Part shown: positions 1 through 64,000 of the stretch, in pieces
Position numbering within the stretch: position 1 is the first letter of the stretch
How the letters are laid out: every line of letters starts with the position of its first letter
NCBI GenBank assembly: GCA_963521395.1
Contig: CAUQTY010000005.1
Coordinates: forward strand, 115,354 to 179,353
Direction of reading: 5' to 3'
DNA from: an uncultured Sphingomonas sp.
GTDB lineage: Bacteria; Pseudomonadota; Alphaproteobacteria; Sphingomonadales; Sphingomonadaceae
DNA: 64,000 bases
The notes under the pieces: generated by a model
Databases searched by the model: none
What the model was told of the DNA's origin: nothing
Seen by the model: only the letters and a program-made list of their open reading frames with translations
Made by a program: the position numbers and the translations under genes

Positions 1-21
1 GGTTGTAGGGGGAGAGTTGCG

Positions 22-330
22 ATGCCTTGGCCGACCCTTAGCGCCTTAGTGCTGCTAGGGGCAGCCGTGCCCACGGTGGTTCAGGCGCATCCAGGCGGCT
101 TGAATGCACAAGGCTGCCACAACAATCGGAAGACTGGCGACTACCATTGCCACGGTGGAGGAAGCGGAGGGTTGAGCCGGCCGAAGGCGCTTGGCCTCCT
201 ATCGGGCGGGGTAGGCCCGTTCCCGAACTGCGCTGCGGCTAAGGCGGCCGGAGCGGCGCCAGTGCGTGCCGGTGATCCGGGCTACTCACGTAAGCTTGAT
301 CGCGACGGCGACGGGGTAGGTTGCGAATGA
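22..330 (+). CDS. Secreted YHYH-like / excalibur calcium-binding domain protein
   Basis: Signal peptide; HPGGLNAQGCHNNRKTGDYHCH motif; C-terminal FPNCAAAKAAGAAPV..GDPGYSRKLDRDGDGVGCE excalibur signature; GGAGAG RBS upstream. Confidence 0.85.
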   Translation: MPWPTLSALVLLGAAVPTVVQAHPGGLNAQGCHNNRKTGDYHCHGGGSGGLSRPKALGLLSGGVGPFPNCAAAKAAGAAPVRAGDPGYSRKLDRDGDGVGCE

Positions 331-686
331 GGTCGCATGGTGTGCTGGCGGTCGTCGGCGCCTTAACTCTCTCCGCTTGCAGCAACTCGCCGTCGGCGGA
401 GGAGCGGCTTGCCGACGTAGAGGCCGAAAACGAAGAACTTCGCGGGCGCATTCAGGAGTTGGAGGAGAAACTCGAGACTTCCCAAGCCGCAGCCGAAGAC
501 GTGAAGTCGGAAGCCGAAGAGGTGCGGACGGCAAGTGCCCAGCTTCGGAGCGAGGTCGATCGCCTTGATACGGAGAATTGGCGTGACGTTGTCCCTGGCA
601 TCGAGAGCGCCACGGGCCAGGTGGAATCGAGGCAATCAAGCCTCGACGACTCCGTCGGCGAACTCGACGACACGCTGGCCCAATGA
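327..686 (+). CDS. Coiled-coil lipoprotein, function unknown
   Basis: ATG at 327 overlaps the upstream stop (ATGA); lipobox LSAC; long acidic heptad region. Confidence 0.7.
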   Translation: MRSHGVLAVVGALTLSACSNSPSAEERLADVEAENEELRGRIQELEEKLETSQAAAEDVKSEAEEVRTASAQLRSEVDRLDTENWRDVVPGIESATGQVESRQSSLDDSVGELDDTLAQ

Positions 687-1105
687 TACTCGCCTTTGCC
701 GCTCAGGTGGTAGCCGCCGGCGCCTCGTTTGCTTGCACTCCGACTGCAGTCTGGGATGGAGACGGGCCAGTATGGTGCGCTGAAGGTCCGAAGGTGCGGA
801 TCGCCGGCGTTGCCGCCCGTGAAGCTGACGGCACGTGTCGAACGAACCAGCCGTGCCCGCCTGTGAGCGGGGTCGATGCGCGCGATCGCTTGGTGCGGCT
901 TCTCGGCGGCGGCAAGGGCATGCTCCCGACCGGCCACGTCCGCGTTCGATCGGCGACAATGTCGTGCGTTTCCGACGGATCGGCCGGAGGCTCGCGAACA
1001 GCGGCCTGGTGCATCTCGCCGGCCTTTGGCGACTTGTCTTGCGCCGTTGTCCGCGCCGGCGGAGCGGTTCGCTGGACAAAGTACTGGGGCGGTCACCGCT
1101 GCTGA
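683..1105 (+). CDS. Secreted thermonuclease (SNase)-like protein
   Basis: ATGA coupling; VWDGDGP..VRIAGVAARE and GDLSCAVVRAGGAVRW resemble the SNase DGDT/RL.GIDAPE/DL...LV..G.A motifs. Confidence 0.7.
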   Translation: MILAFAAQVVAAGASFACTPTAVWDGDGPVWCAEGPKVRIAGVAAREADGTCRTNQPCPPVSGVDARDRLVRLLGGGKGMLPTGHVRVRSATMSCVSDGSAGGSRTAAWCISPAFGDLSCAVVRAGGAVRWTKYWGGHRC

Positions 1106-1177
1106 TCAAATCAAGGCCGCTTTGGTGGTGGTCGCGTCGCCCGCTCTAGCCTTTGTCGGAGAATGGGGTGAGCGAAA

Positions 1178-1240
1178 CCGCTCCTGGTGGAGAGCGGAAC
1201 GACCGCCTTCTGATCGTATCAATAGGATGCAGACATTCTC
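1178..1240 (+). repeat. Junction repeat, copy A (partial)
   Basis: TGGTGGAGAGCGGAACGACCGCCTTC at 1185 aligns by eye with the copies at 4400, 38650, 49170 and 53634. Confidence 0.6.
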
Positions 1241-1350
1241 CTTGGGGAGTCCAGTAGCGTCCTCGCCGCACTCTCGGGCAATTCCAGTGGACTAATGTCG
1301 TGCCGCTGCAGCAATAGGGCGATCATCCATCTCGATATGAAAGCGTTCGA

Positions 1351-4158
1351 ATGATCATGGAGGGCAGTAACGACAGTGTTTTAGTCCTTCTTTCGATCCT
1401 AGTCGCCAGCTTTGCCTCGTTCACAGCGCTCAGCCTCGCGGGTCGGATACGCGCCTCAGCGGGCAGAATGCGCAATGTCTGGCTTGGGGCTGCCGCCTTG
1501 GCGCTCGGGGGCGGCATTTGGGCGATGCACTTTGTTGCGATGCTCGCTTTCAGCATGCCTGGCATCATCATGACCTACGAGCCGGGACTGACAATCCTGT
1601 CGTTGGTTCTTGCAGTGTCGTTCACGGCGGGCGGCTTCTTCGTGATGGATTCCCGAACGGCATCTTCCCGTCGGGTGCTCGGCGCGGGCCTGCTCATGGG
1701 CAGCGGTGTTGTTGCCATGCATTACGTTGGGATGGCGGCCATGCGCATGGACGCCACGCTCACGTACACGCCAGCGTGGGTAGCTCTTTCGGTACTCATC
1801 GCGGTTGGCGCAGCTACTGCTGCAGTCTGGCTGTCGTCGCTGGAGCACCAGATCAACCGACAGGTGGCTGCCGCTTTGGCGATGGGCGCGGCTATTTCGG
1901 GCATGCACTACACGGGCATGCGGGCGGCGGCCTTCACAGCATCGCAGGGGGTCGACAACGCCATCGGCGAAGCGGGCGTAACCCAGTCGTTCTTGGCCTT
2001 CTCTATCAGCGGCATCACCATCATCATCTTGGTGCTGGCCTTGGGTGCCGCTGCGCTCGAGCGCTCTTTTCAGGCCTATGCTCGGAGGGAGTCACAGGCG
2101 ACGCTTCGCGTGAGGATCGCAGACGTGCTGCGTGAGGGCGACACCAAGGAAGCCTTGAACGAGGTAGCCGCCCTCATGGGTCGTTATTTCAGTGCCAACC
2201 GCGCGGGCTATGCGCAGCTCGATCCCGTCGAGGACGTATTCGACTACGAGGTGTGTTGGACCGATGGGTCGGTCCCTGACCTTTTAGGACGCTTCCCGGC
2301 GGCCGATTTCGGTGTGAAGATCGTGGCCGAACTTGCGGCCGGGCGCACCGTCGTCGTGAGCCACCTCTTGGAAGCGGAAGTCAGCGACGAATACAGGACT
2401 CAGCAGACGGCCAGAGACGTCGAGACACGGTCAATCCTAGTCGTCCCGTTCGTTCGGGACGGACGCCTTCGCACCATCGTGTACCTGAACTCGTCCGCTC
2501 CTCGCCTGTGGCGAGACGAGGATGTCCGGTTCATGGAGGAGATTGCGGAGCGGACGAGGCTTGTGGCCGAACGCGCGGCTGTTGAGGAAGAGCTGCGCCT
2601 GCTCAATGCGACCCTCGAAGCCCGGGTCGAAGCACGCACTGCCGAGCTACGTCAGGCAGAAGAAGCTCGTCGAGAGGCCGACGCCCTTTATCGCGCCTAC
2701 TTCCGGTACACGCCAGACCCCCTGTTCGTCATCGGCGTAAGCCCCAATGGCGATTTCACGATCGAGCAGATCAACCCAGCCCATGAAGCGGGTGTGGGGT
2801 TTGCTGCCGACGAGGTGCGCGGCCGCAGGATTGAAGAGGTGTTACCCAGCGAAGCGGCCACCAAGGTGCTCGCGGTATATCGTCAAGTCGTCGAAACCGG
2901 GCAAATCCTCCATCTTCGCGACGTCTTCGAGCTGTCGGATGGCCCTAGACACTGGGACACGACTCTGGTGCCGCTCCGAGATGAGGAGGGTCGCGTCGTC
3001 CGCCTCATCGGCTCAAGCCGGGACGTGACCGGCCAGGTGGTTGCCGAAGAGGCACTGCGTCAGTCTCAGAAGATGGAGGCCATGGGACAGCTCACAGGTG
3101 GTGTTGCCCACGACTTCAATAATCTCCTCACGCCGATCGTAGGCGCTCTCGACCTGCTCCAGCGGAAAGGCGTCGGGGGCGAGCGTGAACAACGCCTCAT
3201 AGCAGGCGCTTAGTAGTCCGCTGAACGCGCGAGGACATTGGTTCAGCGCCTGCTGGCCTTCGCGCGCAGGCAGCCGCTGCAGCCCGTGGCCGTAGATCTC
3301 CCCAAGCTTGTGACCGGCATGGCGGAGCTGATCTCCAGCACAACAGGCCCACAGATCAAGGTCGTGGTCGATGCTGCGCAAGACTTGCCGCCTGCAAAGG
3401 CCGACCCCAACCAGCTTGAAATGGCAGTCCTCAACCTGGCAGTGAACGCCCGCGATGCGATGCCTGAAGGAGGCACACTTCGGATCTCGGTCGAGGCGGC
3501 GACGGTCGGCAGGCAACACCGGTCGCAATTAGAGCCCGGCCGCTACCTGCTGCTCTCTGTGGCAGATACTGGCACAGGCATGGATGAGGCGACACTAGCC
3601 CGTGCTGTAGAGCCGTTCTTCTCCACCAAGGGCGTAGGCAAAGGGACTGGCCTTGGTCTCTCCATGGTTCATGGTTTAGCCCAGCAGCTTGGCGGTGCCG
3701 TCACCATCCGGAGTACTGTTGGCGTTGGTACGAATGTTGAGCTCTGGTTGCCGCAAAGCCGAAGCTCCTCGATGGCCGCCGAAGAGGCATCTTTCGGTCA
3801 GGTTGAGCTAACCGGCCAAGGAACTGTGCTTCTGGTGGACGACGAGGATGTAGTGCGTCTTAGCACAGCCGACATGTTGATCGAGCTTGGGTATCAAGTG
3901 GTGGAAGCCAGTTCCGCCGAGGAAGCGCAAAGTCTCCTGAATCGAGGCTTGAATCCACAGCTCGTGATCACGGATCATCTAATGCCCGGAATGTCAGGGA
4001 CGGAACTGGCGAGAACACTGCAGAGCCAGAGGCAGGGCATCAAAGTCCTAGTGATCTCAGGCTATGCAGACACGAGTGGCATTGATCCTGACCTGCCCCG
4101 TTTGACCAAGCCCTTTCGCAATGCCGAACTCGCAGCAAGCTTAGCGGCGCTCAATTAA
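1351..4158 (+). pseudogene. MHYT-GAF-PAS-HisKA-HATPase-REC hybrid histidine kinase, interrupted by in-frame TAG TAG at 3211-3216
   Basis: MHFVAM/MHYVGM/MHYTGM repeats; H-box [11 protein letters not shown]; the same frame resumes after the two stops (SAERARTLVQRLL) into the HATPase N/G boxes and the receiver domain. Confidence 0.9.
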
Positions 4159-4390
4159 CGCCGATCTATGCGGCAGCAAAGCGAAGGGTGCCCGCCTCGC
4201 GACATATTCAGTGGCGTATCAAGCCGGTGGCTGGCCGGCGCTTTCAGCGGGCGAAGGCTGCCATCGGCACGGCGCCCCCAACACTGCGGGCAGCCCGAAT
4301 TCACTTCCTTCGAAATACGCCTGTGTGCCGTCCGCAATGCTGCCCAAAAGTCTCCGGCCGTTTCATGCAGATGCGATCGCCCACTCATAA

Positions 4391-4572
4391 GTCTGCTGCT
4401 GGTGGCAAGCGGACTGGCAAATTGTTGGGCGAGCAACACGGAAAGGCTGCCGTTTGTTCAGACGAACCGAGGCGTCAGCTGAGCGCCCACTTCAGTCGTC
4501 TGTAGGCGGAGGGGGCACCCGTAAGCGGACGTTTTCTTAAGCAGTGGTCACGGGCGAAATCTGCTTACCACC
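4391..4572 (+). repeat. Junction repeat, copy B
   Basis: TGGTGGCAAGCGGAC at 4400 and GGCACCCGTAAGC at 4514, the same spacing as in copy D; inverted CTGCTTACCACC at 4561-4572. Confidence 0.7.
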
Positions 4573-4631
4573 TAGAGCGTAGATGCGAGACCAAGGACGT
4601 CCGCTGCTAACTGGCACGGAGAACCAATAAA

Positions 4632-4722
4632 CATACCGATATTTCGTCAGAATTCTTGATTGCCGTGCCAGTGAGATTTAGAGCACTTTTGCCCTTAATG
4701 AAACTGATTAAACGTCGGAAAC
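4632..4722. promoter_or_regulatory. Two putative TetR operators (consensus TTTTCCGA-N7-TCGGAAAA)
   Basis: CCGA-TATTTCG-TCAGAATT at 4636 and CTGA-TTAAACG-TCGGAAA at 4704, upstream of the fadB-like gene. Confidence 0.6.
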
Positions 4723-4761
4723 GCTTGTTCTTACCGAGAATGGCAGTCTAAAGTTTCCTCC

Positions 4762-6818
4762 ATGACCTCACCAATCACAACTGCGATCCGCGATGGCGTT
4801 CTCGTGATCACGAGCAACAACCCTCCCGTTAATGCCATCAGCACAGCCGTAAGAACTGGCTTGATCGAAGCCATCGAGGCAGCCGAGCAAGACCAAAGCG
4901 TGGCTGCTTGCGTCATCATCGGGGAAGGTCAGACGTTCTTCGCCGGCGCGGATGTCAAAGAGTTCGGACAGGCACCTGTTGAGCCGCTTCTTCCGACGGT
5001 AGTCGACAGGATTGAAGCTTGCAGTAAGCCGGTGCTCGCAGCCATTCACGGAACTGCGCTCGGCGGCGGCCTCGAGATTGCGATGGCTTGCCACTATCGC
5101 CTGGCAGTACCGTCAGCGAAGCTTGGCCTCCCGGAAGTAAAGCTTGGCCTTATGCCGGGCGCGGGTGGGACACAGCGCCTACCTCGACTCGTCGGCGTGC
5201 CTAAAGCGCTCGAAATGATCACCAGCGGGAGTCCGATTGGCGCTCGCGAAGCGCTCGATATCGGACTGATCGACCGGCTGGCGGAGGGCGATCTGCTTGA
5301 GGAAGCCGAGGCGTTTGCGCGTGAATGCAGTCAGATGCGACCGCTCCCAAGGAGCTCTCAATCCGACGCCAAATTGGCTGACGCACGCGTTAGATCAAGT
5401 CTGTTTGACGAATTCCGCCGGGCTAACGCGCGCAAGTTCCAAGGCTTCGAGGCACCAGACGCAATCCTTCAGGCGATAAAGACAGCGGTAACGCTACCCT
5501 ATTCTGAGGGCGTCCAGGAGGAACGGAGCTATTTCTCAAGCTGCGCGGCAGCACACAGGCGAAGGCGCAGCGCTATCTCTTCTTCGCCGAGCGGCAAGCA
5601 GGAAAGATCGACGGCATCGGCAAGGAAGTAACCCCTCGCCCCGTCAATCGCGTCGGGGTGATCGGTGCCGGCACAATGGGTGGCGGGATCTCGATGAACT
5701 TTCTGTCGGCCGGCTTCCCTGTGACCATAGTCGAGATGCAGCAGGACGCCCTCGATCGCGGTACCGCGATCATGCGCAAGAATTACGAGGCGACGGCAGC
5801 GAAGGGGCGAATGACTGCCGAGCAGGTGAGCCAAGCAATGGAAAGGCTAACCGCAACCTTGGACCTTCAAGCACTCGCCGAATGTGACCTCATCATTGAG
5901 GCCGTGTACGAGAATATGGACGTGAAGAAGGGTATCTTCACGAAGCTCGATGACATTGCCAAGCCAGGCGCGATCTTGGCCACCAACACCAGCTATCTCG
6001 ATGTAGATGAGATCGCGGCCTCGACCGAGCGTCCCCAGGATGTCGTCGGGCTGCACTTCTTCTCGCCCGCCAATGTCATGAAATTGCTTGAGGTCGTGCG
6101 CGGCGAGAAGACCGCGACCGACGTGCTAGTTACCGCCATGCAGCTTGCGAAGAAGATCAAGAAGGTCGCGGTGGTCGCGGGCGTCTGCCATGGTTTCATT
6201 GGCAACCGCATCCTTCAGGCCCGGCAAAAGCAAGCGCTTGAGTTATTGCTGGAGGGCGCAACTCCGGCACAGATCGACAAGGTCCACACGGAATTTGGAA
6301 TGCCGATGGGACCTTTCCAGATGGCAGATCTAGCTGGCGTGGACATCGGTTGGCATCGGGATCCCTCGCGCATCGAGTCAATCCGTGAAGCGCTCTGTGC
6401 CGTTGGCCGGCTTGGTCAGAAGACGAGCGCCGGCTTCTATGACTATGACGACAGGCGCCGACCGAGCCCGTCGCCCGTGGTGCAGCAGCTAATCGACGGT
6501 TTTCGCGCGAAGCGAGGCGTCCAGAAGCGCGAGATCAGCGATCAGGAGATTGTCGAGCGCACCCTCTACACAATGGTGAACGAAGGGGCGAAAATCCTTG
6601 AAGAGGGTATGGCTCAGAGAGCATCCGACATCGATGTTGCTTGGGTCTATGGCTACGGCTGGCCCATCTATCGGGGCGGCCCGATGTTCTGGGCTGATAC
6701 AGAAGGCCTCGACAAGATCGTCGCGGGGTTGAAGCGCCAACAGCCACGCATGCCGGAATTCAGCTTCTCTCAGCTACTTCTGAACAAAGCAGAGTTGTGT
6801 GAGGCTTTCATCGACTGA
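4762..6818 (+). pseudogene. Enoyl-CoA hydratase / 3-hydroxyacyl-CoA dehydrogenase (FadB/FadN-like); -1 frameshift near 5525, real or a sequencing error
   Basis: Crotonase GGGLE/PEVKLG motifs, then [10 protein letters not shown] and GLHFFSPA; adding one G in GAACG(G)GAGCTA restores [25 protein letters not shown] and joins the two ORFs. Confidence 0.85.
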
Positions 6819-6999
6819 CCGATGATCGCCAGGGTCCACCGTCACTCAGTTGCCACTAGCGCGCCTGGGATACGTGGAAGAGTGACTCAGGGGGGTACCC
6901 TGCGCAGCTAAGGGCCGCAGCAACAGCATTCGAAGACACTTTTCATGACTGCAATCCGAATAATTATCGTGTTTGCAAGGATGATGCTATAGGTGCGGA

Positions 7000-8277
7000 A
7001 TGGTAGATGCACATTCCCCAGCCCTGCAAGTGACGCCTTCGAGATCTCACCTGAGCTTCGACGTTGCCATTGTTGGTGGCGGCCACGGCGGATCGCAGGT
7101 CGCCATCGCTCTTCGGCAAGGCGGCTTCGAGGGAAGCATTGGGATTATCAGTGACGATCCAAATCTTCCGTATGAGCGCCCTCCTCTCTCGAAAGAGTAT
7201 TTCGCAGGCGAAAAGCAGTTCGAACGCATGCTGTTGCGACCGGCAGACTTCTGGAGCGATCGGCGTATTGATCTTCTCTTAGGCGAGCGAGTGATCTCAT
7301 TAGATAGCGCCGCTCGAACGATCCGCACCTCTGGTAACAACGAGATCGGATATCGCACGCTGGTGTGGGCGGCCGGTGGTGCCACGCGGCGTTTAAACTG
7401 CACGGGGCACGACCTTGCCGGGGTCCATAGCCTGCGCTCGCGCGCCGATGCCGACGCACTACTCGCGGAACTGCCGCAGGTGGAAACTGCGGTTATCATC
7501 GGCGCGGGCTACATCGGGCTTGAAGCAGCCGCAGCGCTGGTCAAGAAGGGCAAGGCGGTCATCGTTCTCGAGGCTCAGGATCGGGTACTCGCGAGAGTAT
7601 CGGCCGAGCCACTTTCGCGTTTCCTGGAAGACGAGCATCGTCGGCAGGGCGTGGATGTAAGGCTTGGAATTCAAGTTGATTGTATTCTGGGCGACGAGCG
7701 AGTCACTGGCGTTCGGCTCCAGAATGGGACCGTTCTACCTTGTGACACGGTTCTAGTCGGGATCGGCATCGTTCCTGAAGTCGGCATCCTCGCCGAGGCC
7801 GGCGCCGAAGTCGGCAATGGCGTCGTTGTGGACGAACGCTGCCGCACCTCTCTGAAAGACGTCTACTCAATCGGCGACTGCGCCATCCATCCCAACCGCT
7901 ACAGTGCCGTGGGTTCGGTGAGACTTGAGTCAGTTCAGAACGCCACTGACCAGGGAACCGTTGTTGCCAAATCGATCCTCGGGCAAGACGTCGCCTACGC
8001 AGCCATGCCTTGGTTCTGGTCCAATCAGTATGATCTGAAGCTACAGACCGTCGGCCTGGGCACTGGCCACGACGATGTCGTCGTTCGGGGGGAGCCATCA
8101 GCCCGTAGCTTCTCTGTTATCTACCTACGCGAAGGCCGGGTGATTGCGCTCGACTGCGTCAACGCCACCAAGGACTTCGTTCAAGGCCGCAAGCTGATCG
8201 AGAGCCGCGCTCAGGTTGATCCGCGAGATCTAAAGGCGCCCGAGCATCGCCTGGCCGATCTAGCCGTCAACAGCTGA
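7000..8277 (+). CDS. FAD-dependent ferredoxin reductase (putidaredoxin reductase-like)
   Basis: VGGGHGG; PYERPPLSK; IGAGYIGLE; RLESVQNA; PWFWSNQYDLKLQ. Confidence 0.93.
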   Translation: MVDAHSPALQVTPSRSHLSFDVAIVGGGHGGSQVAIALRQGGFEGSIGIISDDPNLPYERPPLSKEYFAGEKQFERMLLRPADFWSDRRIDLLLGERVISLDSAARTIRTSGNNEIGYRTLVWAAGGATRRLNCTGHDLAGVHSLRSRADADALLAELPQVETAVIIGAGYIGLEAAAALVKKGKAVIVLEAQDRVLARVSAEPLSRFLEDEHRRQGVDVRLGIQVDCILGDERVTGVRLQNGTVLPCDTVLVGIGIVPEVGILAEAGAEVGNGVVVDERCRTSLKDVYSIGDCAIHPNRYSAVGSVRLESVQNATDQGTVVAKSILGQDVAYAAMPWFWSNQYDLKLQTVGLGTGHDDVVVRGEPSARSFSVIYLREGRVIALDCVNATKDFVQGRKLIESRAQVDPRDLKAPEHRLADLAVNS

Positions 8278-8281
8278 ACCA

Positions 8282-8304
8282 TTTTCCGACTTTTGATCGG
8301 ATTT
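8282..8304. promoter_or_regulatory. Putative TetR operator
   Basis: TTTTCCGA-CTTTTGA-TCGGATTT. Confidence 0.65.
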
Positions 8305-8341
8305 GGTCGACATCGAATTAAAGCCGTGCGATAACTCGTGC

Positions 8342-8869
8342 ATGGCACAGCAAGCTGCGACCCTGACTGCCGCGGACGAGGAACGCCGCGGAAACTTCTT
8401 GCGCTCGATGCGGGCCGTACCGGGCCCGATCGCCCTGATCGCCAGCAAGGCGGACGGCCAACGCTCCGGTCTGGCAGCGACAGCCTGGAACTCGCTCTGT
8501 GCCGATCCACCGATGCTTCTGGCCTGCGTTAATCGCACTGCCAGTGCCTACCCGCTGATCACGACCGCCAGAGCATTCTCAATCAACCTCCTCGCGCGCG
8601 GCAGTGACGAGCTAGTCGCCATCTTTTCCAAGCAGCGAGGGCTGGAGGGTGACGCGCGGTTTCTTGAGGGTGATTGGGACGAAGGTCCGCTCGGCATGCC
8701 TATGCTGAGGCGCTCCGTAGTTTCCTTCGAGTGCGAGCTTGATGGCACGCACGATTACGGGACGCATACAATCCTGATCGGCCGGGTCGGTGAGGTCAGA
8801 GCTCGCGACCAACAGGAGGCGCTTCTCTACGTGGACGGTTGCTTTGCCTCGGCCCTGCGGCAGGCCTAA
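8342..8869 (+). CDS. Flavin reductase (HpaC/RutF-like); probable FMNH2 donor for the LLM monooxygenase
   Basis: SGLAATAWNSLCADPPMLLACVN; GTHTILIGRV; LLYVDG; start placed at ATG 8342. Confidence 0.9.
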   Translation: MAQQAATLTAADEERRGNFLRSMRAVPGPIALIASKADGQRSGLAATAWNSLCADPPMLLACVNRTASAYPLITTARAFSINLLARGSDELVAIFSKQRGLEGDARFLEGDWDEGPLGMPMLRRSVVSFECELDGTHDYGTHTILIGRVGEVRARDQQEALLYVDGCFASALRQA

Positions 8870-9228
8870 CAGTCGTCTTTCTCGATCCAGGCGAGCGGTT
8901 CGCCGAACTCGACCAGCGCACCAATTGCTGACGAGCCTTCGCTAACAATCCCCGACGCGTCGGCTCTGATCTCAACTGCCTCGCCAAGAAGATCGAGCGT
9001 CGCGATCGCCTCCCCTGCCCGCACGAGCTCACCGTCGGCCTTCCGTTGTGACAGGGTTCCCACGTGCGGCGCCATGACCGCCAATCCTTGGCGTCCCGAT
9101 AGCTCGCGCGAGATTGACAGCTGCACGCCGGGCCTGAGCTCGACTTGCATGGATCGCATCTCATTACCCGCAAATGCGCTCAGCAGAGCGCGGGCTTCAT
9201 TCACCAGCTGATCGTCGAGCACGCTCAC
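8866..9228 (-). CDS. Biotin/lipoyl-carrier-like protein lacking the modifiable lysine
   Basis: APHVGT..GELVRAGEAIATLDLLGEAVEIRADASGIV..GALVEFGEPL follows the biotinyl fold, with DLLG where EAMK is expected; GTGA-coupled to the biotin carboxylase. Confidence 0.75.
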   Translation of the reverse strand: MSVLDDQLVNEARALLSAFAGNEMRSMQVELRPGVQLSISRELSGRQGLAVMAPHVGTLSQRKADGELVRAGEAIATLDLLGEAVEIRADASGIVSEGSSAIGALVEFGEPLAWIEKDDC

Positions 9229-10580
9229 GCCTCCCCCGTTAGGAAGCCGGTCTCGAGCCAGCGCGTATGGATCTGGTTGGCAACGAAGTCGGGGTGACGG
9301 ACAATCTGCCGATGCAGGCCGATGGTCGTCTGCACTCCCCCGATCTCAAACTCATCGAGGGCACCGGCCAGTCGATCAATCGCGCTGGCTCGGTCGTCGG
9401 CATGCACGATCAGCTTCGCCACCATCGAGTCGTAGAAGGGTGGAATGGAGGCACCCGCCGTCATATGGCTGTCGACGCGAATGCCTTCGCCGACCGGCGG
9501 TTGCCATGTGGTGACTGTCCCGGGGGACGGAGCGAAGTCACGTTCGGGGTCTTCGGCGTTGATCCGGCACTCGATGGCATGGCCATTGAGCTTGATTTCT
9601 TCTTGCCGGAGGCTCAGCGCCTCCCCGCCCGCAATCCTGATCTGCTGCTGCACTAAGTCGGCGCCGCTGATCATCTCGCTAACGGGGTGTTCCACCTGGA
9701 TGCGGGCATTGACCTCGATGAAGTAAATCTCCTGCCGCTGCACGTCATACAGGAACTCCGCCGTGGCCGCGTTGCGGTAACGAACGCTGCTGGCGAGACT
9801 GACCGCGGACTCGTGAAGCTTCCAGCGCAGATCGTCAGGCATCGCCGCGCAGGGCGCCTCCTCGATCAGCTTCTGATAGCGACGCTGGACCGAGCAATCG
9901 CGCTCGCCAAAGTGCAGCACATTGCCTTGGCCATCGCCCATCAGCTGCACTTCGACATGCCGGGCCTCGGGAACGAAGCGTTCGATGAATAAGGTGCCAT
10001 CGCCGAAGGCAGCCTGCGCCTCGGCTGACGCGCGGGCATAGCCAGCCTCGGCCTCGTCACCGTTACGGGCGATCACCATGCCGCGCCCGCCACCGCCGGC
10101 CGAAGCCTTGATCAGCACGGGATAGCCAATCCGGTCCGCCTCGCGGCGCGCGTCGGCTGCAGACGCGATGTCGTTGCAGCCGGGAACCAGGGGTACACCG
10201 GCTGCTTCAGCAAGCGATCGCGCCTGGATCTTGTCTCCCAGCGCTTCGATCGTCTCTGGGGTGGGGCCAACAAAAGCGATCCCGTGTTGCTCGCAAAGAC
10301 GCGGCAAAACCGCCCGCTCGGACAGGAAGCCATAGCCCGGGTGAAGGGCGTCGCAGCCCGACGCCTTGGCGGCGTGCACGACCAGGCGAGGATCGAGATA
10401 GCTCTCCATTGCCTTTGCCGGGCCGAGCACGATGCTGCGGTCAGCCATGCGAGCGCCAAGACTGTCCTTGTCGGCCTCCGACACGGCCAGAACGGTTTCA
10501 AGGCCAAGTGCCTGGGCGGCGCGAATGATGCGCACCGCGATCTCTCCGCGATTGGCAATGAACAGGCGCTTCAGGTTCAT
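9225..10580 (-). CDS. accC: Biotin carboxylase
   Basis: IANRGEIAVR; HPGYGFLSE; KASAGGGGRGM; ERDCSVQRR; EVNARIQVEHPV; ECRINAEDP; YDSMVAK. Confidence 0.93.
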   Translation of the reverse strand: MNLKRLFIANRGEIAVRIIRAAQALGLETVLAVSEADKDSLGARMADRSIVLGPAKAMESYLDPRLVVHAAKASGCDALHPGYGFLSERAVLPRLCEQHGIAFVGPTPETIEALGDKIQARSLAEAAGVPLVPGCNDIASAADARREADRIGYPVLIKASAGGGGRGMVIARNGDEAEAGYARASAEAQAAFGDGTLFIERFVPEARHVEVQLMGDGQGNVLHFGERDCSVQRRYQKLIEEAPCAAMPDDLRWKLHESAVSLASSVRYRNAATAEFLYDVQRQEIYFIEVNARIQVEHPVSEMISGADLVQQQIRIAGGEALSLRQEEIKLNGHAIECRINAEDPERDFAPSPGTVTTWQPPVGEGIRVDSHMTAGASIPPFYDSMVAKLIVHADDRASAIDRLAGALDEFEIGGVQTTIGLHRQIVRHPDFVANQIHTRWLETGFLTGEA

Positions 10581-10744
10581 GCGCTGGGCTGAGCCTCTTG
10601 ATTGCTGCTTCTAATCAGCCGCGGCTTGCGGCCGCGCCGCAGATGCAGGGTCGCCTCAGTCGAAACGAGGCGGAGCTCGCCAATGCTGGACTGGTCGAAC
10701 TCAGCGGCCAAGCTTTCGAGCGATGAAGAGGGAAACTTGTTCAT
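10577..10744 (-). CDS. 55-aa protein resembling the N-terminal oligomerisation segment of BCCP (below the ORF-track cutoff)
   Basis: My translation: MNKFPSSSLESLAAEFDQSSIGELRLVSTEATLHLRRGRKPRLIRSSNQEAQPSA*; its TGA overlaps the accC ATG (ATGA); resembles the start of the BCCP at 21995-22501 (FPDDLQLLAEQFLASGWTELRV). Confidence 0.65.
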   Translation of the reverse strand: MNKFPSSSLESLAAEFDQSSIGELRLVSTEATLHLRRGRKPRLIRSSNQEAQPSA

Positions 10745-10753
10745 TGTCAGGGC

Positions 10754-10783
10754 AGCGGCGCTGCTCGTCCAAGCAGCGCCGCT
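10754..10783 (-). terminator. GC-rich hairpin after the TonB-dependent receptor (terminator, attenuator or mRNA stabiliser)
   Basis: AGCGGCGCTGCT / AGCAGCGCCGCT, 12-bp perfect stem; no U-tract. Confidence 0.45.
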
Positions 10784-10790
10784 CTTCTCC

Positions 10791-13361
10791 TTAGTAGCGA
10801 TAGCTCAGTGACACGCCGTAGGTGGCTGGCTTGCCGCGGTATCGGATGATCGTGTCGAGGAAGGTCGAGACAGCCGTCGTATAGCCCTTGTCCGCAACGT
10901 TTTGTCCGTAGACCATCAGGCGCCAGCGATCATCGGCGCTCTTGAGGCCGGCTCGCAGATCCAGAGTTGAGTAGCTTTCAATTTCGAAGTCATCGGCTGG
11001 CAGCGCAGAATTAGTGAAGGTCGTGTTCTGCTTGCCCTGATACACCAAAGTGGCGCCGACGAAGGCTCCGAAGCTAGTGGACACAGGCACTTCATACTGT
11101 CCGTCCAGCGCAGCACTAAATTTCGGCGTGTAAGGCAGCGCGGAACCACGGAAATTGCCGGTGTAACCGGAGGCATTGTAGACAAGGTTTCCGTCCGGCG
11201 TTGCTGAATAGTCGCCGGTGACCTTGGATTTCAGGTACGTGGCGCTAGCCGACAGGTTAAGGCCTTCGATCGGGCGTACGGTCAGTTCGCCTTCCACACC
11301 GTAGATGTACGACTTGGGTACGTTCAGCAGTTTCTCGAGGAGGCCGAAGACAGTGTCCTGAATTCGCCCGCGAACCTGCTTGTCCTTGTAGTCGTAATAG
11401 AAGGCTGCACCGTTCAGCTGGATGGCGCGGTTCGCCAGTGGCGCCTTGAAGCCGGCTTCGTACGCCAAGACCTTCTCCTGCGTCGCAGGGGTGTATTGCA
11501 GTACGCGCGATGCACCGATCGCCGAGAAGATGCCGGCCTTATAACCCTGACTCACGGTGCCGTAGAGCAGCAGCCCATTCTCGAATTTGTAGTTGGCGCC
11601 GACCCGGAACGACACATTATCTTCGCTGAGGCTATCGTTAACCGGGGTCAGCGTCGATTTAGCGGTTCCGAGCAGGAGGTCGCCCGTGGTCGGGAAGCAC
11701 TGACCCGGCTGGATGGAAATTGGAACGCTGTTGAGCGCCGCCCCGAACAAAGTCGCTGCACCCTGAAGAGGGTCAATGGCCGGATCGTTGTAACAATAAG
11801 ACGCATTCTGCTTGTTCTTGGTATAGCGAAGGCCACCCTGCAGCGTGAGGCGGTCGATCACCTCGAACTCGACATTGCCGAAGACGCCGTAGCTCCGCAT
11901 CCGCGAAGTGAAGTTGTTAAGAGTGAGAGTGATCAGGTCGGCGTTGGCCGAATAATCGCCGAGATAGAACAAGTTGTTCTGCTCGGTCCTGACATTGTCA
12001 TAGGCCACCCCGATAAGGGCGTCGATCCGATCGGCATTGTAGGAAAGGCGCACTTCCTGGTTGAAGGACCGCACATTACCGTCCAGCGGAACGTCGACAA
12101 CCCGCGCTGTCGTTCCGTCAAGATCCTGGCCATAGGCAAGCTCCTTGCGGGCAAGTGCAGTCACAGATGTCAGCGTCAACGCTTCGGTCAGGTCGTAATC
12201 GGCCCGCGCGGTGCCCTGATAGTAATTGTTGTCCGACTTACCGATTAGACCAGGAGTCCACTCGGCATCACGCGAATTGTTGCTTACCGGCGTTCCAAGC
12301 AGCGCCTGAGCGCCTGCTCGAACACTGGCATTGGTGCTGGTCAGGCGACCAACGACTACCGACTGCCGGCCCACGAAGCTGGCGTCGTATCCAGCCGATG
12401 TCGGGTTCGTGAGCGAAGCGTAACGCGCCGCATCGACGATGCCGAAGGGATTGCCTGAGGCGGAGAGCTGCGCCTGCGTCCCATAAATGTTGAGCAGCGT
12501 TCGGACATACTGCGGAGCCAGGGGGTCAGAACGATCGCGCACGGCCGTTCCGCTAAGCTGGATTTGTAGCGCATCGGTGGGCTGCAGGTTGACTGTCAGT
12601 CGGCCCATCAGCTTGCGCGTCGAACCATTCTCGTCATCCGGCCGCGACAGGCTGCGCTGCCATGCGCCGCCGTTGATCGCCTTGACTGCAAGACGCGCCT
12701 GGATTCCTTCGGTCAGCGGTCCGCTTATGTAACCGCTCGCTTCCACGCGGTCGAAGCGCTCATAGGATGCACCGAAGCCGTAACGCAGGGTACGTGTGGG
12801 CTTGCCGAAGATGTAGTTGACGGCGCCGCCCGTGGCACTTTGACCGAAGATGGTGCCCTGAGGGCCCTTCAGCACTTCGACCCGTTCGACGTCGAGGTCG
12901 AGCGCATCGGACATGGTGGGAACGTTGCGCGGCACTTCGTCGCCGTAAACGGCAACAGACGGCGCTGCTCCAAATGTCGCGTCGTAGAGGCCGATGCCGC
13001 GAAGGGTGAACACCGGCGTCGAGTAGAGTGACTGCGTGAAGGTGAAGCCCGGAACCAGCTTCGACAAATCCTCAGGTCCCGCGATACCGCGATTCGAGAG
13101 ATCCTGGCCGGTCGCGGCAGAAATGGTTAGGCCAACGTTGTTGATCGCCTGAATGCGCTTGTTCGCGGTGACAACGATCTCGCCACTAGTAGTGGCGGCC
13201 GCAGCCTCGGCTTGTTCGGCCGGTTTGTTCTGGAGAGCCGCGACCGCTTCGGCGCTTTGCTGGCCTTCGGGCGGAGCGGAGGTTCCCGGAGTTTGAGCAA
13301 AAGCGGGCGTGCCAATCAGCGCGAGAACTGAGCTGCAGGCCAAAAAGGACCAGGTCTTCAT
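10791..13361 (-). CDS. TonB-dependent receptor
   Basis: Signal peptide; EIVVTANKR TonB box; VERVEVLKGPQGTIFG plug motif; C-terminal YGVSLSYRY. Confidence 0.95.
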   Translation of the reverse strand: MKTWSFLACSSVLALIGTPAFAQTPGTSAPPEGQQSAEAVAALQNKPAEQAEAAAATTSGEIVVTANKRIQAINNVGLTISAATGQDLSNRGIAGPEDLSKLVPGFTFTQSLYSTPVFTLRGIGLYDATFGAAPSVAVYGDEVPRNVPTMSDALDLDVERVEVLKGPQGTIFGQSATGGAVNYIFGKPTRTLRYGFGASYERFDRVEASGYISGPLTEGIQARLAVKAINGGAWQRSLSRPDDENGSTRKLMGRLTVNLQPTDALQIQLSGTAVRDRSDPLAPQYVRTLLNIYGTQAQLSASGNPFGIVDAARYASLTNPTSAGYDASFVGRQSVVVGRLTSTNASVRAGAQALLGTPVSNNSRDAEWTPGLIGKSDNNYYQGTARADYDLTEALTLTSVTALARKELAYGQDLDGTTARVVDVPLDGNVRSFNQEVRLSYNADRIDALIGVAYDNVRTEQNNLFYLGDYSANADLITLTLNNFTSRMRSYGVFGNVEFEVIDRLTLQGGLRYTKNKQNASYCYNDPAIDPLQGAATLFGAALNSVPISIQPGQCFPTTGDLLLGTAKSTLTPVNDSLSEDNVSFRVGANYKFENGLLLYGTVSQGYKAGIFSAIGASRVLQYTPATQEKVLAYEAGFKAPLANRAIQLNGAAFYYDYKDKQVRGRIQDTVFGLLEKLLNVPKSYIYGVEGELTVRPIEGLNLSASATYLKSKVTGDYSATPDGNLVYNASGYTGNFRGSALPYTPKFSAALDGQYEVPVSTSFGAFVGATLVYQGKQNTTFTNSALPADDFEIESYSTLDLRAGLKSADDRWRLMVYGQNVADKGYTTAVSTFLDTIIRYRGKPATYGVSLSYRY

Positions 13362-13464
13362 CCTATTCTCCTCCGGCCCCCTGGGCCATTCCGGTCTTCC
13401 GGGAAGTAAACAATTCCCAATCTGACCACTCCCCCGTGCCGGCCTTGAGCCGGACCGGCCAAAA

Positions 13465-14211
13465 TCATCCGGCGATCATTCCTCCGTCGACGACGTGCTC
13501 GGCACCCGAGACGAAGGACGCTTCATCGGAAGCAAGAAAAAGTACGAGATTGGCGACCTCCTGCGGCTGCGCCATTCGGCCCAGCGGAATCGCCTCGGCT
13601 GCGCCGCCGCCATTCTCGTCGGTGGCGGCGATCATCATCGGCGTAAGGATGTAGCCGGGGTGCACTGAGTTGCAGCGAATGCCCTGCCGGCCATATTGCG
13701 CGGCGATCAGCTTGCTCATTCCGCGTACCGCCCATTTGCTGGCGCAATAAGCGGCATTCGACGACTCTTTGGTGCCGAGCATGCCGGCGATCGACGAGAT
13801 GTTGATGATCGACCCACCGCCAGCCCGGATCATGGAGGGGATCACCGCCTTCATACCCAGGAACACGCCAGTCTGGTTGATGGCGCAAACGGCCTCGAAA
13901 TCTTCCTGGGAGAAGTCGAGCAGACCCTGAACCGGTCCGATCACACCGGCATTGTTGACCAGCACATTGACCTCGCCGAAGCGGTCAGTCGCCTGCTCGA
14001 GGACATCTTCCCAGTCGCTGGCCTTCGCGACGTCGTGCCGAGCGAAATGCGCGTCCGGGCCAAGCTCTTCCGCAATGTCGCGACCGCGCCGCTCGTTGAC
14101 GTCGGTGAGCACGACTTTGGCACCTTCGCGCACGAAGGTACGTGCGTGGGCCTCCCCCATACCCTGGGAAGCGCCCGTTACGACGGCAATCTTCCCAGAG
14201 AGACGGGGCAT
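13465..14211 (-). CDS. SDR NAD-dependent secondary alcohol dehydrogenase
   Basis: TGASQGMG; LVNNAG; YCASK; NSVHPG. Confidence 0.93.
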   Translation of the reverse strand: MPRLSGKIAVVTGASQGMGEAHARTFVREGAKVVLTDVNERRGRDIAEELGPDAHFARHDVAKASDWEDVLEQATDRFGEVNVLVNNAGVIGPVQGLLDFSQEDFEAVCAINQTGVFLGMKAVIPSMIRAGGGSIINISSIAGMLGTKESSNAAYCASKWAVRGMSKLIAAQYGRQGIRCNSVHPGYILTPMMIAATDENGGGAAEAIPLGRMAQPQEVANLVLFLASDEASFVSGAEHVVDGGMIAG

Positions 14212-14213
14212 GC

Positions 14214-15302
14214 TTAGGCAGCCTCGCTTTGCGCCGGTTGGCTGAGCCGGGGCGCAACCTCATTTGCGAGGAGGTCCATGCTGCGCTCCCAGCCGGCCGG
14301 ATCATCGATGTAATCGTGGCTGTAGATCAGCAGCGTTCCGAATGGACCGCCAAGATCGTCGAACCAGGCTTCCATCTTCTGCGTGACGGTGTCCGGAGAA
14401 CCGACGATCCAGACATGCTCCGCGAGATATTCGGCGTCTACGTCTGCGGGATCCACATTGGGGTCGTGCAGCAGCCCCTTGAGCACGCCGAACCGCTCGT
14501 ACGTTGGCTTAATATACTCCTTCCACGCGCGGCCGATGCCACCCTCGATCGCCAGCTTGCGGGCTTCAGCATCGGTGTCGGCTACGATGACGTCGCGAAC
14601 GACGCGGTGCATTGAGCGATCCGAAGCGCGGCCCGCATTTGTCATGTTTTCCTTGTAGGTCTGAAAATGACTGCGAAGGAACTCGTTGCCGGCATAGACC
14701 GACGCCGGAATGAAACCGTGCGTGCCGGCGAAGCCAATGGAAGGCGACGGGGCCGAGAGGCCAGTCATCGCCATCTGCATCTCGCCATTCCAGGGGCGCG
14801 TGTCACGAAGAGGCTTCTTGCCATCCTGTACGGGATAACCAGCGTTCCAGAACTCGCCCTGGTGCTCGAAGGGCTCGGCCCTCCAGACCTTCTGCATGAT
14901 GTCGATCGATTCGAGCATCATCGCATGGTTCTTCGACATGTCGGTGATGCCACGCACTGCCGCGTCCGTCGGGTAAGCGCCTGTCGCGACGCCCAGCATG
15001 TAGCGGCCTTCAAGGATCTGGCTGAGCCAGGCGGTTTGCAACGCCAGCGTGCCCGGGTGATGATAGGGCAGCAGGTGCGCCAGCGGTCCGAAGTGGATGC
15101 GGCTGGTTTGCGCCGCGGCGGCGGCAATCACCAGCTCCGGGCTGGGGATGCCCTCCCAGTTAAGCGTGCCATGCTCACCGACCCAATATTCCGAGAAACC
15201 GACCCGGTCGGCGACGACCGCCTGCTTCACCGCCCAGTCGAACACCTGCTTGGGGGTGCGCTCCGGGCGGACGAACGGGGTCTGGAACATGCCAACTTGC
15301 AT
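14214..15302 (-). CDS. LLM-family FMN-dependent monooxygenase, 2,5-diketocamphane monooxygenase-like type II Baeyer-Villiger monooxygenase
   Basis: GEHGTLNWEGIPSPEL and AHLLPYHHPGTLALQTAWLSQILEGRY match my recollection of P. putida 2,5-DKCMO (GEHSTLAWENIPCPEI; AHLLPYHNPATLAIQIGWLSQILEGRY); similar length. Confidence 0.85.
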   Translation of the reverse strand: MQVGMFQTPFVRPERTPKQVFDWAVKQAVVADRVGFSEYWVGEHGTLNWEGIPSPELVIAAAAAQTSRIHFGPLAHLLPYHHPGTLALQTAWLSQILEGRYMLGVATGAYPTDAAVRGITDMSKNHAMMLESIDIMQKVWRAEPFEHQGEFWNAGYPVQDGKKPLRDTRPWNGEMQMAMTGLSAPSPSIGFAGTHGFIPASVYAGNEFLRSHFQTYKENMTNAGRASDRSMHRVVRDVIVADTDAEARKLAIEGGIGRAWKEYIKPTYERFGVLKGLLHDPNVDPADVDAEYLAEHVWIVGSPDTVTQKMEAWFDDLGGPFGTLLIYSHDYIDDPAGWERSMDLLANEVAPRLSQPAQSEAA

Positions 15303-15338
15303 TGTCTTCTACCTCTTGTTGGTGGCGGTGATCCGGCG

Positions 15339-15728
15339 TCAGCCGTGGTCTTTCCATTCCACGAGGATGTCATTGTCGTCGAAGCGCATCACGCTGCAAA
15401 ACTTCAGGCGGAATTTCTCGCCAGCCGCGCCGAAACCGGGCAGATCGACGGCTGCGGTTCCGCCGTACCAGGCTTCGCGAACCACGATGTTGCCCGAGGT
15501 AGTGACCCGCTCCACCGGCTCGAACTGTCGATCGGGCACATAGCTGCTGGCAAAGCCGCGCAGTACTTCAAGAAGCGCATCTCGGCTGTTCAGCACGAAG
15601 TTGCGATTGAAGTGCGCGAAGTCGATATCCGGCGCGATCATCGATTCCAGAGCGTCGAAATCCTTGGCGTTGTAGGCCTGGATGAGCCGCTCGGCCGCTG
15701 CAGCAGGGTCAGCCACGAGCATAACCAT
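15339..15728 (-). CDS. NTF2/SnoaL-like protein
   Basis: AYNAKDFDALESMIAPDI...GEKFRLKFCSVMRFDDNDILVEWKDH; exact start uncertain. Confidence 0.8.
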   Translation of the reverse strand: MVMLVADPAAAAERLIQAYNAKDFDALESMIAPDIDFAHFNRNFVLNSRDALLEVLRGFASSYVPDRQFEPVERVTTSGNIVVREAWYGGTAAVDLPGFGAAGEKFRLKFCSVMRFDDNDILVEWKDHG

Positions 15729-15870
15729 CGGAGCATTTCGTCGTAAGAACGTTCGGGTCTTGCCCGTCGATCCTGACCATCAGCCATCTCCTCCGTCGCT
15801 TCAGCCGCGCGCAAACAGGCGGCCACCGACAATCGAAGGGGTATGACAAGTCCAACTCACCGTCAACAAG

Positions 15871-15893
15871 TTTTCCGACGTGTTTTCGGAAAA
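15871..15893. promoter_or_regulatory. Putative TetR operator, perfect palindromic arms
   Basis: TTTTCCGA-CGTGTTT-TCGGAAAA in the divergent snoaL/tetR gap; a weaker copy at 15997-16015. Confidence 0.75.
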
Positions 15894-16046
15894 TGGCGCA
15901 ACGAGGCTAATAGGCACCAGTGCGTCATGGACCGGGAGAGCCGTTTGGTGTAGGACCGAAGGGAAGCGGACGCTGATTTCTGCAGGTTTAGCGTTGACGA
16001 ACGGTTTTCGGGAAAGCGAGCTGTTGCTCGCGATGATATCGGCAAG

Positions 16047-16754
16047 GTGAGCAGAGTGGATATTGCAACGGGCACGCCGACCGCTCCGATGGTAAATACC
16101 GACGATCCGTTTGATGTTCTGCTGGCTGAGATTTTAGAGCGATCGTCGCGCGACAGCGGTCGCAAGCAGGTGCGCAGTCGGCGAACGGAGCAGCAGATCC
16201 TCAACGCTGCGCTGCGTGTCTTCGCGCGTGATGGAATCTCACGTTCCCGTATAGCCGATATCGCCGCCGAAGCGGGGATCTCGACTTCGACCCTGTACGA
16301 ATATTACGCCAGCAAGGAGGATCTCGCCTATGAGGTGCCGTCCTTCCATCTGGCGACATTCTTTGCGCAGTATCGCGACGCCGTGGTTCCACGATCGTCG
16401 GCGCGGGAACGGCTGATGCTCTATCTATCCATGTCGTCGGACTTCGCGCGCGAGCATGCCGACTGGGCGCGGCTACTCTACCTCGAGATCTGGCCGAGCG
16501 TTTTCGTGGGCACTACCGACGTCCGCCACAGCGTCGATGATTTCGCGCGCGTCGTCATCTTCCTGATCAAGCAGGGCGCCAAGGAAGGCCTCTGGAGCGA
16601 TCGGCACGATCCTTACCAAACGGCCTCGATCCTTCTTGGGGGCGTCAACCAGACCATTATCACCTGGCTGCTGTATCGCCGGCCGAAGAATTTGACCAAG
16701 GCCGGTACTGAGATAGCCGAACGAGTGCTCGCCATGATCGAGCGCGAGCGCTGA
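16047..16754 (+). CDS. TetR/AcrR family regulator
   Basis: ILNAALRVFARDG..IADIAAEAGISTSTLYEYYASKEDL HTH; start could be 16047 (GTG) or 16089 (ATG). Confidence 0.92.
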   Translation: MSRVDIATGTPTAPMVNTDDPFDVLLAEILERSSRDSGRKQVRSRRTEQQILNAALRVFARDGISRSRIADIAAEAGISTSTLYEYYASKEDLAYEVPSFHLATFFAQYRDAVVPRSSARERLMLYLSMSSDFAREHADWARLLYLEIWPSVFVGTTDVRHSVDDFARVVIFLIKQGAKEGLWSDRHDPYQTASILLGGVNQTIITWLLYRRPKNLTKAGTEIAERVLAMIERER

Positions 16755-16755
16755 T

Positions 16756-17556
16756 TTATCGGTCCTGGAAGCGCGCTTCTCGCCCATCCAGGAACGCGGC
16801 GACGCCCTCCTCCGCATCCACGCTGCCGGTGAGTTCCGCGGACAATGCCTGGGCATCAAGGTAAGCCTCTGTCCAGCTGCGGCCTTCCAGTCCGACGCTC
16901 GCCCGCTTTCGGGCCCGCAAGGCCGGCAGACTTTGCACGGCGATTTCGCGAGCCAAGCCGATTGCGCGTGGCATGACCTCGGTGCGAGGCAGGACGTAGT
17001 TAAAGAACCCGGTGGGTGCGAGCTCGGCGCCGGTGAAGCGCCGTCCGGTGAACAGCATCTCCCTGGCCTTGGCCTCCGGCATGTTCAGCGTCCGGAATAT
17101 GCCCCCGCCTCCAGCGACCAAGCTGTAGCGGATCTCGGGGCAGGAGAAGTGTGCATCTTCGGCCGCGATCCGCATGTCGCACAGCGCCGCAAGGATGACG
17201 CCGATCCCAACCGCTGGAGCTGTGATGGCAGCGACCACGGGGCGGTCGAGGCGCTCGAACGCCGGCAGGATCGCGTTGATCCGGGCATAGCGCGCCTTGC
17301 GGGCGGCCTGATCGATGCCAACGAAGTCGTTCAGGTCCGCGCCCCCGCACCACGCCTTTGCCCCTTCCGGCACCGCAAGTATCACCACGCGGATCGTGAG
17401 GTCAGCCGCAACATGCTCCGTCAGGGCCTGCAGATCTTCGTAGACGGAATAAGAGACAGCATTCACCGGTGGCCGCCAGAAGGTGCAGATAGCGACGCCA
17501 TCGTCCTCGACATCCAGAGTGAACACGCCGAACGAGCGCACTCCGCAAGCCGTCAT
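16756..17556 (-). CDS. Enoyl-CoA hydratase/isomerase family protein
   Basis: RPPVNA; WCGGADL; AVGIG..LAALCD; CPEI. Confidence 0.9.
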   Translation of the reverse strand: MTACGVRSFGVFTLDVEDDGVAICTFWRPPVNAVSYSVYEDLQALTEHVAADLTIRVVILAVPEGAKAWCGGADLNDFVGIDQAARKARYARINAILPAFERLDRPVVAAITAPAVGIGVILAALCDMRIAAEDAHFSCPEIRYSLVAGGGGIFRTLNMPEAKAREMLFTGRRFTGAELAPTGFFNYVLPRTEVMPRAIGLAREIAVQSLPALRARKRASVGLEGRSWTEAYLDAQALSAELTGSVDAEEGVAAFLDGREARFQDR

Positions 17557-17566
17557 CGCTTAAGGC

Positions 17567-18802
17567 TCAAACGTCCCACACCAGATCGAAGGGCTTCACC
17601 GCGCCGACAATCCCATTGACATGTTCGATGTGCTCACCGGGCGCGAGCCTGAAGTCGGGGATGCGGGCGCACCATTCGCGAATCATCACCTGCAGCTCGG
17701 TGCGAGCGATAAAGGCCCCGGGACAGGTGTGATTGCCGCGGCCGAAAACTGAATGGATGCGGTTGCGGCGATCCAGATCGACGCTGGTCATCTCTTCGCC
17801 GAAGGTCGGATCGAGCGCCGATGCCGCCGTCGGCGCCATCACCATCTCGCCAGGCAGTAGCTGCACACCATCGACTTCGATCGCCTGCCGGACCTCGCGC
17901 GAGGACGACACCAGCGGAAAGCGACGGAGCAGCTCCCAAACGGCATCACCGATCCGATCCGGTTGGGCGGCCACCCGGTCGCGCAGCTCGGTGTCTTGAG
18001 CCAGGTAGGACATGGCGAAGGCCATGGCGTTCACCACCGTGTCGAGTCCGCCGACCAGGACCTGGATGCAGGTATCCGCCGCCTCGTCATCGCTGAGCGA
18101 GCGGCCTTCGACCTGGCCGTTGATGAGCTTGCTGATGAGATCAGTGCCCTGCCCGCCACGCCGCTGGGCGATAACCGGAGTGATATACTCCTTGAAGAGC
18201 TGCTTGACCTCCGGATAGCTGAGCGAGCCATCCGGCCGGGTGAACTGGTCCGCGAGATGCTTGAGCTTGGGGAGGTCGGCGATCGGTAGATCGACCAGTC
18301 CCATGAAGATCCTGACCGGCAGCTGCTCGGCGAAGTCATGCACGAAATTGCAGCGTCCGCGCGGGCGAAAGCCTTCGATCAGCTCGACCGTCAAGTCTGT
18401 GACCCGCTGTTCCAGCGCGCTTAGCGCCTTGGGTGACATGTTGTCGTTCAGAAGCTTACGGAATGGGCGGTGTTCCGGCGGGTCAAGCGAGAGGGGAATG
18501 AGCTTGTATGCTTCGCCCGCCGTGTCCTTGGGGACGAGCACGATGCGGCTCGAGAAGCGGTCGGATTCCGCGAGGACCTCATTCGAGAGGTCGGCAGAAA
18601 GAGCAATCCAGTGACCGCCATTGTGCGGTGTCCACATCAGCTTGTGCGGCGCGGAAGTCATGATCGACCGCCACTCATCGTGAAGATCCTGGCCGTCGGG
18701 GAGCGGGCGATAGATGTCGAAGTCCAGCACCCGGTCGGAGGGCACATTGGCGGGACGACTTGCCAGATGATCGGCCGGGATCTCGGTCAGGGCAACTTCC
18801 AC
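17567..18802 (-). CDS. Cytochrome P450, CYP101 family (CYP101J-like)
   Basis: WTPHNGGHW; AGEAYKLIPLSLDPPEH; VGGLDTV I-helix; ELLR; FGRGNHTCPG heme Cys; closely resembles recalled sphingomonad cineole-hydroxylating CYP101J enzymes. Confidence 0.92.
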   Translation of the reverse strand: MEVALTEIPADHLASRPANVPSDRVLDFDIYRPLPDGQDLHDEWRSIMTSAPHKLMWTPHNGGHWIALSADLSNEVLAESDRFSSRIVLVPKDTAGEAYKLIPLSLDPPEHRPFRKLLNDNMSPKALSALEQRVTDLTVELIEGFRPRGRCNFVHDFAEQLPVRIFMGLVDLPIADLPKLKHLADQFTRPDGSLSYPEVKQLFKEYITPVIAQRRGGQGTDLISKLINGQVEGRSLSDDEAADTCIQVLVGGLDTVVNAMAFAMSYLAQDTELRDRVAAQPDRIGDAVWELLRRFPLVSSSREVRQAIEVDGVQLLPGEMVMAPTAASALDPTFGEEMTSVDLDRRNRIHSVFGRGNHTCPGAFIARTELQVMIREWCARIPDFRLAPGEHIEHVNGIVGAVKPFDLVWDV

Positions 18803-18869
18803 GGGGCGACTCCTCCTACGCGAACCAAAGCGTCAACTCTTTGGTGACGAGCCTAACACACATCTGACT

Positions 18870-18970
18870 TCCGAAAAGACATTTTGTCGGTTTAGTAGCG
18901 CGGTTTGTCGCTGGACAGCCTAAGCAGACGAGTGCAGTCTCCTCACCAAACCCGAATTTTTGTCAGGAGT
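18870..18970. promoter_or_regulatory. Divergent P450/SDR promoter region with operator-like sites
   Basis: AAGA-CATTTTG-TCGGTTT (18876) and CCGA-ATTTTTG-TCAGGA (18952). Confidence 0.5.
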
Positions 18971-18976
18971 GAGAAG

Positions 18977-19726
18977 ATGGGTCGACTAAGTGGCAAGGTG
19001 GCGATCATCACTGGTGCGGCTCAGGGCATGGGCGAAGCCCATACTCGTGCCTTCGTGCGTGAAGGAGCCAAGGTGCTGATTACCGACGTCAACGCCGCCG
19101 CCTGCGAAGCACTGGCCAGCGAGCTTGGCGGGGCTGCCCGGGCGCAGGCACTCGATGTCACCGACGAGAATAGCTGGAATGCGGCAGTCGCCGCCGCTGA
19201 AGAAGCGTTCGGACCGGTCAACGCCCTTGTCAACAATGCAGGCATTCTCGGTCCTGGTGCCCAGGCCGTTGATCTGTCTCGGGCCGACTTCGACAAGGTC
19301 TGCGCGGTCAATCAGACGGCTGTCTTCCTCGGCATCAAGGCGGTGATCCCGTCAATGCTGAAGGCAGGCGGCGGGTCGATCGTCAACGTGTCGTCCATCT
19401 CCGGCATCGTCGCGATCTACGGCACGCCAAATGTCGCTTATGCCGCCAGCAAGTTCGCCGTGCGCGGCATCACCAAGCAGGTTGCGATCGAATATGGCGG
19501 GCACAACATCCGCTGCAATTCGGTCCACCCGGGCTACATACGCACCCCGATGATGACGGCAGCGCTCGACGACGAGCAGATCAAGATTGCGAGCGGTTCC
19601 GTGCCGATCAAGCGGGTCGGCGAGCCCGAAGACGTATCCAACCTGTGCGTGTTCCTGGCCTCGGACGAGTCTGGCTTCGTCACCGGTGCCGAGCACATCA
19701 TCGATGGCGGCCTGACCGCCCTCTAG
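18977..19726 (+). CDS. SDR NAD-dependent alcohol dehydrogenase, paralog of 13465-14211
   Basis: AGGAG RBS then MGRLSGKVAIITGAAQGMG; YAASK; NSVHPG. Confidence 0.93.
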   Translation: MGRLSGKVAIITGAAQGMGEAHTRAFVREGAKVLITDVNAAACEALASELGGAARAQALDVTDENSWNAAVAAAEEAFGPVNALVNNAGILGPGAQAVDLSRADFDKVCAVNQTAVFLGIKAVIPSMLKAGGGSIVNVSSISGIVAIYGTPNVAYAASKFAVRGITKQVAIEYGGHNIRCNSVHPGYIRTPMMTAALDDEQIKIASGSVPIKRVGEPEDVSNLCVFLASDESGFVTGAEHIIDGGLTAL

Positions 19727-20550
19727 CCGTCCTTGTACTGGGCCGGACGGCCGTCGAGGAAGGCGCGAACCCCTTCCTCGGCGTCCTCTCCGGCAACCAG
19801 CATCCGCGAGCGAGACTGGGCATCCAGGTAGACATCCATCCAGCTGCGCTGCTGGAGGCTTGCACCGGTCAGCTTACGCGCCCGAATGGCCGGCAGGCTC
19901 TTTCCCGCGATGCGACGCGCGATGTCATAAGCGCGCGGCAGCACTTGGTCCCGTGCCACGACGTAATTGAAGAAGCCGGTCGGCTCCAGCTCGCGGGCAG
20001 TGAAGGCCTGACCGGTGAAGGCCATCTCCCGCACCTTGGCGAGCGGCATGTTGACGTGGATGAAGAGTCCGCCGCCACCGGCCACCAGGCCATAGTCGAT
20101 CTCGGGGCACGCAAACTTGGCGTCATTGGCGGCGACACGCATGTCGCAGAGGGCCGCTAGGATCATTCCCACGCCGACAGCGGCACCTTCAATCGCCGCG
20201 ATCACAGGACGATCGAGCTGGTAGAAGCGCGGTAACTGCGCGTTGATAAATTCGTAGCGTTCCTTGCGGCGCTCCGGCGTCATGCCGACGAAGTCGTTGA
20301 GGTCGGCGCCGCCGCACCAGGCACGCGCGCCTGACAGCGCGGTCAGCACCACCACGCGAATGTCGTCGCTGGCCTCAATGTGATCAACAAGGTCGCCAAG
20401 GTTCTGGTAAACCTCGACGGAGATGGCGTTTACTGGCGGTCGATCGAAGATGACCGTCGCAATACCGCTCTCGTCAACTCCGAGCTTGAAGGCACCAATC
20501 TCTTGCTCGCGGACCGGCGGCGCCGCACCCCTAGCGACGGAGTACGGCAT
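19723..20550 (-). CDS. Enoyl-CoA hydratase/isomerase family protein, paralog of 16756-17556
   Basis: DRPPVNA; WCGGADLNDFVG; LAALCDMR; CPEIDYGL. Confidence 0.9.
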   Translation of the reverse strand: MPYSVARGAAPPVREQEIGAFKLGVDESGIATVIFDRPPVNAISVEVYQNLGDLVDHIEASDDIRVVVLTALSGARAWCGGADLNDFVGMTPERRKERYEFINAQLPRFYQLDRPVIAAIEGAAVGVGMILAALCDMRVAANDAKFACPEIDYGLVAGGGGLFIHVNMPLAKVREMAFTGQAFTARELEPTGFFNYVVARDQVLPRAYDIARRIAGKSLPAIRARKLTGASLQQRSWMDVYLDAQSRSRMLVAGEDAEEGVRAFLDGRPAQYKDG

Positions 20551-21988
20551 TCAGTTTGCTCGAGCGGACTTCGACCACCGGCAGCTTGGTGAGCTGCATC
20601 AGCTTGCGAACCTGATCGAGTTCGGGCGAGCTGAGCAGCGGATAGTCGCGCTTAACGGGGCCCGCCGCGCGCATCTTCTCGATATCGGCTTCGGGCAGGA
20701 AGGCGCGATAGATGAGCTCGTCCTCGTCCTCCGTGCCGTACTTCTTCTTAAGCTCGTCTAGACTAGGTTGTTCTGGCGGATTTGCGAGGACTTCGGCCGC
20801 GCGCGGCGCCGCCATAATGCGGTCCAGTACCTCGGGGTTCACCGGCGCCACCGTCTCGCCATAGAAGCCGGCAGAATATTGGATCACCTCGTCGGGCACG
20901 GTGCCGTAGCGTTTGCCGGTGACCACGTTCAGCACCGCCTGGATCCCGACGAGCTGGCTGAACGGCGTTGCCATGCCGGGGTAGCCCAAGTCACGGCGAA
21001 CGGCGGCGACTTCCTCAAGTACCTCCGGCAGCTTGTCCATCATCTTATGCATGGCTAGCTGGGCCTTGAACGTGCCCATCATCCCGCCGGGGATCTGATG
21101 CTGGATCGAGAACTCGTCATATTCGGCATACTGGTCCACCAAGAAGCCGGCCGCCTTTCCAACCGCCCGGAAGTGATCGGCGACGGGCTGAAACAGGCTT
21201 TCATCCAGGCTGTGCGTATGCCCTCGAAGCTGAATGTTGCGAGCCATGATCTCGGTCGAGGGGACCGAAGGGCCGTTTGCCATCGGCCGGCTTGCGGTGT
21301 GGATCACGCTGACTCCAGCGTCAATCGCATCGAGATAGGCCTTGGCCGACATGCCCAGGAGATTGTTGGAATGAAATTCCAGCGCCTTACCGTTTGCCGC
21401 CTGTACCAGCGCCGGAACCAGCTGCTGAATCCGCTCCTTCTCAAGCACGCCGGCGGTATCGTAGAGGAGGATGCTGTCGATGTGCGGACTCTCCGCCAGC
21501 CGGCGGGCATTAGCGACGAAGAATTCATCGGTATGCACTGGCGACAAGGCAAACATGATCGCACCGGCGACCTGCGCGCCATTCGCCTCTTTGGCGACCC
21601 GGGCCAAGCGCAGCATATTATCGATGCCGAATAGCACGTCGTAGATCCAGAAGGATCGGAGACCATGAGCGCACAGTCGGCGAACCCAGAGATCCATCAA
21701 TGCTGGCGGAGTGATACCGAAGGTGACGTTCGCATTGGCACGAAGACCGGCACGCAGCGGCGTGTTGGGCATGGAGGCGACCAAGAGGTCTAGTCCCTCC
21801 CAGTAGTTCTCCTGACAGTAGCGAGTCAGCACATCCATCATGCCGCCGCCGGTGAGATCGATGGTTTGAAAACCGGTCTTGTCGATCAATGGCGAGACTG
21901 GCAGCGCCATGCCGGCCTGCATGCGCAGGCCCCACAAGCTCTGCTGCCCGTCACGCATGGTCTCATCAAGAAATTCGATGTGAGCCAT
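20531..21988 (-). CDS. Pyruvate carboxylase B / oxaloacetate decarboxylase alpha-like carboxyltransferase, divergent, no biotinyl domain
   Basis: DETMRDGQQSL; HQIPGGM; VRRDLGYPGMATPFSQLVG; metal-site motifs altered (LYDTAG, FHSN). Confidence 0.85.
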   Translation of the reverse strand: MAHIEFLDETMRDGQQSLWGLRMQAGMALPVSPLIDKTGFQTIDLTGGGMMDVLTRYCQENYWEGLDLLVASMPNTPLRAGLRANANVTFGITPPALMDLWVRRLCAHGLRSFWIYDVLFGIDNMLRLARVAKEANGAQVAGAIMFALSPVHTDEFFVANARRLAESPHIDSILLYDTAGVLEKERIQQLVPALVQAANGKALEFHSNNLLGMSAKAYLDAIDAGVSVIHTASRPMANGPSVPSTEIMARNIQLRGHTHSLDESLFQPVADHFRAVGKAAGFLVDQYAEYDEFSIQHQIPGGMMGTFKAQLAMHKMMDKLPEVLEEVAAVRRDLGYPGMATPFSQLVGIQAVLNVVTGKRYGTVPDEVIQYSAGFYGETVAPVNPEVLDRIMAAPRAAEVLANPPEQPSLDELKKKYGTEDEDELIYRAFLPEADIEKMRAAGPVKRDYPLLSSPELDQVRKLMQLTKLPVVEVRSSKLNAVLRR

Positions 21989-21994
21989 GCCTAC

Positions 21995-22501
21995 TCAAGC
22001 TCCCGGTTGGATGTAGTAGAGAATGCGGCCGGCCTCGACTAGTTCGGAGTCAGCGGCGCAGATCTGCACGATTTTGCCAGCCTGCCCTGCCTTTACCGAC
22101 GTGAACAGCTTCATGACCTCGAGCAGGCAGACTTCCGTTTCCTGCTGCACGACCGAACCCACTTCGACGAAAGGCGCCGCGCCGGGCTTCGGCGATCGAT
22201 AGAAGGTACCGAGATTGGGCGCGGTGATCGGCACCCAGCTTGGGTCGATGCTGTCTGGCGTCGCTGGGGCCTCAGCCGGGGCTGTTGCTGCGACTGCGTT
22301 CGTTGAGGCTTCGATGGACGCTGGTGTAGCAATTGGGGCTGTCGGAGCTGCTACTCCGGCACTGCCCAGTCCCGCGCTGTTCGGATCGAGCGAGAAGAGA
22401 ATTTCGGTGTCACCGGTCTTGACCCTGAGTTCGGTCCAGCCGCTGGCGAGGAATTGCTCGGCAAGCAATTGCAGGTCGTCGGGGAAACGCTCGCTGCTCA
22501 T
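21995..22501 (-). CDS. accB: Biotin carboxyl carrier protein
   Basis: Ala/Pro linker; APNLGTFYRSPKPGAAPFVEVG; LEVMKLF biotinylation lysine. Confidence 0.9.
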   Translation of the reverse strand: MSSERFPDDLQLLAEQFLASGWTELRVKTGDTEILFSLDPNSAGLGSAGVAAPTAPIATPASIEASTNAVAATAPAEAPATPDSIDPSWVPITAPNLGTFYRSPKPGAAPFVEVGSVVQQETEVCLLEVMKLFTSVKAGQAGKIVQICAADSELVEAGRILYYIQPGA

Positions 22502-23964
22502 GCGGCCTGCTCCGCGGCGCGGGTGAGCTGGTCACGGACGGTCCTGCGGAGGATCTTGTTGGCACCGCTCTTCGGCAATTCCGGCCAAACAAGAATCTCC
22601 TTGGGCCGCTTCACGCTCGAAAGGTTCTGGCGCGCAAAATCCATGATAGCGGTTGTGTCGAGGGTCGCCGGGCCGCCGACTACGGCGACCACCCGGTCCC
22701 CCCATTTTTCATCGGGGAGGCCGACGACGGCGACCTCCTGTACCCCCGGAAAGCCCATCAGCACGTCCTCGATTTCGCGCGGGTAGATGTTGTAGCCACC
22801 GCTAACGAGCATGTCGTTCTTGCGGTCCACGATGTAGAAGAAGCCGTCTTCGTCCATCGTGCCGATGTCGCCAGTGTGCAGCCAGCCGCCGCGGAACGCC
22901 TCTGCGGTGGCTTCGGGCTTGTCCCAGTAATACGCCATCAACTGAGGTCCACGGACGACGATCTCACCTCGCTCACCTGGCCCGAGTGGACGATCATCTT
23001 CGTCGAAGATCGCGACTTCGACGACCGAGAAGGGACGACCGCACGATCCTACCCGGTCATGGTCCTGCGGGCGCAAGTAGGTGATTGCCATCGGGCTTTC
23101 CGCTTGGCCGTAGCATTGCGCGAACACCCGCCCGAACCGCTCTTCCGCCCGCTGCATGAGGGACGGCGAGATGGAAGAAGCACCATAAGCGACGATCTGG
23201 AAGTAGGTCTCCGTATCGATCGACGGATCATCCAGCAGCATTGCGATCATGGTTGGAACCAGGAAGCTGTACGATGCACGGGTCTCGTTTGCGAGACGGA
23301 GGAAGCCGCCCGTGTCGAACTTGGTCATGATGACAGAGTGCACGCCGCGGATCAGCGAGGGCAGAAAGAAGGCGCCGCCTGCATGAGCGATTGGCGCACC
23401 GTGGAGGAAGATCTCGCCCTCTCTCAGTTCGGGAATTAGGTCCGCCAAAAAGACGTTGGTTTCGACCAAGTCAGTGCGGGTGGTGAGCGTAACCGCCTTG
23501 GCGTTGCCCGTAGTGCCGCCCGTAAAGCCAAGCCGAAGCGGCGCGTCGAGGTCCCGATCTACCACGCACGGCTTCTGCTCACCCGTGGCGATCATCTCGA
23601 GCAGCTCGGGAAGCAGTATTTGCAGCTCCGCATCGATGCCCTTAACCCCGTCGTGAATAACGCAACGGCAGCCGGAGTAGGCAATCTTGTAGCGATGGCT
23701 GTCGAGCGTCTCCTTGGGATTGAGCTGCACCCGCACCAGCCCGGCCTTGAAGATCGCGTAGTAAGCGATGAGGCAATCGATCGAGTTTGGGAGCAGAACG
23801 CCTACCCGGTCACCGGGACGTAGACCCTTGGTGATGAGCGCATTGCCAAGCCGGTCCGTCGCCTGGTCGAAGTCATGGAAGCTGAGGGTCCGGTCGCCTT
23901 CGGTTAGGCAAGGCTTGTCCTTGTAGTGAAGCGCGGCGCGGCGGATGATGGAGCCAATCTGCAT
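22498..23964 (-). CDS. Acyl-CoA synthetase (AMP-forming)
   Basis: FTGGTTGNAK; YGQAE; GWLHTGD; DRKNDMLVSGGYNIYPREIE; ANKILRR. Confidence 0.92.
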   Translation of the reverse strand: MQIGSIIRRAALHYKDKPCLTEGDRTLSFHDFDQATDRLGNALITKGLRPGDRVGVLLPNSIDCLIAYYAIFKAGLVRVQLNPKETLDSHRYKIAYSGCRCVIHDGVKGIDAELQILLPELLEMIATGEQKPCVVDRDLDAPLRLGFTGGTTGNAKAVTLTTRTDLVETNVFLADLIPELREGEIFLHGAPIAHAGGAFFLPSLIRGVHSVIMTKFDTGGFLRLANETRASYSFLVPTMIAMLLDDPSIDTETYFQIVAYGASSISPSLMQRAEERFGRVFAQCYGQAESPMAITYLRPQDHDRVGSCGRPFSVVEVAIFDEDDRPLGPGERGEIVVRGPQLMAYYWDKPEATAEAFRGGWLHTGDIGTMDEDGFFYIVDRKNDMLVSGGYNIYPREIEDVLMGFPGVQEVAVVGLPDEKWGDRVVAVVGGPATLDTTAIMDFARQNLSSVKRPKEILVWPELPKSGANKILRRTVRDQLTRAAEQAA

Positions 23965-23976
23965 CGTCGTTCCTAG

Positions 23977-25086
23977 CTAAGCCGCGTCGCGACACTGCGC
24001 GGTGCCACCACTCGATCGAAACGTCTCGGAAACTACCTGCTCGCGGTGGTACACGGAGTCGCCGAACTGATGTTCGAACAGCTTGGTCCGGCGAAGGTAG
24101 CGATGGATGCCCAGTTCCCACGTGAAGCCCATGCCGCCATGTATCTGCACAGCTTCGTTGCACACGGACCTGGCGACATCTCCGCAATAGGCCTTGGCCA
24201 TGGAAGCGGCGCGCCGATCGCGACTGTCGCCTTCGCCGATCGCCCAGAACGCGTAATAAGCTGCCGACCGGCCCGCTTCCACCGCGACCGCCATGTCGGC
24301 GCAACGATGCTTGATCGCCTGGAACGCGCCGATCGGCTGGCCGAACTGGATTCGGGTAGACGCATATTCGACGCTGGCCGACAGCATACGGGCGGCAATG
24401 CCGATCGTCATGCCCGCCGTGACGGTAGCGCCGGCCTCCAGCGTGCGCGCCGCCGCCGATCCAAGCTGCAGCCGTTCCCCAGGTGCCCCGGTAAAGGCCA
24501 CCGATGCGAGTTCCGCGGCGGGATCGATGCTGCGTTCGGAAGTCGCAGCGACACCGCCCGCTTTCGCATCGACCAGCCAGCAGGCCGTCTCGCCGGCGTA
24601 AGTGCCAAGCACCAGGAAGGCGTCAGCCTTAGTCCCGCCAGCCACAAGCAGCTTGCGCCCGTCCAGCATTCCACCCGTGCTGGTCATCTTGAGCGAAGCG
24701 GGTTCATAGTCGGATCCAGCCTCGAAACTGGCGATGGCAATGCGAGCCTCGCCGGCAGCGATCCGCGGCAGCCACGTCTCCTTCAGCGCCGCCGATCCAT
24801 GCTGCAGCAGGACGTCGGTTGCGATGAGCGTCGAAGCGATCAGTGGCGGCGCTAACCCTGCCCCGAGTGCTTCAATGGCAAGCGCCAAGTCGACCAAACT
24901 CAAACCGACTCCGCCATGTTCTTCTGGCACGAGCAAAGCGAACAGCCCGAGTTCCGCGACAGCGGCCCACGCTTCGTCATTACCTTCGGTGTTGAGGTCG
25001 GGAACGGTCAGGCTTGCCACTCCGCCGAGCACGGAAGCCACGGTGTCGCCCAGACTGTGCTGGTCCTCGTCGAACGCGAAGTTCAT
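23977..25086 (-). CDS. Acyl-CoA dehydrogenase, probable non-catalytic subunit of a heteromeric ACAD
   Basis: Start MNFAFDEDQ (ATGA-coupled); RIQFGQPIGAFQAIKHR; QIHGGMGFTWE; degenerate N-terminal FAD motifs. Confidence 0.88.
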   Translation of the reverse strand: MNFAFDEDQHSLGDTVASVLGGVASLTVPDLNTEGNDEAWAAVAELGLFALLVPEEHGGVGLSLVDLALAIEALGAGLAPPLIASTLIATDVLLQHGSAALKETWLPRIAAGEARIAIASFEAGSDYEPASLKMTSTGGMLDGRKLLVAGGTKADAFLVLGTYAGETACWLVDAKAGGVAATSERSIDPAAELASVAFTGAPGERLQLGSAAARTLEAGATVTAGMTIGIAARMLSASVEYASTRIQFGQPIGAFQAIKHRCADMAVAVEAGRSAAYYAFWAIGEGDSRDRRAASMAKAYCGDVARSVCNEAVQIHGGMGFTWELGIHRYLRRTKLFEHQFGDSVYHREQVVSETFRSSGGTAQCRDAA

Positions 25087-26285
25087 TTCACCCCCGATCG
25101 CGGCAGGCCGAGCATCCGTTCGCCAATGATGTTGCGCTGGATCTCGGATGATCCCGAGTAAATAGTGAAGGCCTTGGATTGCAGATAACTGAGCTGAAAT
25201 CGCCCATCCGCAACGCTGTCCGGATCTCCGGCCTCGAGCGGAGCGGTCGGGCCTATCGCATCCATGGCCGCTTCGTACATACGCTGCGCGGCGTGACTCC
25301 AATAAAGCTTGATGACGGAAGACTCCGCTCCTGGCTTCTCGCCATTAAGCAGGCGGCTGAAGCTCCGCAGTGAGTTCAGGCGCATGACCTCGACTTCGAT
25401 GATCGATTGGCCGACCTTTTGACGCACGTCGGGATGCTCGATTGCCTTGCGATCGCCGCGCTCCAACTCGCTTAAGCCAGCCACCAGCTTGTCGAGCTCT
25501 TGTTTGAAGCGGATCTGCCGCCCGAGACCGTCTTCCGGGCCGCGCTCATAGGCCAGCGTGGTCATCGCAATGCGCCAGCCGTCGTTGATGTCGCCGACTA
25601 CATTCTCGACCGGAACATCGACGTTGTCGAAGAAAGTCTCGTTGAACTCGCTCTCACCGCTGATCTGGCGCAATGGGCGGATCGAGATTCCCGGCGACTT
25701 CATGTCAATAAGAAGGAAGCTCAAGCCTTTGTGCTTGAGCGCGTCCGGGTCGGTCCTGACCAGCGCGAAGCACCAGTCGCTGTATTGGGCGTAGCTGGTC
25801 CAGACCTTCTGGCCATTGACGATGAACTTGTCGCCTTGGCGATCCGCCCGCGTGCGGACGGAGGCGAGGTCCGAACCCGCATTGGGCTCTGAGAAGCCCT
25901 GGCACCAGACCTCGTCGCTGCTGATGATCTTGGGGAGGAACCGCTTCTTCTGCTCTTCGGTGCCGTGTACGAGAAGGGTAGTCCCGACTAGGTTGTGACC
26001 GATGATGTTCAGGCCCTCAGGTGCACGCGCTCGCGCCATTTCCTCGGCAAAGATAGCACGTTCGACGAGGGTTGCGCCTCGGCCGCCATATTCAACTGGC
26101 CAGTTGATCCCGCTCCACCCACCGGCGTAAAGCTTCCGGTCCCAGGCGAGCCGGAACATCGCCCGTTCGTCTTCGTGCTCCGGCTCGAAGACATTCTCGC
26201 CCCAACCTGCAGGCAGAGCGGTGCTGAGCCAGTTTCGCAGATCGTTTCGAAATGCGTCTTCCGCTTGGGAGTAGCTGAAGTCCAT
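25083..26285 (-). CDS. Acyl-CoA dehydrogenase, probable catalytic subunit of a heteromeric ACAD
   Basis: WCQGFSEPNAGSDLAS; NGQKVWTS; TLAYER; TIYSGSSEIQRNII. Confidence 0.92.
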   Translation of the reverse strand: MDFSYSQAEDAFRNDLRNWLSTALPAGWGENVFEPEHEDERAMFRLAWDRKLYAGGWSGINWPVEYGGRGATLVERAIFAEEMARARAPEGLNIIGHNLVGTTLLVHGTEEQKKRFLPKIISSDEVWCQGFSEPNAGSDLASVRTRADRQGDKFIVNGQKVWTSYAQYSDWCFALVRTDPDALKHKGLSFLLIDMKSPGISIRPLRQISGESEFNETFFDNVDVPVENVVGDINDGWRIAMTTLAYERGPEDGLGRQIRFKQELDKLVAGLSELERGDRKAIEHPDVRQKVGQSIIEVEVMRLNSLRSFSRLLNGEKPGAESSVIKLYWSHAAQRMYEAAMDAIGPTAPLEAGDPDSVADGRFQLSYLQSKAFTIYSGSSEIQRNIIGERMLGLPRSGVK

Positions 26286-27094
26286 CAGCGGCTCGCTGCA
26301 GCAGCTGCCGCTGCCGCGAAATCGGGGGCGCGCTTTTCGCGGAATGCATTGACGCCCTCCTCATACTCCGGCGTCAGGTAGGCGATCGTCTGAGCGTAGG
26401 ACTCGTAATCCAGCATCTGGTCGAGCGTGACCGAGCCGGCCCGGTTGAGCAGGGTCTTGGTCATTGCGGTCGCAGTCGGCGATCCGGCGGCGATCGCGCG
26501 CGCCATTTTCCTGGCTTCCTCAAGCAGCTGGTCGTGTGGAACGACCTTATTGGCGATGCCGATCGCCAACGCCTCGTCCGCCGCGACCTTGCGCGCAGTG
26601 AAGCATAGCTCCTTCGCCATGTTGATCCCCACGACGCGGGCAAGGAACCACAGGCCGCCAAGGTCGGGGACTAGCGCCACCTTGGCAAAAGCCTGGACGA
26701 AGCTGGCTTGCTCGCTGGCGATGATGAAGTCGCAGGCGAGCGCGAGGTTCATGCCGGCCCCGGCCGCCGGGCCGTTCACCGCCGCGATTACCGGCTTTTC
26801 GAGTTGAAACAACGGATGTAGCACATCCCGCAGGATCCAGCGGTGACGATCCCGCCGCTCAAGCGGGGTCATGTCGTCGCGGCGGGCCTTGAGGTCCGCG
26901 CCCGCGCAGAAGCCCCTTCCCCCGCCGGTTAGTATCGCGCAACCGACGTCGGTGCGACCGGCGAGATCACGAATGATCGCCGACAACTCGTGATAAAGGT
27001 CGTCGGTGGTGGCGTTGAGCGCATCGGGCCGGTTGAGCGTGATCAGCGCGACGCGGTCTTCGACTTCGAACAGGACATTGCCTTGGGCGCTCAT
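26285..27094 (-). CDS. Crotonase-family enzyme, PaaG-like (Asp rather than Glu catalytic residue)
   Basis: Start MSAQGNVLF (ATGA overlap); FCAGADL; AAGAGMNLALACD; ALVPDLGG. Confidence 0.88.
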   Translation of the reverse strand: MSAQGNVLFEVEDRVALITLNRPDALNATTDDLYHELSAIIRDLAGRTDVGCAILTGGGRGFCAGADLKARRDDMTPLERRDRHRWILRDVLHPLFQLEKPVIAAVNGPAAGAGMNLALACDFIIASEQASFVQAFAKVALVPDLGGLWFLARVVGINMAKELCFTARKVAADEALAIGIANKVVPHDQLLEEARKMARAIAAGSPTATAMTKTLLNRAGSVTLDQMLDYESYAQTIAYLTPEYEEGVNAFREKRAPDFAAAAAAAASR

Positions 27095-27918
27095 TCTGCC
27101 GCCTCTCGATAAGGGGTGTGGGCAAGATCGTCGGCGGTCGACGTCGGCCGATCCCACCATTGCTCCGGCATCCGCATCGGGATGCGGAAATCATGCGCAG
27201 GCACGACGATGTCGGCGCTGTCGAACACCCGGCGCATCGATTGCAGCTGCGTCCGCTCGCTCTCGCTGCGGATCGGTCCCGTCATGAAATCATCGCCAAG
27301 GTAGCGCTTGGGCTTGTCGGTCGCCCGGGGGTCGGTCGGGAACCAGTAGCGGTAATGATCGCCGAGGTCGGACACGAGGGCGACCTTGCCGCGCTCCGTC
27401 TGCACGATCGGCACGTGCATTCCGGGTGTGTGCCCGGGCGTCTTCACCACCTCGATCCCATCGAACAACGTGAAATCGCCATCGACCAGGCGGATCTGCC
27501 TCCCTCGCTTGCGCTCGTTCAGTTCGGCGACGGTCTCGCGCCAGTAGAAGATCCGCTGGCTCGGCACCGGGTCCATGGCGTGAAACAGCTCGTCACGCTG
27601 TACGATGACCTGCGCGTCAGGAAACAGCTCGAGGTTGCCGGCATGGTCGAAGTGGAGGTGCGTCGGCAGCACCACATCGATGTCGGCGGGTGTCAGCCCC
27701 TCGCTGGCCAGACCCCGGATCAGGCTGTCATGCCCGCCACCGACGCCTTCGACCTTCAGCCGGGCGTTTACCACGTCCATCGCCGCCATGCCGCTGTCGA
27801 CAAGGATGGCCTTGCTGTCGCTGCGCACCAGCCAGCAATGGATCGGATCGCGCATCATTCCGCCTTCGTGAGGCAGGAACAGCTCGCCGACGCGAAGGCT
27901 GGTGACCGTCCAATTCAT
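27091..27918 (-). CDS. MBL-fold hydrolase, AHL-lactonase-like; candidate pathway lactonase
   Basis: THLHFDHAGN; TPGHTPGMH; SD; PAHD metal ligands. Confidence 0.88.
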   Translation of the reverse strand: MNWTVTSLRVGELFLPHEGGMMRDPIHCWLVRSDSKAILVDSGMAAMDVVNARLKVEGVGGGHDSLIRGLASEGLTPADIDVVLPTHLHFDHAGNLELFPDAQVIVQRDELFHAMDPVPSQRIFYWRETVAELNERKRGRQIRLVDGDFTLFDGIEVVKTPGHTPGMHVPIVQTERGKVALVSDLGDHYRYWFPTDPRATDKPKRYLGDDFMTGPIRSESERTQLQSMRRVFDSADIVVPAHDFRIPMRMPEQWWDRPTSTADDLAHTPYREAAE

Positions 27919-28841
27919 TCGTCGATGACCTCGAACCGCTCGATATCGGCAAGCGAACCGGTTCGGTTGTCACCCCAGATCGCGCGCACCCGGGTGCCCG
28001 GCTTGATGCGCACCTTGGCTTCTTCGACGCTGTCGATCTCGATCATGTGGATGAGGCGGGTCGACGCGCCGTCGAGCACGATCTCTGCGTAGACATAGGG
28101 CGGCGGTCGGGTCTGGCCGACGAACTCGAGGTTGATGATCGAGCAGCCACGGATCGTGCCGGTGTCCTTGCACGCTTTCCACGTGCCGGTGCGCTTGTGA
28201 CTGATGTCGTCGATCTCGCGCGGCGGAAGCAGTGCGGCGTCACCCTCACTGGTGCGAACGCCCATGATGACGCGGTTGGTTTTGATCTCGTCGAACAAGC
28301 GTCCGTAATAGGGGCCGTAAGCATGCTCATACTGGAGCCGGATGTCGTAAGGCACGACCTCCACCGGCTTGTCGTGCTCCGGAAGGTCACCGATCGATCC
28401 GACGTCCGCATCCGCCTTCACGGCAAAGCCGCGGATGGCGAGGATCGATCCTTCGACACCCTCGTCCCATTCGGCCTGCACGCGGGTGCCGACATCAAGC
28501 TTGTCGATATCGGCGTCAACAAGTCGATGAACAAAGGTGTTGGCACAGCCGTCCAGCCGGATGAGACCAAGCATCTGCCCGTCCACACGGGTGAAGCCGC
28601 GCAGCTCGCCGGTGCTGGGCGCAACAACCAGTACCGGATCGGATTCACCATTGGTCGGGGAGAAATCCTGCGCCGGTGCGATCACCGTACCATCGGCGAA
28701 GCGCGAGCCGACAATATGGCCCTTGCCAATCTCTGCAAGGAACACGCCGGCTGCCCGCCCGGGCGTCAGCGTGTAGGACATGGCGATCTCGCTATGGAAC
28801 GCCTGAAGTTCGATCGATTGGGTTTCCGGTGCCGCCAGCAT
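27915..28841 (-). CDS. Tandem DUF35 (OB-fold) protein, Rv3521-like, without zinc-ribbon cysteines
   Basis: Two repeats of Y....G....RF..EI....I.G.R ... G.LRG ... I.LDG....H ... GTRV.A.W. Confidence 0.8.
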   Translation of the reverse strand: MLAAPETQSIELQAFHSEIAMSYTLTPGRAAGVFLAEIGKGHIVGSRFADGTVIAPAQDFSPTNGESDPVLVVAPSTGELRGFTRVDGQMLGLIRLDGCANTFVHRLVDADIDKLDVGTRVQAEWDEGVEGSILAIRGFAVKADADVGSIGDLPEHDKPVEVVPYDIRLQYEHAYGPYYGRLFDEIKTNRVIMGVRTSEGDAALLPPREIDDISHKRTGTWKACKDTGTIRGCSIINLEFVGQTRPPPYVYAEIVLDGASTRLIHMIEIDSVEEAKVRIKPGTRVRAIWGDNRTGSLADIERFEVIDE

Positions 28842-28851
28842 CCGTTTGCTC

Positions 28852-30009
28852 CTATGCGCTCAGGACTGCGCAGCCGCGCAGATTGGCCCAGCCGCCGCCG
28901 GATTGCACCAGCGCCAGCTTGGCGTCCTTGATCTGGTTGTTCTCGGACTTGCCCATCACCTGGGTGGCGCCCTCGATCAGGCGAATAAGGCCAACCGCCC
29001 CGATCGGATTGGCGCCGAGACATCCGCCCGATGGATTTACCGGAATGTCGCCGTCAAGCTGCGTCGCGCCGCTCTCGATCAATTCGGCCGCCTGCCCTGC
29101 CGGGCATAATCCGAGGCTCTCGTAGTAGTTGAGCTCGAAGCAGGTGTAGGGTTCCTGCAGCTCCACCACGTCGAACTGCCGCCGCGGGTTGGTGATACCA
29201 GCCGCGCGGTAAACCTGCCGTGCCGCGATGGCGAGCGGCTCGGACTGGAGCAGCGAGCGTTCGGGTGCATTGTCGGCCTCGCAGCAATAAGCGATGCCCT
29301 GGATCCAGGCCGGCCGGGTCGTCGACTTGGCCGCTGCCTTTTCCGACGAAAGGACGATGGCTGCGGCGCCGTCGGAGATCGGCGGTACGTCCAGCAGCTT
29401 GATCGGCCAGGCAAGCGGCTTGGAAGCCATGACTTCCTCGACCGTCACCGGCTTCTTCACATGCGCATAGGGATTGGCCATGGCGTTGGCGCGGTTCTTC
29501 ACCGCGACCAGCGCAGCCGCTTCCTCCGTATGCCCGAGCACGTCCATGCGCGCCCGCCAATATGCAGCGGAGAACCCCATGATCCCGACGGCGAACTCGC
29601 GACCCCAGAATGGGTCGTAGAGGGTCGAAATGCTATATTGGAGCTGCCCTTCCGACAGTTTGTCGTATGCTACCACCAAGGTGCGTTCGGCAAAGCCGCC
29701 AGCGACCTGGTAGTAGCCCGCAAGCGCACCCGCGAAGCCCGCGCCACCGCCGCTGGTCACACGGACTACGGGCTTCAGTTGTGCGCCGATCGCATCGGCG
29801 ACCCACTTCTCCGGCTGATTGACCGCTGCGAACAGCACCGGGCCGGTCGCCACGACCACGCTATCGATGTCCTCCATGGTGAGGTTCGCATCAGCGAGCG
29901 CCCGATCCACCGCTTCGCGCACCAGGCCTGCCTGGCTGACATCCGTCCGCCGCCGCGCATGATGCGTCTGGCCGACACCGACGATTCCTACGTGCCGTCC
30001 CATCTTCAA
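28852..30009 (-). CDS. SCP-x-type thiolase-fold protein, Ltp3-like retro-aldolase subunit
   Basis: GVGQTHH..DVSQAGLVREAVDRAL resembles mycobacterial Ltp3; no catalytic Cys; GANPIGAVG in place of GHP. Confidence 0.8.
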   Translation of the reverse strand: MKMGRHVGIVGVGQTHHARRRTDVSQAGLVREAVDRALADANLTMEDIDSVVVATGPVLFAAVNQPEKWVADAIGAQLKPVVRVTSGGGAGFAGALAGYYQVAGGFAERTLVVAYDKLSEGQLQYSISTLYDPFWGREFAVGIMGFSAAYWRARMDVLGHTEEAAALVAVKNRANAMANPYAHVKKPVTVEEVMASKPLAWPIKLLDVPPISDGAAAIVLSSEKAAAKSTTRPAWIQGIAYCCEADNAPERSLLQSEPLAIAARQVYRAAGITNPRRQFDVVELQEPYTCFELNYYESLGLCPAGQAAELIESGATQLDGDIPVNPSGGCLGANPIGAVGLIRLIEGATQVMGKSENNQIKDAKLALVQSGGGWANLRGCAVLSA

Positions 30010-31109
30010 ACCTCAAGCGTCATGACGATGTTGTTCTGAAGGCCGACGCCGCTGGCGCCGTGGGCAATGCCCCGCGCCTCGCCGGATCCTTCGCGGAGTT
30101 GCCTCGCGGCCGATGCAAGCCGGAACAGCCCGGTGGCCATAATCGGGTCGGCGGGCAGCGCGCCGCCTGAGCGATTGATTACTGTTTCGCCGCCCAGAGC
30201 GGCCTCCAGTCCCTTCCCTGCGCCCGCGATCCCGAGCGCCTCCAGCACCATCAGCTCGGCCACGGCGGACGGCGCACTGATCTCCGCAAGGTCAGCCTTG
30301 GCATCGCCCCAACCGGCATTGCGAAGCGCCATCGCGCCCGCACTTTGGCAGGCCTTGAGTTCGGACGGATCACGGCTGGCAAGCGCGTGGCGATCCATTG
30401 ATGACCCGGCGCCGGTAATCCATACGGGAGCGGCCGAATGCCGCTTGGCGATGGGCTCATTGGCGATCAGCATCGCCACCGCCCCGTCGACCGGACGGGA
30501 CAGCATCAGCCTGGTGAGCGGCGCCGCCCCTTCGTCCGCGGAGAGAATGTCGTCGGCGCTCGGCAACTCGCCAAGCTCTACCCCGCCGAACTTTTGCGCC
30601 GCTTCCCAGCGAGCGGCGGTCAGCTCCGCCAGCCGATCAAGCGACGCATCATGCTTGGCGGCATAGCCTTGCGCCTGAAAACCCAGCGCGGCGCGCTGCC
30701 CGAAACCCACAGGGCGCTGATAGAAGGGCTCGACTTGCGTCGACCAGAAAGCGTCGACCGAACTTTCCGACGGCTTGGAATAGGCGACGATCAGACCGAC
30801 CCGCGAGGCGCCGGAGCGGATCTTGTTGACCCCGTAAAGGGCCGCAAACAACCCGTCATCCTCGACCCGAGCCTCTTCCTTGTGATGCGCACCGAGCGCC
30901 CCAAGGAAGCCGCAGTTCGAAATCGACCGGCCGTCGAGCACGTCGCTGCCGGAGTCGATGATGAAGTCGACGTCATCGATCGTCAGCCCGCTGCCCTTGA
31001 ACACGTCGGTCACGACGGCCGAGATCAGGTCGATGTGCTGAGCGCCGCTCCAGGCTGGTCGCAGTTCGGTTTGCGCCGATGACAAAACGGCGACGCGTCC
31101 AAGCCCCAT
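30006..31109 (-). CDS. Thiolase-fold protein, Ltp4-like subunit
   Basis: GGAGGAAGGA RBS then MGLGRVAVL; SGSDVLDGRS, EARVEDDG and INRSGGALPADPIMATGL resemble Ltp4; no catalytic Cys/His. Confidence 0.78.
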   Translation of the reverse strand: MGLGRVAVLSSAQTELRPAWSGAQHIDLISAVVTDVFKGSGLTIDDVDFIIDSGSDVLDGRSISNCGFLGALGAHHKEEARVEDDGLFAALYGVNKIRSGASRVGLIVAYSKPSESSVDAFWSTQVEPFYQRPVGFGQRAALGFQAQGYAAKHDASLDRLAELTAARWEAAQKFGGVELGELPSADDILSADEGAAPLTRLMLSRPVDGAVAMLIANEPIAKRHSAAPVWITGAGSSMDRHALASRDPSELKACQSAGAMALRNAGWGDAKADLAEISAPSAVAELMVLEALGIAGAGKGLEAALGGETVINRSGGALPADPIMATGLFRLASAARQLREGSGEARGIAHGASGVGLQNNIVMTLEV

Positions 31110-31184
31110 GGCGATGTTCCTTCCTCCCGGGCAGCGATGGCCCTCCACTATGAAATGTATCGCTCGCCGATCGATGTCAAAGCT

Positions 31185-31300
31185 TTTTTCGACGTTTTTT
31201 CGGAAAACTTATTGCGAGAAGATTGCGCGTGCAGCGAGCTTGGCATACTGTTCCAGCAATAGGAGAACTGCATTCGGATTTCCGAAGCCGTTTCGGGGAA
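31185..31300. promoter_or_regulatory. Two putative TetR operators in a divergent promoter
   Basis: TTTTTCGA-CGTTTTT-TCGGAAAA (31185-31207) and TTTCCGA-AGCCGTT-TCGGGGAA (31279-31300). Confidence 0.72.
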
Positions 31301-31313
31301 TGAGGGAACAGCG

Positions 31314-32354
31314 TTGAGCCTCGACGTTACTGGCAGCTACCGCTACCCGCCGCCCAATTCGGCGTGGCTAGCGCTGTGCACCGAGGCTGTGCTGGAACCC
31401 GATCTGCCGATTGTCGACGCGCATCATCATCTCTGGACGGAAGGCGGCGCTCCCTATCTCCTGGACGAACTGAGCGACGATCTCGCTAGTGGACACCAAA
31501 TCGAAGCCACGGTCTTCGTGCAAGCGCACTATGGTTACCGCCCCGACGGCCCGGTGGCACTCCGACCAGTCGGGGAGACTGAGAAAGTAGCATCGTTGCG
31601 AGCTGAAGCCCGGCGTCGAGGATCACGGAGCGATGTCGCAGCAGCGATCGTCGGCTTTGTCGATCTCACGCTCGGCGATGATGCGGCCGAGGTGATCGAA
31701 GCGCATCAGGCAGCGGCCCCAGATGCGTTCCGGGGCGTCCGCCACAGCGTTTCGCGCGATGAGCTGTTTCCGAACGGCATCGTGCTTCGGCCCGCACCGG
31801 CCGGGCTCCTGTCGAGCGACTCCTACCGTGGGGGCTTAAAGGCCGTAGAGCGCGCAGGTCTCAGCTATGACGCAATGCTCTATCATGGGCAGATCGACGA
31901 GCTCGTTGACTGCGCCCGGGCCTTTCCGAACCTTCCGATCGTCCTCGACCACTATGGCTGCCTGCTCGGGGTCGGGCCGTACGAAGGCCGGCGAGACGAA
32001 CTTATGGTCGAGTGGCGGCGTTCGCTGACCAGGCTCGCGGCATTCCCCAATGTCACGATCAAGCTCGGCGGGCTTGGCATGATCGTTTGCGGCGCTCGCT
32101 GGCACCTCGACGATCAGCCGCCCTCCTCGTCCATGCTGGCGGGTGACTGGCGGCCGATGTTCGACACGGCTGTGGACATCTTCGGGCCGGACCGTTGCAT
32201 GCTCGAGAGCAATTTCCCGGTCGACAAGGCCATGTGGTCGTATCGGACCTTGTGGAACACCTTCAAGCGGCTGACGATCAGCTTTAGCCCGAGCGAACGC
32301 GACAACCTCTTCCGCGGGACTGCGTCCCGCTTCTACCGATTGGCCCCGCAATGA
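31314..32354 (+). CDS. Amidohydrolase-family (amidohydro_2) protein; candidate lactone hydrolase
   Basis: IVDAHHHLW; RGVRH; IVLDH; KLGG; ESNFPVD; TTG start after GAGGGA. Confidence 0.88.
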   Translation: MSLDVTGSYRYPPPNSAWLALCTEAVLEPDLPIVDAHHHLWTEGGAPYLLDELSDDLASGHQIEATVFVQAHYGYRPDGPVALRPVGETEKVASLRAEARRRGSRSDVAAAIVGFVDLTLGDDAAEVIEAHQAAAPDAFRGVRHSVSRDELFPNGIVLRPAPAGLLSSDSYRGGLKAVERAGLSYDAMLYHGQIDELVDCARAFPNLPIVLDHYGCLLGVGPYEGRRDELMVEWRRSLTRLAAFPNVTIKLGGLGMIVCGARWHLDDQPPSSSMLAGDWRPMFDTAVDIFGPDRCMLESNFPVDKAMWSYRTLWNTFKRLTISFSPSERDNLFRGTASRFYRLAPQ

Positions 32355-33880
32355 ACCGTGCGCAGCACCTGTTTCGCCAGGCCGAGAGCCGTCCGACCCA
32401 CAAGGCGCTGATCGCCGGTGACCGGCGACTCACCTACCTCGAACTGGCCAAGCTCGTGACCTCCATGGCTGAGCGGCTGGCAGCGCGCGGAGTGGAACAG
32501 GGTGATCGTGTGGGTGCGATGATCCCCAACTCGCTTGACTTCATCATCGTCCAGCAAGCCCTTTTCGCACTCGGGGCGGTGTTCACCCCAATCAACATCT
32601 ACTTTCGCCATGACGAGCTGGAGCATCTAATCAGAAGCTGCGGGCTTAACCTGCTGATCCTGCCGGAGGAACTCGCCGACCGCGTGCACCCGCTACGCAC
32701 CCACCAGCCTGAGACCCTGCGGGACATCCTCGTGCTTGAAGATCACCTGCTCGCCTTCGCGGCGATCAACTCTTCAGCTGCTCCCCTGGCGCTGGCGGAT
32801 GTGAAGCCCGAAGACGCGGTGCTCATCCTCAACACGAGCGCCACGACCGGAAAGTCTAAGGGAGTGCCGCTCACGGCCGCCAATCTTGCCGCCAACTACG
32901 ATCGCACTCCGCAATGGTTGGGACTGAACGGCAACGACGTCGTCCTTTGCGCGCTTCCGCTCTATAACACCTTCGGCCTCAACCAGTGCATCAATGCGGC
33001 AATTGTGACCGGTGCGACCTTGGTCCTTGAATCACGCTTCGATGCTCACCGGGTCGCTGAAACCATCTACCGGGAACAGTGCACGTTCCTGCCTGCGGTC
33101 CCGACCATGCTCCAGAAGCTGCTCGATGGTCCCTCAAACAAGGCTTACCAGCTTCGATCGCTAAGACTGGTCATGACTGGCGGCGCTCCGGTACCTGCAG
33201 CGCTCCTTCGCCGCTTGAACGAGTTCACCAGCGGCCGGACGCGCGTTGTCACCGGCTACGGCCTCACGGAGGGAACGGCCCTCGTCACTCTGACCGATGT
33301 TGAGCTGGATGAGACCGGCGAGGTGCGACGCGGCGGCAGCATCGGGCGGGTGCTTGACGGTATGGAGCTCGCGATCCTCGATCCCGAGGGCATCGAGCTC
33401 CCCGCCGGGAACGTCGGTGAGATCTGCATTCGCGGCCCCAACATCATGAGTGGGTACCTCGACTCGCCCGAAGACAGCGCCATCGCGCTCGCTGGCGGCT
33501 GGCTGCACAGCGGCGACCTCGGCGTAATGGACGAGGACGGCTTTGTGACCATCGTCGACCGAATCAAGGACATCATCATCCGCGGCGGGCAGAACATCTA
33601 CCCGGGCGAAATCGAAGAGGTGCTCTACGATTGCGGCGGGGTTGCGGAGGTCGCAGTGGTCGGCCGAAGCCACGACATGCTTGGCGAGGTGCCGGTGGCC
33701 TATGTTGCGCCGGCGGCCGGCCTGCATCTCAATCCCTGCGCGCTGATCGAAGCCTGCAAGCAGCGCCTGGCGCCTTATAAGACGCCGGTCGAAATCCGCA
33801 TCCTTCCTTCACTTCCCAAGGGTCCGACAGGCAAGATTCTGCGTCGAAAGGTGCGCGCCGAGCACGAGCGCGCGGCGTGA
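32351..33880 (+). CDS. Acyl-CoA synthetase (long-chain fatty acid-CoA ligase family)
   Basis: NTSATTGKSKG; GYGLTE; WLHSGD; DRIKDIIIRGGQNIYP; TGKILRR. Confidence 0.92.
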   Translation: MNRAQHLFRQAESRPTHKALIAGDRRLTYLELAKLVTSMAERLAARGVEQGDRVGAMIPNSLDFIIVQQALFALGAVFTPINIYFRHDELEHLIRSCGLNLLILPEELADRVHPLRTHQPETLRDILVLEDHLLAFAAINSSAAPLALADVKPEDAVLILNTSATTGKSKGVPLTAANLAANYDRTPQWLGLNGNDVVLCALPLYNTFGLNQCINAAIVTGATLVLESRFDAHRVAETIYREQCTFLPAVPTMLQKLLDGPSNKAYQLRSLRLVMTGGAPVPAALLRRLNEFTSGRTRVVTGYGLTEGTALVTLTDVELDETGEVRRGGSIGRVLDGMELAILDPEGIELPAGNVGEICIRGPNIMSGYLDSPEDSAIALAGGWLHSGDLGVMDEDGFVTIVDRIKDIIIRGGQNIYPGEIEEVLYDCGGVAEVAVVGRSHDMLGEVPVAYVAPAAGLHLNPCALIEACKQRLAPYKTPVEIRILPSLPKGPTGKILRRKVRAEHERAA

Positions 33881-34746
33881 TTGAACGACGCAATCCCGTG
33901 CTCAGCGCGGGCATCTCCATCAACAGCTGGAGCTGGAACGCCGGCGCCGACCGGACCATCCTCCTGATTCACGGTGGCCGCGACCAGGCCCGCAGCTGGG
34001 ATTCTTACGTCGAGCGCATGGGCCCATCCTTCCATTTCGTCGCCGCCGATCTTCGGGGTCACGGCGACAGCGGCTGGTCGCCCGAGGGCAATTACAGCAT
34101 CGCCGACTACGTCGCCGACATGGGCGAGGTTTTGCTTTCCTTGCCCGGTCAGGTCTCAATCGTCGCTCATTCTCTCGGCGGCAACCTCGCCCTCCGCTTG
34201 GCCGCAATGTTCCCCGAGAAGATCGACGCGGTTGCCGCAATCGAATGTATCGAACTGCCCGAAGTGCGCGCCGCAGCCACGCGCTCGGTTGCCGAGCGGG
34301 CGCGGGAATGGTTCGACCAGCGGAAGTCGTTTGAGGGTAAGGCGCCGCCCTTCTATCCCGACCTTGCCGACGTCGCCGCGCGGCTGGCTCGACAATACCC
34401 ATATCTGGACCGGCCATTGATCAACCACCTCGCCCGCTTCAGCGTGAAGGAAGTGGAAGGCGGTCTCACCTGGAAGTTCGATCACCGCACCCGCTCGCGT
34501 CCGCCCCTCGACAGCGATGGGCGTGACTTTGATGCCATGCTCGGTTCGATCCAATGCCCTGTGCTGCTCTTCTATGGCGACCAGAGCTTCGTGCCCTTGC
34601 CGCAGGCCTGGCGCCTGGGGCTGCTGAGGCCAGCCGGCCTCAGACGCTACCCCGACACTGGACATTGGCTGCACCATCAGCAGCCCGACCGCTTCGCAGC
34701 GGACACCTTAGCCTTCCTGAAAGACCGGAGCCCTACCCTTGCCTGA
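33877..34746 (+). CDS. Alpha/beta hydrolase
   Basis: LIHGG; DLRGHGDS; AHSLGG nucleophile elbow; TGHWLH. Confidence 0.9.
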   Translation: MIERRNPVLSAGISINSWSWNAGADRTILLIHGGRDQARSWDSYVERMGPSFHFVAADLRGHGDSGWSPEGNYSIADYVADMGEVLLSLPGQVSIVAHSLGGNLALRLAAMFPEKIDAVAAIECIELPEVRAAATRSVAERAREWFDQRKSFEGKAPPFYPDLADVAARLARQYPYLDRPLINHLARFSVKEVEGGLTWKFDHRTRSRPPLDSDGRDFDAMLGSIQCPVLLFYGDQSFVPLPQAWRLGLLRPAGLRRYPDTGHWLHHQQPDRFAADTLAFLKDRSPTLA

Positions 34747-35944
34747 AGCTGCCATCGTCGCGACCGCTCGCACTCCCATTGGCAAGGCGCATCGCGGCGC
34801 CTTCAACGACACCGATGCGCCCGTCCTTGCCGGCCATGTGCTGAACACGGTCCTCGACCGCTCGGGCGTGGAAGCCGACCGCGTCGAGGACTTAATCCTC
34901 GGCTGCGGCGTGCAATGGGGCAGCAGCGGGTCGAACGTCGCGCGCACGGCTGCCTTCACGGCGGGTCTTCCCGACAGCGTCGCTGGAACCACGCTCGACC
35001 GGAAGTGCGGGTCCGGCCTCACTGCTCTCGCCTTTGCCGCCAGGTCGATCATTGCGGGCGAGAATGACGTCATGATCGCCGGCGGGGTGGAGACCATCTC
35101 CCACACTCGCAACGCGCACGCGCCGACCTATCGAGCCCAGGTCGACGCGGTGCTCGAACGCCAGCCACACGCTTACATGGCAATGATCGAAACCGCCGAG
35201 ATCGTCGCCGAGCGCTACGGCGTCAGCCGCGAGGCGCAGGACGACTGGGCCGCCATCAGCCATCAGCGCGCCGCCGCCGCGCAGCAGGCCGGGCGGTTCG
35301 ATGACGAAATCGTGCCGATCACCGTCACTCGAAACCTCGTTGCAAAGTCCGGCGAGGTGACCGGCCGTGAGGAGCTGACCCTGGCCCGGGACGAAGGCAT
35401 TCGTGGCGACACGACCGCCGAGACCCTCGCCAACCTCAAGCCCGTGTGGCGCGATGGCACGGTCGTCCGCGAAGGCCGCTTCATCACCGCCGGCAATGCC
35501 AGCCAGCTCAGCGACGGCGCTTCCGCCCAATTACTGATGAACCGCGAAGTGGCCGAGGCGGAAGGCCGCGAGATCCTCGGCCTGTATCGCGGCTTCCAGT
35601 CAGTCGGCTGCCGGCCCGACGAGATGGGCATCGGGCCGGTGCTCGCTGTGCCCAAGCTACTCCAGAAGCACGGGCTTCAGGTCGAGGACATCGGCTTGTG
35701 GGAGATCAACGAAGCCTTCGCCAGCCAATTCCTCTATTGCCGCGACCAGCTTGGCATCTCGGCGGACCGCATCAACGTCAACGGCGGCGGCATCGCCTTG
35801 GGCCATCCCTTCGGCATGACCGGAAGCCGTCTTGCAGGACACGCTCTCCTTGAAGCCCGCCGCCGCGGCGTGCGCTACGCCGTAGTGTCCATGTGCGTTG
35901 CCGGCGGGATGGGGAGTGCCGGCCTGCTGGAGATCCCGCAATGA
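34739..35944 (+). CDS. Acetyl-CoA C-acyltransferase (degradative thiolase)
   Basis: DRKCGSG catalytic Cys; EINEAFA; GHPFG; MCVAGGMG. Confidence 0.93.
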   Translation: MPEAAIVATARTPIGKAHRGAFNDTDAPVLAGHVLNTVLDRSGVEADRVEDLILGCGVQWGSSGSNVARTAAFTAGLPDSVAGTTLDRKCGSGLTALAFAARSIIAGENDVMIAGGVETISHTRNAHAPTYRAQVDAVLERQPHAYMAMIETAEIVAERYGVSREAQDDWAAISHQRAAAAQQAGRFDDEIVPITVTRNLVAKSGEVTGREELTLARDEGIRGDTTAETLANLKPVWRDGTVVREGRFITAGNASQLSDGASAQLLMNREVAEAEGREILGLYRGFQSVGCRPDEMGIGPVLAVPKLLQKHGLQVEDIGLWEINEAFASQFLYCRDQLGISADRINVNGGGIALGHPFGMTGSRLAGHALLEARRRGVRYAVVSMCVAGGMGSAGLLEIPQ

Positions 35945-36870
35945 GCCAACCCCAGCTTCGCTTCGACGACGATGTCGCAATCGTCACGGGTGCTGGACGC
36001 GGCCTTGGCCGGGAGCATGCCCTGCTGCTGGCGCAGCGAGGCGCCGCCGTGCTGGTCAACGACATAGACCCGGGCGAAGCAGCCGCAGTGGTTGCCGAGA
36101 TCGTCGACGGAGGTGGCCGTGCGGTCGCCAACAGCGATGACGTCTCGCAGCCGAGCGGCGCGCAAGCGATCGTCGCTCATGCTGTCGCGAGCTTCGGCAA
36201 ATTGACCATCCTCATCAACAATGCCGGCGTCATCGACTTCGCTCCGCTGGCAGAGATTACCGACAGTCAGTGGCGGCGCATGATGTCCGTCACACTCGAC
36301 GGTGCCTTCTACATGTGCCGGGCGGCTTGGACGGCCTTGGTGGAGGCGGGTGGCGGCGCGATCATCAACACCACCAGCAATGCCGGTTTTGCCGGCAACG
36401 AGCTGCTGGTGCACTACGGGGCTGCCAAGCTTGCCGTCGCCGGACTGACCAAGGCGCTGGCGCAGGAAGGCAAGCCGCTTGGCATCCGGGTCAACGCGGT
36501 CGCTCCCATGGCCGTGACCCGCATGAACCGCGATCACTTCTTCGGCGGCGCGAGCGTCGAAGGACCCGACTGGCGTGACGATATTCGCGGGGGCAAGGTG
36601 CCTATGGGCCCTCCTTCCGCCGTGGCACCGACCGTCGCCTGGCTCGCCCATCGCGACACGCCCGTTAACGGCCAAATCTACAGCAGTTCGTCTGGTAAGG
36701 TCGCCCGGGTCGGCTTTGTTATCGGCGAAGGCTGGTTCGACCCGCACCACACGCCCGAGGATCTTGCCGAACATGAGGTCCAGATCGATTCTCTTGAGTC
36801 CTTCTGTGATCCGCAATCCACGGGTGACGAACTCGCCCTCATCCCTCCCCTGTTCACCGAGCGAGACTGA
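35941..36870 (+). CDS. SDR, MFE-2-type (R)-3-hydroxyacyl-CoA dehydrogenase-like
   Basis: [44 protein letters not shown] coupling to the thiolase. Confidence 0.85.
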
Positions 36871-37580
36871 TGCCCCAGAAGATATTTCCCGACGCCGCCG
36901 CGGCCCTCGACGGGCTGCTTCACGACGGCATGCTGATCGCCGCCGGCGGCTTCGGTCTGTGCGGCATTCCCGAGCGGCTGATCGACGCTATTGTTCAGAG
37001 CGGTGTCACCGGCCTGACCGTCGCCTCCAATAATGCCGGCATCGACAATGAGGGGCTCGGCAAGCTGCTGCGCACTCGTCAGATTGCCAAGATGATCTCG
37101 TCCTACGTTGGCGAGAACAAGGAGTTCGAGCGCCAGTATCTGTCGGGCGAGCTCGAGGTCGAATTCTGCCCCCAGGGCACGCTGGCCGAGCGGCTTCGCG
37201 CCGGCGGCGCCGGCATCCCGGGCTTCTACACCAAGACCGGCGTCGGCACGAAGGTCGCCGAGGGCAAGGAAGTGAAGAGCTTCGACGGCGAGGAGTATAT
37301 CCTCGAGCGCGGCATCCGCGCCGACCTCGCCATCATCAAGGGATGGAAGGCCGACGAGAGCGGCAACCTCATCTTCCGCAAGACCGCCCGTAACTTCAAC
37401 GCGCCCGCCGCCACCAGCGGCAAGATCTGCGTCGCCGAGGTGGAGGAGATCGTGCCGATCGGCAGCCTCGATCCAGACGCCATCCACCTCCCCGGCATCT
37501 ATGTGAAACGCCTGATTCTGGGCGCGCCCTACGACAAGAGGATCGAGTTCCGCACTGTCCGCCAGAAGGAGGACGCATAA
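36870..37580 (+). CDS. scoA: 3-oxoacid CoA-transferase subunit A
   Basis: [37 protein letters not shown]. Confidence 0.93.
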
Positions 37581-38215
37581 TGCCTTGGTCCCGTGACGAT
37601 ATGGCCGCTCGCGCCGCGAAAGAGCTGCGCGACGGCTTCTACGTGAATCTCGGCATCGGCATCCCGACCCTGGTCGCCAATCACATCCCGCAGGGGCTGG
37701 AGGTCACGCTCCAGTCCGAAAACGGCATGCTCGGCATCGGCCCCTTTCCCTATGAAGACGAGGTCGACGCCGACCTCATTAACGCCGGCAAGCAGACCAT
37801 CTCCGAGCTCCCCTCGTCGGTTTATTTCAGCTCGGCCGACAGCTTCGCGATGATCCGCGGCGGGCATATCGACCTGACCGTCCTCGGCGCCATGGAGGTC
37901 AGCCAGGACGGTGACATCGCCAACTGGATGATCCCCGGCAAGATGATCAAGGGCATGGGCGGCGCGATGGACCTCGTCGCGGGAGTCAAGAAGATCATCG
38001 TCGTGATGGAGCACACCTCCAAGAACGGCGACCCCAAGTTCATTCCCGAATGCACCCTGCCGCTGACCGGCCGCAACGTCGTCGACATGATTATCACCGA
38101 CCTCGCCGTCTTCCAGCGCCCCGATCACCAAAGCCCCTTCAAGCTGATCGAAACCGCACCCGGCGTGACGCCCGAAGAAGTGCAGCAGAAGAGCAGCGCC
38201 AGCTACGACGTCTAG
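37580..38215 (+). CDS. scoB: 3-oxoacid CoA-transferase subunit B
   Basis: [14 protein letters not shown] catalytic Glu; GMGGAMDL. Confidence 0.93.
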
Positions 38216-38253
38216 GACCGCCGAAGCCAACTTATCAGCATCCGGAGCAATCA

Positions 38254-38568
38254 ATGCATCTACTCGTCACCACTCGCGATGGCCAAGAGCACGAGATCCC
38301 CGCCACTGCCGGCCAATCTGTCATGAACAACATTCGGGATGCCGGCATCGACGAACTCGTCGCCCTGTGCGGCGGATGCCTTTCCTGCGCCACCTGCCAC
38401 GTGCACGTCGACCCGGCCCGCGCGGGCGATCTGCCCCCCATGTCACAGGACGAGGATGACCTTCTTGATGCCTCGACAACACGCGACGCTTACTCGCGTT
38501 TGAGTTGCCAGCTTCCTTTTACCGAAGAGCTCAACGGCCTTCGCGTAACCATCGCGCAGGAAGACTAA
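38254..38568 (+). CDS. 2Fe-2S ferredoxin (putidaredoxin/Arx type); probable P450 electron donor
   Basis: GGAG RBS, ATG 38254; [19 protein letters not shown]. Confidence 0.92.
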
Positions 38569-38640
38569 ACGAAGCTCCGCGAAATCGTTGGGAAGTGCAC
38601 TCGTCCGTCTACAAGGGCATTAGCACGGCTTTCGCGAGCG

Positions 38641-38790
38641 CACTGCTACTGGTGGGAAGCGGAACGGCTGCTTTCGGAAGAGCACTGCCGGATACCCGAC
38701 GCTCGTTCATGCGGAGCGGCGTGTCGGCTTAGCGCCCCCATCGGACACGCAGACTTAGGCTGCAGGCTCCCTAAGCAGGCGTTCGTTCAG
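38641..38790 (+). repeat. Junction repeat, copy C
   Basis: 38650-38738 aligns without gaps to 49170-49258 (TGGTGG.AAGCGGA..CTGCTTTCGG..GAGCACTG.CGGATA.CCGACG..CGTTCATGCGGAG). Confidence 0.85.
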
Positions 38791-38834
38791 CAACCTGGCT
38801 CGTATCCCGATGTGCCGTGCCGCCAGCAAGGAGC

Positions 38835-40175
38835 TCAGTCACCTCGGAGAGACAAGCTGGCGGTCAGACCTTCGCTCGCGCGATTGCTCAGGCGCAGGGT
38901 TCCGCCATGTGCCTCCGCGACGGCTTTGGCGATCGCCAGTCCGAGGCCGGCACCACCGGTCTCCCGGCTGCGTGAGCGCTCCAGGCGTTTGAAAGGCTCC
39001 ATGACGTCGGCAAGTTCGGCCTCTGCTATCCCCGGGCCATCATCGTCGATCTCGATCGCTGGACCATTCACCACGCGGACTCGGGCGCGCCGGCCGTAGC
39101 GCAGGGCATTGTCGATGAGGTTGCGAACGGCGCGGCGTAGGAGGTTGGGTTGAATGTCCGCGACATGGGCCGCGCCCGCTTCGAAGCTGACGTCGCAGCC
39201 TCGCTCGCGATAATCTTCCACGATGGCGTCGATGAGCGCCGTCACGTTCATGGCGCGGCTTTCTTCTCGGTTCCGGCCAGTGCGAGCCAGCACGAGAATG
39301 TCCTCTAACATGGCCGCCGTCTCTTCCACCGTGCTGATCAGCCGGTCGCGTTCGCTCGCCGGCTCCATGTTCTCGGCGCGAATCCGGATGGAGGCGAGCG
39401 GAGTGCGGAGATCGTGGCCGATGGCGCCCAGCATGCGGTCCTTCTCGTTCAGCAAGCTGGAGAGGCGAGTGTTCATGGCATTGAAGGCCTCAACTGCGCG
39501 CCGAATGTCGGCAGGCCCGCGCGGTTCGACGTTGACCGGTTCGCTTCGCCCGTGGAAGCTTTCAGCCGCCACCGTCAGGTCACGCACGGGGCGGACGATC
39601 CGCCGCGCGATCCACCATGTCGCGGCAAGAACCAAAGCATAAAGGACAAGGGTTGCCGCCAGCAGTCGCGCGATCAGCCAGGGATCGCTGCGCGGTGCAT
39701 CCAACCGGCCGTTCAGCCAAACGCCGCTTGGCAATTTGGCCGCCAGTAGCAGCACCTGCCGTTCGCCACGCCGCTGGTGAAGTCGGCGGTCGCGGCCCCC
39801 TGGAGCAAAGCGGCCGACGTCTATGGTCTTGGCCGCTCGGACTTGGCTGGCCGAAATGCCCGCGTCCGCCAGCGCAGTGGCAACACGCCCTTCCACTTCG
39901 GGGCTGCGTTCCAGTCCCACCCGGTCGGTAAGAGCTTCGTCGGCGAACGTGAAGTTGGCGCCCCGACCAGCTCGAGGCGGCACCAGGCCTGTGCCGCTGG
40001 CATGTACCGCAGCCTGCACGAATCGGCTGATTGCCGGCCCTTCGTTCTGGGCGAGGCTAAGCTTCTGCTGTTCATTGAGAACGAAGGCGAAGTTCACTGC
40101 CTGAGCCAGAAGCAGCGCCAGCCCGATGAGCAGCAGCATCTGCCCGAGCAGGCTTCTGGGAACGCGAGGGGTCAC
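38835..40175 (-). CDS. EnvZ/CpxA-like sensor histidine kinase
   Basis: Two TM segments; HAMP; IGHDLRTPL; NLIDNALRY; DDGPG; GAGLGL. Confidence 0.93.
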   Translation of the reverse strand: MTPRVPRSLLGQMLLLIGLALLLAQAVNFAFVLNEQQKLSLAQNEGPAISRFVQAAVHASGTGLVPPRAGRGANFTFADEALTDRVGLERSPEVEGRVATALADAGISASQVRAAKTIDVGRFAPGGRDRRLHQRRGERQVLLLAAKLPSGVWLNGRLDAPRSDPWLIARLLAATLVLYALVLAATWWIARRIVRPVRDLTVAAESFHGRSEPVNVEPRGPADIRRAVEAFNAMNTRLSSLLNEKDRMLGAIGHDLRTPLASIRIRAENMEPASERDRLISTVEETAAMLEDILVLARTGRNREESRAMNVTALIDAIVEDYRERGCDVSFEAGAAHVADIQPNLLRRAVRNLIDNALRYGRRARVRVVNGPAIEIDDDGPGIAEAELADVMEPFKRLERSRSRETGGAGLGLAIAKAVAEAHGGTLRLSNRASEGLTASLSLRGD

Positions 40176-40894
40176 AGTCGCCGCACTTCGGCGGCAAAGG
40201 TGTAACCGCCGCCCCAGACGGTCTTAATCAGCGCCGGCGCCTTGGGATCCGCTTCAATCTTGCGCCGCAGACGGCTGATCTGATTGTCGATGCTGCGCTC
40301 AAAGGCCGCAAGTTCGCGGCCCTGGGTCAGGTCTAGCAACTGGTCACGGGTGAGCACCCGGCGCGGGTGTGTAACGAAGGCCAGGAGCAAATTAAATTCG
40401 CCCGTGGACAACGGCACCGCCACGCCTTGCCGGTCGACGAGCTCCCGCTCTCCGGTTCGGAGCACCCAGTCGGCAAAGCCATAAGCCTCGGCATCGGGGC
40501 CCCTGACCTGCGCGGCAGGCTCGCCGGCACGGCGGAGTACCGCTTTCACTCGGGCCAGCAGCTCGCGCGGGCTGAACGGCTTGGTGACATAATCGTCGGC
40601 CCCAATCTCGAGTCCGACAATGCGATCGGTCTCCTCGGCACGGGCGGTCAGGAGGATGACGGGCACGTTGCTGGTCGCCCGGATGAAAGAAGTAAGCGAC
40701 AGCCCATCCTCGCCCGGCATCATCACGTCGAGTAAAACAAGATCGATGGCATAGGCAGCGAGGATTTGCCGTGCTTCGTCGGCGTCAGCCGCCTTGGATA
40801 CGCGCATGCCGCTGCGAGCCAGATATTGAGAAAGCGGCTCGCGGATGTCGCGCTCGTCGTCGACCAGCAGCAGGTGAGGTTCCTTGTCGCTCAT
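40172..40894 (-). CDS. OmpR-family response regulator
   Basis: MSDKEPHLLLVDD; LDVMMPG; KPFSPREL; IDNQISRLRRK; TVWGGGY. Confidence 0.93.
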   Translation of the reverse strand: MSDKEPHLLLVDDERDIREPLSQYLARSGMRVSKAADADEARQILAAYAIDLVLLDVMMPGEDGLSLTSFIRATSNVPVILLTARAEETDRIVGLEIGADDYVTKPFSPRELLARVKAVLRRAGEPAAQVRGPDAEAYGFADWVLRTGERELVDRQGVAVPLSTGEFNLLLAFVTHPRRVLTRDQLLDLTQGRELAAFERSIDNQISRLRRKIEADPKAPALIKTVWGGGYTFAAEVRRL

Positions 40895-40964
40895 GGCTGT
40901 GAAGCGATTGGTCCTTTCAATTGGTTCGGCGGACGGCAGGCGTTCACCTGCCGTCCGCCCTACG

Positions 40965-41522
40965 TCAATGGCGACCGCCGCCCCATCCACCCCGGCCGTG
41001 CGGCGCCGCCTTGAGCTCCGCCGCGCTGACCGTACCATCACGATTGGCGTCGATCAGCATGTAGCGGGTCGCCATGCCGCGCCGGAACTCGGCAAAGCTG
41101 ATCGCGCCGTTGCCGTCGAAGTCGAAACGGAGAGGCGCCGCAGCCGGAGCTTGCGCGGGCTGCACACCCTGATTGGGCTGAGCCGCCGCCGCCGCAGCAG
41201 CCGCCGCCGGAGCGGGTTGCGGCCGATCCGGGCCCCGCTCGCCGCGTCCACCGCCGTGCCGGCCTGCCTTGCGCTCGCCCCGGCCCTCGTTGGCCAGTGC
41301 CAGTTCCGCGCCGGTCAGGTTGCCGTCGTTATTCACGTCAAAGGCGGTGAAACGCTGCCGCGCGGCCTGGTCGATCTCCGCCGTAGTGATCTGCCCATCG
41401 CCGTTGAGATCGCCCGGGTGCCCGTGCCGTCCGTCCGGCGCCCCGACCGCCAGCGCTGCTGCCGCCGCGAGCAGGGCAACACCGCCACCGGCGCTGATCA
41501 GTAGCTTCTTTCTATTCGCCAT
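40965..41522 (-). CDS. Secreted EF-hand protein
   Basis: AAGGAAG RBS then MANRKK; four DxNxDG-type loops (DLNGDGQIT, DVNNDGNLT, DFDGNGAIS, DANRDGTVS). Confidence 0.88.
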   Translation of the reverse strand: MANRKKLLISAGGGVALLAAAAALAVGAPDGRHGHPGDLNGDGQITTAEIDQAARQRFTAFDVNNDGNLTGAELALANEGRGERKAGRHGGGRGERGPDRPQPAPAAAAAAAAAQPNQGVQPAQAPAAAPLRFDFDGNGAISFAEFRRGMATRYMLIDANRDGTVSAAELKAAPHGRGGWGGGRH

Positions 41523-41610
41523 GGAGTCTTCCTTTGTAAGGTCCGCCACTGGGGCGTGGGCTCCATTTGTGGCCAAGCTGTGCCGTAGCTATGTCCGGCG
41601 AGGCTCGATT

Positions 41611-41699
41611 TTGTCGCAAATTGTATCGGGAGAACTTGGAAAGGCTCGGATACAAATTGCGACCATTTGCCCTCTCGACCGCGATAGGCCTGCGACAAA
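41611..41699. promoter_or_regulatory. Putative OmpR-type boxes in a divergent promoter
   Basis: GTCGCAAATTGTATC (41613) and GATACAAATTGCGAC (41649) are near-perfect inverted copies; extra TGCGACAAA at 41691. Confidence 0.55.
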
Positions 41700-41755
41700 G
41701 GGGCCCCAATTTCTCCTCAACGCCAACACATCGGCGTCACCAAAGGAGAAGTCCC

Positions 41756-42109
41756 ATGAAGAAGTTTATTCTCGCCGCTGTGGCAGCCTCGACCCTGTTT
41801 TCTGGCACCGCAATGGCTGCTCCCTACCAGCGCGGCGACGATCGTGGCCCCGTCGAGTATCGGCAGGACCATCGCGGTCACCAGCAGGTTCAGGTTAGGA
41901 AGGTGAAGCAGGTCACCACCCGGCAGTTCCGTCGCGGCGACCGGTTCGACCAGCGCTACGCCCGCAACTACCGCGAGATCCGCAGTCCGCGCGCCTACAA
42001 CCTGCGCCAGCCCGCACGTGGCTATCGCTGGGTCCAGAATGGCGATGACGCGCTGCTCGTGGGAATCACCAGTGGGATCATCGCCGCAATCGTGGCGAAT
42101 GCATTCTAA
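41756..42109 (+). CDS. RcnB-family periplasmic protein
   Basis: AAGGAG RBS; signal peptide; FRRGDR..YNLRQPARGYRWVQNGDDALLVGITSGII. Confidence 0.85.
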   Translation: MKKFILAAVAASTLFSGTAMAAPYQRGDDRGPVEYRQDHRGHQQVQVRKVKQVTTRQFRRGDRFDQRYARNYREIRSPRAYNLRQPARGYRWVQNGDDALLVGITSGIIAAIVANAF

Positions 42110-42116
42110 GTGGTGA

Positions 42117-42149
42117 AGTGGCTCCGGAGCTTAGGCCTCCGGAGCCACT
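42117..42149 (+). terminator. Hairpin after the rcnB-like gene
   Basis: AGTGGCTCCGGAG / CTCCGGAGCCACT, 13-bp stem; weak U-tract. Confidence 0.5.
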
Positions 42150-42285
42150 CCTGAATCGGATTCCGGTTCAGCGGCGCATTCCCATGTGATCCAAACGCAA
42201 GTCACCATCATAAGCTTGGTGAGAGGCTTCAAAAAGCGCACGATTGCTGCCCGGAACCTGCATCTAGCGGAAACGCTTCACCGAC

Positions 42286-43374
42286 ATGAATCAGCAAAGT
42301 CCCTTACGCCTTGCGACCGTGGTGCTTACGCTTCTTACCTGCGCTTGCTCGCGTGGAATGGAAGAGGGAGAGACGGTCGACCTCGCCATCAAGCAGAACA
42401 TCAAGGTCGATCCGGCCGACGCTACTGGGCAGGCGATCACGGCGGCAGCCAGCGCTTTCCTAGCCACGCTGAGCGACGCACAGCGCAAAGCGGTTGTCTT
42501 CCCGTTCACGGACAATGCTCAGCGCGCCAAATGGTCGAACTTTCCGAGCGGCATCTTTCCGCGCGCCGGGTTGAGACGGGGCGACCTCAACGCGCAGCAG
42601 AGTGCGACTCTCGATCGGCTCCTGTCGCTGGTCCTGAGTGACAAGGGCCTGCGGAATGCGAGGCTGCAGATGGCGGCCGATGATGCCTTGAAAGCTTCGG
42701 AGTCGGGGAGCGGTGGCCCCGCGCCTGATTTTGGAAGCGCCAACTACAACGTCTCGTTCCTTGGTGTCCCCAGCAACGACCGGCCGTGGATGCTGCAGTT
42801 TGGCGGCCATCACCTTGCCATCAACGTCACCTTTGCCGGGTCACGCGCTTCCTTCTCGCCCATGCTGACGGGCGGCCAGCCACTGACGGTAAACTTCAAC
42901 GATCAGAAGACCTACATCACGAAGGAGGAAGTGGACGCAGCCCGCGCGCTCCTCGCAAGTCTCAATCCCGAGCAGAAGACAGCGGCGGTTCGCGGCCCGA
43001 CCGCCATCCAGCTAGTGCTCGGTCCCGGCGAATATGGAACGACTATTGCACCCGAGGGTGTGCGTGCGTCGGCGATGACGGATGTTCAGAAGCAGTTGCT
43101 GCTCAACCTTATCCAGGCCCGTATCGGACAGCTCAACGCTCGCGACGCCTCTGCAAAGATGGCCGAGGCGCGGCAGAATCTCTCCAACACCTACTTCGGC
43201 TGGTGGGGTCCGGAGCAGCCATATGGCGCCGCTTACTATCGTATCACGGCCCCGCATCTGGTGCTGGAATATAGTCCGCAGAAAATGGGCGATGACGATC
43301 CGACCGAACATGCGCACAACATGTACCGTGATCCGACGAACGATTACGGCTCGGCCTGGATCAAGGCACAGTGA
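42286..43374 (+). CDS. DUF3500 domain protein (probably exported)
   Basis: WSNFP..RAGL; PWMLQFGGHHLAINVT; YYRI; HAHNMYRDPTNDYG. Confidence 0.82.
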   Translation: MNQQSPLRLATVVLTLLTCACSRGMEEGETVDLAIKQNIKVDPADATGQAITAAASAFLATLSDAQRKAVVFPFTDNAQRAKWSNFPSGIFPRAGLRRGDLNAQQSATLDRLLSLVLSDKGLRNARLQMAADDALKASESGSGGPAPDFGSANYNVSFLGVPSNDRPWMLQFGGHHLAINVTFAGSRASFSPMLTGGQPLTVNFNDQKTYITKEEVDAARALLASLNPEQKTAAVRGPTAIQLVLGPGEYGTTIAPEGVRASAMTDVQKQLLLNLIQARIGQLNARDASAKMAEARQNLSNTYFGWWGPEQPYGAAYYRITAPHLVLEYSPQKMGDDDPTEHAHNMYRDPTNDYGSAWIKAQ

Positions 43375-43916
43375 GGCTCAACTATCTCGTTCTTGCCATT
43401 GCGATAGTGGTTGCTGGTCCCATCGCCGCTCACCCGCACGCAACGATTGATCAGCAGGCCATCCTCTCAATCGACCGCAATTCTCTGGTCATCGATTATC
43501 GGGTGCTGCCGTCGTTCAAGGATGGAGCGCATATGTTCGACCACCTCGACACCAACGGCGATCACGTCCTCGACAATGGAGAGAAGCGGGCGTTCGCCGC
43601 CGCGCTGCTTCGGTCTACTAGCGTTGTCGTGGACGGGAAAAAGGCGCCACTGCAACTACAGAACGTCTCGACACCGACCCGCCAGGTAATGGCGCGGGGT
43701 GCAGGGCTCGTGCTTATCAGAGCACGATCAGCCATTCGGCTGACGCCAAGCCAGGCGCACAGGCTTGCCATCGACATCCGCTACGCGCGCTTCAAGAACG
43801 GCTGGTTTATTCAGCCCTTCTACGGCCGAGTTCTGAGCAAGGGGCCAGCGCCGGAACTGCATCGGTCTTCGTCAGGTTCGGCCCTGACGATACGGGTTCC
43901 CTCGGATACTCAATGA
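43371..43916 (+). CDS. Exported hypothetical protein with an EF-hand-like loop
   Basis: Signal peptide ending AHPH; DTNGDHVLDNGE; GTGA coupling. Confidence 0.65.
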   Translation: MRLNYLVLAIAIVVAGPIAAHPHATIDQQAILSIDRNSLVIDYRVLPSFKDGAHMFDHLDTNGDHVLDNGEKRAFAAALLRSTSVVVDGKKAPLQLQNVSTPTRQVMARGAGLVLIRARSAIRLTPSQAHRLAIDIRYARFKNGWFIQPFYGRVLSKGPAPELHRSSSGSALTIRVPSDTQ

Positions 43917-44057
43917 AGGCGCCGCTCGGGTCAGAGCAGCAGCCCATCTTCCGCTCCCATTGCTTACTCTGTGTCCGATTGTGTCAGTTCGAACATTAAG
44001 TCGTGCGGTTCACGGCATAACGGATGACCTCACTCCGGCAGAGTAGAGGCTATATCC

Positions 44058-44576
44058 ATGGAAATCGTGTTGGCAGCTTTGCTGATGTTCCAGACAAGTA
44101 GCACGGCTGCACCTGCCGCCGATGCCGCAGAGAGTGCTGCGCCTGTTCAAGGTCCTTCCGAGCCTCGTTCGCTGCGGACCAAAGTCGCTTCAGCCGTGCC
44201 TGACCCTTGCCGGCGGGGTGTGGTTGAGCCTGGGGTTATCCTCGTTTGCGGCAAGCGCGACGATTACCGGATTGATCCGGACGTGCTGAAAGCACAGCGG
44301 CTGCTCCATAATCAGGTGAAGCCTAAACCACCTGAACGCTTCGTCGATACCAGCTGTCAGGTCGTTGGGGTAATGGGCTGCATCAACAAGCCGACGGTCA
44401 ACGTGTTGCAGGCGATCAGCACCGGCGCTGCAATGGCCAAGGCGCTGGTCAACGGCGACAATGTCGGCAAACTATTCATCACCGACCGCGAACTGAGCGA
44501 ATATGAGCTCTACCAACAAGCCAAGCGCGACCGCGAAGAGAAGGAGCTGGGCTCGGCGGACCTGAGCGGGCAGTGA
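44058..44576 (+). CDS. Hypothetical exported protein
   Basis: GAGG RBS; C..GVILVCGKRDDYRIDP motif of a kind common in sphingomonad hypotheticals. Confidence 0.6.
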   Translation: MEIVLAALLMFQTSSTAAPAADAAESAAPVQGPSEPRSLRTKVASAVPDPCRRGVVEPGVILVCGKRDDYRIDPDVLKAQRLLHNQVKPKPPERFVDTSCQVVGVMGCINKPTVNVLQAISTGAAMAKALVNGDNVGKLFITDRELSEYELYQQAKRDREEKELGSADLSGQ

Positions 44577-44647
44577 TCAAGAAAAGAGAGGCAAGGATTT
44601 TCGCCGCTCTTCGATTGGTCCGTAACTGCGCATTCGATCCGACCTTT

Positions 44648-45733
44648 TCAGGCGGATCTCCTTCGTCGCCGGTTCCACCACATCAGGACGCCCGTAACCG
44701 CCAGCGCGGCTGGAATGAGGCCCCCGAAGAAGATGATGATCTGCCACAAGGTGCCGGTGCCGGTGCCATCGTGAATACGCCGCATCAGCCGCAACGTGGT
44801 CTCCGACTGTTCAGGCTCGGGCGGCGTGACGGTGCCGCTTCGGTCATCGACGACGACTGTGATCAGTCCGTCTTCGCCGTCGAAGCTCAGCTTCCAGTCG
44901 CCCTCGTTGACGGACGGCCAGCTGATCACCCGAAGGTTGCCGGATGCAATCGGATGAGCAAGTGCCAATGCCTGGCTGGGCTCAAGACGCGGGTAAACCA
45001 GGGGTAATGCCGCCATTCGCCGCATCCGTTCGGCCTGGCCTGCCCCAGCCGGCTCTCCGACGATTGAGGCGAAAAAGGCGGGGAAGCTGATCCAAGTGCC
45101 AGTCAAGGAAAGTACAGTCAGCGGGATCGCAATCCAAAACCCACCCTGGTGATGAAGACGACCGCTTAGATCGGGCGAGCGCCTCCACCGAAAGGCACGA
45201 GACACACGCCCATTCAATGGCCACCATAGCCAGAGTCCGGACAACGAAGAAAAGAGCATGGCAACTCCGATCCAGCCGACGACCTGGCGGCCGACGCCCG
45301 GAATCATAAGCGTTCCATGAATCATGTGCATGATACGGACCGCGCCTTGGTCGCTGCCGGTGCGCTCAAGCAGGTGGCCGTCGGTTGGATGCAAGTAGAG
45401 AAGCGTTCGAACAGGTCGTCCCCCGCCCTTCGCGCCAGCCTTGGCCACAGTCGCCAGCACCGGACCATTACCTTCGGGCATTGTCAGACTGACAAGCCTT
45501 TCACCCGGCGTTAAATTGCGTCGGGCGGCCTCCGCGTAGAAGCCGGTCGTGAGGTTGGGGCGGGCCTCGGTTTGCCGATCGGGATTAAGGGTTTCGTCCA
45601 CCCAATGGTGCCACACCAGTGCCGATCCGGTGAGACAAATCGGGATCAGCACAACTGCAAGTGACAGTCCCAACCACTTGTGAAGCTGGAACCACAAATG
45701 GCGCAAGCGGCGCGCCCGTGCGCTGACCGCCAT
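44648..45733 (-). CDS. PepSY-associated TM helix protein
   Basis: LHKWLGL; TGSALV; IHGTL; SGLWLWWP; LHHQGG; RRIHDG; start placed at MAVSARARR. Confidence 0.88.
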   Translation of the reverse strand: MAVSARARRLRHLWFQLHKWLGLSLAVVLIPICLTGSALVWHHWVDETLNPDRQTEARPNLTTGFYAEAARRNLTPGERLVSLTMPEGNGPVLATVAKAGAKGGGRPVRTLLYLHPTDGHLLERTGSDQGAVRIMHMIHGTLMIPGVGRQVVGWIGVAMLFSSLSGLWLWWPLNGRVSRAFRWRRSPDLSGRLHHQGGFWIAIPLTVLSLTGTWISFPAFFASIVGEPAGAGQAERMRRMAALPLVYPRLEPSQALALAHPIASGNLRVISWPSVNEGDWKLSFDGEDGLITVVVDDRSGTVTPPEPEQSETTLRLMRRIHDGTGTGTLWQIIIFFGGLIPAALAVTGVLMWWNRRRRRSA

Positions 45734-45734
45734 G

Positions 45735-46025
45735 TCAGCCGCGTACCCGCCACTCAAAGGGATGCGGCGCCTCCCGGAAGGCAAAGCGATCCAGGTGTGT
45801 AGCAACTACGCCGCGCAGGCGCTCGGCCGTGGCTTCGTCATTCGCTAGAATGGTGATCACCAGCTCATCCGTATCGGACTCCAGCGTTGCGACAGCATCG
45901 CCAAATCTAACCACGCCGCGATCATCCCTTTGTTCGACAGAAAGCTTGTGGGACCAGTGCTTGCACAGTTGAGCGACGTACTTGGCAGCATTGCTGGTCG
46001 GAACGTAGGCGACGGTCTCGATCAT
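45735..46025 (-). CDS. DUF2218 domain protein
   Basis: AAKYVAQLCKHWSHK; VVATHLDRFAFRE. Confidence 0.88.
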   Translation of the reverse strand: MIETVAYVPTSNAAKYVAQLCKHWSHKLSVEQRDDRGVVRFGDAVATLESDTDELVITILANDEATAERLRGVVATHLDRFAFREAPHPFEWRVRG

Positions 46026-46147
46026 CTTGACCTCCTTCTAAGTGGTGATCGAAGCAGGCTCTCCGGCGATGCTTCTGCCACGGATTCTTGATCTAAGCGG
46101 GTTGTTCGACGCGGCGCCCCGCCCATTGGAGGGGCGCCCACGTTTGC

Positions 46148-46735
46148 TCAGAAGCGCAGACCAACGCCGGCCAGCACCTCATTCTTGCTCACGTCCTGCT
46201 CGTAATTGGAGTAGCGATACTCGCCCTTCAGGTAGGTATTGGAGCTGAGGCCCTGCTCCACCCCGAGGCCAAGCCGGTAGCCGTCGAGGTTCGTCGCGCT
46301 GCTGAGGCTCACGCCGGCAATGTTGCTGTCTGCGCTAAGACGAAGGTTCGTGTAGCCGGCCTTGCCGTAGAGAAGGGTACGTGGGCCCACCTGAGCGCCG
46401 AGGCGTGCCGAAAAGTCGAAATCGCGGCCTGCATCCAAGCTCGCAGTGTCAGTGCCATTGGTGAAGGTCCGCTTGGCCGTCGACCAGGTCACACCGGCCT
46501 CGACGCCGGCGACCAGTCCCCCGCCAAGTGGAGCGTCATAGCCGATCGAACCACCGAGCGTGACACCCTTAGGGTGAGCACTGTCGCTTGTGCCGAGAGC
46601 GGAGAGATCAAAATCGAGCCGATCAAGCCCGACGGTCACCTCCGCACGGGGTCCGGTGAAGTCGGCGGCAGCGGCGGGAGTGGAGGCAGCGGCAGCAAGG
46701 ATGGCGGCAGCGAACAGTCCGAGGGGGGTCTTCAT
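46148..46735 (-). CDS. Small outer-membrane beta-barrel protein
   Basis: Signal peptide; FTGPRAE; IGYD; LLYGKAGY; KGEYRYSNY; terminal GLRF. Confidence 0.88.
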   Translation of the reverse strand: MKTPLGLFAAAILAAAASTPAAAADFTGPRAEVTVGLDRLDFDLSALGTSDSAHPKGVTLGGSIGYDAPLGGGLVAGVEAGVTWSTAKRTFTNGTDTASLDAGRDFDFSARLGAQVGPRTLLYGKAGYTNLRLSADSNIAGVSLSSATNLDGYRLGLGVEQGLSSNTYLKGEYRYSNYEQDVSKNEVLAGVGLRF

Positions 46736-46881
46736 GGGTCAGGTCCTTCCTGTCTTCTAGGGTCCGACCGCGACAAGGGGGTGGTGCCGCGGCCGGTGGA
46801 CCAGCTTCTGGAGTGGAAAGATCACCGCCGAATGCCGCCTTTGTGTCGCTTCCCGGCAGCGGTGACACAAAGTTGCAGAGG

Positions 46882-48225
46882 TCAGGCGAGCGGAAGCAAA
46901 ACTTCTGCCTTGAGACCACCTTCAGCCCGATTGGATAGGGTGACATCACCGCCGTGCGCCCGCGCTGCGCCCCTCACAATGGCCAGTCCAAGACCGATGC
47001 CGCCGGTAGCGCGATTTCGGCTTCCTTCGGCCCGCCAGAAGGGCTCAAAGGCACGGGCGATTTCCGCTTCGCTGAGGCCTGGGCCTTTGTCGACGACGGT
47101 GACAATAGCCTGGTCGCCGGCTGTTCTGACGGTAACGGAAGCCTGGTTCCCGTAGCTCACCGCATTGCCGATGAGGTTGTTGAACAAGCGCTTGAGCAGC
47201 AGCGCGTCGCCGCGCACGGTCGCAGGCATCGCGCCGTCGAGGTGAACTGGCCGGCCTAGGTCGGCCAAGTCATCGACCAAGCCTTCGACGAGCAGGGCGA
47301 GGTCGATCGGCTCCGATGCTCTCGGCCTTGTCTCGTGCTGAACGAACTCCATCGTCGCCGTGACCATAGCCTGCATCTCGTCGATTTCGCCTTCCGCTCG
47401 GCTACGCATCGGATCGGGAGCATCGGCGAGGTGGAAGCGCAACCGCGCAAGGGGGGTGCGGAGGTCGTGAGCGATGGCGCCAACTACGCCCGTGCGCTCC
47501 AGATGGTAGCGGTTGAGGCGGTCTTGCATCTCGTTCACCGCCTGCGCAGCAAGGCGGATCTCGGCCGGACCCTTGACTGCGACCGGCGCCAGACCGGGTT
47601 CACGGCCCACCCGATCGACAGAGGCTGCGAAGGCGCGAATGGGCAGCGCCAAGGCCCGAGCGAATAGCCACACGACTGGGAGCACGAGGAAGAAGGCAAG
47701 AAGCATCCGCACCGCCGTTGAAAGCTGCCAACTCCATCCGGCATCTGGCCCTTGGCGAACGAGGGAGCGGGTGATCCCGCCGGGCAATCGGGCGGTGACC
47801 ACAAATCCGTTGAAGATGATTGGGTCGAACTCTTCGCGACTGTAGAGACGATGGCCTTCAGCGACTTCACTCGCGATGTGAGCGGGTTCCGATCGCGAAC
47901 CTGAAGTTCGCCGAAATTGTACGTCGGCCGGCGCGACACGGAGGCGCTGCGCCACCGCCTCGCCGATCCAATCATCGACCTGATTAGCGGGCGCTACACG
48001 GAGCGGGGCCTCCACCAATCTGAGGCCACCAACATTCTTGGCAATAGGCAGCTTCTGCAGAAGCCTAGCGACCTCTGACGAGTTCAGCGGCGCGTCGCGT
48101 GGAGGCGTGCGGAGGAAGATGATGGCGAGATTGATCGCTGTCAGCAGCAGGACCGTGCCGGCGGTAAGCGCAAGGGTTCGTCCCAGGATTGTATCAGGCA
48201 GGGCGAACCGCCGGATGCGGCTCAT
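46882..48225 (-). CDS. EnvZ/CpxA-like sensor histidine kinase
   Basis: Two TM segments; HAMP; IAHDLRTPL; NLIGNAVSY; DKGPG; GIGLGL. Confidence 0.93.
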   Translation of the reverse strand: MSRIRRFALPDTILGRTLALTAGTVLLLTAINLAIIFLRTPPRDAPLNSSEVARLLQKLPIAKNVGGLRLVEAPLRVAPANQVDDWIGEAVAQRLRVAPADVQFRRTSGSRSEPAHIASEVAEGHRLYSREEFDPIIFNGFVVTARLPGGITRSLVRQGPDAGWSWQLSTAVRMLLAFFLVLPVVWLFARALALPIRAFAASVDRVGREPGLAPVAVKGPAEIRLAAQAVNEMQDRLNRYHLERTGVVGAIAHDLRTPLARLRFHLADAPDPMRSRAEGEIDEMQAMVTATMEFVQHETRPRASEPIDLALLVEGLVDDLADLGRPVHLDGAMPATVRGDALLLKRLFNNLIGNAVSYGNQASVTVRTAGDQAIVTVVDKGPGLSEAEIARAFEPFWRAEGSRNRATGGIGLGLAIVRGAARAHGGDVTLSNRAEGGLKAEVLLPLA

Positions 48226-48935
48226 CGCCGGGTGACCTTAGGCAGGAACATATAGCCCTCGCCGCGCAGAGTGCGGATGAGCTCTCCATCGCTGCGGCTG
48301 CCGAGCTTGCGGCGAAGCCGGCTGACTTGCGTGTCGACAGCACGATCGAACGAATCGCTGTCAGGCCCGCGTGCATGTTCCAGCAGCTGGTCGCGGCTCA
48401 GAACCCGCTGCGGCCGCTCCACGAGGACCCTCAAGAGGGAGAACTCCCCTTCGGAAAGGGTGATGATCACACCCTCGGGGTCGCGAAGGATCCGGCGAAC
48501 AGCGTCCAGCGTCCAGCCGTCAAACTGGTATGTGGCCGAACGCTCGGCCGCCACCTCGGCAATAGGTTGCTGGCGCCGCAGCACCGCTCTTATTCGCGCT
48601 AGCAGCTCTCGCGGGGAGAAAGGCTTTGGCAGGTAGTCGTCGGCTCCAACTTCAAGTCCTATGATGCGGTCCGTTTCGCTTCCTAGCGCCGACACCATCA
48701 CTATCCCTAGGTCGCGGCGTTGGCTGAGCGACCGGGCAATAGTCAGCCCGTCCTCACCCGGCATCATCACGTCGAGCACGACGATGTCGACCGGTTCGGT
48801 TTCAAGCACCGCTCGCATGGCAGCGCCGCCCTCTGCTTGGCTTACCCTGAAGCCGTGGCTCGCTAGGAAGTCGCTCACCAGCCCTCGCAGGGCCGGATCG
48901 TCGTCGACGACGAGGATATACGCAGTTTCGGTCAT
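48222..48935 (-). CDS. OmpR-family response regulator
   Basis: MTETAYILVVDDD; LDVMMPG; KPFSPREL; VDTQVSRLRRK; TLRGEGY. Confidence 0.93.
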   Translation of the reverse strand: MTETAYILVVDDDPALRGLVSDFLASHGFRVSQAEGGAAMRAVLETEPVDIVVLDVMMPGEDGLTIARSLSQRRDLGIVMVSALGSETDRIIGLEVGADDYLPKPFSPRELLARIRAVLRRQQPIAEVAAERSATYQFDGWTLDAVRRILRDPEGVIITLSEGEFSLLRVLVERPQRVLSRDQLLEHARGPDSDSFDRAVDTQVSRLRRKLGSRSDGELIRTLRGEGYMFLPKVTRR

Positions 48936-48946
48936 GATCAGCTTAT

Positions 48947-49000
48947 TTGTGTCACAAGGTTGCGGCAACGCTATGTCGCTCATGACACATGCTGACACAA
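48947..49000. promoter_or_regulatory. Putative OmpR-type direct-repeat box (GACACA-N4-GACACA)
   Basis: GACACA at 48984 and 48994; the same box reversed at 43970/43980; single sites at 46841-46870. Confidence 0.55.
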
Positions 49001-49088
49001 AGGTAGATCGCTGCGGCACCCGTGCGATCTAGGCTGTCGCCATTTGGTTGCGAATGAGTGTTCCGAGGCGGGGCTAGCGTCCGCTTAG

Positions 49089-49300
49089 ATGTCAAGCTTG
49101 GCTGAAAGCAGACGGACTACTTTCGGCCACTTGCCGACGCTCGGTCTGAGCGAGCCGAACGCCTGCCCCTGGTGGTAAGCGGACTGACTGCTTTCGGGTG
49201 AGCACTGACGGATATCCGACGTCCGTTCATGCGGAGAGCGAAGTCGGCATAGCTCCCTTCTCGGTCAACGAGGCTGAGTAATTGGCACCCGTAAGCAGAA
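49089..49300 (+). repeat. Junction repeat, copy D (longest)
   Basis: CGGCCACTTGCCGACGCTC at 49124, TGGTGGTAAGCGGAC at 49170, GGCACCCGTAAGC at 49284. Confidence 0.85.
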
Positions 49301-49328
49301 GCTGGCGAAGAGGCGTGACATCAGAGTG

Positions 49329-52300
49329 TCAGGCGTCGGGGCCGCTCGGCTGATCAAGCATCCCCAGCTTGGCCGCAAGGTCCGACTGGCGGAACGGTTT
49401 GATCAGTCGAGCAAGGTCGGGTGCCACGCCTTCTGCTTCGGCGAAACCGGAAACTAGCAGAATGGGCAAAGATGGACGGGTCGCTCGTAACTCGCGGGCG
49501 AGATCCGTCCCGTTCATTCCGGGCATGAGGTGATCGGTGACCAGAAGATCGTATTTAGCACCCGCCTTGATCAGGTTCAGAGCGTCCTCAGCGGACGAGG
49601 CCTGCAGGACTTCATAGCCCAAGTCACCAAGCATATCGGCAGTGCTCAGCCGGACGAATTCTTCATCGTCAACCAGGAGTGCTGTCCCGGTGCGGCTGCT
49701 GATTGGCGTAGCTTGTGCTGTGCTCTCGGCGACGACTTCGGCGTTCGCTGTCGCTGGAAGCAAGATCTGCACTTTCGTTCCGACGCCTGGCGTGCTCTTG
49801 ATGATCAGCGCGCCACCCAGCTGAGAGGCTAAACCGTGCACCATGGAGAGCCCAAGGCCAGTTCCACGACCTACACCCTTGGTAGAGAAGAACGGCTCAA
49901 CTGCACGGCTCTGGGTCTCTTGGTCCATGCCAGCGCCAGTATCCGCGACGGACAATCGTACGTATTCGCCCGGCTTGAGACCTTGGTTCGCCGCATCATC
50001 AATTGTTTGAAGGTCTGCAGAGATACGGAGCACCCCTCCATCGGGCATGGCATCGCGAGCGTTCACGCTTAGGTTCAGGATCGCCATCTCGAGCTGGTTA
50101 GCGTCGGCGACAGCGGCTGGCAGGTTGGGCGCGACCTCGACAGCAACCTTGATCTGCGGACCTGTGGTGCTCGCTATGAGATCAGCCATGCCGCTGACGA
50201 GTGTGCCTATAGCGACTGGGCGGGCTTGCAGTGGCTGTCGACGGGCGAAAGCAAGCAGCCGCTGAACAAGTACCCGCGCCCGCTCAGCCGACTGCAGGGC
50301 TCCGTCAATCAACCTTGCTTCGCGGTCGCTGCCGAAGCCCCGACGCTGAAGAAGATCTAGCGAGCCAACGATGGGGCTCAGGAGATTGTTGAAGTCGTGA
50401 GCGACCCCACCTGTTAAGGCACCCATGGCCTCCATCTTCTGGCTTTGTCGGAGTTGTTCGTGGGCGTCCTGCAGCTCTCGGGTGCGTTCATGTACCCGAG
50501 CTTCCAGAGTGTCGTTTAGCTCGCGAAGCTGGAGTTCGGCCTCCTTATGCTCTGTGGTGTCGATCTGGATGCCATCCCAGATTAGCGAACCATCTTCCTG
50601 CTCGCGTGCTGCCGAGAGTATGCGGCACCAGCGAACGCAGCCATCCGTCCTTCTAAAGCGCATTTCCACATCGAAGGGCGCCTTGTTCCTGATGGCATCG
50701 GCCTCTGCCTGCACCATCAACTCGCGGTCTTCCTCGAGGACCAAGTGATAGGGAATAGTCGGGTCGGCCAACACCGCATCGGCAGGAATACCGGTGAGCT
50801 TCTCATGGCTTTGTGAGACGTACAGAAAGCGACGGTCAGTGCCGTCAGGGCCAGTGGAAATCTGGTACACCATGCCGGCCGGCAAGTTATCGGTGAGGGC
50901 ACGTACTCGTGCTTCGCTTTCTCTGAGTGCTGCTTCGGCTGAGCGGCGGGCTGTGATGTCGATGGCCGTTCCGACCAAACGGACGCACTGATCGCCCTCG
51001 AAGAGCCCACGTCCCTTCGCCGCTACCCAGCGGACCACACCATCTTCTTTGCCGACGGTGCGGTACTCTACGTCATACAGTGCACGCTGACCCGGGTCGC
51101 TCGCAGCGGCGAAAGCGCTGGCAGTCGACTCGCGGTCATCGGCATGAAGGCCAGCGTAGAAGTCAGCCATCGACACGGGTACGTCTGGTGAGATGCCGAA
51201 CATGGCCTTGACCCGGGGCGGCCAGGTCAGAACATCGTTGACGACGTCGACGTCCCAGAAGCCGACCTCAGCATTCTCGGTCGCCAGCCGCAGCTGTTCC
51301 TCGCTCTCGCTCAGCGCAGCCTCGATCATCTTACGATCGTGAATGTCGGTTGAGGTACCGAACCACCTGATGATCTCGCCCGTATCGATATCAGCTTGTG
51401 GGTCGCCCCTGACCAAGAACCAACGGTAGTCGCCTGTCGCCGAGCGTATGCGGTGCTCAACGTTGTACGTCTGGCCGCTTTCTCGAGCGGCGTTAAATGC
51501 GGCCATGGTCGGAGCAGCATCCTCTGGATGCGTGAAGTCGCGGCTGACTTGTTCCGCCGATGAAGGCATCGGCTCAGCCCCAGTATACTCGAACCATTGC
51601 CGATTGAAGTATTCGACTTTCCCGTCCCCGTCCGTGACCCACACGATCGACGGTATCGCGTTGGTCATGTCGCGAAACTGAGCTTCACTCTGGCGAAGGC
51701 GCTGTTCGGCAATCTTTGTGGCGGTCACGTCACGGGACACGGACAGAAGCTTCTCCGGTTTGCCGTCTGGCCCACTGATCGGTGTGACGATGACATCCCA
51801 GCACCGTTGGTTGCCCATCATGGTGTCAGCGCAGCCTTCGAAGCGGCCCGTGCCGCCGTCTTTGGCAACGCCGATTGCCTCTAAAGCTTTGTGGCGTTCG
51901 TCGGCAGGCCAGAACTCAGACCAGGATCGGCCTGCAACGTCGCTGAAGTCGTCGACCTCCATCAAGCACAGGGCACCAGCACTCATGAACTCAAGACGGC
52001 CGCACAGATCCAGGACCTTGATGCAGTCAGCCGAACTAGCGAGTACCCGGCGGTTGAACTCCTCGCTTGCGCGCAGCGCTTCAGTGGCCTCATGGCGATC
52101 GGTCAGGTCGGCGGAGACAGCAAGGACGGCGCGCGGTCGGCCGTGCTCATCTTGGAGGCAGGTAAGGCTGCTGTTCGCGAACAGCAGCGACCCATCCGGC
52201 CTCAAGTAGCGCTTGTCGAACGAAGCAGGTGCCCCTGTTTCGACTGTGGCCCTGAAGGTCTCGAGGCTTAACGCGACGTCCTCGGGGTGGGTGACATCCG

Positions 52301-53390
52301 CCACGGTTGCGGCGAGCAGTTCATCACGAGACCGGCCGAGCATCCGGCAGAGCTCGTCGTTGACACGCTCGAAGCGGCCTTCGAGCGAAATCTCGGAAAG
52401 CCCAACCGCCGCATGAGCGAAGATCGCTGAGAGTTGCGCCTCGCTTTCGCGACGCTCGATATCTGCCTGTGCGCGCTCCGCGGCGGACCAGGTTCGTTCA
52501 GCAATCTCGAGAGCGAGCGCCACATCCTCCTTGGACCAAGTGCGCGGCACGGCGCTGTGGATTGCGAGTACCGCCGTCAGCCTCTCGTTCTTGACCACAG
52601 GTATGTTAATGAAGCCGACGATACCTGCGCGCTCGAAAGCCGCGAGTGCCTCTGGCGTCGAAGTGCGCCGATCAAGCCTCACGTCAGTGATGGTAATGTT
52701 CTCACCGCGCCTGAGGTCGGCAATATAGCCGGGCCCGTAGTCGTCGAGTTGATGGCGCCTCGCGTTTGCCACCATCGTCCCGTCGTTCCATTCGCGATTG
52801 ATGATGACGGTCTTCCCGCCAGGCTCGACTTGGGCGTAGGCGACCTGCGAAACGTCCAGAAACCGGCCCAAGGCCTCGGTGGTAGCCGCAATCGCTTCCT
52901 CCGGGTCCGTTAAACCGCGAAGCCGTTGCTCAAGCGACAGGCGGAAGGCTTGCCGTTGAGCATGGGCGCGCAGATCCACCTCCGCTTTTTTTCGAGCGTC
53001 GATGTCGATGTTCATCCCGACCCATTTGTCGATCTTTCCATCGGCATCGAGCACGGGAGCGGCTCTGACGTTGGTCCAGCGCCAATGGCCATCAGGCGAG
53101 CGAAGGCGGAACTCGGCGTCCACAATCCCTTGCTCTGGGACGGCCTGCCGCCACTGCCGCTCTGCATACTCGCGGTCTTCAGGATGAACGGCGTCGAGCC
53201 AGCCAAAACCCAACCACTGTTCGAGCGTTTGGCCGGTATAAGCACGCCAGCTTGGGCTGTCGGCAACGACGAAACCATTGCCGTCGGTTTCCCACACGGC
53301 CTGAAGGAGGCGGTGCCGCGCGTCGCTTTCACGCAGCGCGGCCCGGGCTTCGAGAAGCTCGCCGGCCTCTTCATGTTCCGATGCACTCAA
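49329..53390 (-). CDS. Cytoplasmic multi-PAS/GAF hybrid histidine kinase with receiver domain
   Basis: Several PAS/PAC repeats (HPED..., DIT.RK..E); [14 protein letters not shown]; HATPase; REC (LLVDD, TDHLMP, KPF); TTG start. Confidence 0.93.
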   Translation of the reverse strand: MSASEHEEAGELLEARAALRESDARHRLLQAVWETDGNGFVVADSPSWRAYTGQTLEQWLGFGWLDAVHPEDREYAERQWRQAVPEQGIVDAEFRLRSPDGHWRWTNVRAAPVLDADGKIDKWVGMNIDIDARKKAEVDLRAHAQRQAFRLSLEQRLRGLTDPEEAIAATTEALGRFLDVSQVAYAQVEPGGKTVIINREWNDGTMVANARRHQLDDYGPGYIADLRRGENITITDVRLDRRTSTPEALAAFERAGIVGFINIPVVKNERLTAVLAIHSAVPRTWSKEDVALALEIAERTWSAAERAQADIERRESEAQLSAIFAHAAVGLSEISLEGRFERVNDELCRMLGRSRDELLAATVADVTHPEDVALSLETFRATVETGAPASFDKRYLRPDGSLLFANSSLTCLQDEHGRPRAVLAVSADLTDRHEATEALRASEEFNRRVLASSADCIKVLDLCGRLEFMSAGALCLMEVDDFSDVAGRSWSEFWPADERHKALEAIGVAKDGGTGRFEGCADTMMGNQRCWDVIVTPISGPDGKPEKLLSVSRDVTATKIAEQRLRQSEAQFRDMTNAIPSIVWVTDGDGKVEYFNRQWFEYTGAEPMPSSAEQVSRDFTHPEDAAPTMAAFNAARESGQTYNVEHRIRSATGDYRWFLVRGDPQADIDTGEIIRWFGTSTDIHDRKMIEAALSESEEQLRLATENAEVGFWDVDVVNDVLTWPPRVKAMFGISPDVPVSMADFYAGLHADDRESTASAFAAASDPGQRALYDVEYRTVGKEDGVVRWVAAKGRGLFEGDQCVRLVGTAIDITARRSAEAALRESEARVRALTDNLPAGMVYQISTGPDGTDRRFLYVSQSHEKLTGIPADAVLADPTIPYHLVLEEDRELMVQAEADAIRNKAPFDVEMRFRRTDGCVRWCRILSAAREQEDGSLIWDGIQIDTTEHKEAELQLRELNDTLEARVHERTRELQDAHEQLRQSQKMEAMGALTGGVAHDFNNLLSPIVGSLDLLQRRGFGSDREARLIDGALQSAERARVLVQRLLAFARRQPLQARPVAIGTLVSGMADLIASTTGPQIKVAVEVAPNLPAAVADANQLEMAILNLSVNARDAMPDGGVLRISADLQTIDDAANQGLKPGEYVRLSVADTGAGMDQETQSRAVEPFFSTKGVGRGTGLGLSMVHGLASQLGGALIIKSTPGVGTKVQILLPATANAEVVAESTAQATPISSRTGTALLVDDEEFVRLSTADMLGDLGYEVLQASSAEDALNLIKAGAKYDLLVTDHLMPGMNGTDLARELRATRPSLPILLVSGFAEAEGVAPDLARLIKPFRQSDLAAKLGMLDQPSGPDA

Positions 53391-53587
53391 AGCGTTATTG
53401 ATCCTTCAGCCGGCCGACACTCGCGCAACGAATGAGAGGATGTCAGTGTCCGACAAGCTTTTCCAGCCCGCAAAAGTGCCTAGCCTCGCGAGGCCTAATG
53501 ATCGTTGAGGCGCTCCGCTCAATAGTGAACCGAACCCGAGAACGACTGCTTTATCGTCTTACTTTCGAGGACCGGACCAGCTGCAAA

Positions 53588-53690
53588 CGGCCACGTGCCG
53601 CCGCTCAGGTCCAACCTGCCGTACTTCCGCTGGTGGTGGGAAGCGGAATGGCCGCTCTCGGCGCATGGTGGGCGAATAGCCGACACTCGA
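53588..53690 (+). repeat. Junction repeat, copy E
   Basis: CGGCCACGTGCCGCCGCTC at 53588 and TGGTGGGAAGCGGAA at 53634, the same 46-nt offset as in copy D. Confidence 0.75.
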
Positions 53691-53822
53691 TGATACGAGA
53701 GGGACGCAGAGCAGACGATAGCTCAGCTCGGTGGCGTACTGCGCTGTTCTTTTGCTCCGAAGCGGCGTCCGCTCACTGCATTGCAGTTGCGTACCTGATC
53801 TGCCGGCGGCACTGGAGGTTGA

Positions 53823-54530
53823 ATGTACGCCAGCCTTTCGCTGAAACGCTTGTCCTCGGCGCTCGCCATCTCGTTCACGATCGCTCTACTGATCGTTGTG
53901 ACGCTTCGAGGCATGCCCAGCGGACTTTCTGGTTGGGGGCGCCCCGTGTCCACGGCGCTGACGTGGTGGTCCGTGACGCTGGTTATTCTGTTCGGATGGT
54001 CCGGGAAGCTGGCACCCTGGCGTATGATCTGGTGGTGCATCCCACCACTCAACAAGCTTGTCTTTCCGGATCTCAACGGAAAGTGGCAAGGCAAGCTACA
54101 ATCTAACTGGTCGGTGTTTCAGGAGATGCTTTCAGCCGCGACCGCCCGCAATAAGAAGCTCGAAGAGAAAGACCTGCCGGACATTCCGCTCAAGCCGGTC
54201 GACATCGAGCTGATGATCACGGCGTCATTGTTCACCTTCCGTATCGAAGCGAAGGTCTCTGGCGTCGACGGTACGTCGCACTCTATATCCGAGCGCATTC
54301 AGAAGGACGAAAAGCGGGATCGTTTTGAGCTGTTTTACGTCTACGTTCAGGAGACGCCGCAGCCTTCCGCTACCGACGAGGCTTCTCATCCAGGCTCAGC
54401 CCGGCTTGACGTCGACACGAGCGCTTGGGCTCTGAAGGGTGAGTATTGGAACCGCCGCAAGTGGCGCTCGGGCTTCAACGCTGCGGGCTTGATGGAGGTG
54501 ACGCGGAAGGATCGCGGTGGTTGGTTCTGA
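53823..54530 (+). CDS. cap15: Cap15-like CBASS effector (2 TM helices + beta-barrel)
   Basis: GGAGG RBS; two N-terminal hydrophobic helices; FPDLNGKWQGKLQSNW; LFYVY; H.GSARL; LKGEYWN.R. Confidence 0.78.
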   Translation: MYASLSLKRLSSALAISFTIALLIVVTLRGMPSGLSGWGRPVSTALTWWSVTLVILFGWSGKLAPWRMIWWCIPPLNKLVFPDLNGKWQGKLQSNWSVFQEMLSAATARNKKLEEKDLPDIPLKPVDIELMITASLFTFRIEAKVSGVDGTSHSISERIQKDEKRDRFELFYVYVQETPQPSATDEASHPGSARLDVDTSAWALKGEYWNRRKWRSGFNAAGLMEVTRKDRGGWF

Positions 54531-55013
54531 CTAGGAACTGTTATCCGACCTCGACGTAAGCTCGTGATGCCGTGTTCCGTCATGGATGAGCAGCAGCAAG
54601 CCGCGCGGCCGTTCGACTCGCCCGACTATCACGAAGAGCAGACCATTCATTCGGTGTCGTGATAGGCGCACTCGGGACGAAAAGGTCTTTAAGTCTCGAG
54701 AGGAAGGTGACGGCCGCTTCTGCGGATGCGTGTGCCAGTCGCCGACATAGTGCAGGTCCTGGCAAAAATAAGCATCGATTTCCCGCTGCTCGGCTCGACG
54801 ATCGGATTGATAGGAGAATGGCGTTCGGATGTCGGTCGGTCGAGGCCCGGTTGCGAAAACAATCCTGATTTCTTTCCCGGCGATGCGTGCGAACAGCAGT
54901 CCCCCGGCCTCCCTATGCCAGAACCTCGTCTGCTGGTGCCTGCGGAAGTGGCTTAGCACAGAATGGTCGATCACGACGCGCTCGCCCGAGGTTCCGACCT
55001 CATAGAACATCAT
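54531..55013 (-). CDS. cap3: Cap3 JAB/MPN isopeptidase
   Basis: EAGGLL; ATGP; GDWHTHPQKRPSPSSRD; ATGA-coupled to cap2. Confidence 0.9.
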   Translation of the reverse strand: MMFYEVGTSGERVVIDHSVLSHFRRHQQTRFWHREAGGLLFARIAGKEIRIVFATGPRPTDIRTPFSYQSDRRAEQREIDAYFCQDLHYVGDWHTHPQKRPSPSSRDLKTFSSRVRLSRHRMNGLLFVIVGRVERPRGLLLLIHDGTRHHELTSRSDNSS

Positions 55014-56749
55014 GGGAGCCCGTTGCCGCCGCATGCCCGGCAATCAAGCACTGGCATCCACTCGAACACCTGGAGCCGACCGCTCTCAGCCCCGGCGCCG
55101 CAACGCGTCGTCCATGCCTGGCTCCACTGCCCACCGACGCTTTCGACCGCTGCGGCGCGGCCGCTCACCGCCCGGTGCTCTCCTACATCTGCTCTCCCGA
55201 GAAGATGATCGAGGGCGAGATCGGCGGCGAGGCCGGCCGCCATCATAGTCGCCGTAGGACCATATGGCTGGAAGAAGGCACCGCAAGCGGGAGCCTGCTT
55301 GAGAGTCCGCTCATCGAAGTCGACCACTTGGCCCTTTGGCTCACCGTGGCGTCCGAGGTGGCACTGCAGGCATCCCGAGCCCCGCCCGAGCAGCACCGCA
55401 TGTGCAGCAGCACCGTGGGGCTCTAGCCAAGCGTAGATGGTTGGCGGGGTGCCTCGCGTCAGCTGCAAGGCGTTGAGCTCGCCTTCTTGGCTCCAGCTGC
55501 CTACTGCGGCGATGACCAGTTCGGAGTTGGCAATGACGTCCGCAAGCTCCTGCCAAGGCTTCTCGTGCGCATTAAAGCGGCCGTGTGGAAAATCGTGCCC
55601 GAGCAACTTGGCAAGACGCTCGGCCTTGTACTGGCCCACGCTGTCCGCACCGAGCGCGTGCCGTCCGATGTTGGCGAATTGCAGCAGTTCAGGATCGATG
55701 AGGTCGAGGCACCCCACGCCGGCCTGTGCCAAGAGCCGGGCAAGGGGACTGCCGATGGATCCGTTGCCAATGATGGTGATGCTTGAGGAGATGAGATCGG
55801 TGAGGTCGGCATTGCCGTCGCGGCCGTGCACCCACCATGGATCGGCTCGATCGACCGCCAGGCGAACGACCTTGAATGCGTTGTTGAGCGTGTGCATCGC
55901 GCCAGCGCCGTAGACCTTCATGATCCGTTTCGCGACGTGAACACCGTTTGCACCCAGCCTCACGCCGGCGAAGCAGGTACCATTCCCGGTCGAGGCACCG
56001 AACAGCACGAGAGGGTCTGTCTTCACGTCGCGGAGGAGTCCGAGCAGTTGCTCCCCCGCCCCGACTGAAATGGCAAGGCTCAAAACCTCGTCAGGTGTTG
56101 AGGGATACTGATCCGGCAGGAGAGGTGCAGGCAACCAGACGAGCAGGCCTGTCCCGACCCTGATATCGGCCACGCTCTTCTTTCGGAGAAAGTTGGCGAG
56201 CCAATTGCGGAGTTCGTCTTCATCCTCAGCAGCGAGCAGAAGCTTCTTGCCGTCCCAGAAGCGGATCAACCGGCTGGGCCCGCACGGATGAACGATGGAG
56301 CGTGCGGTGCCGTTGGTAAGCGGATCCCAGTAGGACAGGAACTCCGACCTAAAGTCGTCCGCGTTGGTACCGTTGATTCCTTCCGTGAGCACGCGAAGTG
56401 CACCCGCAAGGCTCGCCGCAGCCACGCCGATCGGCTCGTCGGGGTCGGCCTCGTCGACATCGGCGAAGACACAGATCAGGCCAGAAGCTTCGACATGCGG
56501 GTAGCTCGGGAACTTAGGCGGATTGGCCAAAGCCACCCGAGGCTTCGACCAAGGAAACCGTTCGTCGAGCAGCACGCGCAGCCCGACGTCCGTTCCGGCG
56601 ACCTTGGTCGATATCTCCCACGCGTGAGAGAAGCCTTCGAGGAAATCGCCGGGAGGCACCTCAGTCGCCCCGAGGGTCGCAGTAAGCCAACGTTCGAGCT
56701 TGGACACCGCTGCCACCCGGCTGGTGCCGGGCGGCTGCGGTTCAGGCAT
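55010..56749 (-). CDS. cap2: Cap2 E2-E1 (ThiF) fusion
   Basis: E2-like FPWSKP..PHVEASGLIC; ThiF IGNGSIGS, LIDPE, NIGRH; CLQC and CRAC zinc pairs; PACG catalytic Cys. Confidence 0.9.
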   Translation of the reverse strand: MPEPQPPGTSRVAAVSKLERWLTATLGATEVPPGDFLEGFSHAWEISTKVAGTDVGLRVLLDERFPWSKPRVALANPPKFPSYPHVEASGLICVFADVDEADPDEPIGVAAASLAGALRVLTEGINGTNADDFRSEFLSYWDPLTNGTARSIVHPCGPSRLIRFWDGKKLLLAAEDEDELRNWLANFLRKKSVADIRVGTGLLVWLPAPLLPDQYPSTPDEVLSLAISVGAGEQLLGLLRDVKTDPLVLFGASTGNGTCFAGVRLGANGVHVAKRIMKVYGAGAMHTLNNAFKVVRLAVDRADPWWVHGRDGNADLTDLISSSITIIGNGSIGSPLARLLAQAGVGCLDLIDPELLQFANIGRHALGADSVGQYKAERLAKLLGHDFPHGRFNAHEKPWQELADVIANSELVIAAVGSWSQEGELNALQLTRGTPPTIYAWLEPHGAAAHAVLLGRGSGCLQCHLGRHGEPKGQVVDFDERTLKQAPACGAFFQPYGPTATMMAAGLAADLALDHLLGRADVGEHRAVSGRAAAVESVGGQWSQAWTTRCGAGAESGRLQVFEWMPVLDCRACGGNGLP

Positions 56750-58007
56750 TCCGATTATCTCCGCCGATCTTCACCGGGGCGCGTGATTCCGGCTCCTTGT
56801 CGAAGTCGCCAAGGATGCCGGAGCTGAGGATGTTAGCCGAGGTGACCTTTTCCATGTCGACCAAATCCGGCTCGACCGGCAGGAAAGACCCGAGGACGTT
56901 GTGCAACGACGCTACTACTCCGTCCGCCGTAGGCTCGGCGAGAGCCGCCCGAAGACCGTCCCTGAGCGCCTCTGCGGCCGACACGAACTCGGCCCTGCAC
57001 TCGTCCCAATTCTCGTCGAGACGCTGACCTTCGACAACTGGGTTGTCGATCTTCCCGCGCAGCAGACCGGGCAGCGCTTCAGCTACCATCAGCAGGGCGA
57101 GATCGTCCCGTTTTGCGCTCGGGCTCATGGCACTCGCTTCGTAGGCCGATACCGCAGTCGCCATGAGCGCGATGGAGCTGAGCCTGCAGGTGTCCCACTC
57201 GTGGTCGCGCCATCCCTTGAGGTAGCGGCAGACCCGCCGCAGCTGCTCGCCATGCTCTCGAACGGCGGCCTTGAACCAGTCCTCTAGCTTGCGCGGATCG
57301 GACGGCTTCCAGCCCTCGTGCCGGTGGGCAAGCATGATGTGATCTTCCGGCAGGGCCGGGTACACGTAGCGCTCAAAACGCGCCGTCTCGTCCAGTGCAG
57401 TGAATGTGCCATCGGCGATTCCGCCCAGGCTTGCAGTCGTGCTGCGCTCTGCCTTCTCCAGCAGGGTTTGATATTCCCCGTCAGGGATCGCATACAGCGC
57501 GAGGTCGATGTGAGCCTCGTCATCGACGATGACCCGGACACAGGATGGCTTAGGCTCACCAAGTTCCCACCCCTTCTTGGCGCAGAGGGGCTCAAGGATG
57601 GTCTCAACGGCCGTGAAATAGGCGTCGCTGACGATGGCTGGGTGAACCGTTCCGCCGTCAGTCAGGAAGGACGTCGGCAGGAACACGCCGTCATCGAGGT
57701 CGATCTCCTGCGGCGGGTGCTGAGTGGCGCGGTTGAGGGTCGCATACGACCAGCTTCCCTGCATGCGGAACTTGGGGCGGAGAGTAGACAGGCTGGCGAA
57801 CTCCAAGCTGCCGAGAGCCCGGTCCTCGAACAGCTCCTGCCGCTTGATAACGTCCTGCCAGTCCGCGAAACCCGACCTGATTTCTTCCCTGATGTCTTCG
57901 CGAGCCGCCCTTAGCAGCTCACGCCGCTCCTCTTCGACCGTCAGCTGGTTCAAGTAGGAGTCGTTCCCAGCTGCATTATAGAGCAGCCGATGCGCGTTCG
58001 CCGCCAT
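56742..58007 (-). CDS. CD-NTase (cGAS/DncV-like cyclic oligonucleotide synthase)
   Basis: FRMQGSWSYATLN..PPQEIDLDDGVFLP; KPSCVR; HIDLALYAIP; SDPRKL; CRYLKGWRD; LSSIALM; C-terminal Ala. Confidence 0.92.
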   Translation of the reverse strand: MAANAHRLLYNAAGNDSYLNQLTVEEERRELLRAAREDIREEIRSGFADWQDVIKRQELFEDRALGSLEFASLSTLRPKFRMQGSWSYATLNRATQHPPQEIDLDDGVFLPTSFLTDGGTVHPAIVSDAYFTAVETILEPLCAKKGWELGEPKPSCVRVIVDDEAHIDLALYAIPDGEYQTLLEKAERSTTASLGGIADGTFTALDETARFERYVYPALPEDHIMLAHRHEGWKPSDPRKLEDWFKAAVREHGEQLRRVCRYLKGWRDHEWDTCRLSSIALMATAVSAYEASAMSPSAKRDDLALLMVAEALPGLLRGKIDNPVVEGQRLDENWDECRAEFVSAAEALRDGLRAALAEPTADGVVASLHNVLGSFLPVEPDLVDMEKVTSANILSSGILGDFDKEPESRAPVKIGGDNRNA

Positions 58008-58119
58008 TCCTCGATGATCCCCGTTCTTTGTTTGTTTTCCTCAGATAGGTAGGACTGGCGCTTGAACAAGGCTGCCGAGCCTAGGTGTCGGCTGCAGCGG
58101 CTATTGCTCATTTCCCACA

Positions 58120-58192
58120 AGAACGAACGGCTGCTTACGGGAGACGGCGAGAACGACTTGAACTTCGGCTTGTGGGTCGAAGCTGCCGGAAC
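58120..58192. repeat. Junction-repeat-related fragment
   Basis: CTGCTTACGGGA (58130) nearly reverse-complements the CCCGTAAGCAG block of copy D; GGCTTGTGGGTCGAAGCTGCC hairpin unit. Confidence 0.4.
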
Positions 58193-58284
58193 GAACAGCG
58201 GTCCTGTCACCTCGCGGACGGCGCTCTCAAGACGCTGACTCAGGGGCGATCGCAACTTGGACAGTGCGCGCGGGTTGAGAGGCG

Positions 58285-58374
58285 ATGACGCCATCCTTCG
58301 ACAACAGCTACGCCCGCCTGCGCGAACGCTTCTTTGCCAAGGCGAAGCCGGCGCCTTTTTCGGCACCGACACTG
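58285..58374 (+). pseudogene. N-terminal remnant of a SelO/YdiU protein adenylyltransferase gene
   Basis: GAGAGG RBS then MTPSFDNSYARLRERFFAKAKPAPFSAPTL, like the alphaproteobacterial YdiU start (FDNSYARLP..F....P.P...P.L); similarity is lost afterwards. Confidence 0.55.
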
Positions 58375-58656
58375 ACGGCTTCCGCGACGACGAGCGCGTC
58401 GTCGTCTTCTATAAAGGTCAGGGCTTTGAATTCGCGCTGGCTGCTCGCGGCAACGGTGAAGGGCTCGCTGGTGGGGATGGAGCTGAACGTCGAACCTGCG
58501 GGCCAGGCACGCGAGGGGAGCGTGCTAATCAGAATAGAAAAGACCTGAGGTTTGTCCGTCACCGCCGGTCAGGAACCCACAAGCGCAATCCCCAAGGCGT
58601 GTTCAATCTCCCGTCATCATCGAAATGCTTCTCCAGTGAACGCCTGATGCATTCGT

Positions 58657-59397
58657 TTATTGCTCTCCCCAGAATACTTTCTTGATGAAATTCAACCCTT
58701 CCCAGCCCTCTTGCTGCCACACCTGAAAAGGAGTGCGTGCTCCGATTGCACTGCCCTCCGCCCAACTCCTTCGCCACCAAGCAGCATAGCCTCGTGGTCT
58801 GACGTGAAGTCTAAGTGCCTCGTGGAAGATTAAGACGCGTCTGAGCTGCAGCAGCACATCAGCGGTGACCGCGACCTCGTGATGGCGCCACGACAGAAGA
58901 TAGCCCACCTCGACGCCCAACATCTGCTCAAAGGTCTCGTCGTCCATGTCCCAAGCGGCGGGAATAAGATCTAAGCAGCTCTCCAGATCCTTAGCGATGT
59001 CGCGCTTCGACCCGCTCATTTCGAACCTGAAGCCAAGAGGGTCGGTCGGGTGAGCTTGTGCTATCTTAACGACATCGTTGAGTAGGCTCAGCGCCCAGAA
59101 TCCACCTTCCTCGAGGTACATTAGTGGGGGAGCACCCCCGAACTCATCGAAGATGGAGCTGTGGTTCAACCACCGACCCACCGCTTCTTCTGACCCGAGC
59201 ACACTAACCAGCCCCGTGACGAGCTCGTGAAACAGTTCGGCCCGGTCCAGTTCAGGCCCATTGAACGGAAGCAGCTCGTCCTGCCGTGACGAAGGGCGCT
59301 CGAGAATACTGTAGAAGGCGTAGTCTTGGCCAGTGTGGTCGATTGTGAAATTGAACATCCATTCGCGGAGGAGTTCTGGATCGATACCTTCTGACAT
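58657..59397 (-). CDS. Protein with two Xre/MbcA/ParS-type antitoxin C-terminal-like domains
   Basis: GGAGAAGG RBS then MSEGIDP; LGSEEAVGRWLNH..FGGAPPLMYLEEGG, and an HTH-like segment followed by AAWWRR..IGARTPFQVWQQEG. Confidence 0.6.
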   Translation of the reverse strand: MSEGIDPELLREWMFNFTIDHTGQDYAFYSILERPSSRQDELLPFNGPELDRAELFHELVTGLVSVLGSEEAVGRWLNHSSIFDEFGGAPPLMYLEEGGFWALSLLNDVVKIAQAHPTDPLGFRFEMSGSKRDIAKDLESCLDLIPAAWDMDDETFEQMLGVEVGYLLSWRHHEVAVTADVLLQLRRVLIFHEALRLHVRPRGYAAWWRRSWAEGSAIGARTPFQVWQQEGWEGLNFIKKVFWGEQ

Positions 59398-59714
59398 GCC
59401 ACCTTCTCCACACCGACGTCTAAGGCCGGACTTCCGAATGTGCAGGAGGCGGACCGGGACCGAGCCGGGTGTTGGAAACCTGGACTTACGCACAGGCGCC
59501 GCCGCCTTTGGGCGGTGCCTTGGACATGCGCGACGGCCACCCGGCCAGAATGACCGGTGTCGTAAGTTCAGGGGTTTCCACGCCCCGCCGGCGAGCTTTT
59601 CTACGCCGACAAAATGATGCTTACAGAACCTCGACCAGCCTGCAAGCTTGCTTGCGAGGATTTATAGATTCACTCAGGAACCTTGAGGTCCGGCCTTTTC
59701 CGCCTTCGGCGGTT

Positions 59715-59766
59715 GCGTGCGTTGGATTTGCAAAGTGCAGTGGCGCTTTGCAAATCCAACGCACGC
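59715..59766. repeat. Perfect 21-bp inverted repeat near the island end
   Basis: GCGTGCGTTGGATTTGCAAAG (59715-59735), 10-nt spacer, CTTTGCAAATCCAACGCACGC (59746-59766). Confidence 0.95.
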
Positions 59767-59854
59767 TCTGGAGAACTTTGAGTAGGTGGTTTGAGTAGCA
59801 CTACTGATGCAAAGCACGGATTTTGCGGTAGAATTAGCAGAGCGGGGCGAGGAA

Positions 59855-60727
59855 GAGATCAATGCCGCGCTTCTGTCCCGCGCGCAGGTGCTGGTCCTGC
59901 ACCGCCTCGACGAGCCCGCACTGGCAACGCTACTGGAGCGCGCCGAAGCTATTACGGGCAAGCCCCTGCCCCTTGCCGACGACGCCCGCGCCGCGCTGAT
60001 CGCGAGCGCCGATGGCGACGGCCGCTTTCTCCTCAACCAGGCCGAGATGCTGTTCGCCGCCAGGCTCGACCAGCCGCTCGACACCGCCGCCCTGCGCGAA
60101 CTCATCCAGCGCCGCCTGCCGGTCTACGACAAGGATCGCGAAGGCCATTACGGCCTCATCTCCGCGCTCCACAAGTCGATCCGCGGCTCCGACCCGGATG
60201 CCGCCCTCTACTATCTCGCGCGCATGCTGACCGCCGGCGAGGAGCCGCTGTACCTCCTTCGCCGCCTCACCCGCGCCGCCGTCGAGGACATCGGCCTAGC
60301 CGATCCGCAGGCAGTGGTGCAGTGCATGGCGGCCAAGGACACCTACGACTTCCTCGGCTCTCCCGAAGGCGAACTCGCCATCGTCCAGGCATGCCTCTAT
60401 CTCGCCACCGCGCCTAAATCGAACGCGCTCTACGTGGCGCAGAAGGAAGCGTGGGCAAGCGCCAGGGAGCATGGCTCGCTTTCCCCGCCCAAGCATATCC
60501 TCGGTGCGCCGACGAAGCTCATGCGGGACCTCGGACACGGCAAGGGCTATGCCTACGACCATGATGCGCCGGACGCCTTCTCGGGCCAGAACTACTGGCC
60601 CGAGGAGATGAGCCCGCAGACCTACTACCGTCCCACCGAGCGCGGTTTCGAAAAACGCCTTGCCGAGCGGCTCGCGTGGTGGAACGACATGCGCAGGCAA
60701 CAGCAGCAGCAAGGGGAGCGAAGCTGA
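59855..60727 (+). pseudogene. rarA: Replication-associated recombination protein A, 5'-truncated (no Walker A/B)
   Basis: Homology begins at EINAALLSRAQV (normally ENPSFE.N.ALLSR); YDKDREGHYGLISALHKSIRGSDPDAALY; EDIGLADP; APKSNA; PTERGFE. Confidence 0.88.
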
Positions 60728-62046
60728 TGTATCCACCATCCACGACCGAAAGCTGGCGGGCCGAACTCGTCGAATGGGCACCGCGCATTGCGGTTGCGCT
60801 GGTCATCATCGTGGCGACCTGGGCAATTGCCCGGGCGGCCAAATGGGCGCTGGCCAAGGCGATCAGCCGCACCCCTGCCCTCCAGAAGCACACGCCCGGC
60901 AATGCGCACGAGACGGTGGGGGATCAGATCGGCACCATCGCCAAGCTGCTGGTCTGGCTGGTCGGCATCATGGCCGCGCTCAACTTCCTTCAGATTGGCC
61001 AGATCCTGGCGCCGGTAAACACCCTCACTAACGACATCTTTGCCTTCCTGCCGCGGCTGATCGGTGCGGGCCTCCTGTTCTTTGTCATGCTGATCGTCGC
61101 CCGCATCGTGCGGCGCCTGATCGAGACGCTGCTGAGCGCGCTCAACGTCGACGGCTGGCTGGCCCGAATCGGCCTTGGCGATCATCCGCCCACCGTCCGC
61201 CAGAACCCCGATGCAGTTCCGCCGGGCGCCGCGCCGGCCGCGACCCGCGCAACCGTGGCGCGCGCCGGCGGCATCCTCGCCTTTGCCGTGATCATCATCC
61301 CCTCGGCCATCGCGGCGCTGCAGGTGCTCGGGATCGAGGCCATCAGCGGCCCGGCGGTGGCCATGCTGAACGACATCCTGGCCGCCATTCCGCGCATCCT
61401 GACGGCCGCCCTGTGGCTCGGCATCGCCTTCATCGCCGCCAAGTTCCTGAAGTCGATCATCGAGGCGATCCTGCCGCCGACCGGCTTCGACGATGCGCTG
61501 CGCTCCACCGGCGTGCTGCCCGTCACCACCACGCCAAGCCGGATCGTCGCCAACGTCGCCTTTGTCGCCATCATGCTGGCGGCCGCGATCGAGGCCGCGC
61601 ACCAGCTTGGCGGAGATACGGTGGCGATCTTCCTGGTCCAGGTCACCAGCCTCGGCTCCAAGGTGATCTTTGGCACCCTGATCATTGTCGCCGGCATCTT
61701 CCTCGCCCGGCTGCTCGCTAACCTCGTCGGCTCGTCGACCGGCGAAGGCGGCTTTGCGCAGACCATCGTCCGCCACGCGATCATCGCCCTGTTCACCGCC
61801 ATTGGCCTCACCTTCATGGGTCTGGCTGACGTCATCGTTTACATGGCGTTCGGGCTGATCCTCGGTGCGGGCGCGATCGCCACGGCGCTGGCCTTCGGTC
61901 TTGGCGGGCGCGAAGCGGCGGGCCGCATCCTCAACCATTATGCCGACCGCATCACCGGGCCGCGGCCACCCCAGGCCCCACGTCGCCCGGCTCGCCTGGA
62001 AGGCACCAAGGAAACCCCGAGCGGCGACGGAGGAACGCTGATCTGA
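60727..62046 (+). CDS. CmpX-like TM-helix-repeat membrane protein (mechanosensitive channel-related)
   Basis: Repeated PRI..A.. TM units; ALAFGLGGREAA; TGATG coupling to rarA. Confidence 0.85.
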   Translation: MYPPSTTESWRAELVEWAPRIAVALVIIVATWAIARAAKWALAKAISRTPALQKHTPGNAHETVGDQIGTIAKLLVWLVGIMAALNFLQIGQILAPVNTLTNDIFAFLPRLIGAGLLFFVMLIVARIVRRLIETLLSALNVDGWLARIGLGDHPPTVRQNPDAVPPGAAPAATRATVARAGGILAFAVIIIPSAIAALQVLGIEAISGPAVAMLNDILAAIPRILTAALWLGIAFIAAKFLKSIIEAILPPTGFDDALRSTGVLPVTTTPSRIVANVAFVAIMLAAAIEAAHQLGGDTVAIFLVQVTSLGSKVIFGTLIIVAGIFLARLLANLVGSSTGEGGFAQTIVRHAIIALFTAIGLTFMGLADVIVYMAFGLILGAGAIATALAFGLGGREAAGRILNHYADRITGPRPPQAPRRPARLEGTKETPSGDGGTLI

Positions 62047-62891
62047 GGGGGTTCACCCGCACTGTCGCCATCGACTGGTCAGGCGCGAAAGGCAGGCGGC
62101 ACCGGGGGATCGCCATCGCCGCCTGCGGGTCCAGCGGGCCGCCACGCCTGGTTCGCCCCGGCCACGTGTGGAGCCGGACGGAGGTGGCCGACTGGTTGGT
62201 CGCGCAAGCGGCGCGTGAGCCGACCCTGTTCGGCTTCGACTTCTCCTTTGCGCCCCCCTTTGCCGAGCGCGGCGCCTACCTGCCGGGCGAGGCGGACGTG
62301 CCTGAGAACGCCCGCGACTTCTGGGCCTATGTCGATGCCAAGGCACCCGACGAGGACCTCGGCGCCGCAAGCTTCCTGGAGCAGGTTCACCGCCCCCACT
62401 TCTATTTCGGGATCGCCGACGGGGTGAAGGCCGACTTCGTCCGCTTTCGCCAATGCGACCACCGGCTCAACGCCGCGGGCGGGCGCAAGACCGCCAGTGC
62501 CTATGATGCCATCGGCGCGGCGCAGGTCGCCAAGGCGAGCTTCGCCGGCATGCGCCTCCTCCACCGCATCAGCGGCAAGGTCGCGGTCTGGCCAATGGAT
62601 CCGCTTCGTCCCGGCGATAGCGCGGTGGTGGAGATCTACACCCGGATCTACCTGCGCAACGCTGGCCTGTCCGGCACCAAGCTTCGCACGCGGACTGATC
62701 TCAACCTTGCACTACGTGCTCTGGGCAGCCCGCCCGCCCGGCTCCGCTTCGAGCCCGATGATCACCAGACCGATGCACTGGTCACCGCTGCCGGGATGCG
62801 CGCGCACCTACAGCATCCCGATGCATTCAGCCCGCCGGGCCTCACACCGCAGCTCGCACGCACCGAGGGCTGGACCTTCGGCATCGTCTGA
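62043..62891 (+). CDS. DUF429-like RNase H-fold hypothetical protein
   Basis: The frame extends upstream of the listed start to VAIDWSGA (probable CTG start overlapping the upstream TGA); GFDFSF; VEIY; DHQTDA; EGWTFG. Confidence 0.7.
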   Translation: MRGFTRTVAIDWSGAKGRRHRGIAIAACGSSGPPRLVRPGHVWSRTEVADWLVAQAAREPTLFGFDFSFAPPFAERGAYLPGEADVPENARDFWAYVDAKAPDEDLGAASFLEQVHRPHFYFGIADGVKADFVRFRQCDHRLNAAGGRKTASAYDAIGAAQVAKASFAGMRLLHRISGKVAVWPMDPLRPGDSAVVEIYTRIYLRNAGLSGTKLRTRTDLNLALRALGSPPARLRFEPDDHQTDALVTAAGMRAHLQHPDAFSPPGLTPQLARTEGWTFGIV

Positions 62892-62908
62892 GCCAAGAGG
62901 CGGCCCGC

Positions 62909-62984
62909 GCCGGTTTAGCTCAGTTGGTAGAGCAGCGGTTTTGTAAACCGAAGGTCGCGGGTTCGAATCCTGCAACCGGCACCA
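62909..62984 (+). tRNA. tRNA-Thr (anticodon UGU)
   Basis: GCCGGTT/AACCGGC acceptor stem; TAGCTCAGTTGGTAGAGC D-arm; TTTGTAA anticodon loop; GGTTCGAATCC; encoded CCA. Confidence 0.97.
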
Positions 62985-63159
62985 ATCTTTTCAACGACTT
63001 GGCCTAGGTATGCGGTTAAACCGTGTTGCGAGCCATGGTCGTGTTGTTCCGCAGTTTTCCGCCGAATTCAATTCGCTCCCGCCGACTCCGTGCAACACAG
63101 ATGCAACACAGCGCAGGATCTTTGTTCACGAATCGTTCGCTGTCGCTTACTCTCTCGGG

Positions 63160-63393
63160 GTGAGCAGAGACGAAAAGCGACCCAGCCTTATCGCCAGCGG
63201 CCCTTCCATTCTCCGCATTGGCTTTGACCCTGCGGCTTTCGCCAAGCTCTTGCCCGATCAGCAGCAGGAGTTTGTCCGCTGGCACGTGGCCCGCGTTCTG
63301 AATGGTCAGGAAAGCGCAGTGGCCGAATGGGAGCGCATGGGTCTGAAGGTTTATTTGAGGCCTTGGGAACGATTCCTTCCTCATGCAAGCTAG
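63160..63393 (+). CDS. Small hypothetical protein
   Basis: Protein-like stretch from GTG 63160 to the TAG; no recognisable family. Confidence 0.35.
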   Translation: MSRDEKRPSLIASGPSILRIGFDPAAFAKLLPDQQQEFVRWHVARVLNGQESAVAEWERMGLKVYLRPWERFLPHAS

Positions 63394-63470
63394 TGTCCGC
63401 AATTGGCCGAAAGCGGAACGGCAGCTTGTGCGCGAGTGCAGCGAAAACCGGACAATCGATCAGCTAGCGG
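63394..63470 (+). repeat. Junction repeat, copy F (variant)
   Basis: TGTCCGCAATTGGCCGAAAGCGGAACGGCAGCTT resembles the core plus the following unit (AAGCGGAACGGCTGCTTT in copy C). Confidence 0.55.
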
Positions 63471-63577
63471 TTTAATCCACAATGACCCCCTCGGACGCTC
63501 AGGCTTCGATCGCGACCGCCCAAGAGCGGACGCTGCCCATCAGCAGAGAGGTACATCCGCCGTCGGATGCTGCCAAA

Positions 63578-64000
63578 CTATAGATCGTCAGCGGGTTCGC
63601 TTTCGGTTTCGGCCGGAGCCTCGGGAACACGTGAACTTGGTTCAGTCTCGGAGCCGCGATACTGCTCCAGATAGGTGTAGCGCTCCCTCGTGTAACGCGC
63701 GTCGCAGCTAAGCCGCGCAGCTTCCATCTCGGCTGAAACCGTGGATGTTCGAGCTCCCTCCAACTTACAATCCGCATCCTTCTTGCGGCCCCAGGTTCGC
63801 TGGGCGGACAGAAGCTGGCTGCGAGACGTCGCTGGAAGCTGCTGCCACAGGACGTTGATTGCCTGATTTGCAAGCTTGCTTTCCGCTTGCGCACTTTCGA
63901 GGGTCAGTTGCTGACCTTCGGCAAGCGCTTGCTCCTCAGCGGAACGTTGCTGTGATTGTTCGGCTTCTAGGTTGCGCTGACCATCCTCTAGGCGGGTGCG
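63578..64000 (-). CDS. LprI (DUF1311)-like domain protein, 5' end outside the window
   Basis: Open frame from the window edge: ..ANQAINVLWQQL..RSQLLSAQRTWGRKKDADC..RLSCDARYTRERYTYL. Confidence 0.75.
   Translation of the reverse strand, partial: RTRLEDGQRNLEAEQSQQRSAEEQALAEGQQLTLESAQAESKLANQAINVLWQQLPATSRSQLLSAQRTWGRKKDADCKLEGARTSTVSAEMEAARLSCDARYTRERYTYLEQYRGSETEPSSRVPEAPAETESEPADDL

Follow-up and report, generated by a model that had tools for sequence, protein, structure and literature searches.

The attC sites of integrons carry boxes with the consensus RYYYAAC...GTTRRRY, FimB/FimE-type invertases are tyrosine recombinases of about 200 aa that lack a separate core-binding domain, and GANTC is the hallmark of the Caulobacter CIR repeats. 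A survey of 243 alphaproteobacterial genomes reported no integrons, In0 or CALIN (PMC4889954); CGTC REPs are described as an unpaired tag with an 8-9-bp stem and a 4-5-nt loop (PMC3733652), pdif modules, in a title cited in PMC9455709, as flanked by inversely oriented sites, and the accessible sections of the tyrosine recombinase classification name no catalytic-domain-only group (PMC8138268). Here we analysed a 64,000-nt stretch of Sphingomonas DNA (the window), in which six co-oriented copies and one worn copy of a ~130-bp repeat lie between gene modules. The repeats mark the exact points at which gene modules differ between related genomes, and a small tyrosine recombinase probably cuts them, as double-stranded sites, to add and swap modules of the array. 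The literature searched, mostly outside subscription journals, yielded no description of the site or the enzyme. A Paracoccus plasmid repeat under the name PIRS, considered as a possible match, found no support there, including in PMC3832669, and the pPDL2 integrase of Sphingobium, at 328 aa, belongs to a different system (PMC3516476).

Six of the seven copies lie within a 67-kb island inserted in rarA, the left end of which is 7 kb before the window start; the remaining copy lies behind tRNA-Thr. The features are as follows (strand + or -, or. where none is assigned; source of the module contents in parentheses).

1178..1299, +, copy A, compound site, 6-bp core 1185-1190
1351..4158, +, module A-B, MHYT/GAF/PAS sensor kinase and HATPase-receiver gene (Pfam)
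4391..4528, +, copy B, compound site, core 4400-4405
4762..38568,., module B-C, 34-kb acyl-CoA/oxidative catabolic cluster, site-free inside (Pfam, site scan)
38643..38776, +, copy C, compound site, core 38650-38655
38835..49019,., module C-D, two two-component pairs, RcnB, DUF3500, PepSY and outer-membrane genes (Pfam)
49124..49142, -, sub-site in reverse orientation, 46 bp ahead of core D
49162..49297, +, copy D, compound site, core 49170-49175
49329..53390, -, module D-E, lone 1353-aa multi-PAS hybrid kinase (Pfam)
53588..53606, -, sub-site in reverse orientation, 46 bp ahead of core E
53626..53762, +, copy E, compound site, core 53634-53639
53823..58007,., module E-F, CBASS with Cap15, JAB, E1/E2 and CD-NTase (Pfam)
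58121..58195, +, copy F, worn, second-palindrome remnant and simple-type core 58174-58179
58196..59854,., final module in the rarA island; its ORF 58657-59493 matches no family above cut-off
59855..60727, +, rarA/mgsA, 3' portion, where the 67-kb island ends on the right
62909..62984, +, tRNA-Thr(TGT), anchor of a second variable region
63000..63403, +, small module from tRNA-Thr to site G, ORF 63010-63393
63392..63529, +, copy G, simple-type left arm, core 63404-63409, compound right part

The earlier note had placed an exact core motif at 1185, 4400, 38650, 49170 and 53634, and all five were recovered, every one on the + strand; by chance the mean count was 0.25, and six matches were reached in 0 of 100 shuffles. 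A sixth match at 39389, with one mismatch, lies inside a kinase gene and has no score under either site matrix. The variant at 63404 proved to be a full copy (profile match 63395-63529, E 3.5e-14), and the fragment near 58130 is real but worn, scoring under neither matrix. Copies C and D align without gaps as claimed (116 nt, 76%), and the block shared by B, C and D 113-114 nt downstream is as described; the block 46 nt upstream in D and E is present but not general, 133 compound copies having no conserved column upstream of -12. The sub-site at 49124..49142 is probably part of the upstream module's end. No further site appeared in the window even with lowered thresholds, and 59.9-63.0 kb was likewise empty. 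The statement that the repeat marks nearly every module junction was somewhat generous, as the 10.5-kb C-D and 34-kb B-C blocks hold several operons and no internal site. Pfam, run on 61 of the 195 listed window ORFs, upheld the module identities but not the label "SNase" (three ORFs at 683-1295 have no family at E 0.1), and no recombinase was found among the 61 window ORFs scanned, in keeping with the claim that the window encodes none. Outside the window, however, two island integrases are encoded 2.4-7 kb to the left, and two large serine recombinase genes, bracketed by compound sites, 7-10 kb to the right. The E1/E2 gene of the CBASS module was found in 0 of 200 same-genus genomes, and searches of 300 family genomes, five close relatives and plasmids turned up no near-identical copy of modules A-E.

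The repeat element is real, but its basic unit is not the ~130 bp first proposed: it is a two-arm site of 30 bp, and the 130-bp repeat is this site in compound form. Two inverted 12-bp arms flank an asymmetric 6-bp core, and every repeat starts with one such site; the compound form adds a second palindrome at +14/+42 and weaker arms near +88 to +124, an accessory part that simple sites lack. The genome, which is 87% coding, has 68 sites, 64 outside called genes and 4 inside, whereas the shuffled genome gave 0 matches for either site matrix (L060 and L160 were left out beforehand because of overlaps). The sites are intergenic, island-bound and mostly co-oriented (45 of 55 neighbouring sites; 13 of 14 compound neighbours), and 56 of the 68 fall in the 15% of genome windows with GC under 63.5%. 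Their orientation relative to flanking genes is not fixed, all four classes being present, and simple-type units have a median length of 1006 bp. At loci not chosen by the site pattern, T occupies core position 1 in 24 of 29 compound right parts versus 3 of 75 simple sites. Neighbours have an identical core in 8 of 12 compound pairs and in 7 of 30 simple pairs; since so few simple pairs share it, strict 6-bp identity cannot be the whole rule, and strict alternation of core types along arrays was not seen in the genome's sites.

At all 12 position pairs of 101 simple sites, arm pairs matched the expectation for independence, and this lack of covariation points to predicted double-stranded protein-binding sites rather than attC-like hairpins, RNAs or REPs. 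Fold z-scores were weak (-2.4 to +1.1 over 12 strands), attC boxes were found in 0 of 7 copies on either strand and GANTC in only 2 of 7, and the flanks of the seven copies have no shared duplication by eye. Checked against Rfam for an already described ncRNA family, the copies were unmatched; tRNA-Thr was the sole match over the window at gathering score, and nothing at 57.9-64 kb was credible by E-value. Copy E has a weak terminator-like hairpin at 53730-53748. No RNA data set was listed as a match, which has no bearing on expression.

A check proposed in the earlier note, on synteny breakpoints at the repeats, bore out its expectation: shared DNA between genomes ends at the 6-bp core. G498 and copy G are identical over 70 bp, the left arm and the core, and differ from the next base after 63404-63409, with 58% identity over the right arm and about 50% further on; the module at 63000..63403 is 97-100% identical to G498, compared with 77-85% for G498 core genes. 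A metagenome contig from run X1 switches at core F, its first 242 bp being unrelated to the window; of the 13 substitutions listed for it, 8 are concentrated in 58152-58171, with five of these in the left arm, and the other 5 are spread over the next 418 bp. The module at 58196..59854 has an about 97% match in this run, where its upstream neighbour is different. A 74% match of G508 to the copy B region begins at 4400. Six independent pairs outside the window also break at the core, which is common to both members in all clean breakpoint pairs; only the downstream side is shared, starting at the core, in L063/L068, L050/L204, L052/L065 and L170/L185, and only the upstream side in L061/L063 and L043/L200. 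L052 and L065 have in common a 433-bp core-to-core unit with different neighbours. After removal of the near duplicates L200, L062 and L158, 14 of 36 free alignment ends (at least 90% identity) lay no more than 65 bp from a core, compared with a mean of 1.5 and a maximum of 7 in 2000 null draws, and 22 lay away from sites; ends at cores are favoured in most comparison loci because these were picked by a pattern starting at the core, a selection bias from which the breakpoints at copies G and F are free, and p-values are overstated because pairs and genomes are related. In the relatives and plasmids searched, modules A-F had no clean empty site (module precisely gone, one site kept) and no circles, and the contigs of run X1 contained no excision joint at a core.

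The earlier note had also advised looking for a co-occurring tyrosine recombinase, and a candidate of 207-210 aa is present outside the window, in three copies elsewhere in the genome. This small recombinase (210 aa; stop-to-stop frame, 211 aa) has no core-binding domain: ahead of the catalytic region its structure model (pLDDT 84.8) has only a disordered 22-residue tail and one helix. The six catalytic residues (R61, K89, H158, R161, H184 and Y193) are invariant in 27 sequences. A search of solved structures returned Xer-type proteins only, at E 1e-10 or weaker; PF00589 has 12 matches in the genome, comprising XerC, XerD, large island integrases and four short proteins. Of 29 family loci, 21 have an arm within 250 bp of the small recombinase gene, as do 18 of the 28 phylum loci (L264, from the same genome as a family hit, was excluded), arm density near the gene is 4-5 times that further out, and arms persist beside it across alpha, beta and gamma hosts. 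The corresponding counts were 1 of 12 for large tyrosine recombinases, a control limited to 12 loci because its search yielded few, 9 of 27 for serine recombinases (3 of 30 resolvase loci were dropped as having no parsed gene) and 262 of 2277 for the genome's own ORFs; serine recombinase genes have arms nearby above background (33% vs 12%), but the association of the small tyrosine recombinase is stronger (Fisher p 0.007). The small recombinase occurs in 338 plasmid records, viral contigs contained no close relative (52 distant loci), and phage records gave one partial match. Of the genome's sites, 14 of 68 are within 20 kb of its gene, and none of these are window sites. Within the genus, 5 of the 9 genomes that have simple-site matches encode it, as do 3 of the 7 that have none; a profile search showed it to be absent from five site-rich genomes (three in 2-3 contigs), and because of these five we infer, rather than observe, that it is the acting enzyme.

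We propose that one recombinase subunit would bind each arm and that strand exchange would occur across the core, for which the partners' cores would mostly have to match. Recombination between co-oriented sites would then excise a module as a circle, insert it, or swap everything beyond the site, the right-hand part of the site moving with the downstream module and the left arm with the upstream module. The extra arms of the 130-bp form may be accessory binding sites that replace the missing core-binding domain or set direction; alternatively, they may be stacked remnants of earlier events. The small recombinase would act in trans, its gene here being on another contig. The island as a whole would have been moved at rarA by its own two large integrases, with the sites governing cargo turnover within it. 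The integron-like gene-accretion reading of the earlier note is thus supported by copies that are intergenic, island-bound and co-oriented, and by shared DNA that stops at the core.

It is unlikely, though the best surviving alternative, that these are true crossover sites of another enzyme, either XerC/XerD of the host or a factor so far unrecognised, with the small recombinase gene being no more than a frequent cargo module. Five site-rich genomes without the small recombinase and the absence of genus-level co-occurrence fit this explanation, but integron site clusters without an integrase are also common, according to the survey (PMC4889954), and arms lie beside the small recombinase in alpha, beta and gamma hosts two to six times as often as beside other genes, which argues against mere cargo. 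As for XerC/XerD, both are encoded in the genome, the site geometry is dif-like, and the genome's candidate dif has a short block in common with the site arm, on the XerC side; however, the sites lack the inner dif arm letters and a XerD arm, and the common block is missing from the candidate dif of G453 (30 sites) and of G188.

Less probable still are non-autonomous REP/MITE-like elements that cluster in islands and seed homologous recombination, a reading that the earlier note had offered and that is largely refuted. CGTC REPs, as far as they are described in PMC3733652, differ from the sites in tag, stem and loop. The copies are many, degenerate and partly palindromic, and they are abundant where genomes have no dedicated enzyme, but their divergence (mean column identity 51%) is too great for homologous exchange, and exchange occurs at the 6-bp core rather than along the repeat, with breakpoints inside the element and not at its ends. 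The arms without stem covariation, the weak fold z-scores, the lack of flanking duplication by eye and the prevailing co-orientation also argue against such elements.

We consider it very improbable that the 130-bp form is a res-like site of serine recombinases, made up of a crossover sub-site and accessory sub-sites, even though it is reminiscent of Tn3-type res sites in its length and in having accessory arms on one side, compound sites bracket the two large serine recombinase genes, and arms lie near a third of resolvase genes. Serine recombinases require identity at two central bases only, so a serine enzyme would mix simple and compound core types, whereas these stay apart; moreover, the arm association is below that of the small tyrosine recombinase, and accessory arms are absent from simple sites. 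Regulatory elements or small RNAs (promoter/terminator cassettes) travelling with the modules are hardly credible: the copies are always intergenic and copy E has its weak hairpin, but Rfam matches tRNA only, covariation is lacking, orientation to flanking genes is not fixed, and base-exact breakpoints would be left unexplained.

Returning to double-stranded sites cut by the small tyrosine recombinase, the chances are about even that they represent a third general gene-capture system besides integrons and dif modules, with a trans-acting, catalytic-domain-only recombinase and modules from one gene to 34 kb. If so, the system would have spread through Proteobacteria on islands and plasmids, with dozens of sites per genome and anti-phage cargo included, the 130-bp compound sites would have become adapted to large cargo, and the stocked islands of Alphaproteobacteria, reported to lack integrons, would be explained; it offers a testable answer to the puzzle of mosaic islands in a class without integrons. 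For the annotation of defence, signalling and catabolic cargo, the sites show exactly where modules begin and end, the very common, unexplained "integrase family protein" gains a likely job, and a 210-aa recombinase with a 30-bp site is a potential compact engineering tool.

Compared with known systems, the arrays resemble integrons and CALINs in having co-oriented recombination sites that separate unrelated accessory genes, among them defence cargo, a tyrosine recombinase (here a candidate), site clusters that persist without the enzyme nearby, and simple-type units of about 1 kb. They differ in lacking attC boxes and a hairpin constraint, in modules that can be as long as 34 kb and carry their own operons, facing either way, in an enzyme that scores 26 bits against an IntI cut-off of 265, and in being found in Alphaproteobacteria. 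Like the XerC/XerD-dependent pdif modules of Acinetobacter, they have a short double-stranded two-arm site with a 6-bp core, at which multi-gene modules are exchanged; unlike them, they have one palindromic arm sequence unrelated to the host's inner dif arms (the candidate dif at C2:215559 and those of two relatives are alike in geometry alone), mostly co-oriented sites (all window copies +), a dedicated candidate enzyme and compound forms with extra arms. The short tyrosine recombinase resembles FimB/FimE, whose profile the 207-aa copy matches weakly (E 5e-5), but it scores 23 bits against a family cut-off of 222, and dozens of sites per genome bound cargo modules in place of a single invertible switch. 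CGTC/GTAG REPs and Caulobacter CIR are likewise short intergenic palindromic repeats of Alphaproteobacteria, but the sites have no unpaired tag, an 8-10-nt spacer, no stem covariation and an island-confined distribution; in contrast to MITEs, they have no shared target duplication by eye, and breakpoints fall within the element. With tyrosine recombinase target sites they share two inverted arms and an asymmetric core, 6-8 bp long in that class, to which exchange maps.

The repeats of about 130 bp that separate the gene modules of the window are very probably points of DNA exchange. The earlier note had read their core motif on the + strand at 1185, 4400, 38650, 49170, and 53634, and exact matches were found at all five positions (mean expected by chance, 0.25); the gapless alignment of copies C and D was likewise reproduced, over 116 nt at 76% identity. 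A profile built from the genome's own copies returned 29 copies across the source genome (G000; 2.88 Mb, 66% GC) at E < 0.001, six of them full copies inside the window.

Full copies of the repeat in the window (profile from the genome's own copies)
1178-1299, copy A
4391-4528, copy B
38643-38776, copy C
49162-49297, copy D
53626-53762, copy E
63395-63529, copy G

The fragment noticed near 58130 (copy F) is a related but worn copy, unscored by either site matrix, and lowering the thresholds of both matrices gave no further sites in the window besides A to G. Pfam agreed with the proposed module identities except for the "SNase" label, which had no Pfam support. Rfam comparison of the window matched tRNA-Thr alone and no described ncRNA family for the repeats. 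Among 31 records carrying a search pattern that starts at the site core, 30 were sphingomonads, with Sphingomonas and Sphingomicrobium making up nearly all.

In its basic form a site spans 30 bp, and two inverted 12-bp arms flank its asymmetric 6-bp core; the outer ten letters of the right arm are AGCGGACATT. Simple sites mostly have the core GGGTCG or GGGTGG (53 genome matches versus 0 in a shuffled genome). The repeat first noticed is a compound type with, in order, a worn left arm, the core TGGTGG, a good right arm, and a second palindrome, whose left arm lies at +14 (98/133 copies) and whose right arm lies at +41 to +43 (85/133); rarer arms occur near +88, +106, and +122, and these copies showed no general conservation upstream of -12. 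Combined, the matrices gave 68 sites in G000 (50 simple, 18 compound), with 4 inside called genes, though 87% of the genome is coding, and 56 in the 15% of windows with GC < 63.5%. Neighbors within 40 kb were co-oriented in 45/55 cases (13/14 for compound sites), and orientation of the 68 sites showed no correspondence with that of flanking genes. The unit between simple sites has a median of 1.0 kb and that between compound sites a median of 2.7 kb (maximum, 34 kb).

Sequence comparison gives good support to the repeats as exchange points, with breaks at the core of G in one relative, at F in a metagenome contig, and at the core in six pairs of loci elsewhere. The relative, G498, has core genes 77 to 85% identical to those of G000; it matches the window at 97 to 100% from 63000 to the end of the G core, left arm included, and at ~50% from the following base, and its cargo past that core differs. 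The contig, from run X1, matches 58121-58589 and has 18 differences, 5 of them not itemized; 8 of the 13 listed substitutions fall in 58152-58171, and the remaining match is ~98% identical. This clustering, together with the unrelated first 242 bp of the contig, places the switch at the core of F, 58174-58179. Four independent pairs share sequence only downstream, from the core on (L063/L068, 99.8%; L050/L204, 98%; L052/L065; L170/L185), and two only upstream, through the core (L061/L063, L043/L200). In the trio L061, L063, and L068, the switch is bracketed between the base preceding the core and nine bases past it; L052 and L065 have a 433-bp core-to-core unit in common, with different neighbors. 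Among free alignment ends at ≥90% identity, 14/36 fell within 65 bp of a core (null mean, 1.5) and 22/36 away from cores, and at 85% identity 19/89 fell within 65 bp (null, 2.3), in a set where most loci had been selected with the pattern that begins at the core and the pairs are not independent. For modules A to F, neither a clean empty site nor a circle turned up.

The window occupies C5:115354-179353. Similarity to relatives begins sharply at ~59855, within rarA/mgsA, and C5:108293 is joined straight to C5:175208 in 9/10 fetched relatives, so copies A to F and one more 120 bp ahead of the window form part of a single island of 67 kb in rarA.

Island features
G000 C5:108293-175208 (window up to 59855), island inside rarA/mgsA
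L315:2428-9009, island left end, with tyrosine recombinases of 463 aa and 1,034 aa (PF13009 in the latter) and a full-length replacement rarA

A second variable region lies behind tRNA-Thr, with copy G at its opening. Close to the island's right end is a conserved noncoding element (59445-59594; + strand fold z, -2.6). It has matches in numerous genomes of the family and in 14 or more sphingomonad plasmids but in no Rfam family, and it may resemble leader RNAs of mobile elements. A near-perfect long inverted repeat with ~20-bp arms (59714-59767) stands just within that end. In the CBASS module (53823-58007), the Cap15 effector gene faces those for JAB, E1/E2, and CD-NTase, and a search of 200 same-genus genomes did not find the E1/E2 gene.

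The likely enzyme of the sites, judged from sequence, is a small tyrosine recombinase. G000 has three such genes (210, 207, and 210 aa), all within the densest site cluster, on contig C1; relatives occur in 338 plasmid records and in 58/251 genomes of the order and 32/251 of the phylum. All 27 sequences compared keep the six catalytic residues unchanged, the reading frame is too short to include a core-binding domain, and the model (pLDDT 84.8) places a disordered tail and one helix ahead of the catalytic region. A site arm lies ≤250 bp from the gene at 21/29 family and 18/28 phylum loci, compared with 1/12 for large tyrosine recombinases, 9/27 for serine recombinases, and 262/2277 for the genome's own ORFs; arm density is 2.0 to 2.2 per kb by the gene versus 0.4 to 0.55 further out. 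At C1:1055577-1056412, sites stand close on the gene's flanks. Since sites flank it closely and homology between gene copies of different genomes stops at or near them, the gene itself appears to move as a module. The genome also encodes a fourth short tyrosine recombinase (~205 aa; C1:1253715-1254332), unlike the three in sequence type; its surroundings are low in GC, and no site was scored close to it.

That another enzyme works the sites would also fit: a profile search found no small recombinase in five site-rich genomes, 14/68 of the G000 sites lie within 20 kb of such a gene, and at genus level the gene occurs in 5/9 site-positive and 3/7 site-negative genomes, a split made with a pattern that misses variants (G187 has matrix matches near its gene). 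Such patchiness fits the small recombinase acting in trans or in the past, as for CALINs. Exchange sites with this recombinase as candidate enzyme are, as a whole, reasonably probable.

T occupies core position 1 in 24/29 compound right parts versus 3/75 simple sites at loci not selected with the pattern. Core type is thus tied to site type, which points to matching over more than 2 bases and so, from established knowledge, favors a tyrosine over a serine enzyme. Only 7/30 pairs of adjacent simple sites match fully, however, and most differences are at position 5; either recombination accepts some mismatch or neighbors frequently do not act as partners. At L316:8071-11722 (C5:186070-189721), two large serine recombinase genes converge, and minus-strand compound sites flank each of them. 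A single dif-like site occurs at C2:215559 (- strand), with orthologue-like matches in G453 and G188; the inner arms of this host dif candidate differ from those of the sites, and the one block in common is not kept in relatives. A hairpin or RNA reading is out for want of arm covariation and strong folds: complementarity in 101 simple sites equaled the independent-arm expectation at all 12 positions, with A-A mismatches dominant at two, and window copies folded scarcely better than shuffles (z, -2.4 to +1.1). Independent arms would be expected of protein-binding half-sites reassorted through recombination.

No description of site or enzyme was found in the main texts of openly available papers, searched also with letters of the site. 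A survey of 243 genomes of Alphaproteobacteria reported no integrons, In0, or CALIN and called the absence puzzling (PMC4889954). CGTC REPs are built unlike these sites (PMC3733652). None of the window's seven copies has attC boxes, and GANTC occurs in two. Of the earlier choice between integron-like recombination sites and REP/MITE-like elements, the likeness in working stands: the array works like those of integrons and pdif modules, yet it fails the defining tests of both.

Follow-up and report, generated by a model that had tools for sequence, protein, structure and literature searches.

Abundant among the volatiles of plants, 1,8-cineole (eucalyptol) is also cheap as a feedstock, and its ring-cleavage product was reportedly described in 1989; its bacterial breakdown past ring cleavage is apparently undescribed. 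The cytochrome P450 CYP101J2 of Sphingobium yanoikuyae B2 (PDB 5kyo) forms (1S)-2-alpha-hydroxy-1,8-cineole (PMC5598857). Clusters around P450cin (CYP176A) follow a route from hydroxycineole through oxocineole to a lactone (PMC4097962); they include the cin genes of Citrobacter braakii, Rhodococcus C1 and TMP1, and two Rhodococcus plasmids. The CAM pathway of Pseudomonas putida combines a CYP101 P450, a dehydrogenase and a luciferase-like Baeyer-Villiger monooxygenase (BVMO) with its flavin reductase. For the later steps, two further groups are relevant. In the systems of HpeCBA (Rhodococcus rhodochrous GD02), AcvCDE (Sphingobium SYK-6) and XccABC (Aromatoleum aromaticum), all three-part biotin carboxylases whose transferase is of the PycB type, CoA activation of a beta-keto acid is followed by loss of acetyl-CoA; AcvCDE and HpeCBA carboxylate acetyl groups, phosphorylated aryl ketones are the only substrates of the characterised relatives, and the HpeCBA substrate must carry a distant anionic group. 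The retro-aldolases of actinobacterial steroid degradation (Ltp3/Ltp4, Ltp2-ChsH2) have a thiolase fold without the catalytic residues, paired genes and a DUF35 partner, which links hydration with retro-aldol cleavage in side-chain modules (PMC10398937).

The window analysed here is a stretch of 64,000 nucleotides from an uncultured Sphingomonas sp. According to ORF, Pfam and NCBIfam scans, it contains a block of 34 kb with 33 genes (fadB counted once, a 55-codon remnant included). Each gene family listed in the original prediction is present at its place, and a TetR regulator, a SnoaL/NTF2 gene adjoining the monooxygenase and a second-carrier remnant (10577-10744) have to be added. Matches of at least 40% identity to 27 of the 33 query ORFs lie nearly collinear within 40 kb of genome G185, and similar sets recur in G139 (28/33, same threshold) and G492 (26/33); such recurrence indicates that the clustering is not due to chance. 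The gene order also recurs at locus L103 around a P450 identical to CYP101J2 at 400/402 positions, on a contig that also carries the second lower operon. We propose that the conserved block is a single TetR-controlled 1,8-cineole regulon, in which ring opening is followed by carboxylation of a methyl ketone; we put the probability of this reading at roughly 0.45. That cineole is the substrate, taken by itself, is very probable.

Predicted oxidation and ring opening

The TonB receptor gene, the genes with predicted upper-route roles and the remaining SDR and hydrolase genes are:
10791..13361, minus strand: TonB-dependent receptor (57-70% identical orthologues at syntenic loci)
17567..18802, minus: cytochrome P450, CYP101J group (best PDB match CYP101J2, pocket, tree)
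38254..38568, plus: 2Fe-2S ferredoxin, likely P450 redox partner (domain search)
7000..8277, plus: ferredoxin reductase, likely P450 redox partner (Pyr_redox_2 and Reductase_C)
13465..14211, minus: SDR1, likely hydroxycineole dehydrogenase (45% identical to the SDR adjoining the Rhodococcus P450cin gene)
18977..19726, plus: SDR2, likely hydroxycineole dehydrogenase (paralogue of SDR1, 56%)
35941..36870, plus: SDR3 (a 57% homologue adjoins the LLM/NTF2 genes of the R. opacus P450cin cluster)
14214..15302, minus: luciferase-like (LLM, type II) BVMO, likely oxocineole monooxygenase (PDB match, homologues)
8342..8869, plus: flavin reductase, likely LLM partner (PF01613; ORF opens at 8303, ATG at 8342)
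15339..15728, minus: SnoaL/NTF2-fold protein, candidate ketal-lactone hydrolase (conserved beside the monooxygenase)
27091..27918, minus: metallo-beta-lactamase-fold hydrolase (best matches are gamma-lactonases)
31314..32354, plus: amidohydrolase-fold protein, candidate lactonase (domain searches)
33877..34746, plus: alpha/beta hydrolase (domain search)

The original prediction had made its cineole reading depend on the P450, and phylogeny against CYP101 relatives did place this protein in the CYP101J group. It carries the heme Cys motif and is identical to CYP101J2, its best PDB match, at 244/402 positions (60.7%, hand count), with the same 244/402 in BLAST against the L103 protein; this value exceeds 55%, the identity to a named member above which a P450 counts as belonging to the same CYP subfamily. 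At 13 of 14 pocket positions, which we take to be in P450cam numbering, it agrees with CYP101J2, whereas camphor-type relatives differ. In a tree of 34 selected rows (CYP101J3 and CYP101J4 left out), it falls with L103 in a 17-row clade (support 99/98) nested in a 21-row clade (100/99), on a branch of its own within CYP101J and apart from camphor-type CYP101. The system of S. yanoikuyae B2 thus shares clade and pocket with the window, and a near-copy of CYP101J2 stands in the window's gene order, even though the two P450s are only 61% identical. Judged by sequence, hydroxylation of 1,8-cineole is the likely activity.

The chemistry of the upper route is known from other organisms, and from it we infer the gene roles here. 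The P450 with ferredoxin and reductase would turn cineole into hydroxycineole, SDR1/SDR2 would oxidise this to oxocineole, and the LLM with flavin reductase would insert oxygen; the ketal-lactone would yield 3-(2-hydroxyisopropyl)-6-oxoheptanoate, perhaps aided by the NTF2 protein, and the lactonases would reopen the gamma-lactone of this acid. There are three SDRs, one more than originally counted. The best PDB match of the LLM is 3,6-DKCMO (E 1.6e-105), and its DKCMO-like fold together with the flavin reductase gene in the cluster marks it as a type II BVMO. It is 53-54% identical to the LLMs of P450cin clusters versus 43-48% to camphor LLMs (C. braakii enzyme left out), with tree supports of 89 and 98 and an AU test that does not reject grouping with the camphor type (p 0.144). 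The NTF2 protein has conserved residues Y19, H39, N41, R42, D95 and D127. Limonene epoxide hydrolase (LEH) was considered and rejected for it: there is no LEH Pfam match and no Asp-Arg-Asp triad, and the LEH fold, matched with a TM of 0.79 and 17% identity, does not stand out from other NTF2 proteins.

The Rhodococcus plasmids NZ_CP113799 and NZ_CP110470 carry a P450cin orthologue (E 7e-262) with reductase and flavodoxin, adjoined by homologues of the LLM, the NTF2 protein, an SDR, the carrier, the biotin carboxylase and the transferase (44-46%), as well as of the dehydrogenase pair, a CoA-transferase, FadB and the thiolase. P450cin clusters have the route and a core in common with the window, but their P450 is unrelated (29%), a flavodoxin replaces the ferredoxin and the regulator is of the LuxR type; in those of Rhodococcus the transferase occurs as a pair of paralogues, two genes of the cyclase family are present, and there is neither a TonB receptor nor an operator match.

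Proposed carboxylation and lower pathway

The genes available for the later steps are:
20531..21988, minus: PycB/OadA-fold carboxyltransferase, likely methyl-ketone carboxylase subunit (NCBIfam, fold)
21995..22501, minus: biotin carboxyl carrier protein (MK motif intact)
9225..10580, minus: biotin carboxylase subunit (Pfam, NCBIfam)
8866..9228, minus: biotin-carrier-like protein that lacks the lysine for biotinylation (as do the two relatives aligned)
10577..10744, minus: 55-codon ORF, second-carrier remnant (N-terminal motif only; relatives have a second biotin carrier here)
22498..23964, minus: CoA ligase 1, likely activating the beta-keto acid (alternates with 3-oxoacid CoA-transferase among relatives)
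32351..33880, plus: CoA ligase 2 (Pfam, NCBIfam)
36870..38215, plus: ScoA/ScoB, housekeeping type (contig C1 carries a second copy, 92-94% identical)
23977..25086, minus: small subunit of the acyl-CoA dehydrogenase pair (PimD is the best NCBIfam model, scoring below its cut-off)
25083..26285, minus: large subunit of the acyl-CoA dehydrogenase pair (PimC is the best NCBIfam model, scoring below its cut-off)
4762..6818, plus: FadB-type enoyl-CoA hydratase/3-hydroxyacyl-CoA dehydrogenase (frameshift near 5530; pieces 4762-5631 and 5658-6818)
16756..17556, minus: crotonase A (shares 59% identity with crotonase B; one catalytic Glu)
19723..20550, minus: crotonase B (one catalytic Glu)
26285..27094, minus: crotonase C, PaaG-like (neither catalytic Glu)
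34739..35944, plus: degradative thiolase (Cys/His/Cys motifs intact)
28852..30003, minus: Ltp3-like thiolase-fold protein, likely retro-aldolase subunit (without the thiolase Cys and both His)
30006..31109, minus: Ltp4-like thiolase-fold protein (without thiolase residues)
27915..28841, minus: DUF35/OB-fold protein (PF01796 only)

The earlier idea that the cluster supplies the lower pathway needs revision: lactonase, CoA-ligase, dehydrogenase and aldolase candidates are there, but the carboxylase has a transferase of the PycB/OadA TIM-barrel type, akin to ketone carboxylases and unlike the acyl-CoA carboxylases that handle beta-branched acyl-CoAs. An acyl-CoA carboxylase (geranyl-CoA/MCC/PCC) was rejected on account of this fold; none of the four PF01039 matches in genome G000 lies on contig C5, and hence none in the cluster. 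Pyruvate carboxylase B/OadA was rejected as well: the scores stay below the curated cut-offs (PycB 322 vs 402, OadA 286 vs 756), and among the Lys and His-x-His residues that presumably bind the metal, Lys is changed to Tyr and one His to Asn. As the carboxylase groups with ketone carboxylases and not with acyl-CoA carboxylases, the most likely site is the methyl ketone end; its sequence suggests that an acetyl group is the likely target, and we regard carboxylation of the cineole-derived methyl ketone as rather probable.

As in HpeCBA and AcvCDE, the carrier, the biotin carboxylase and the PycB-type transferase are separate proteins. The window differs from these and XccABC in its altered metal ligands, its extra lysine-less carrier, its predicted aliphatic substrate and the lack of a kinase/phosphatase: Pfam detected no such partner in the cluster, and tblastn of genome G000 with two queries, a PPDK-like kinase and a HAD phosphatase, gave no match at E 1e-10. 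The transferase is about 35-37% identical to the Acv-like group on pBAR1 (36.6% to the one used as stand-in for HpeA/AcvE, assigned from gene context), which forms a separate clade in a quick tree; it retains the Arg that binds the carboxylate of pyruvate, lost in Acv-like transferases, and its nearest sisters adjoin kinases and a ligase plus thiolase, Hpe-like.

In the scheme that we propose, the methyl ketone would be carboxylated to a beta-keto acid, which would receive CoA from ligase 1 or, in relatives, from a dedicated 3-oxoacid CoA-transferase, and the thiolase would remove acetyl-CoA. The substituted adipyl-CoA would then pass through a single beta-oxidation cycle by way of the dehydrogenase pair, the hydratase, the dehydrogenase and the thiolase, and Ltp3/Ltp4/DUF35 would split 2-(2-hydroxyisopropyl)succinyl-CoA into acetone and succinyl-CoA by retro-aldol cleavage. 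This exact order is tentative. The searches recovered no type I BVMO able to take the ketone off via the usual ester route, and the genome search found no acetone-using route. Ligase 1 and the dedicated transferase (57-64% identical to the Rhodococcus one versus 42-51% to the housekeeping type) replace each other in two and five, respectively, of the seven genomes in which, among 400 of the family, the P450 (at least 54%) and the carboxyltransferase (at least 79%) co-occur; scoring covered only the best 3-5 candidates of each genome, and the seven represent five genera and are not independent. The three crotonases of the original list are indeed free-standing, and the FadB-type gene, with both catalytic Glu in its hydratase part, is additional. 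The scheme offers no firm place for ligase 2, the alpha/beta hydrolase, SDR3 or the three crotonases, which are unusual.

The Ltp3/Ltp4/DUF35 complex is, from its sequences, a likely retro-aldolase. It shares its organization with the steroid enzymes but differs in terpenoid context, in active-site-motif residues and in scores below the NCBIfam cut-offs, although the models, presumably those of Ltp3 and Ltp4, are the best matches (PRK08313, 367 vs 514; PRK07937, 164 vs 419). Pfam detected no MaoC domain or hydratase partner in the DUF35 protein or the cluster, and a pair without thiolase residues or such a partner fits a substrate that already contains the tertiary alcohol.

Alternatively, the branch could be removed first: the acid end would receive CoA, the dehydrogenase pair would form a 2,3-double bond, a crotonase would hydrate it to a tertiary alcohol, and the aldolase would release acetyl-CoA together with 6-hydroxy-6-methylheptane-2,5-dione; the carboxylase would then act on the methyl ketone of this diketone. 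A single operon does hold the genes for the Ltp pair, DUF35, the lactonase, crotonase C and the dehydrogenase pair, resembling the steroid side-chain modules (PMC10398937), and a second CoA ligase is present. We nevertheless find this unlikely, given the missing MaoC hydratase, the incomplete Glu pairs of crotonases A-C, a neutral diketone that would lack the anionic group required by HpeCBA, and a remaining acyloin with no evident cleaving enzyme. Moreover, the Rhodococcus clusters keep the transferase and dehydrogenase pair without the aldolase (best plasmid-wide matches to the set 35% and 31%, far from the cluster), so that the aldolase step is not universal.

Returning to carboxylation before branch removal, we suggest, with more reserve than for the order of steps, that a kinase-free biotin carboxylase of two phyla, acting on an aliphatic methyl ketone, is the lower-pathway entry for cineole and probably for other p-menthane ring-cleavage products, the sphingomonad route ending in the steroid-type retro-aldolase. 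If true, this would close the cineole pathway, with candidate genes for the steps beyond ring cleavage, and would offer a concrete, synthesizable substrate for a widespread, unstudied branch of carboxylases whose metal site is altered; an enzyme that carboxylates aliphatic methyl ketones at the cost of one ATP would be new to enzymology and useful in biocatalysis.

Substrate range, regulation and integrity of the locus

The cluster might serve other or more monoterpenoids (e.g. 1,4-cineole, p-menthane-type compounds), 1,8-cineole then being no more than one of its substrates. The separate subclade of the P450 would agree with this, as would G322, G259 and G492, where the lower module has different upper neighbours (PQQ dehydrogenase, ene-reductase or zinc dehydrogenases and a distant LLM, joined in G322 by a type I BVMO). 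However, each of these genomes holds a CYP101J-like gene elsewhere, the pocket is nearly that of CYP101J2 and the core is common to two unrelated cineole P450 families, which makes a wider range quite unlikely. We give little credit to a carboxylase that acts on an enoyl-CoA with a beta branch (as for geranyl-CoA or sitosterol) or on pyruvate for anaplerosis: in both lineages the dehydrogenase pair lies next to the transferase gene, the pyruvate-binding Arg is retained and ltp3/ltp4 reportedly work in branched sterol degradation, but the fold is wrong for the former, the scores and metal site speak against the latter, and isocitrate lyase, present in the genome, could serve anaplerosis.

Cluster promoters are marked by a palindromic operator (consensus about WWTCCGA-N7-TCGGAWW, no strand assigned), and with a matrix trained on relatives only, they account for the six best scores genome-wide:
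4633..4653: upstream of fadB (20.7)
4701..4721: second site upstream of fadB (20.6)
6953..6973: upstream of ferredoxin reductase (23.2)
8283..8303: upstream of flavin reductase (24.6)
15872..15892: snoaL/tetR intergenic (matrix match)
18873..18893: weaker site, between P450 and SDR2 (15.3)
31186..31206: strongest site, between ltp4-like and amidohydrolase genes (26.5)
31279..31299: looser match, between the same two genes
16047..16754, plus: TetR-family regulator, start uncertain (Pfam)

The TetR protein likely binds this operator, a candidate cineole-responsive switch. A split histidine kinase gene lies immediately upstream of the cluster. Completeness of the cluster as a catabolic pathway is unproven, as fadB is broken in this assembly. 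Decay of the pathway in this genome, to which the frameshift, the truncated second carrier and the split kinase could point, seems improbable to us: all other ORFs translate without stops, the operators are intact, contig C4 carries an intact fadB paralogue and the break could be an assembly error.

The choice of cineole over camphor in the original prediction is well supported by the near-identical CYP101J2 gene in the window's order and by the P450cin clusters with their common downstream core. The classical camphor pathway, suggested by a CYP101-family P450 and a DKCMO-like monooxygenase, is largely refuted: the pocket differs, and no type I FAD BVMO (OTEMO) was found in cluster or genome by a search that recovered OTEMO from a sphingomonad camphor locus; the original prediction had already noted its absence from the cluster. 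Relative to CAM, the window also has extra carboxylase and aldolase modules, neither of which is present at camphor-type loci L089 and L095. Among 75 metagenome loci, 61 have an LLM of at least 50% identity and 23 of these show a P450, 18 CYP101J-like, 5 P450cin-like and 0 camphor-type, the last count being biased by search patterns built from cineole-type LLMs. The sphingomonad camphor locus carries OTEMO (E 1e-283) with a P450 and an LLM that are 40% and 44% identical to those of the window.

Content, probable horizontal gain and conservation of the cluster

The cluster (4762-38568) comprises 33 genes, counting fadB once and including a 55-codon carrier remnant. Every gene family listed in the original prediction was recovered with Pfam and NCBIfam, with three SDRs present instead of the two claimed; the list had lacked the TetR gene, the SnoaL/NTF2 gene and the frameshifted fadB. 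Genes referred to below include the following:

8866-9228, lysine-less carrier
10577-10744, carrier remnant
14214-15302, luciferase-like type II Baeyer-Villiger monooxygenase (LLM)
15339-15728, SnoaL/NTF2 protein
20531-21988, carboxyltransferase of the PycB/OadA fold (transferase)
21995-22501, carrier
22498-23964, CoA ligase (ligase 1)
23977-26285, two acyl-CoA dehydrogenases
28852-31109, thiolase-fold pair (Ltp3/Ltp4-like)

The G+C content of the cluster is 62.2%, versus about 66% in the four large contigs of the genome, and a P450 of more than 40% identity was found in none of 60 same-genus genomes searched, many of them incomplete. With the integrase-like genes to the left of the window (see below), we infer that the cluster was likely gained horizontally. 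A survey of the family (one draw of 400 genomes of at least 90% completeness, with 3-5 candidates scored per genome) found the transferase at 79% identity or more in seven genomes (G137, G139, G178, G185, G259, G322 and G492) and the P450 at 54% or more in the identical set, the next best match being 48%. These seven genomes represent five genera, and six of them also have the LLM at 63% or more, the one lacking it being the 200-contig assembly G137. Matches of at least 40% were found for 27 of the 33 query ORFs in G185 (two fetched stretches), 28 in G139 and 26 in G492 (three stretches each), in a gene order near-identical to that of the window. The idea that G322, G259 and G492 carry the lower module without a CYP101J enzyme was rejected, as their P450 sits elsewhere in the genome.

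Proposed route from the P450 to the keto acid

The closest solved relative of the P450 is CYP101J2 (E 1e-166; P450cam, E 1e-110), and in the phylogeny that the original prediction had proposed as a check it falls inside the CYP101J2-like clade (support 99/98), together with a protein from the metagenome locus L103. The latter agrees with CYP101J2 at 400 of 402 positions and with the window P450 at 244 of 402; its locus has the gene order of the window, and its contig also bears the second lower operon, with another P450/LLM pair. Thirteen of 14 pocket positions, which we take to be those given by P450cam numbering, are common to the window P450 and CYP101J2. The product of CYP101J2 from cineole is (1S)-2-alpha-hydroxycineole, according to PMC5598857. 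The earlier argument against the camphor route, namely the absence of a type I BVMO, stands: none was found in the genome by tblastn or Pfam, and a genuine camphor locus in Novosphingobium ES2-1 has OTEMO. A second P450/LLM pair (54-55% and 60-65%) closes several clusters (L061, L125, L127, L128) and may represent other CYP101J enzymes with different stereochemistry.

The best plasmid matches of the LLM (53-54%) are on pA of R. pyridinivorans P23 and on a plasmid of R. opacus G13, where the adjoining gene encodes an orthologue of P450cin (E 7e-262; the two plasmid-borne P450s are 92% identical), accompanied by a reductase and a flavodoxin. These Rhodococcus clusters also contain an NTF2 gene, an SDR, a carrier, a biotin carboxylase, two transferases, dehydrogenase pairs, a 3-oxoacid CoA-transferase, FadB and a thiolase. 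Two unrelated cineole hydroxylases thus feed one core. An LLM of at least 50% identity is present in 61 of 75 metagenome loci, and in the 23 of these where a P450 is visible it is CYP101J-like in 18, P450cin-like in five and camphor-type in none, a count biased by search patterns built from cineole-type LLMs. The trees place the cineole-cluster LLMs apart from the camphor-type ones, with the alternative left unrejected by the AU test (p 0.144). A third lineage is seen in L131, L133 and L134, where a 61% LLM lies beside a ferredoxin reductase and a P450 that shares 52-53% identity with the P450cin orthologue. The Rhodococcus plasmid locus L094 (NZ_CP088909) combines a 50% LLM with a dehydrogenase pair, a MaoC pair and Ltp3/Ltp4/DUF35-like genes, has no carboxylase, and probably encodes a related pathway.

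In Rhodococcus C1, hydroxycineole is converted via oxocineole and an unstable lactone to (R)-5,5-dimethyl-4-(3'-oxobutyl)-4,5-dihydrofuran-2(3H)-one, as stated in the review PMC4097962, a structure from which it follows that the open form is 3-(2-hydroxyisopropyl)-6-oxoheptanoate. Both lactone and open acid carry a methyl ketone. The best matches of the cluster's metallo-hydrolase are gamma-lactonases. In the NTF2 protein Y19, H39, N41, R42 and D95 are invariant in 39 sequences; its confident structure model had no specific structural match, and the Atlas search returned unnamed NTF2 clusters only. From the position of its gene, one might guess that it helps to open the ketal-lactone. Two other assignments were dropped: snoaL-LLM-SDR1 as a limonene limABC operon, for absence of an LEH family match, and crotonases A and B as 6-oxocamphor-hydrolase-like, for absence of that hydrolase from the best 60 PDB matches listed.

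Predicted ketone carboxylation and the proposed lower route

The upper cineole route and its P450 are already known, and no account of the lower pathway genes was found in the literature searched, which lay mostly outside the subscription journals. Here the known entry route is joined to a lower module for which we strongly predict ketone carboxylation. The transferase has the PycB/OadA barrel, yet scores below the cut-offs of those families, and in its metal site Lys is replaced by Tyr and one His by Asn; the Rhodococcus transferases have Glu instead of Lys and keep both His. This transferase type is used by AcvCDE and HpeCBA in carboxylating the acetyl group of hydroxyacetophenones, HpeCBA acting on phosphorylated substrates only, according to bioRxiv 2022.04.28.489975 and PMC9618137. 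In a transferase tree (quick method; 56 rows, some of them partial duplicates), the window clade and a sister group of 61-66% identity join the transferases of the Rhodococcus P450cin clusters (SH-aLRT 93), the kinase-linked Rhodococcus sequences join next (99), and the Acv-like ones are separate. The sister-group loci scanned contain a PPDK-like kinase, a ligase and thiolase-type genes, with a tyrosine phosphatase in one, whereas the window cluster has no kinase, as expected if its substrate is non-phenolic. By analogy, the part played by the phosphate in HpeCBA substrates might fall to the carboxylate at the far end of the cineole acid.

Counterparts of ligase 1 (78-80%) occur in G259 and G322 and in none of the other five family genomes at E 1e-100; in those five its place is taken by a dedicated 3-oxoacid CoA-transferase, which shares 57-64% identity with its Rhodococcus counterpart and is absent from G259 and G322. 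Such an exchange of a ligase for a 3-oxoacid CoA-transferase suggests that the carboxylase forms a beta-keto acid.

The lysine-less carrier, the remnant and the carrier share an N-terminal helix-hairpin-like motif, which a segment at the transferase C-terminus resembles; these elements may assemble the carboxylase. No clear ribosome-binding site was found for the remnant. On the Cnuibacter plasmid locus L174 (NZ_CP020716), a transferase, a carrier, a biotin carboxylase, BioY, a thiolase and the same dedicated 3-oxoacid CoA-transferase (66-68%) form a compact module next to an SDR gene, which is a candidate for a minimal operon of ketone use. Plasmid pBAR1 of Sphingomonas bisphenolicum (L090, NZ_AP018819) carries Acv-like carboxylase genes and a HAD phosphatase, candidates for hydroxyacetophenone use.

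After carboxylation, thiolysis would leave a substituted adipyl-CoA, from which one round of beta-oxidation would give 2-(2-hydroxyisopropyl)succinyl-CoA, a tertiary beta-hydroxyacyl-CoA. PimC and PimD are the best models for the dehydrogenase pair, below cut-off. In the Ltp3/Ltp4-like proteins, across all close homologues listed, the Cys and the two His of thiolases are missing; the thiolase-type genes of the kinase-linked loci retain them. The natural reading of this loss is that the pair would release acetone and succinyl-CoA by retro-aldol cleavage, for which Ltp2-type chemistry (PMC10398937) serves as the comparison. Against this step count the absence of the Ltp3/Ltp4/DUF35 set from the Rhodococcus clusters, which have two cyclase-family genes, and the failure to find a canonical acetone carboxylase or a type I monooxygenase in the genome. 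The Ltp3/Ltp4/DUF35 cleavage may instead precede carboxylation, an order that agrees with the operon layout; we tentatively regard carboxylation of the methyl ketone first, with retro-aldol cleavage last, as the best explanation, and several cluster genes have no place in this scheme. In six other loci (L049-L052, L060, L064) the lower module lies beside a PQQ dehydrogenase, an ene-reductase or zinc dehydrogenases, a type I BVMO and a distant LLM, and is possibly fed there by an upper route from limonene or carvone.

Operator sites and flanking features

The intergenic regions of the cluster contain a palindrome of the form WWTCCGA-N7-TCGGAWW, approximately, which we infer to be bound by the TetR protein. 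With a matrix trained on the loci of 31 relatives only, the six top scores of the whole 2.9-Mb genome, from 26.5 down to 19.4, are at window positions 31186, 8283, 6953, 4633, 4701 and 15872. Outside the cluster no score exceeds 16.9; within it, a seventh site at 18873 reaches 15.3. In 731 kb of control loci there are five sites, spread over 4 of 36 loci. The count of four sites versus 0.24 expected is circular, the pattern having been derived from the window itself. Through the operator, fadB and the genes of the two reductases (ferredoxin and flavin), which lie apart, are tied to the cluster. Palindromes of 14 and 22 bp, our initial guesses at the operator, are not conserved in relatives.

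The cluster's fadB is frameshifted near 5530, and an intact copy, 64-75% identical, is on contig C4. The adjacent MHYT-GAF-PAS hybrid histidine kinase gene (1351-4158) is interrupted as well, by a stop codon in frame that falls between 3213 and 3238, so that two neighbouring genes are broken. A diverged repeat, about 100-150 bp long and dispersed, has some ten copies on contigs C1 and C5, among them 4400-4533, 38635-38791 and 49106-49305 of the window, and thus lies on both sides of the cluster. To the left of the window, at a distance of a few kb, are two tyrosine-integrase-like genes, and to its right two serine recombinases (L196:13427-17915; L197:7070-10721). Fifty bases over the 3' part of tRNA-Thr(TGT), at 62909-62984, match G000:C4:11289-11338 in the same genome exactly, a possible attachment-site duplicate; no further repeat of this tRNA end was found on the rest of contig C5. 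The window also contains a four-gene CBASS anti-phage system (53823-58007), composed of a CD-NTase, an E1-E2 protein, a JAB protein and a 2TM/Cap15 effector.

Follow-up and report, generated by a model that had tools for sequence, protein, structure and literature searches.

What does a carboxyltransferase of the pyruvate carboxylase type do in a terpene cluster when half of its metal site has been replaced? The question is raised by a carboxyltransferase (CT) gene in a stretch of 64,000 nucleotides (the window) from an uncultured Sphingomonas sp. We consider it probable that the enzyme uses ATP and biotin to carboxylate an unphosphorylated keto-acid derived from ring cleavage of the cineole type, with a product resembling 3-oxoadipate. 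The carboxylase genes are as follows:

20531..21988, minus strand: TIM-barrel CT (485 aa), Tyr176/Asn208 clade, kinase-free G48-G49 subclade
21995..22501, minus strand: biotin carboxyl carrier protein (BCCP) with an EVMKL motif
9225..10580, minus strand: biotin carboxylase accC; orthologues adjoin the CT in many relatives
8866..9222, minus strand: BCCP-like small protein without the biotin-accepting Lys, kept after accC in relatives
10577..10744, minus strand: 55-codon remnant similar to the N-terminal part of a further BCCP; in close relatives, a complete second BCCP occupies this place

In PC (pyruvate carboxylase) and OadA, the metal ligands are an Asp, a carbamylated Lys and a His-x-His pair. 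The CT contains RDGQQS (12-17), LYDTAG (175-180), FHSN (205-208) and HQIPGGM (297-303). These are the four motifs that the original prediction had listed, although the first departs in part from the canonical form, the PC/OadA sequences reading RD(A/G)HQS. Alignment with OadA (2nx9), PycB (5ks8) and transcarboxylase 5S places Y176 at the Lys of the KD motif and N208 at the second HxH histidine, while D13 and H206 are retained; two of the four ligand positions are thus altered, also when annotated pyc and oadA products are included. The rewired site that had been proposed is therefore real at the level of the alignment, and it is conserved in relatives. After merging identical rows and leaving out matches that cover fewer than 380 residues, Y176 was found in 33/33 CTs at ≥72% identity and in 55/55 at 50–72% (88/88 at ≥50%), and N208 in 33/33 and 52/55, respectively. 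All 36 CTs below 40% identity have K176 and H208. Judged from these sequences, the changes are neither chance nor decay, because they are near-invariant in 33 + 55 distinct relatives. Arg12, Asp13, Gln16, Arg83, His206 and Thr341 are common to the CT and PC/OadA/5S. Since Arg12, Gln16, Arg83 and Thr341 are kept, enolisation and proton transfer are likely to follow the PC pattern, at a metal site that is weakened or has acquired other ligands.

The AlphaFold model of the CT (pLDDT 87.9; it carries no metal) is a TIM barrel with a PYC_OADA domain, and its top structural match is OadA 2nx9 (Z 42.9, rmsd 2.6, 428 residues aligned), followed by PycB and 5S (Z 41–43 and 27–32% structural identity over the three). 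The fold is the same as in these enzymes, but the CT differs from them in its Tyr and Asn, in having no fused biotinyl domain and in belonging to a separate clade. In a tree of 33 rows, PC/OadA separated from all others with 100/100 support, the Tyr and Glu rows grouped together with 100/99 and the Acv rows with 100/100. The CT lies in a clade neighbouring the ketone carboxylases and outside the Acv clade.

This bears on the possibility of an anaplerotic carboxylase of pyruvate (a 2-oxo acid) with an unusual metal site. At G48-G49, D52 and R83 the CT agrees with the pyruvate pocket of PC/OadA, which also speaks against a cineole-derived substrate, and the genome has no match to another PC-type domain, PEP carboxylase or PPDK. 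However, the tree test rejects a clade of the Tyr rows and PC/OadA (p-AU 0.00035), none of the PycB/OadA NCBIfam scores reaches its cut-off (best 322 bits vs 402), and the distribution of the CT follows that of the catabolic P450. Three congeners (99% complete) have neither PEP carboxylase nor the CT, and G089 has both. A pyruvate carboxylase is hence highly unlikely, and an ordinary PycB/OadA is ruled out by the tree test, the family cut-offs and the distribution. The prediction of a biotin-dependent carboxylase turning a non-pyruvate ketone into a 3-oxo acid agrees with the tree.

The BCCP, a CoA ligase and an acyl-CoA dehydrogenase (ACAD) pair lie on the CT strand, spaced by +6, −4 and +12 bp, an arrangement that appears operon-like, as had been anticipated; a promoter and terminator scan of 18500–31500 was not above shuffles (3 vs 2.7 and 6 vs 8.4). 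The accC gene ends ~9.95 kb from the CT, in line with the expected 10 kb. Biotin carboxylase (BC), BCCP and PycB-like CT are three separate subunits, and we infer that they are likely to form a three-part ATP-/biotin-dependent carboxylase. Acyl-CoA carboxylases (AtuC/F, LiuB/D, AccA/D) use a PF01039 CT; the original claim that the window has none held for the 58 window proteins scanned, and four PF01039 matches occur elsewhere in the genome. A decarboxylating or transcarboxylating CT, stripping CO2 from a 3-oxo acid, would be in keeping with the direction in which the top structural matches OadA and 5S run and with the distance between the BC gene and the CT here. On the other hand, a dedicated BC orthologue accompanies the CT and is mostly adjacent in relatives, and neither a membrane beta subunit nor a 12S crotonase-type CT was found in the window. 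We give the reverse direction the slimmest chance of the readings considered.

Three-part ketone carboxylases have been described before, so the enzyme kind is not undescribed, as had been supposed. For HpeCBA of Rhodococcus rhodochrous GD02, carboxylation of an acetyl group has been demonstrated in vitro: according to the accessible part of PMC9618137, the purified enzyme carboxylates phospho-acetophenones with one ATP going to ADP. For AcvCDE of Sphingobium sp. SYK-6, the evidence for ketone carboxylation is genetic (bioRxiv 2022.04.28.489975), and XccABC of Aromatoleum aromaticum EbN1 is a predicted three-part biotin ketone carboxylase. Our locus resembles all three in its separate BC, BCCP and PycB-like CT, its catabolic cluster, its downstream CoA activation, the predicted chemistry from methyl ketone to 3-oxo acid and the neighbouring tree clade. 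Two features of the characterised relatives sit poorly with a cineole-derived substrate: they act on aryl ketones, and HpeCBA requires a phosphorylated one. Compared with orthologues chosen by gene order rather than with the characterised Acv proteins themselves, the locus differs further. The Acv-order locus L129 encodes kinase alpha/beta, BCCP, BC, CT, HAD phosphatase and ligase, and Acv-order CTs (33–37% identical to ours) have Lys and HxH together with T83/R86/W90, whereas ours has Tyr/Asn and R83 in a terpene cluster with neither kinase nor HAD phosphatase. Residues, tree and the absent kinase and phosphatase exclude a direct orthologue of AcvE, HpeA or XccA. The uncharacterised part is the Tyr/Asn clade with its kinase-free terpene branch; in a literature thinly covered for subscription journals, and partly accessible, we found no description of this clade, of a levulinate carboxylase or of a carboxylase of cineole catabolism.

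The phenylphosphate-synthase-like kinase pair and HAD phosphatase typical of Hpe, Acv and Xcc are absent from the locus and the genome: neither of the two kinase subunits, nor the HAD protein, gave a tblastn match at E < 1e-6 in this genome (100% complete by markers), where the sole match to a PEP-utiliser is a PtsP-like frame of 805 aa. A trans-acting kinase module was likewise sought genome-wide, and none was found. By tblastn on the CT loci of relatives, the four kinase-module genes occur in 0/33 loci at ≥72% CT identity vs 32–36/53 at 50–72%. This kinase-linked sister branch (57–72% identity) shares the Y176/N208 site and frequently the same ligase. It differs in its four-gene PPDK-derived module and S48-S49, and the P450, monooxygenase, ACAD pair and aldolase set occur in 0/53 of its loci. 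Positions 48-49 are GG in 33/33 of the kinase-free subclade; S48 is found in 54/55 CTs of the kinase-linked group, the remaining one having a gap, and in 33/36 of the group below 40%. The 517-aa protein of the kinase module had no usable ESM Atlas match.

The remaining genes of the cluster suggest a substrate:

4762..6818, plus strand: enoyl-CoA hydratase and 3-hydroxyacyl-CoA dehydrogenase pair
7000..8277, plus strand: ferredoxin reductase
8303..8869, plus strand: flavin reductase, partner of the luciferase-like monooxygenase
10791..13361, minus strand: TonB-dependent receptor
13465..14211, minus strand: short-chain dehydrogenase (SDR)
14214..15302, minus strand: luciferase-like monooxygenase, close to 3,6-diketocamphane monooxygenase (E 1.6e-105)
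15339..15728, minus strand: SnoaL-like protein
16047..16754, plus strand: TetR regulator
16756..17556, minus strand: crotonase-family paralogue
17567..18802, minus strand: cytochrome P450, ~61% identical to CYP101J2 (hand count 244/402)
18905..19726, plus strand: SDR, candidate hydroxy-terpenoid dehydrogenase
19723..20550, minus strand: crotonase-family protein immediately after the CT
22498..23964, minus strand: AMP-forming CoA ligase, putative activator of the 3-oxo acid product; alternates with PcaIJ in relatives
23977..25086, minus strand: ACAD small subunit (best NCBIfam PimD, below cut-off)
25083..26285, minus strand: ACAD large subunit (best NCBIfam PimC, below cut-off)
26285..27160, minus strand: enoyl-CoA hydratase
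27091..27918, minus strand: metallo-beta-lactamase-fold hydrolase, candidate lactonase
27915..28841, minus strand: ChsH2/DUF35 OB-fold protein
28852..30009, minus strand: thiolase-fold protein without catalytic Cys, candidate retro-aldolase subunit
30006..31148, minus strand: thiolase-fold "lipid-transfer protein" partner (PRK07937, below cut-off)
31314..32354, plus strand: amidohydrolase-2 protein, candidate lactonase (sole PDB match 4dlf)
32351..36870, plus strand: second CoA ligase, alpha/beta hydrolase, thiolase and SDR
36870..38215, plus strand: ScoAB-type CoA-transferase, with a further copy on contig C1 (92–94% identity)
38254..38568, plus strand: [2Fe-2S] ferredoxin read from its Cys motif, completing the P450 electron chain

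Members of a CYP subfamily share >55% identity, and the P450 falls within CYP101J by this rule. When grown on cineole, Rhodococcus C1 reportedly oxidises levulinate and acetone. CYP101J2 hydroxylates cineole next to C1 (excerpt of PMC5598857), and the product of cineole ring cleavage is a methyl-keto acid (excerpts of PMC8398027 and PMC4097962). The upper pathway known from Rhodococcus sp. C1, Citrobacter braakii and Sphingobium yanoikuyae B2 (CYP101J2) shares with this cluster the P450, the dehydrogenase, the Baeyer–Villiger enzyme and the opening of a lactone to a methyl-keto acid. We propose that the P450 would hydroxylate a bicyclic monoterpenoid of the 1,8-cineole type and an SDR would form the ketone; the diketocamphane-monooxygenase-like enzyme would then give a lactone opening to 3-(1-hydroxy-1-methylethyl)-6-oxoheptanoate, a methyl ketone. 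The carboxylase would add CO2 to the terminal methyl of this C10 keto-acid or of a later fragment, levulinate, to give a 3-oxo-dicarboxylate (3-oxoadipate from levulinate). Levulinate and the C10 keto-acid are the leading candidates, both possible, with levulinate slightly ahead. The ACAD pair, the hydratases and the aldolase of Cys-less thiolase and DUF35 protein may remove the branch, probably as acetone. For the later steps, the cineole review has "probably" beta-oxidation and, in its accessible text, names no carboxylase (PMC8398027). It is tempting, if tentative, to picture a kinase-independent levulinate carboxylase that spends one ATP, works with a metal-poor or metal-free TIM-barrel pocket, may have the Lys-less BCCP-like protein as a fourth subunit and, by fixing CO2, completes the lower part of aerobic 1,8-cineole degradation.

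Such an assignment would give a concrete, testable substrate to a branch of biotin carboxylases that is widespread yet uncharacterised, and in which half of a metal site considered indispensable to pyruvate carboxylase has disappeared. For the breakdown of eucalyptol by bacteria, it puts forward the lower steps that are still missing, among them a predicted CO2 fixation. If a simple aliphatic methyl ketone is carboxylated at the cost of one ATP, the reaction would be a new one for these enzymes, HpeCBA needing a phosphorylated aryl ketone. Should levulinate be the substrate, a sugar-derived platform chemical would be converted to 3-oxoadipate, a nylon precursor, with CO2 fixed.

The distribution of the cluster is consistent with a cineole-type route. 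Among 301 family genomes, the CT at ≥79% identity is found in 8, the P450 at ≥54% in exactly those 8, and the diketocamphane-monooxygenase-like enzyme at ≥63% in 7 of the 8 and no other; these genomes belong to five genera and are related, which means that the co-occurrences do not count as independent. Cultured carriers include Novosphingobium colocasiae KCTC 32255, Sphingobium xenophagum and Altericroceibacterium indicum. Across this set, the P450 is 54–63% identical to CYP101J2. It lies within 10 kb of the CT in 12/33 subclade loci; that several others lack it in this range speaks against the route. The same chemistry on the ketone of another terpenoid (of the camphor or fenchone type, a norisoprenoid or a larger terpenoid acid) is unlikely, albeit with arguments in its favour. 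The nearest solved relative of the monooxygenase is a camphor-pathway enzyme, which weighs against cineole, as does the fact that the substrate of CYP101J2 need not hold for a P450 at ~61% identity. The cluster has a conserved TonB receptor, for which a volatile monoterpene gives no obvious need. Some relatives carry paralogous monooxygenases. Nevertheless, among solved P450s the cineole hydroxylase CYP101J2 is by far the nearest (558 vs 375 bits), and the camphor route in the excerpted PMC4097962 has an extra CoA-ester monooxygenase and names no methyl-ketone step. For the crotonase-family protein after the CT, 6-oxocamphor hydrolase was absent from 25 PDB matches at E ≤ 1e-22.

Finally, we considered the fate of the 3-oxo product. 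With cineole-type keto-acids as substrate, it would be activated by the adjacent ligase (PcaIJ in relatives) and cleaved by a thiolase to give acetyl-CoA. The original prediction had suggested ScoAB as the receiving enzyme; this part now looks weak, the window copy having a second copy elsewhere in the genome and relatives using the adjacent ligase or a PcaIJ-type pair. It is also very unlikely that acetone from the retro-aldolase step is the substrate, carboxylated by the CT to acetoacetate and passed on to ScoAB and thiolase, a scheme near to the original prediction. A duplicate ScoAB within the cluster would suit that scheme, and the only hydantoinase-family match in the genome is a single 1187-aa frame rather than a multi-subunit acetone carboxylase. 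Yet the transferases in the clusters of relatives are PcaIJ-type, not ScoAB-type, and alternate with the ligase, and Arg83, whose equivalent in PC binds the substrate carboxylate, is invariant across the Tyr/Asn clade. The ligase orthologue is found in 3 of the 8 CT genomes and a PcaI-type transferase in the other 5, both together in none. This transferase is 74–76% identical to subunit A in annotated pcaF/pcaD clusters; PcaIJ is common in sphingomonads, and in two of the genomes (G039 and G141) it is on a different contig from the CT.

The minus-strand ORF 20531–21988 encodes the carboxyltransferase (CT), 485 residues long, in which a PYC_OADA domain and, weakly, an HMGL-like domain were recognised. 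Its nearest solved structures are OadA (2nx9), PycB (5ks8) and transcarboxylase 5S, on which its predicted model (pLDDT 87.9) superposes with Z of 41–43. In alignments to solved relatives and to annotated pyc and oadA genes, CT retains Asp13 and His206, and carries Tyr176 in place of the KD-motif Lys and Asn208 in place of the second His, as the original prediction had described. Positions 13, 176, 206 and 208 correspond to the metal-binding positions of pyruvate carboxylase (PC), and Arg12, Gln16, Arg83 and Thr341 are counterparts of its substrate-binding and proton-shuttling residues. The predicted surroundings were also confirmed: BCCP, CoA ligase and ACAD pair are grouped with CT (intergene gaps of +6, −4 and +12 bases), accC lies in the same cluster 9.95 kb from CT, and no crotonase-type CT occurs in the window.

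The Tyr176/Asn208 substitutions are a family trait. The protein search gave 2913 matches in 8000 scored candidates, the best 120 of the 2913 all at least 80% identical. Residues were counted in CTs taken from relatives' loci, with hits spanning fewer than 380 residues dropped and identical rows collapsed. Tyr176 is present in all CTs at ≥72% identity (33/33) and at 50–72% (55/55), and Asn208 in 33/33 and 52/55, respectively. At 40–50% identity (n = 4), three have Glu and one Lys at the Lys position, all four with HxH; below 40%, Lys and HxH are found in 36/36. A betaproteobacterial MAG (L030, 6810–11452) carries three CT paralogues in tandem, all Tyr with HxH and basal in the Tyr clade, and Rhodococcus plasmids (L083, L084, L128) encode CTs with Glu and HxH.

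In an IQ-TREE phylogeny of 33 selected rows, loci whose genes are arranged as in acv (L129 and numerous sphingomonad loci), standing in for characterised Acv sequences, form their own clade (support 100/100), and Tyr and Glu rows form one clade (100/99). A 100/100 branch splits PC/OadA from both. Grouping the Tyr rows with PC/OadA was rejected (p-AU 0.00035). A substitution order of Lys to Glu to Tyr, then His to Asn, fits this tree and is a possible one, depending on the root.

The original prediction called the carboxylase undescribed, and here it has to be corrected, since its kind is already known from HpeCBA, AcvCDE and XccABC. HpeCBA is a three-part biotin enzyme that, when purified, carboxylates phospho-acetophenones, not free phenols, converting one ATP to ADP (PMC9618137); AcvCDE and XccABC are homologous to it, AcvE being 26% identical to PycB (bioRxiv 2022.04.28.489975). 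The two sources differ over the identity of the CT among the Hpe subunits. The precedent and the tree position together argue that CT would act like a ketone carboxylase; it is a member of neither family, PC/OadA or Acv/Hpe. The observation is real, and no account of the Tyr/Asn clade or of such a carboxylation step was found in the literature searched, which included few subscription journals.

The Tyr clade has two branches, split by a kinase module and by residues 48–49. In 32–36 of 53 loci at 50–72% identity, the CT operon also contains four further genes: one PPDK-like, one with a PEP-utiliser domain and two of unknown function. This four-gene module is absent within about 10 kb of CT in all 33 loci at ≥72% identity, 28 of which have at least 7 kb of upstream sequence. 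Neither this module nor the Acv kinase or phosphatase had a match in the source genome, whose sole PEP-utiliser domain sits in a PtsP-like frame. Positions 48–49 are Gly-Gly in 33/33 kinase-free CTs; Ser48 is found in 54/55 CTs of the 50–72% group and 33/36 of the <40% group. One basal kinase-free CT (L050, 71.8% identity) still has Ser-Thr. From these residues, we infer that a Ser pair at 48–49 would bind the substrate phosphate and that the kinase-free branch would use an unphosphorylated substrate, in contrast to the phospho-acetophenones described for HpeCBA.

Other arrangements exist among relatives. L083 and L084 combine the four-gene module with an OB-fold/thiolase pair and a tyrosine-phosphatase-like gene. 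Sphingomonad loci such as L082 and L087 have Acv-like BCCP-BC-CT-HAD operons with a UPF0261/Tm-1-like ATP-binding protein at the place of the AcvAB kinase, possibly an alternative kinase. L086, L131 and L132 form another Lys/HxH CT-BCCP-BC clade without a kinase; in L132, BioY, a PcaIJ-like pair and a PcaF-like thiolase follow.

The cluster (4762–38568) includes a complete P450 system; its P450 shares about 61% identity with CYP101J2, which is described as hydroxylating 1,8-cineole next to C1 (PMC5598857). It also encodes a luciferase-like monooxygenase that closely resembles 3,6-diketocamphane monooxygenase and comes with a flavin reductase. Two SDRs, candidate lactonases and a PimCD-like ACAD pair are present too, as is a Cys-less thiolase-fold pair accompanied by a DUF35 protein. 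Among 301 family genomes, CT at ≥79% identity occurs in eight, which span five genera and are not independent; the P450 (≥54%; next best 48%) occurs in exactly these eight, even where both genes are far apart, and the monooxygenase (≥63%) in seven of them and no others. PMC8398027 and PMC4097962 give 3-(1-hydroxy-1-methylethyl)-6-oxoheptanoic acid as the product of cineole ring cleavage, and call the later steps only "probably" beta-oxidation. CT is a predicted ketone carboxylase of a cineole-type pathway; the terpene could be something other than cineole.

Alternatively, CT would be an anaplerotic pyruvate carboxylase: Gly48-Gly49, Asp52 and Arg83 match the pyruvate pocket too, and the source genome lacks PEP carboxylase, PPDK and any other PC domain. 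However, three congeners have neither PEP carboxylase nor CT and G089, another family genome, has both, so anaplerosis does not explain CT. PEP carboxylase, PPDK and canonical pyruvate carboxylase matches are found in 0/4 of the source genome and congeners G096, G187 and G257; a PPDK-like query is matched by 284/301 family genomes.

For the ketone-carboxylase reading, product activation can be compared across the eight genomes. The window ScoAB (36870–38215) is 92–94% identical in protein to a second copy in the source genome (C1 657472–659341). Relatives carry instead a transferase gene adjoining PaaF- and PaaH-like genes (matches below cut-off); its product is 74–76% identical to the subunit A encoded by annotated pcaF/pcaD clusters. 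Three genomes (source genome, G175, G245) have the ligase orthologue without this PcaI-type gene, and five (G039, G042, G082, G089, G141) the reverse, the pair lying within the cluster in three and on a different contig in two. In our reading, ligase and transferase can replace each other in activating a product that resembles 3-oxoadipate. Carboxylation of levulinate would lead to 3-oxoadipate directly; carboxylation of the C10 keto acid would give a branched 3-oxo-suberate and then a branched adipyl-CoA, whose further breakdown would call on the ACAD, hydratase and aldolase. Either route would employ the cluster gene set, and the two are not separable here.

Two BCCP-related features flank accC:
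8866–9222, minus strand: BCCP-like protein without the biotin-accepting Lys, directly after accC
10577–10744, minus strand: 55-codon remnant like a BCCP N-terminus, before accC

Atlas features of the Lys-less protein point with high confidence to biotin-lipoyl clusters. Similar ORFs follow accC in three relatives' loci (L001, L003, L032) and lie near CT in four (L028, L085, L113, L114). It is possibly a structural or regulatory subunit, comparable to plant BADC proteins. A second BCCP gene is present in the cluster of nine close relatives (L001, L002, L003, L005, L032, L033, L034, L040, L042).

Finally, the window holds a CBASS-like anti-phage system (53823–58007):
53823–54530: Cap15-domain protein
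55010–56749: E2/ThiF (Cap2-like) protein
56742–58007: DncV-like nucleotidyltransferase
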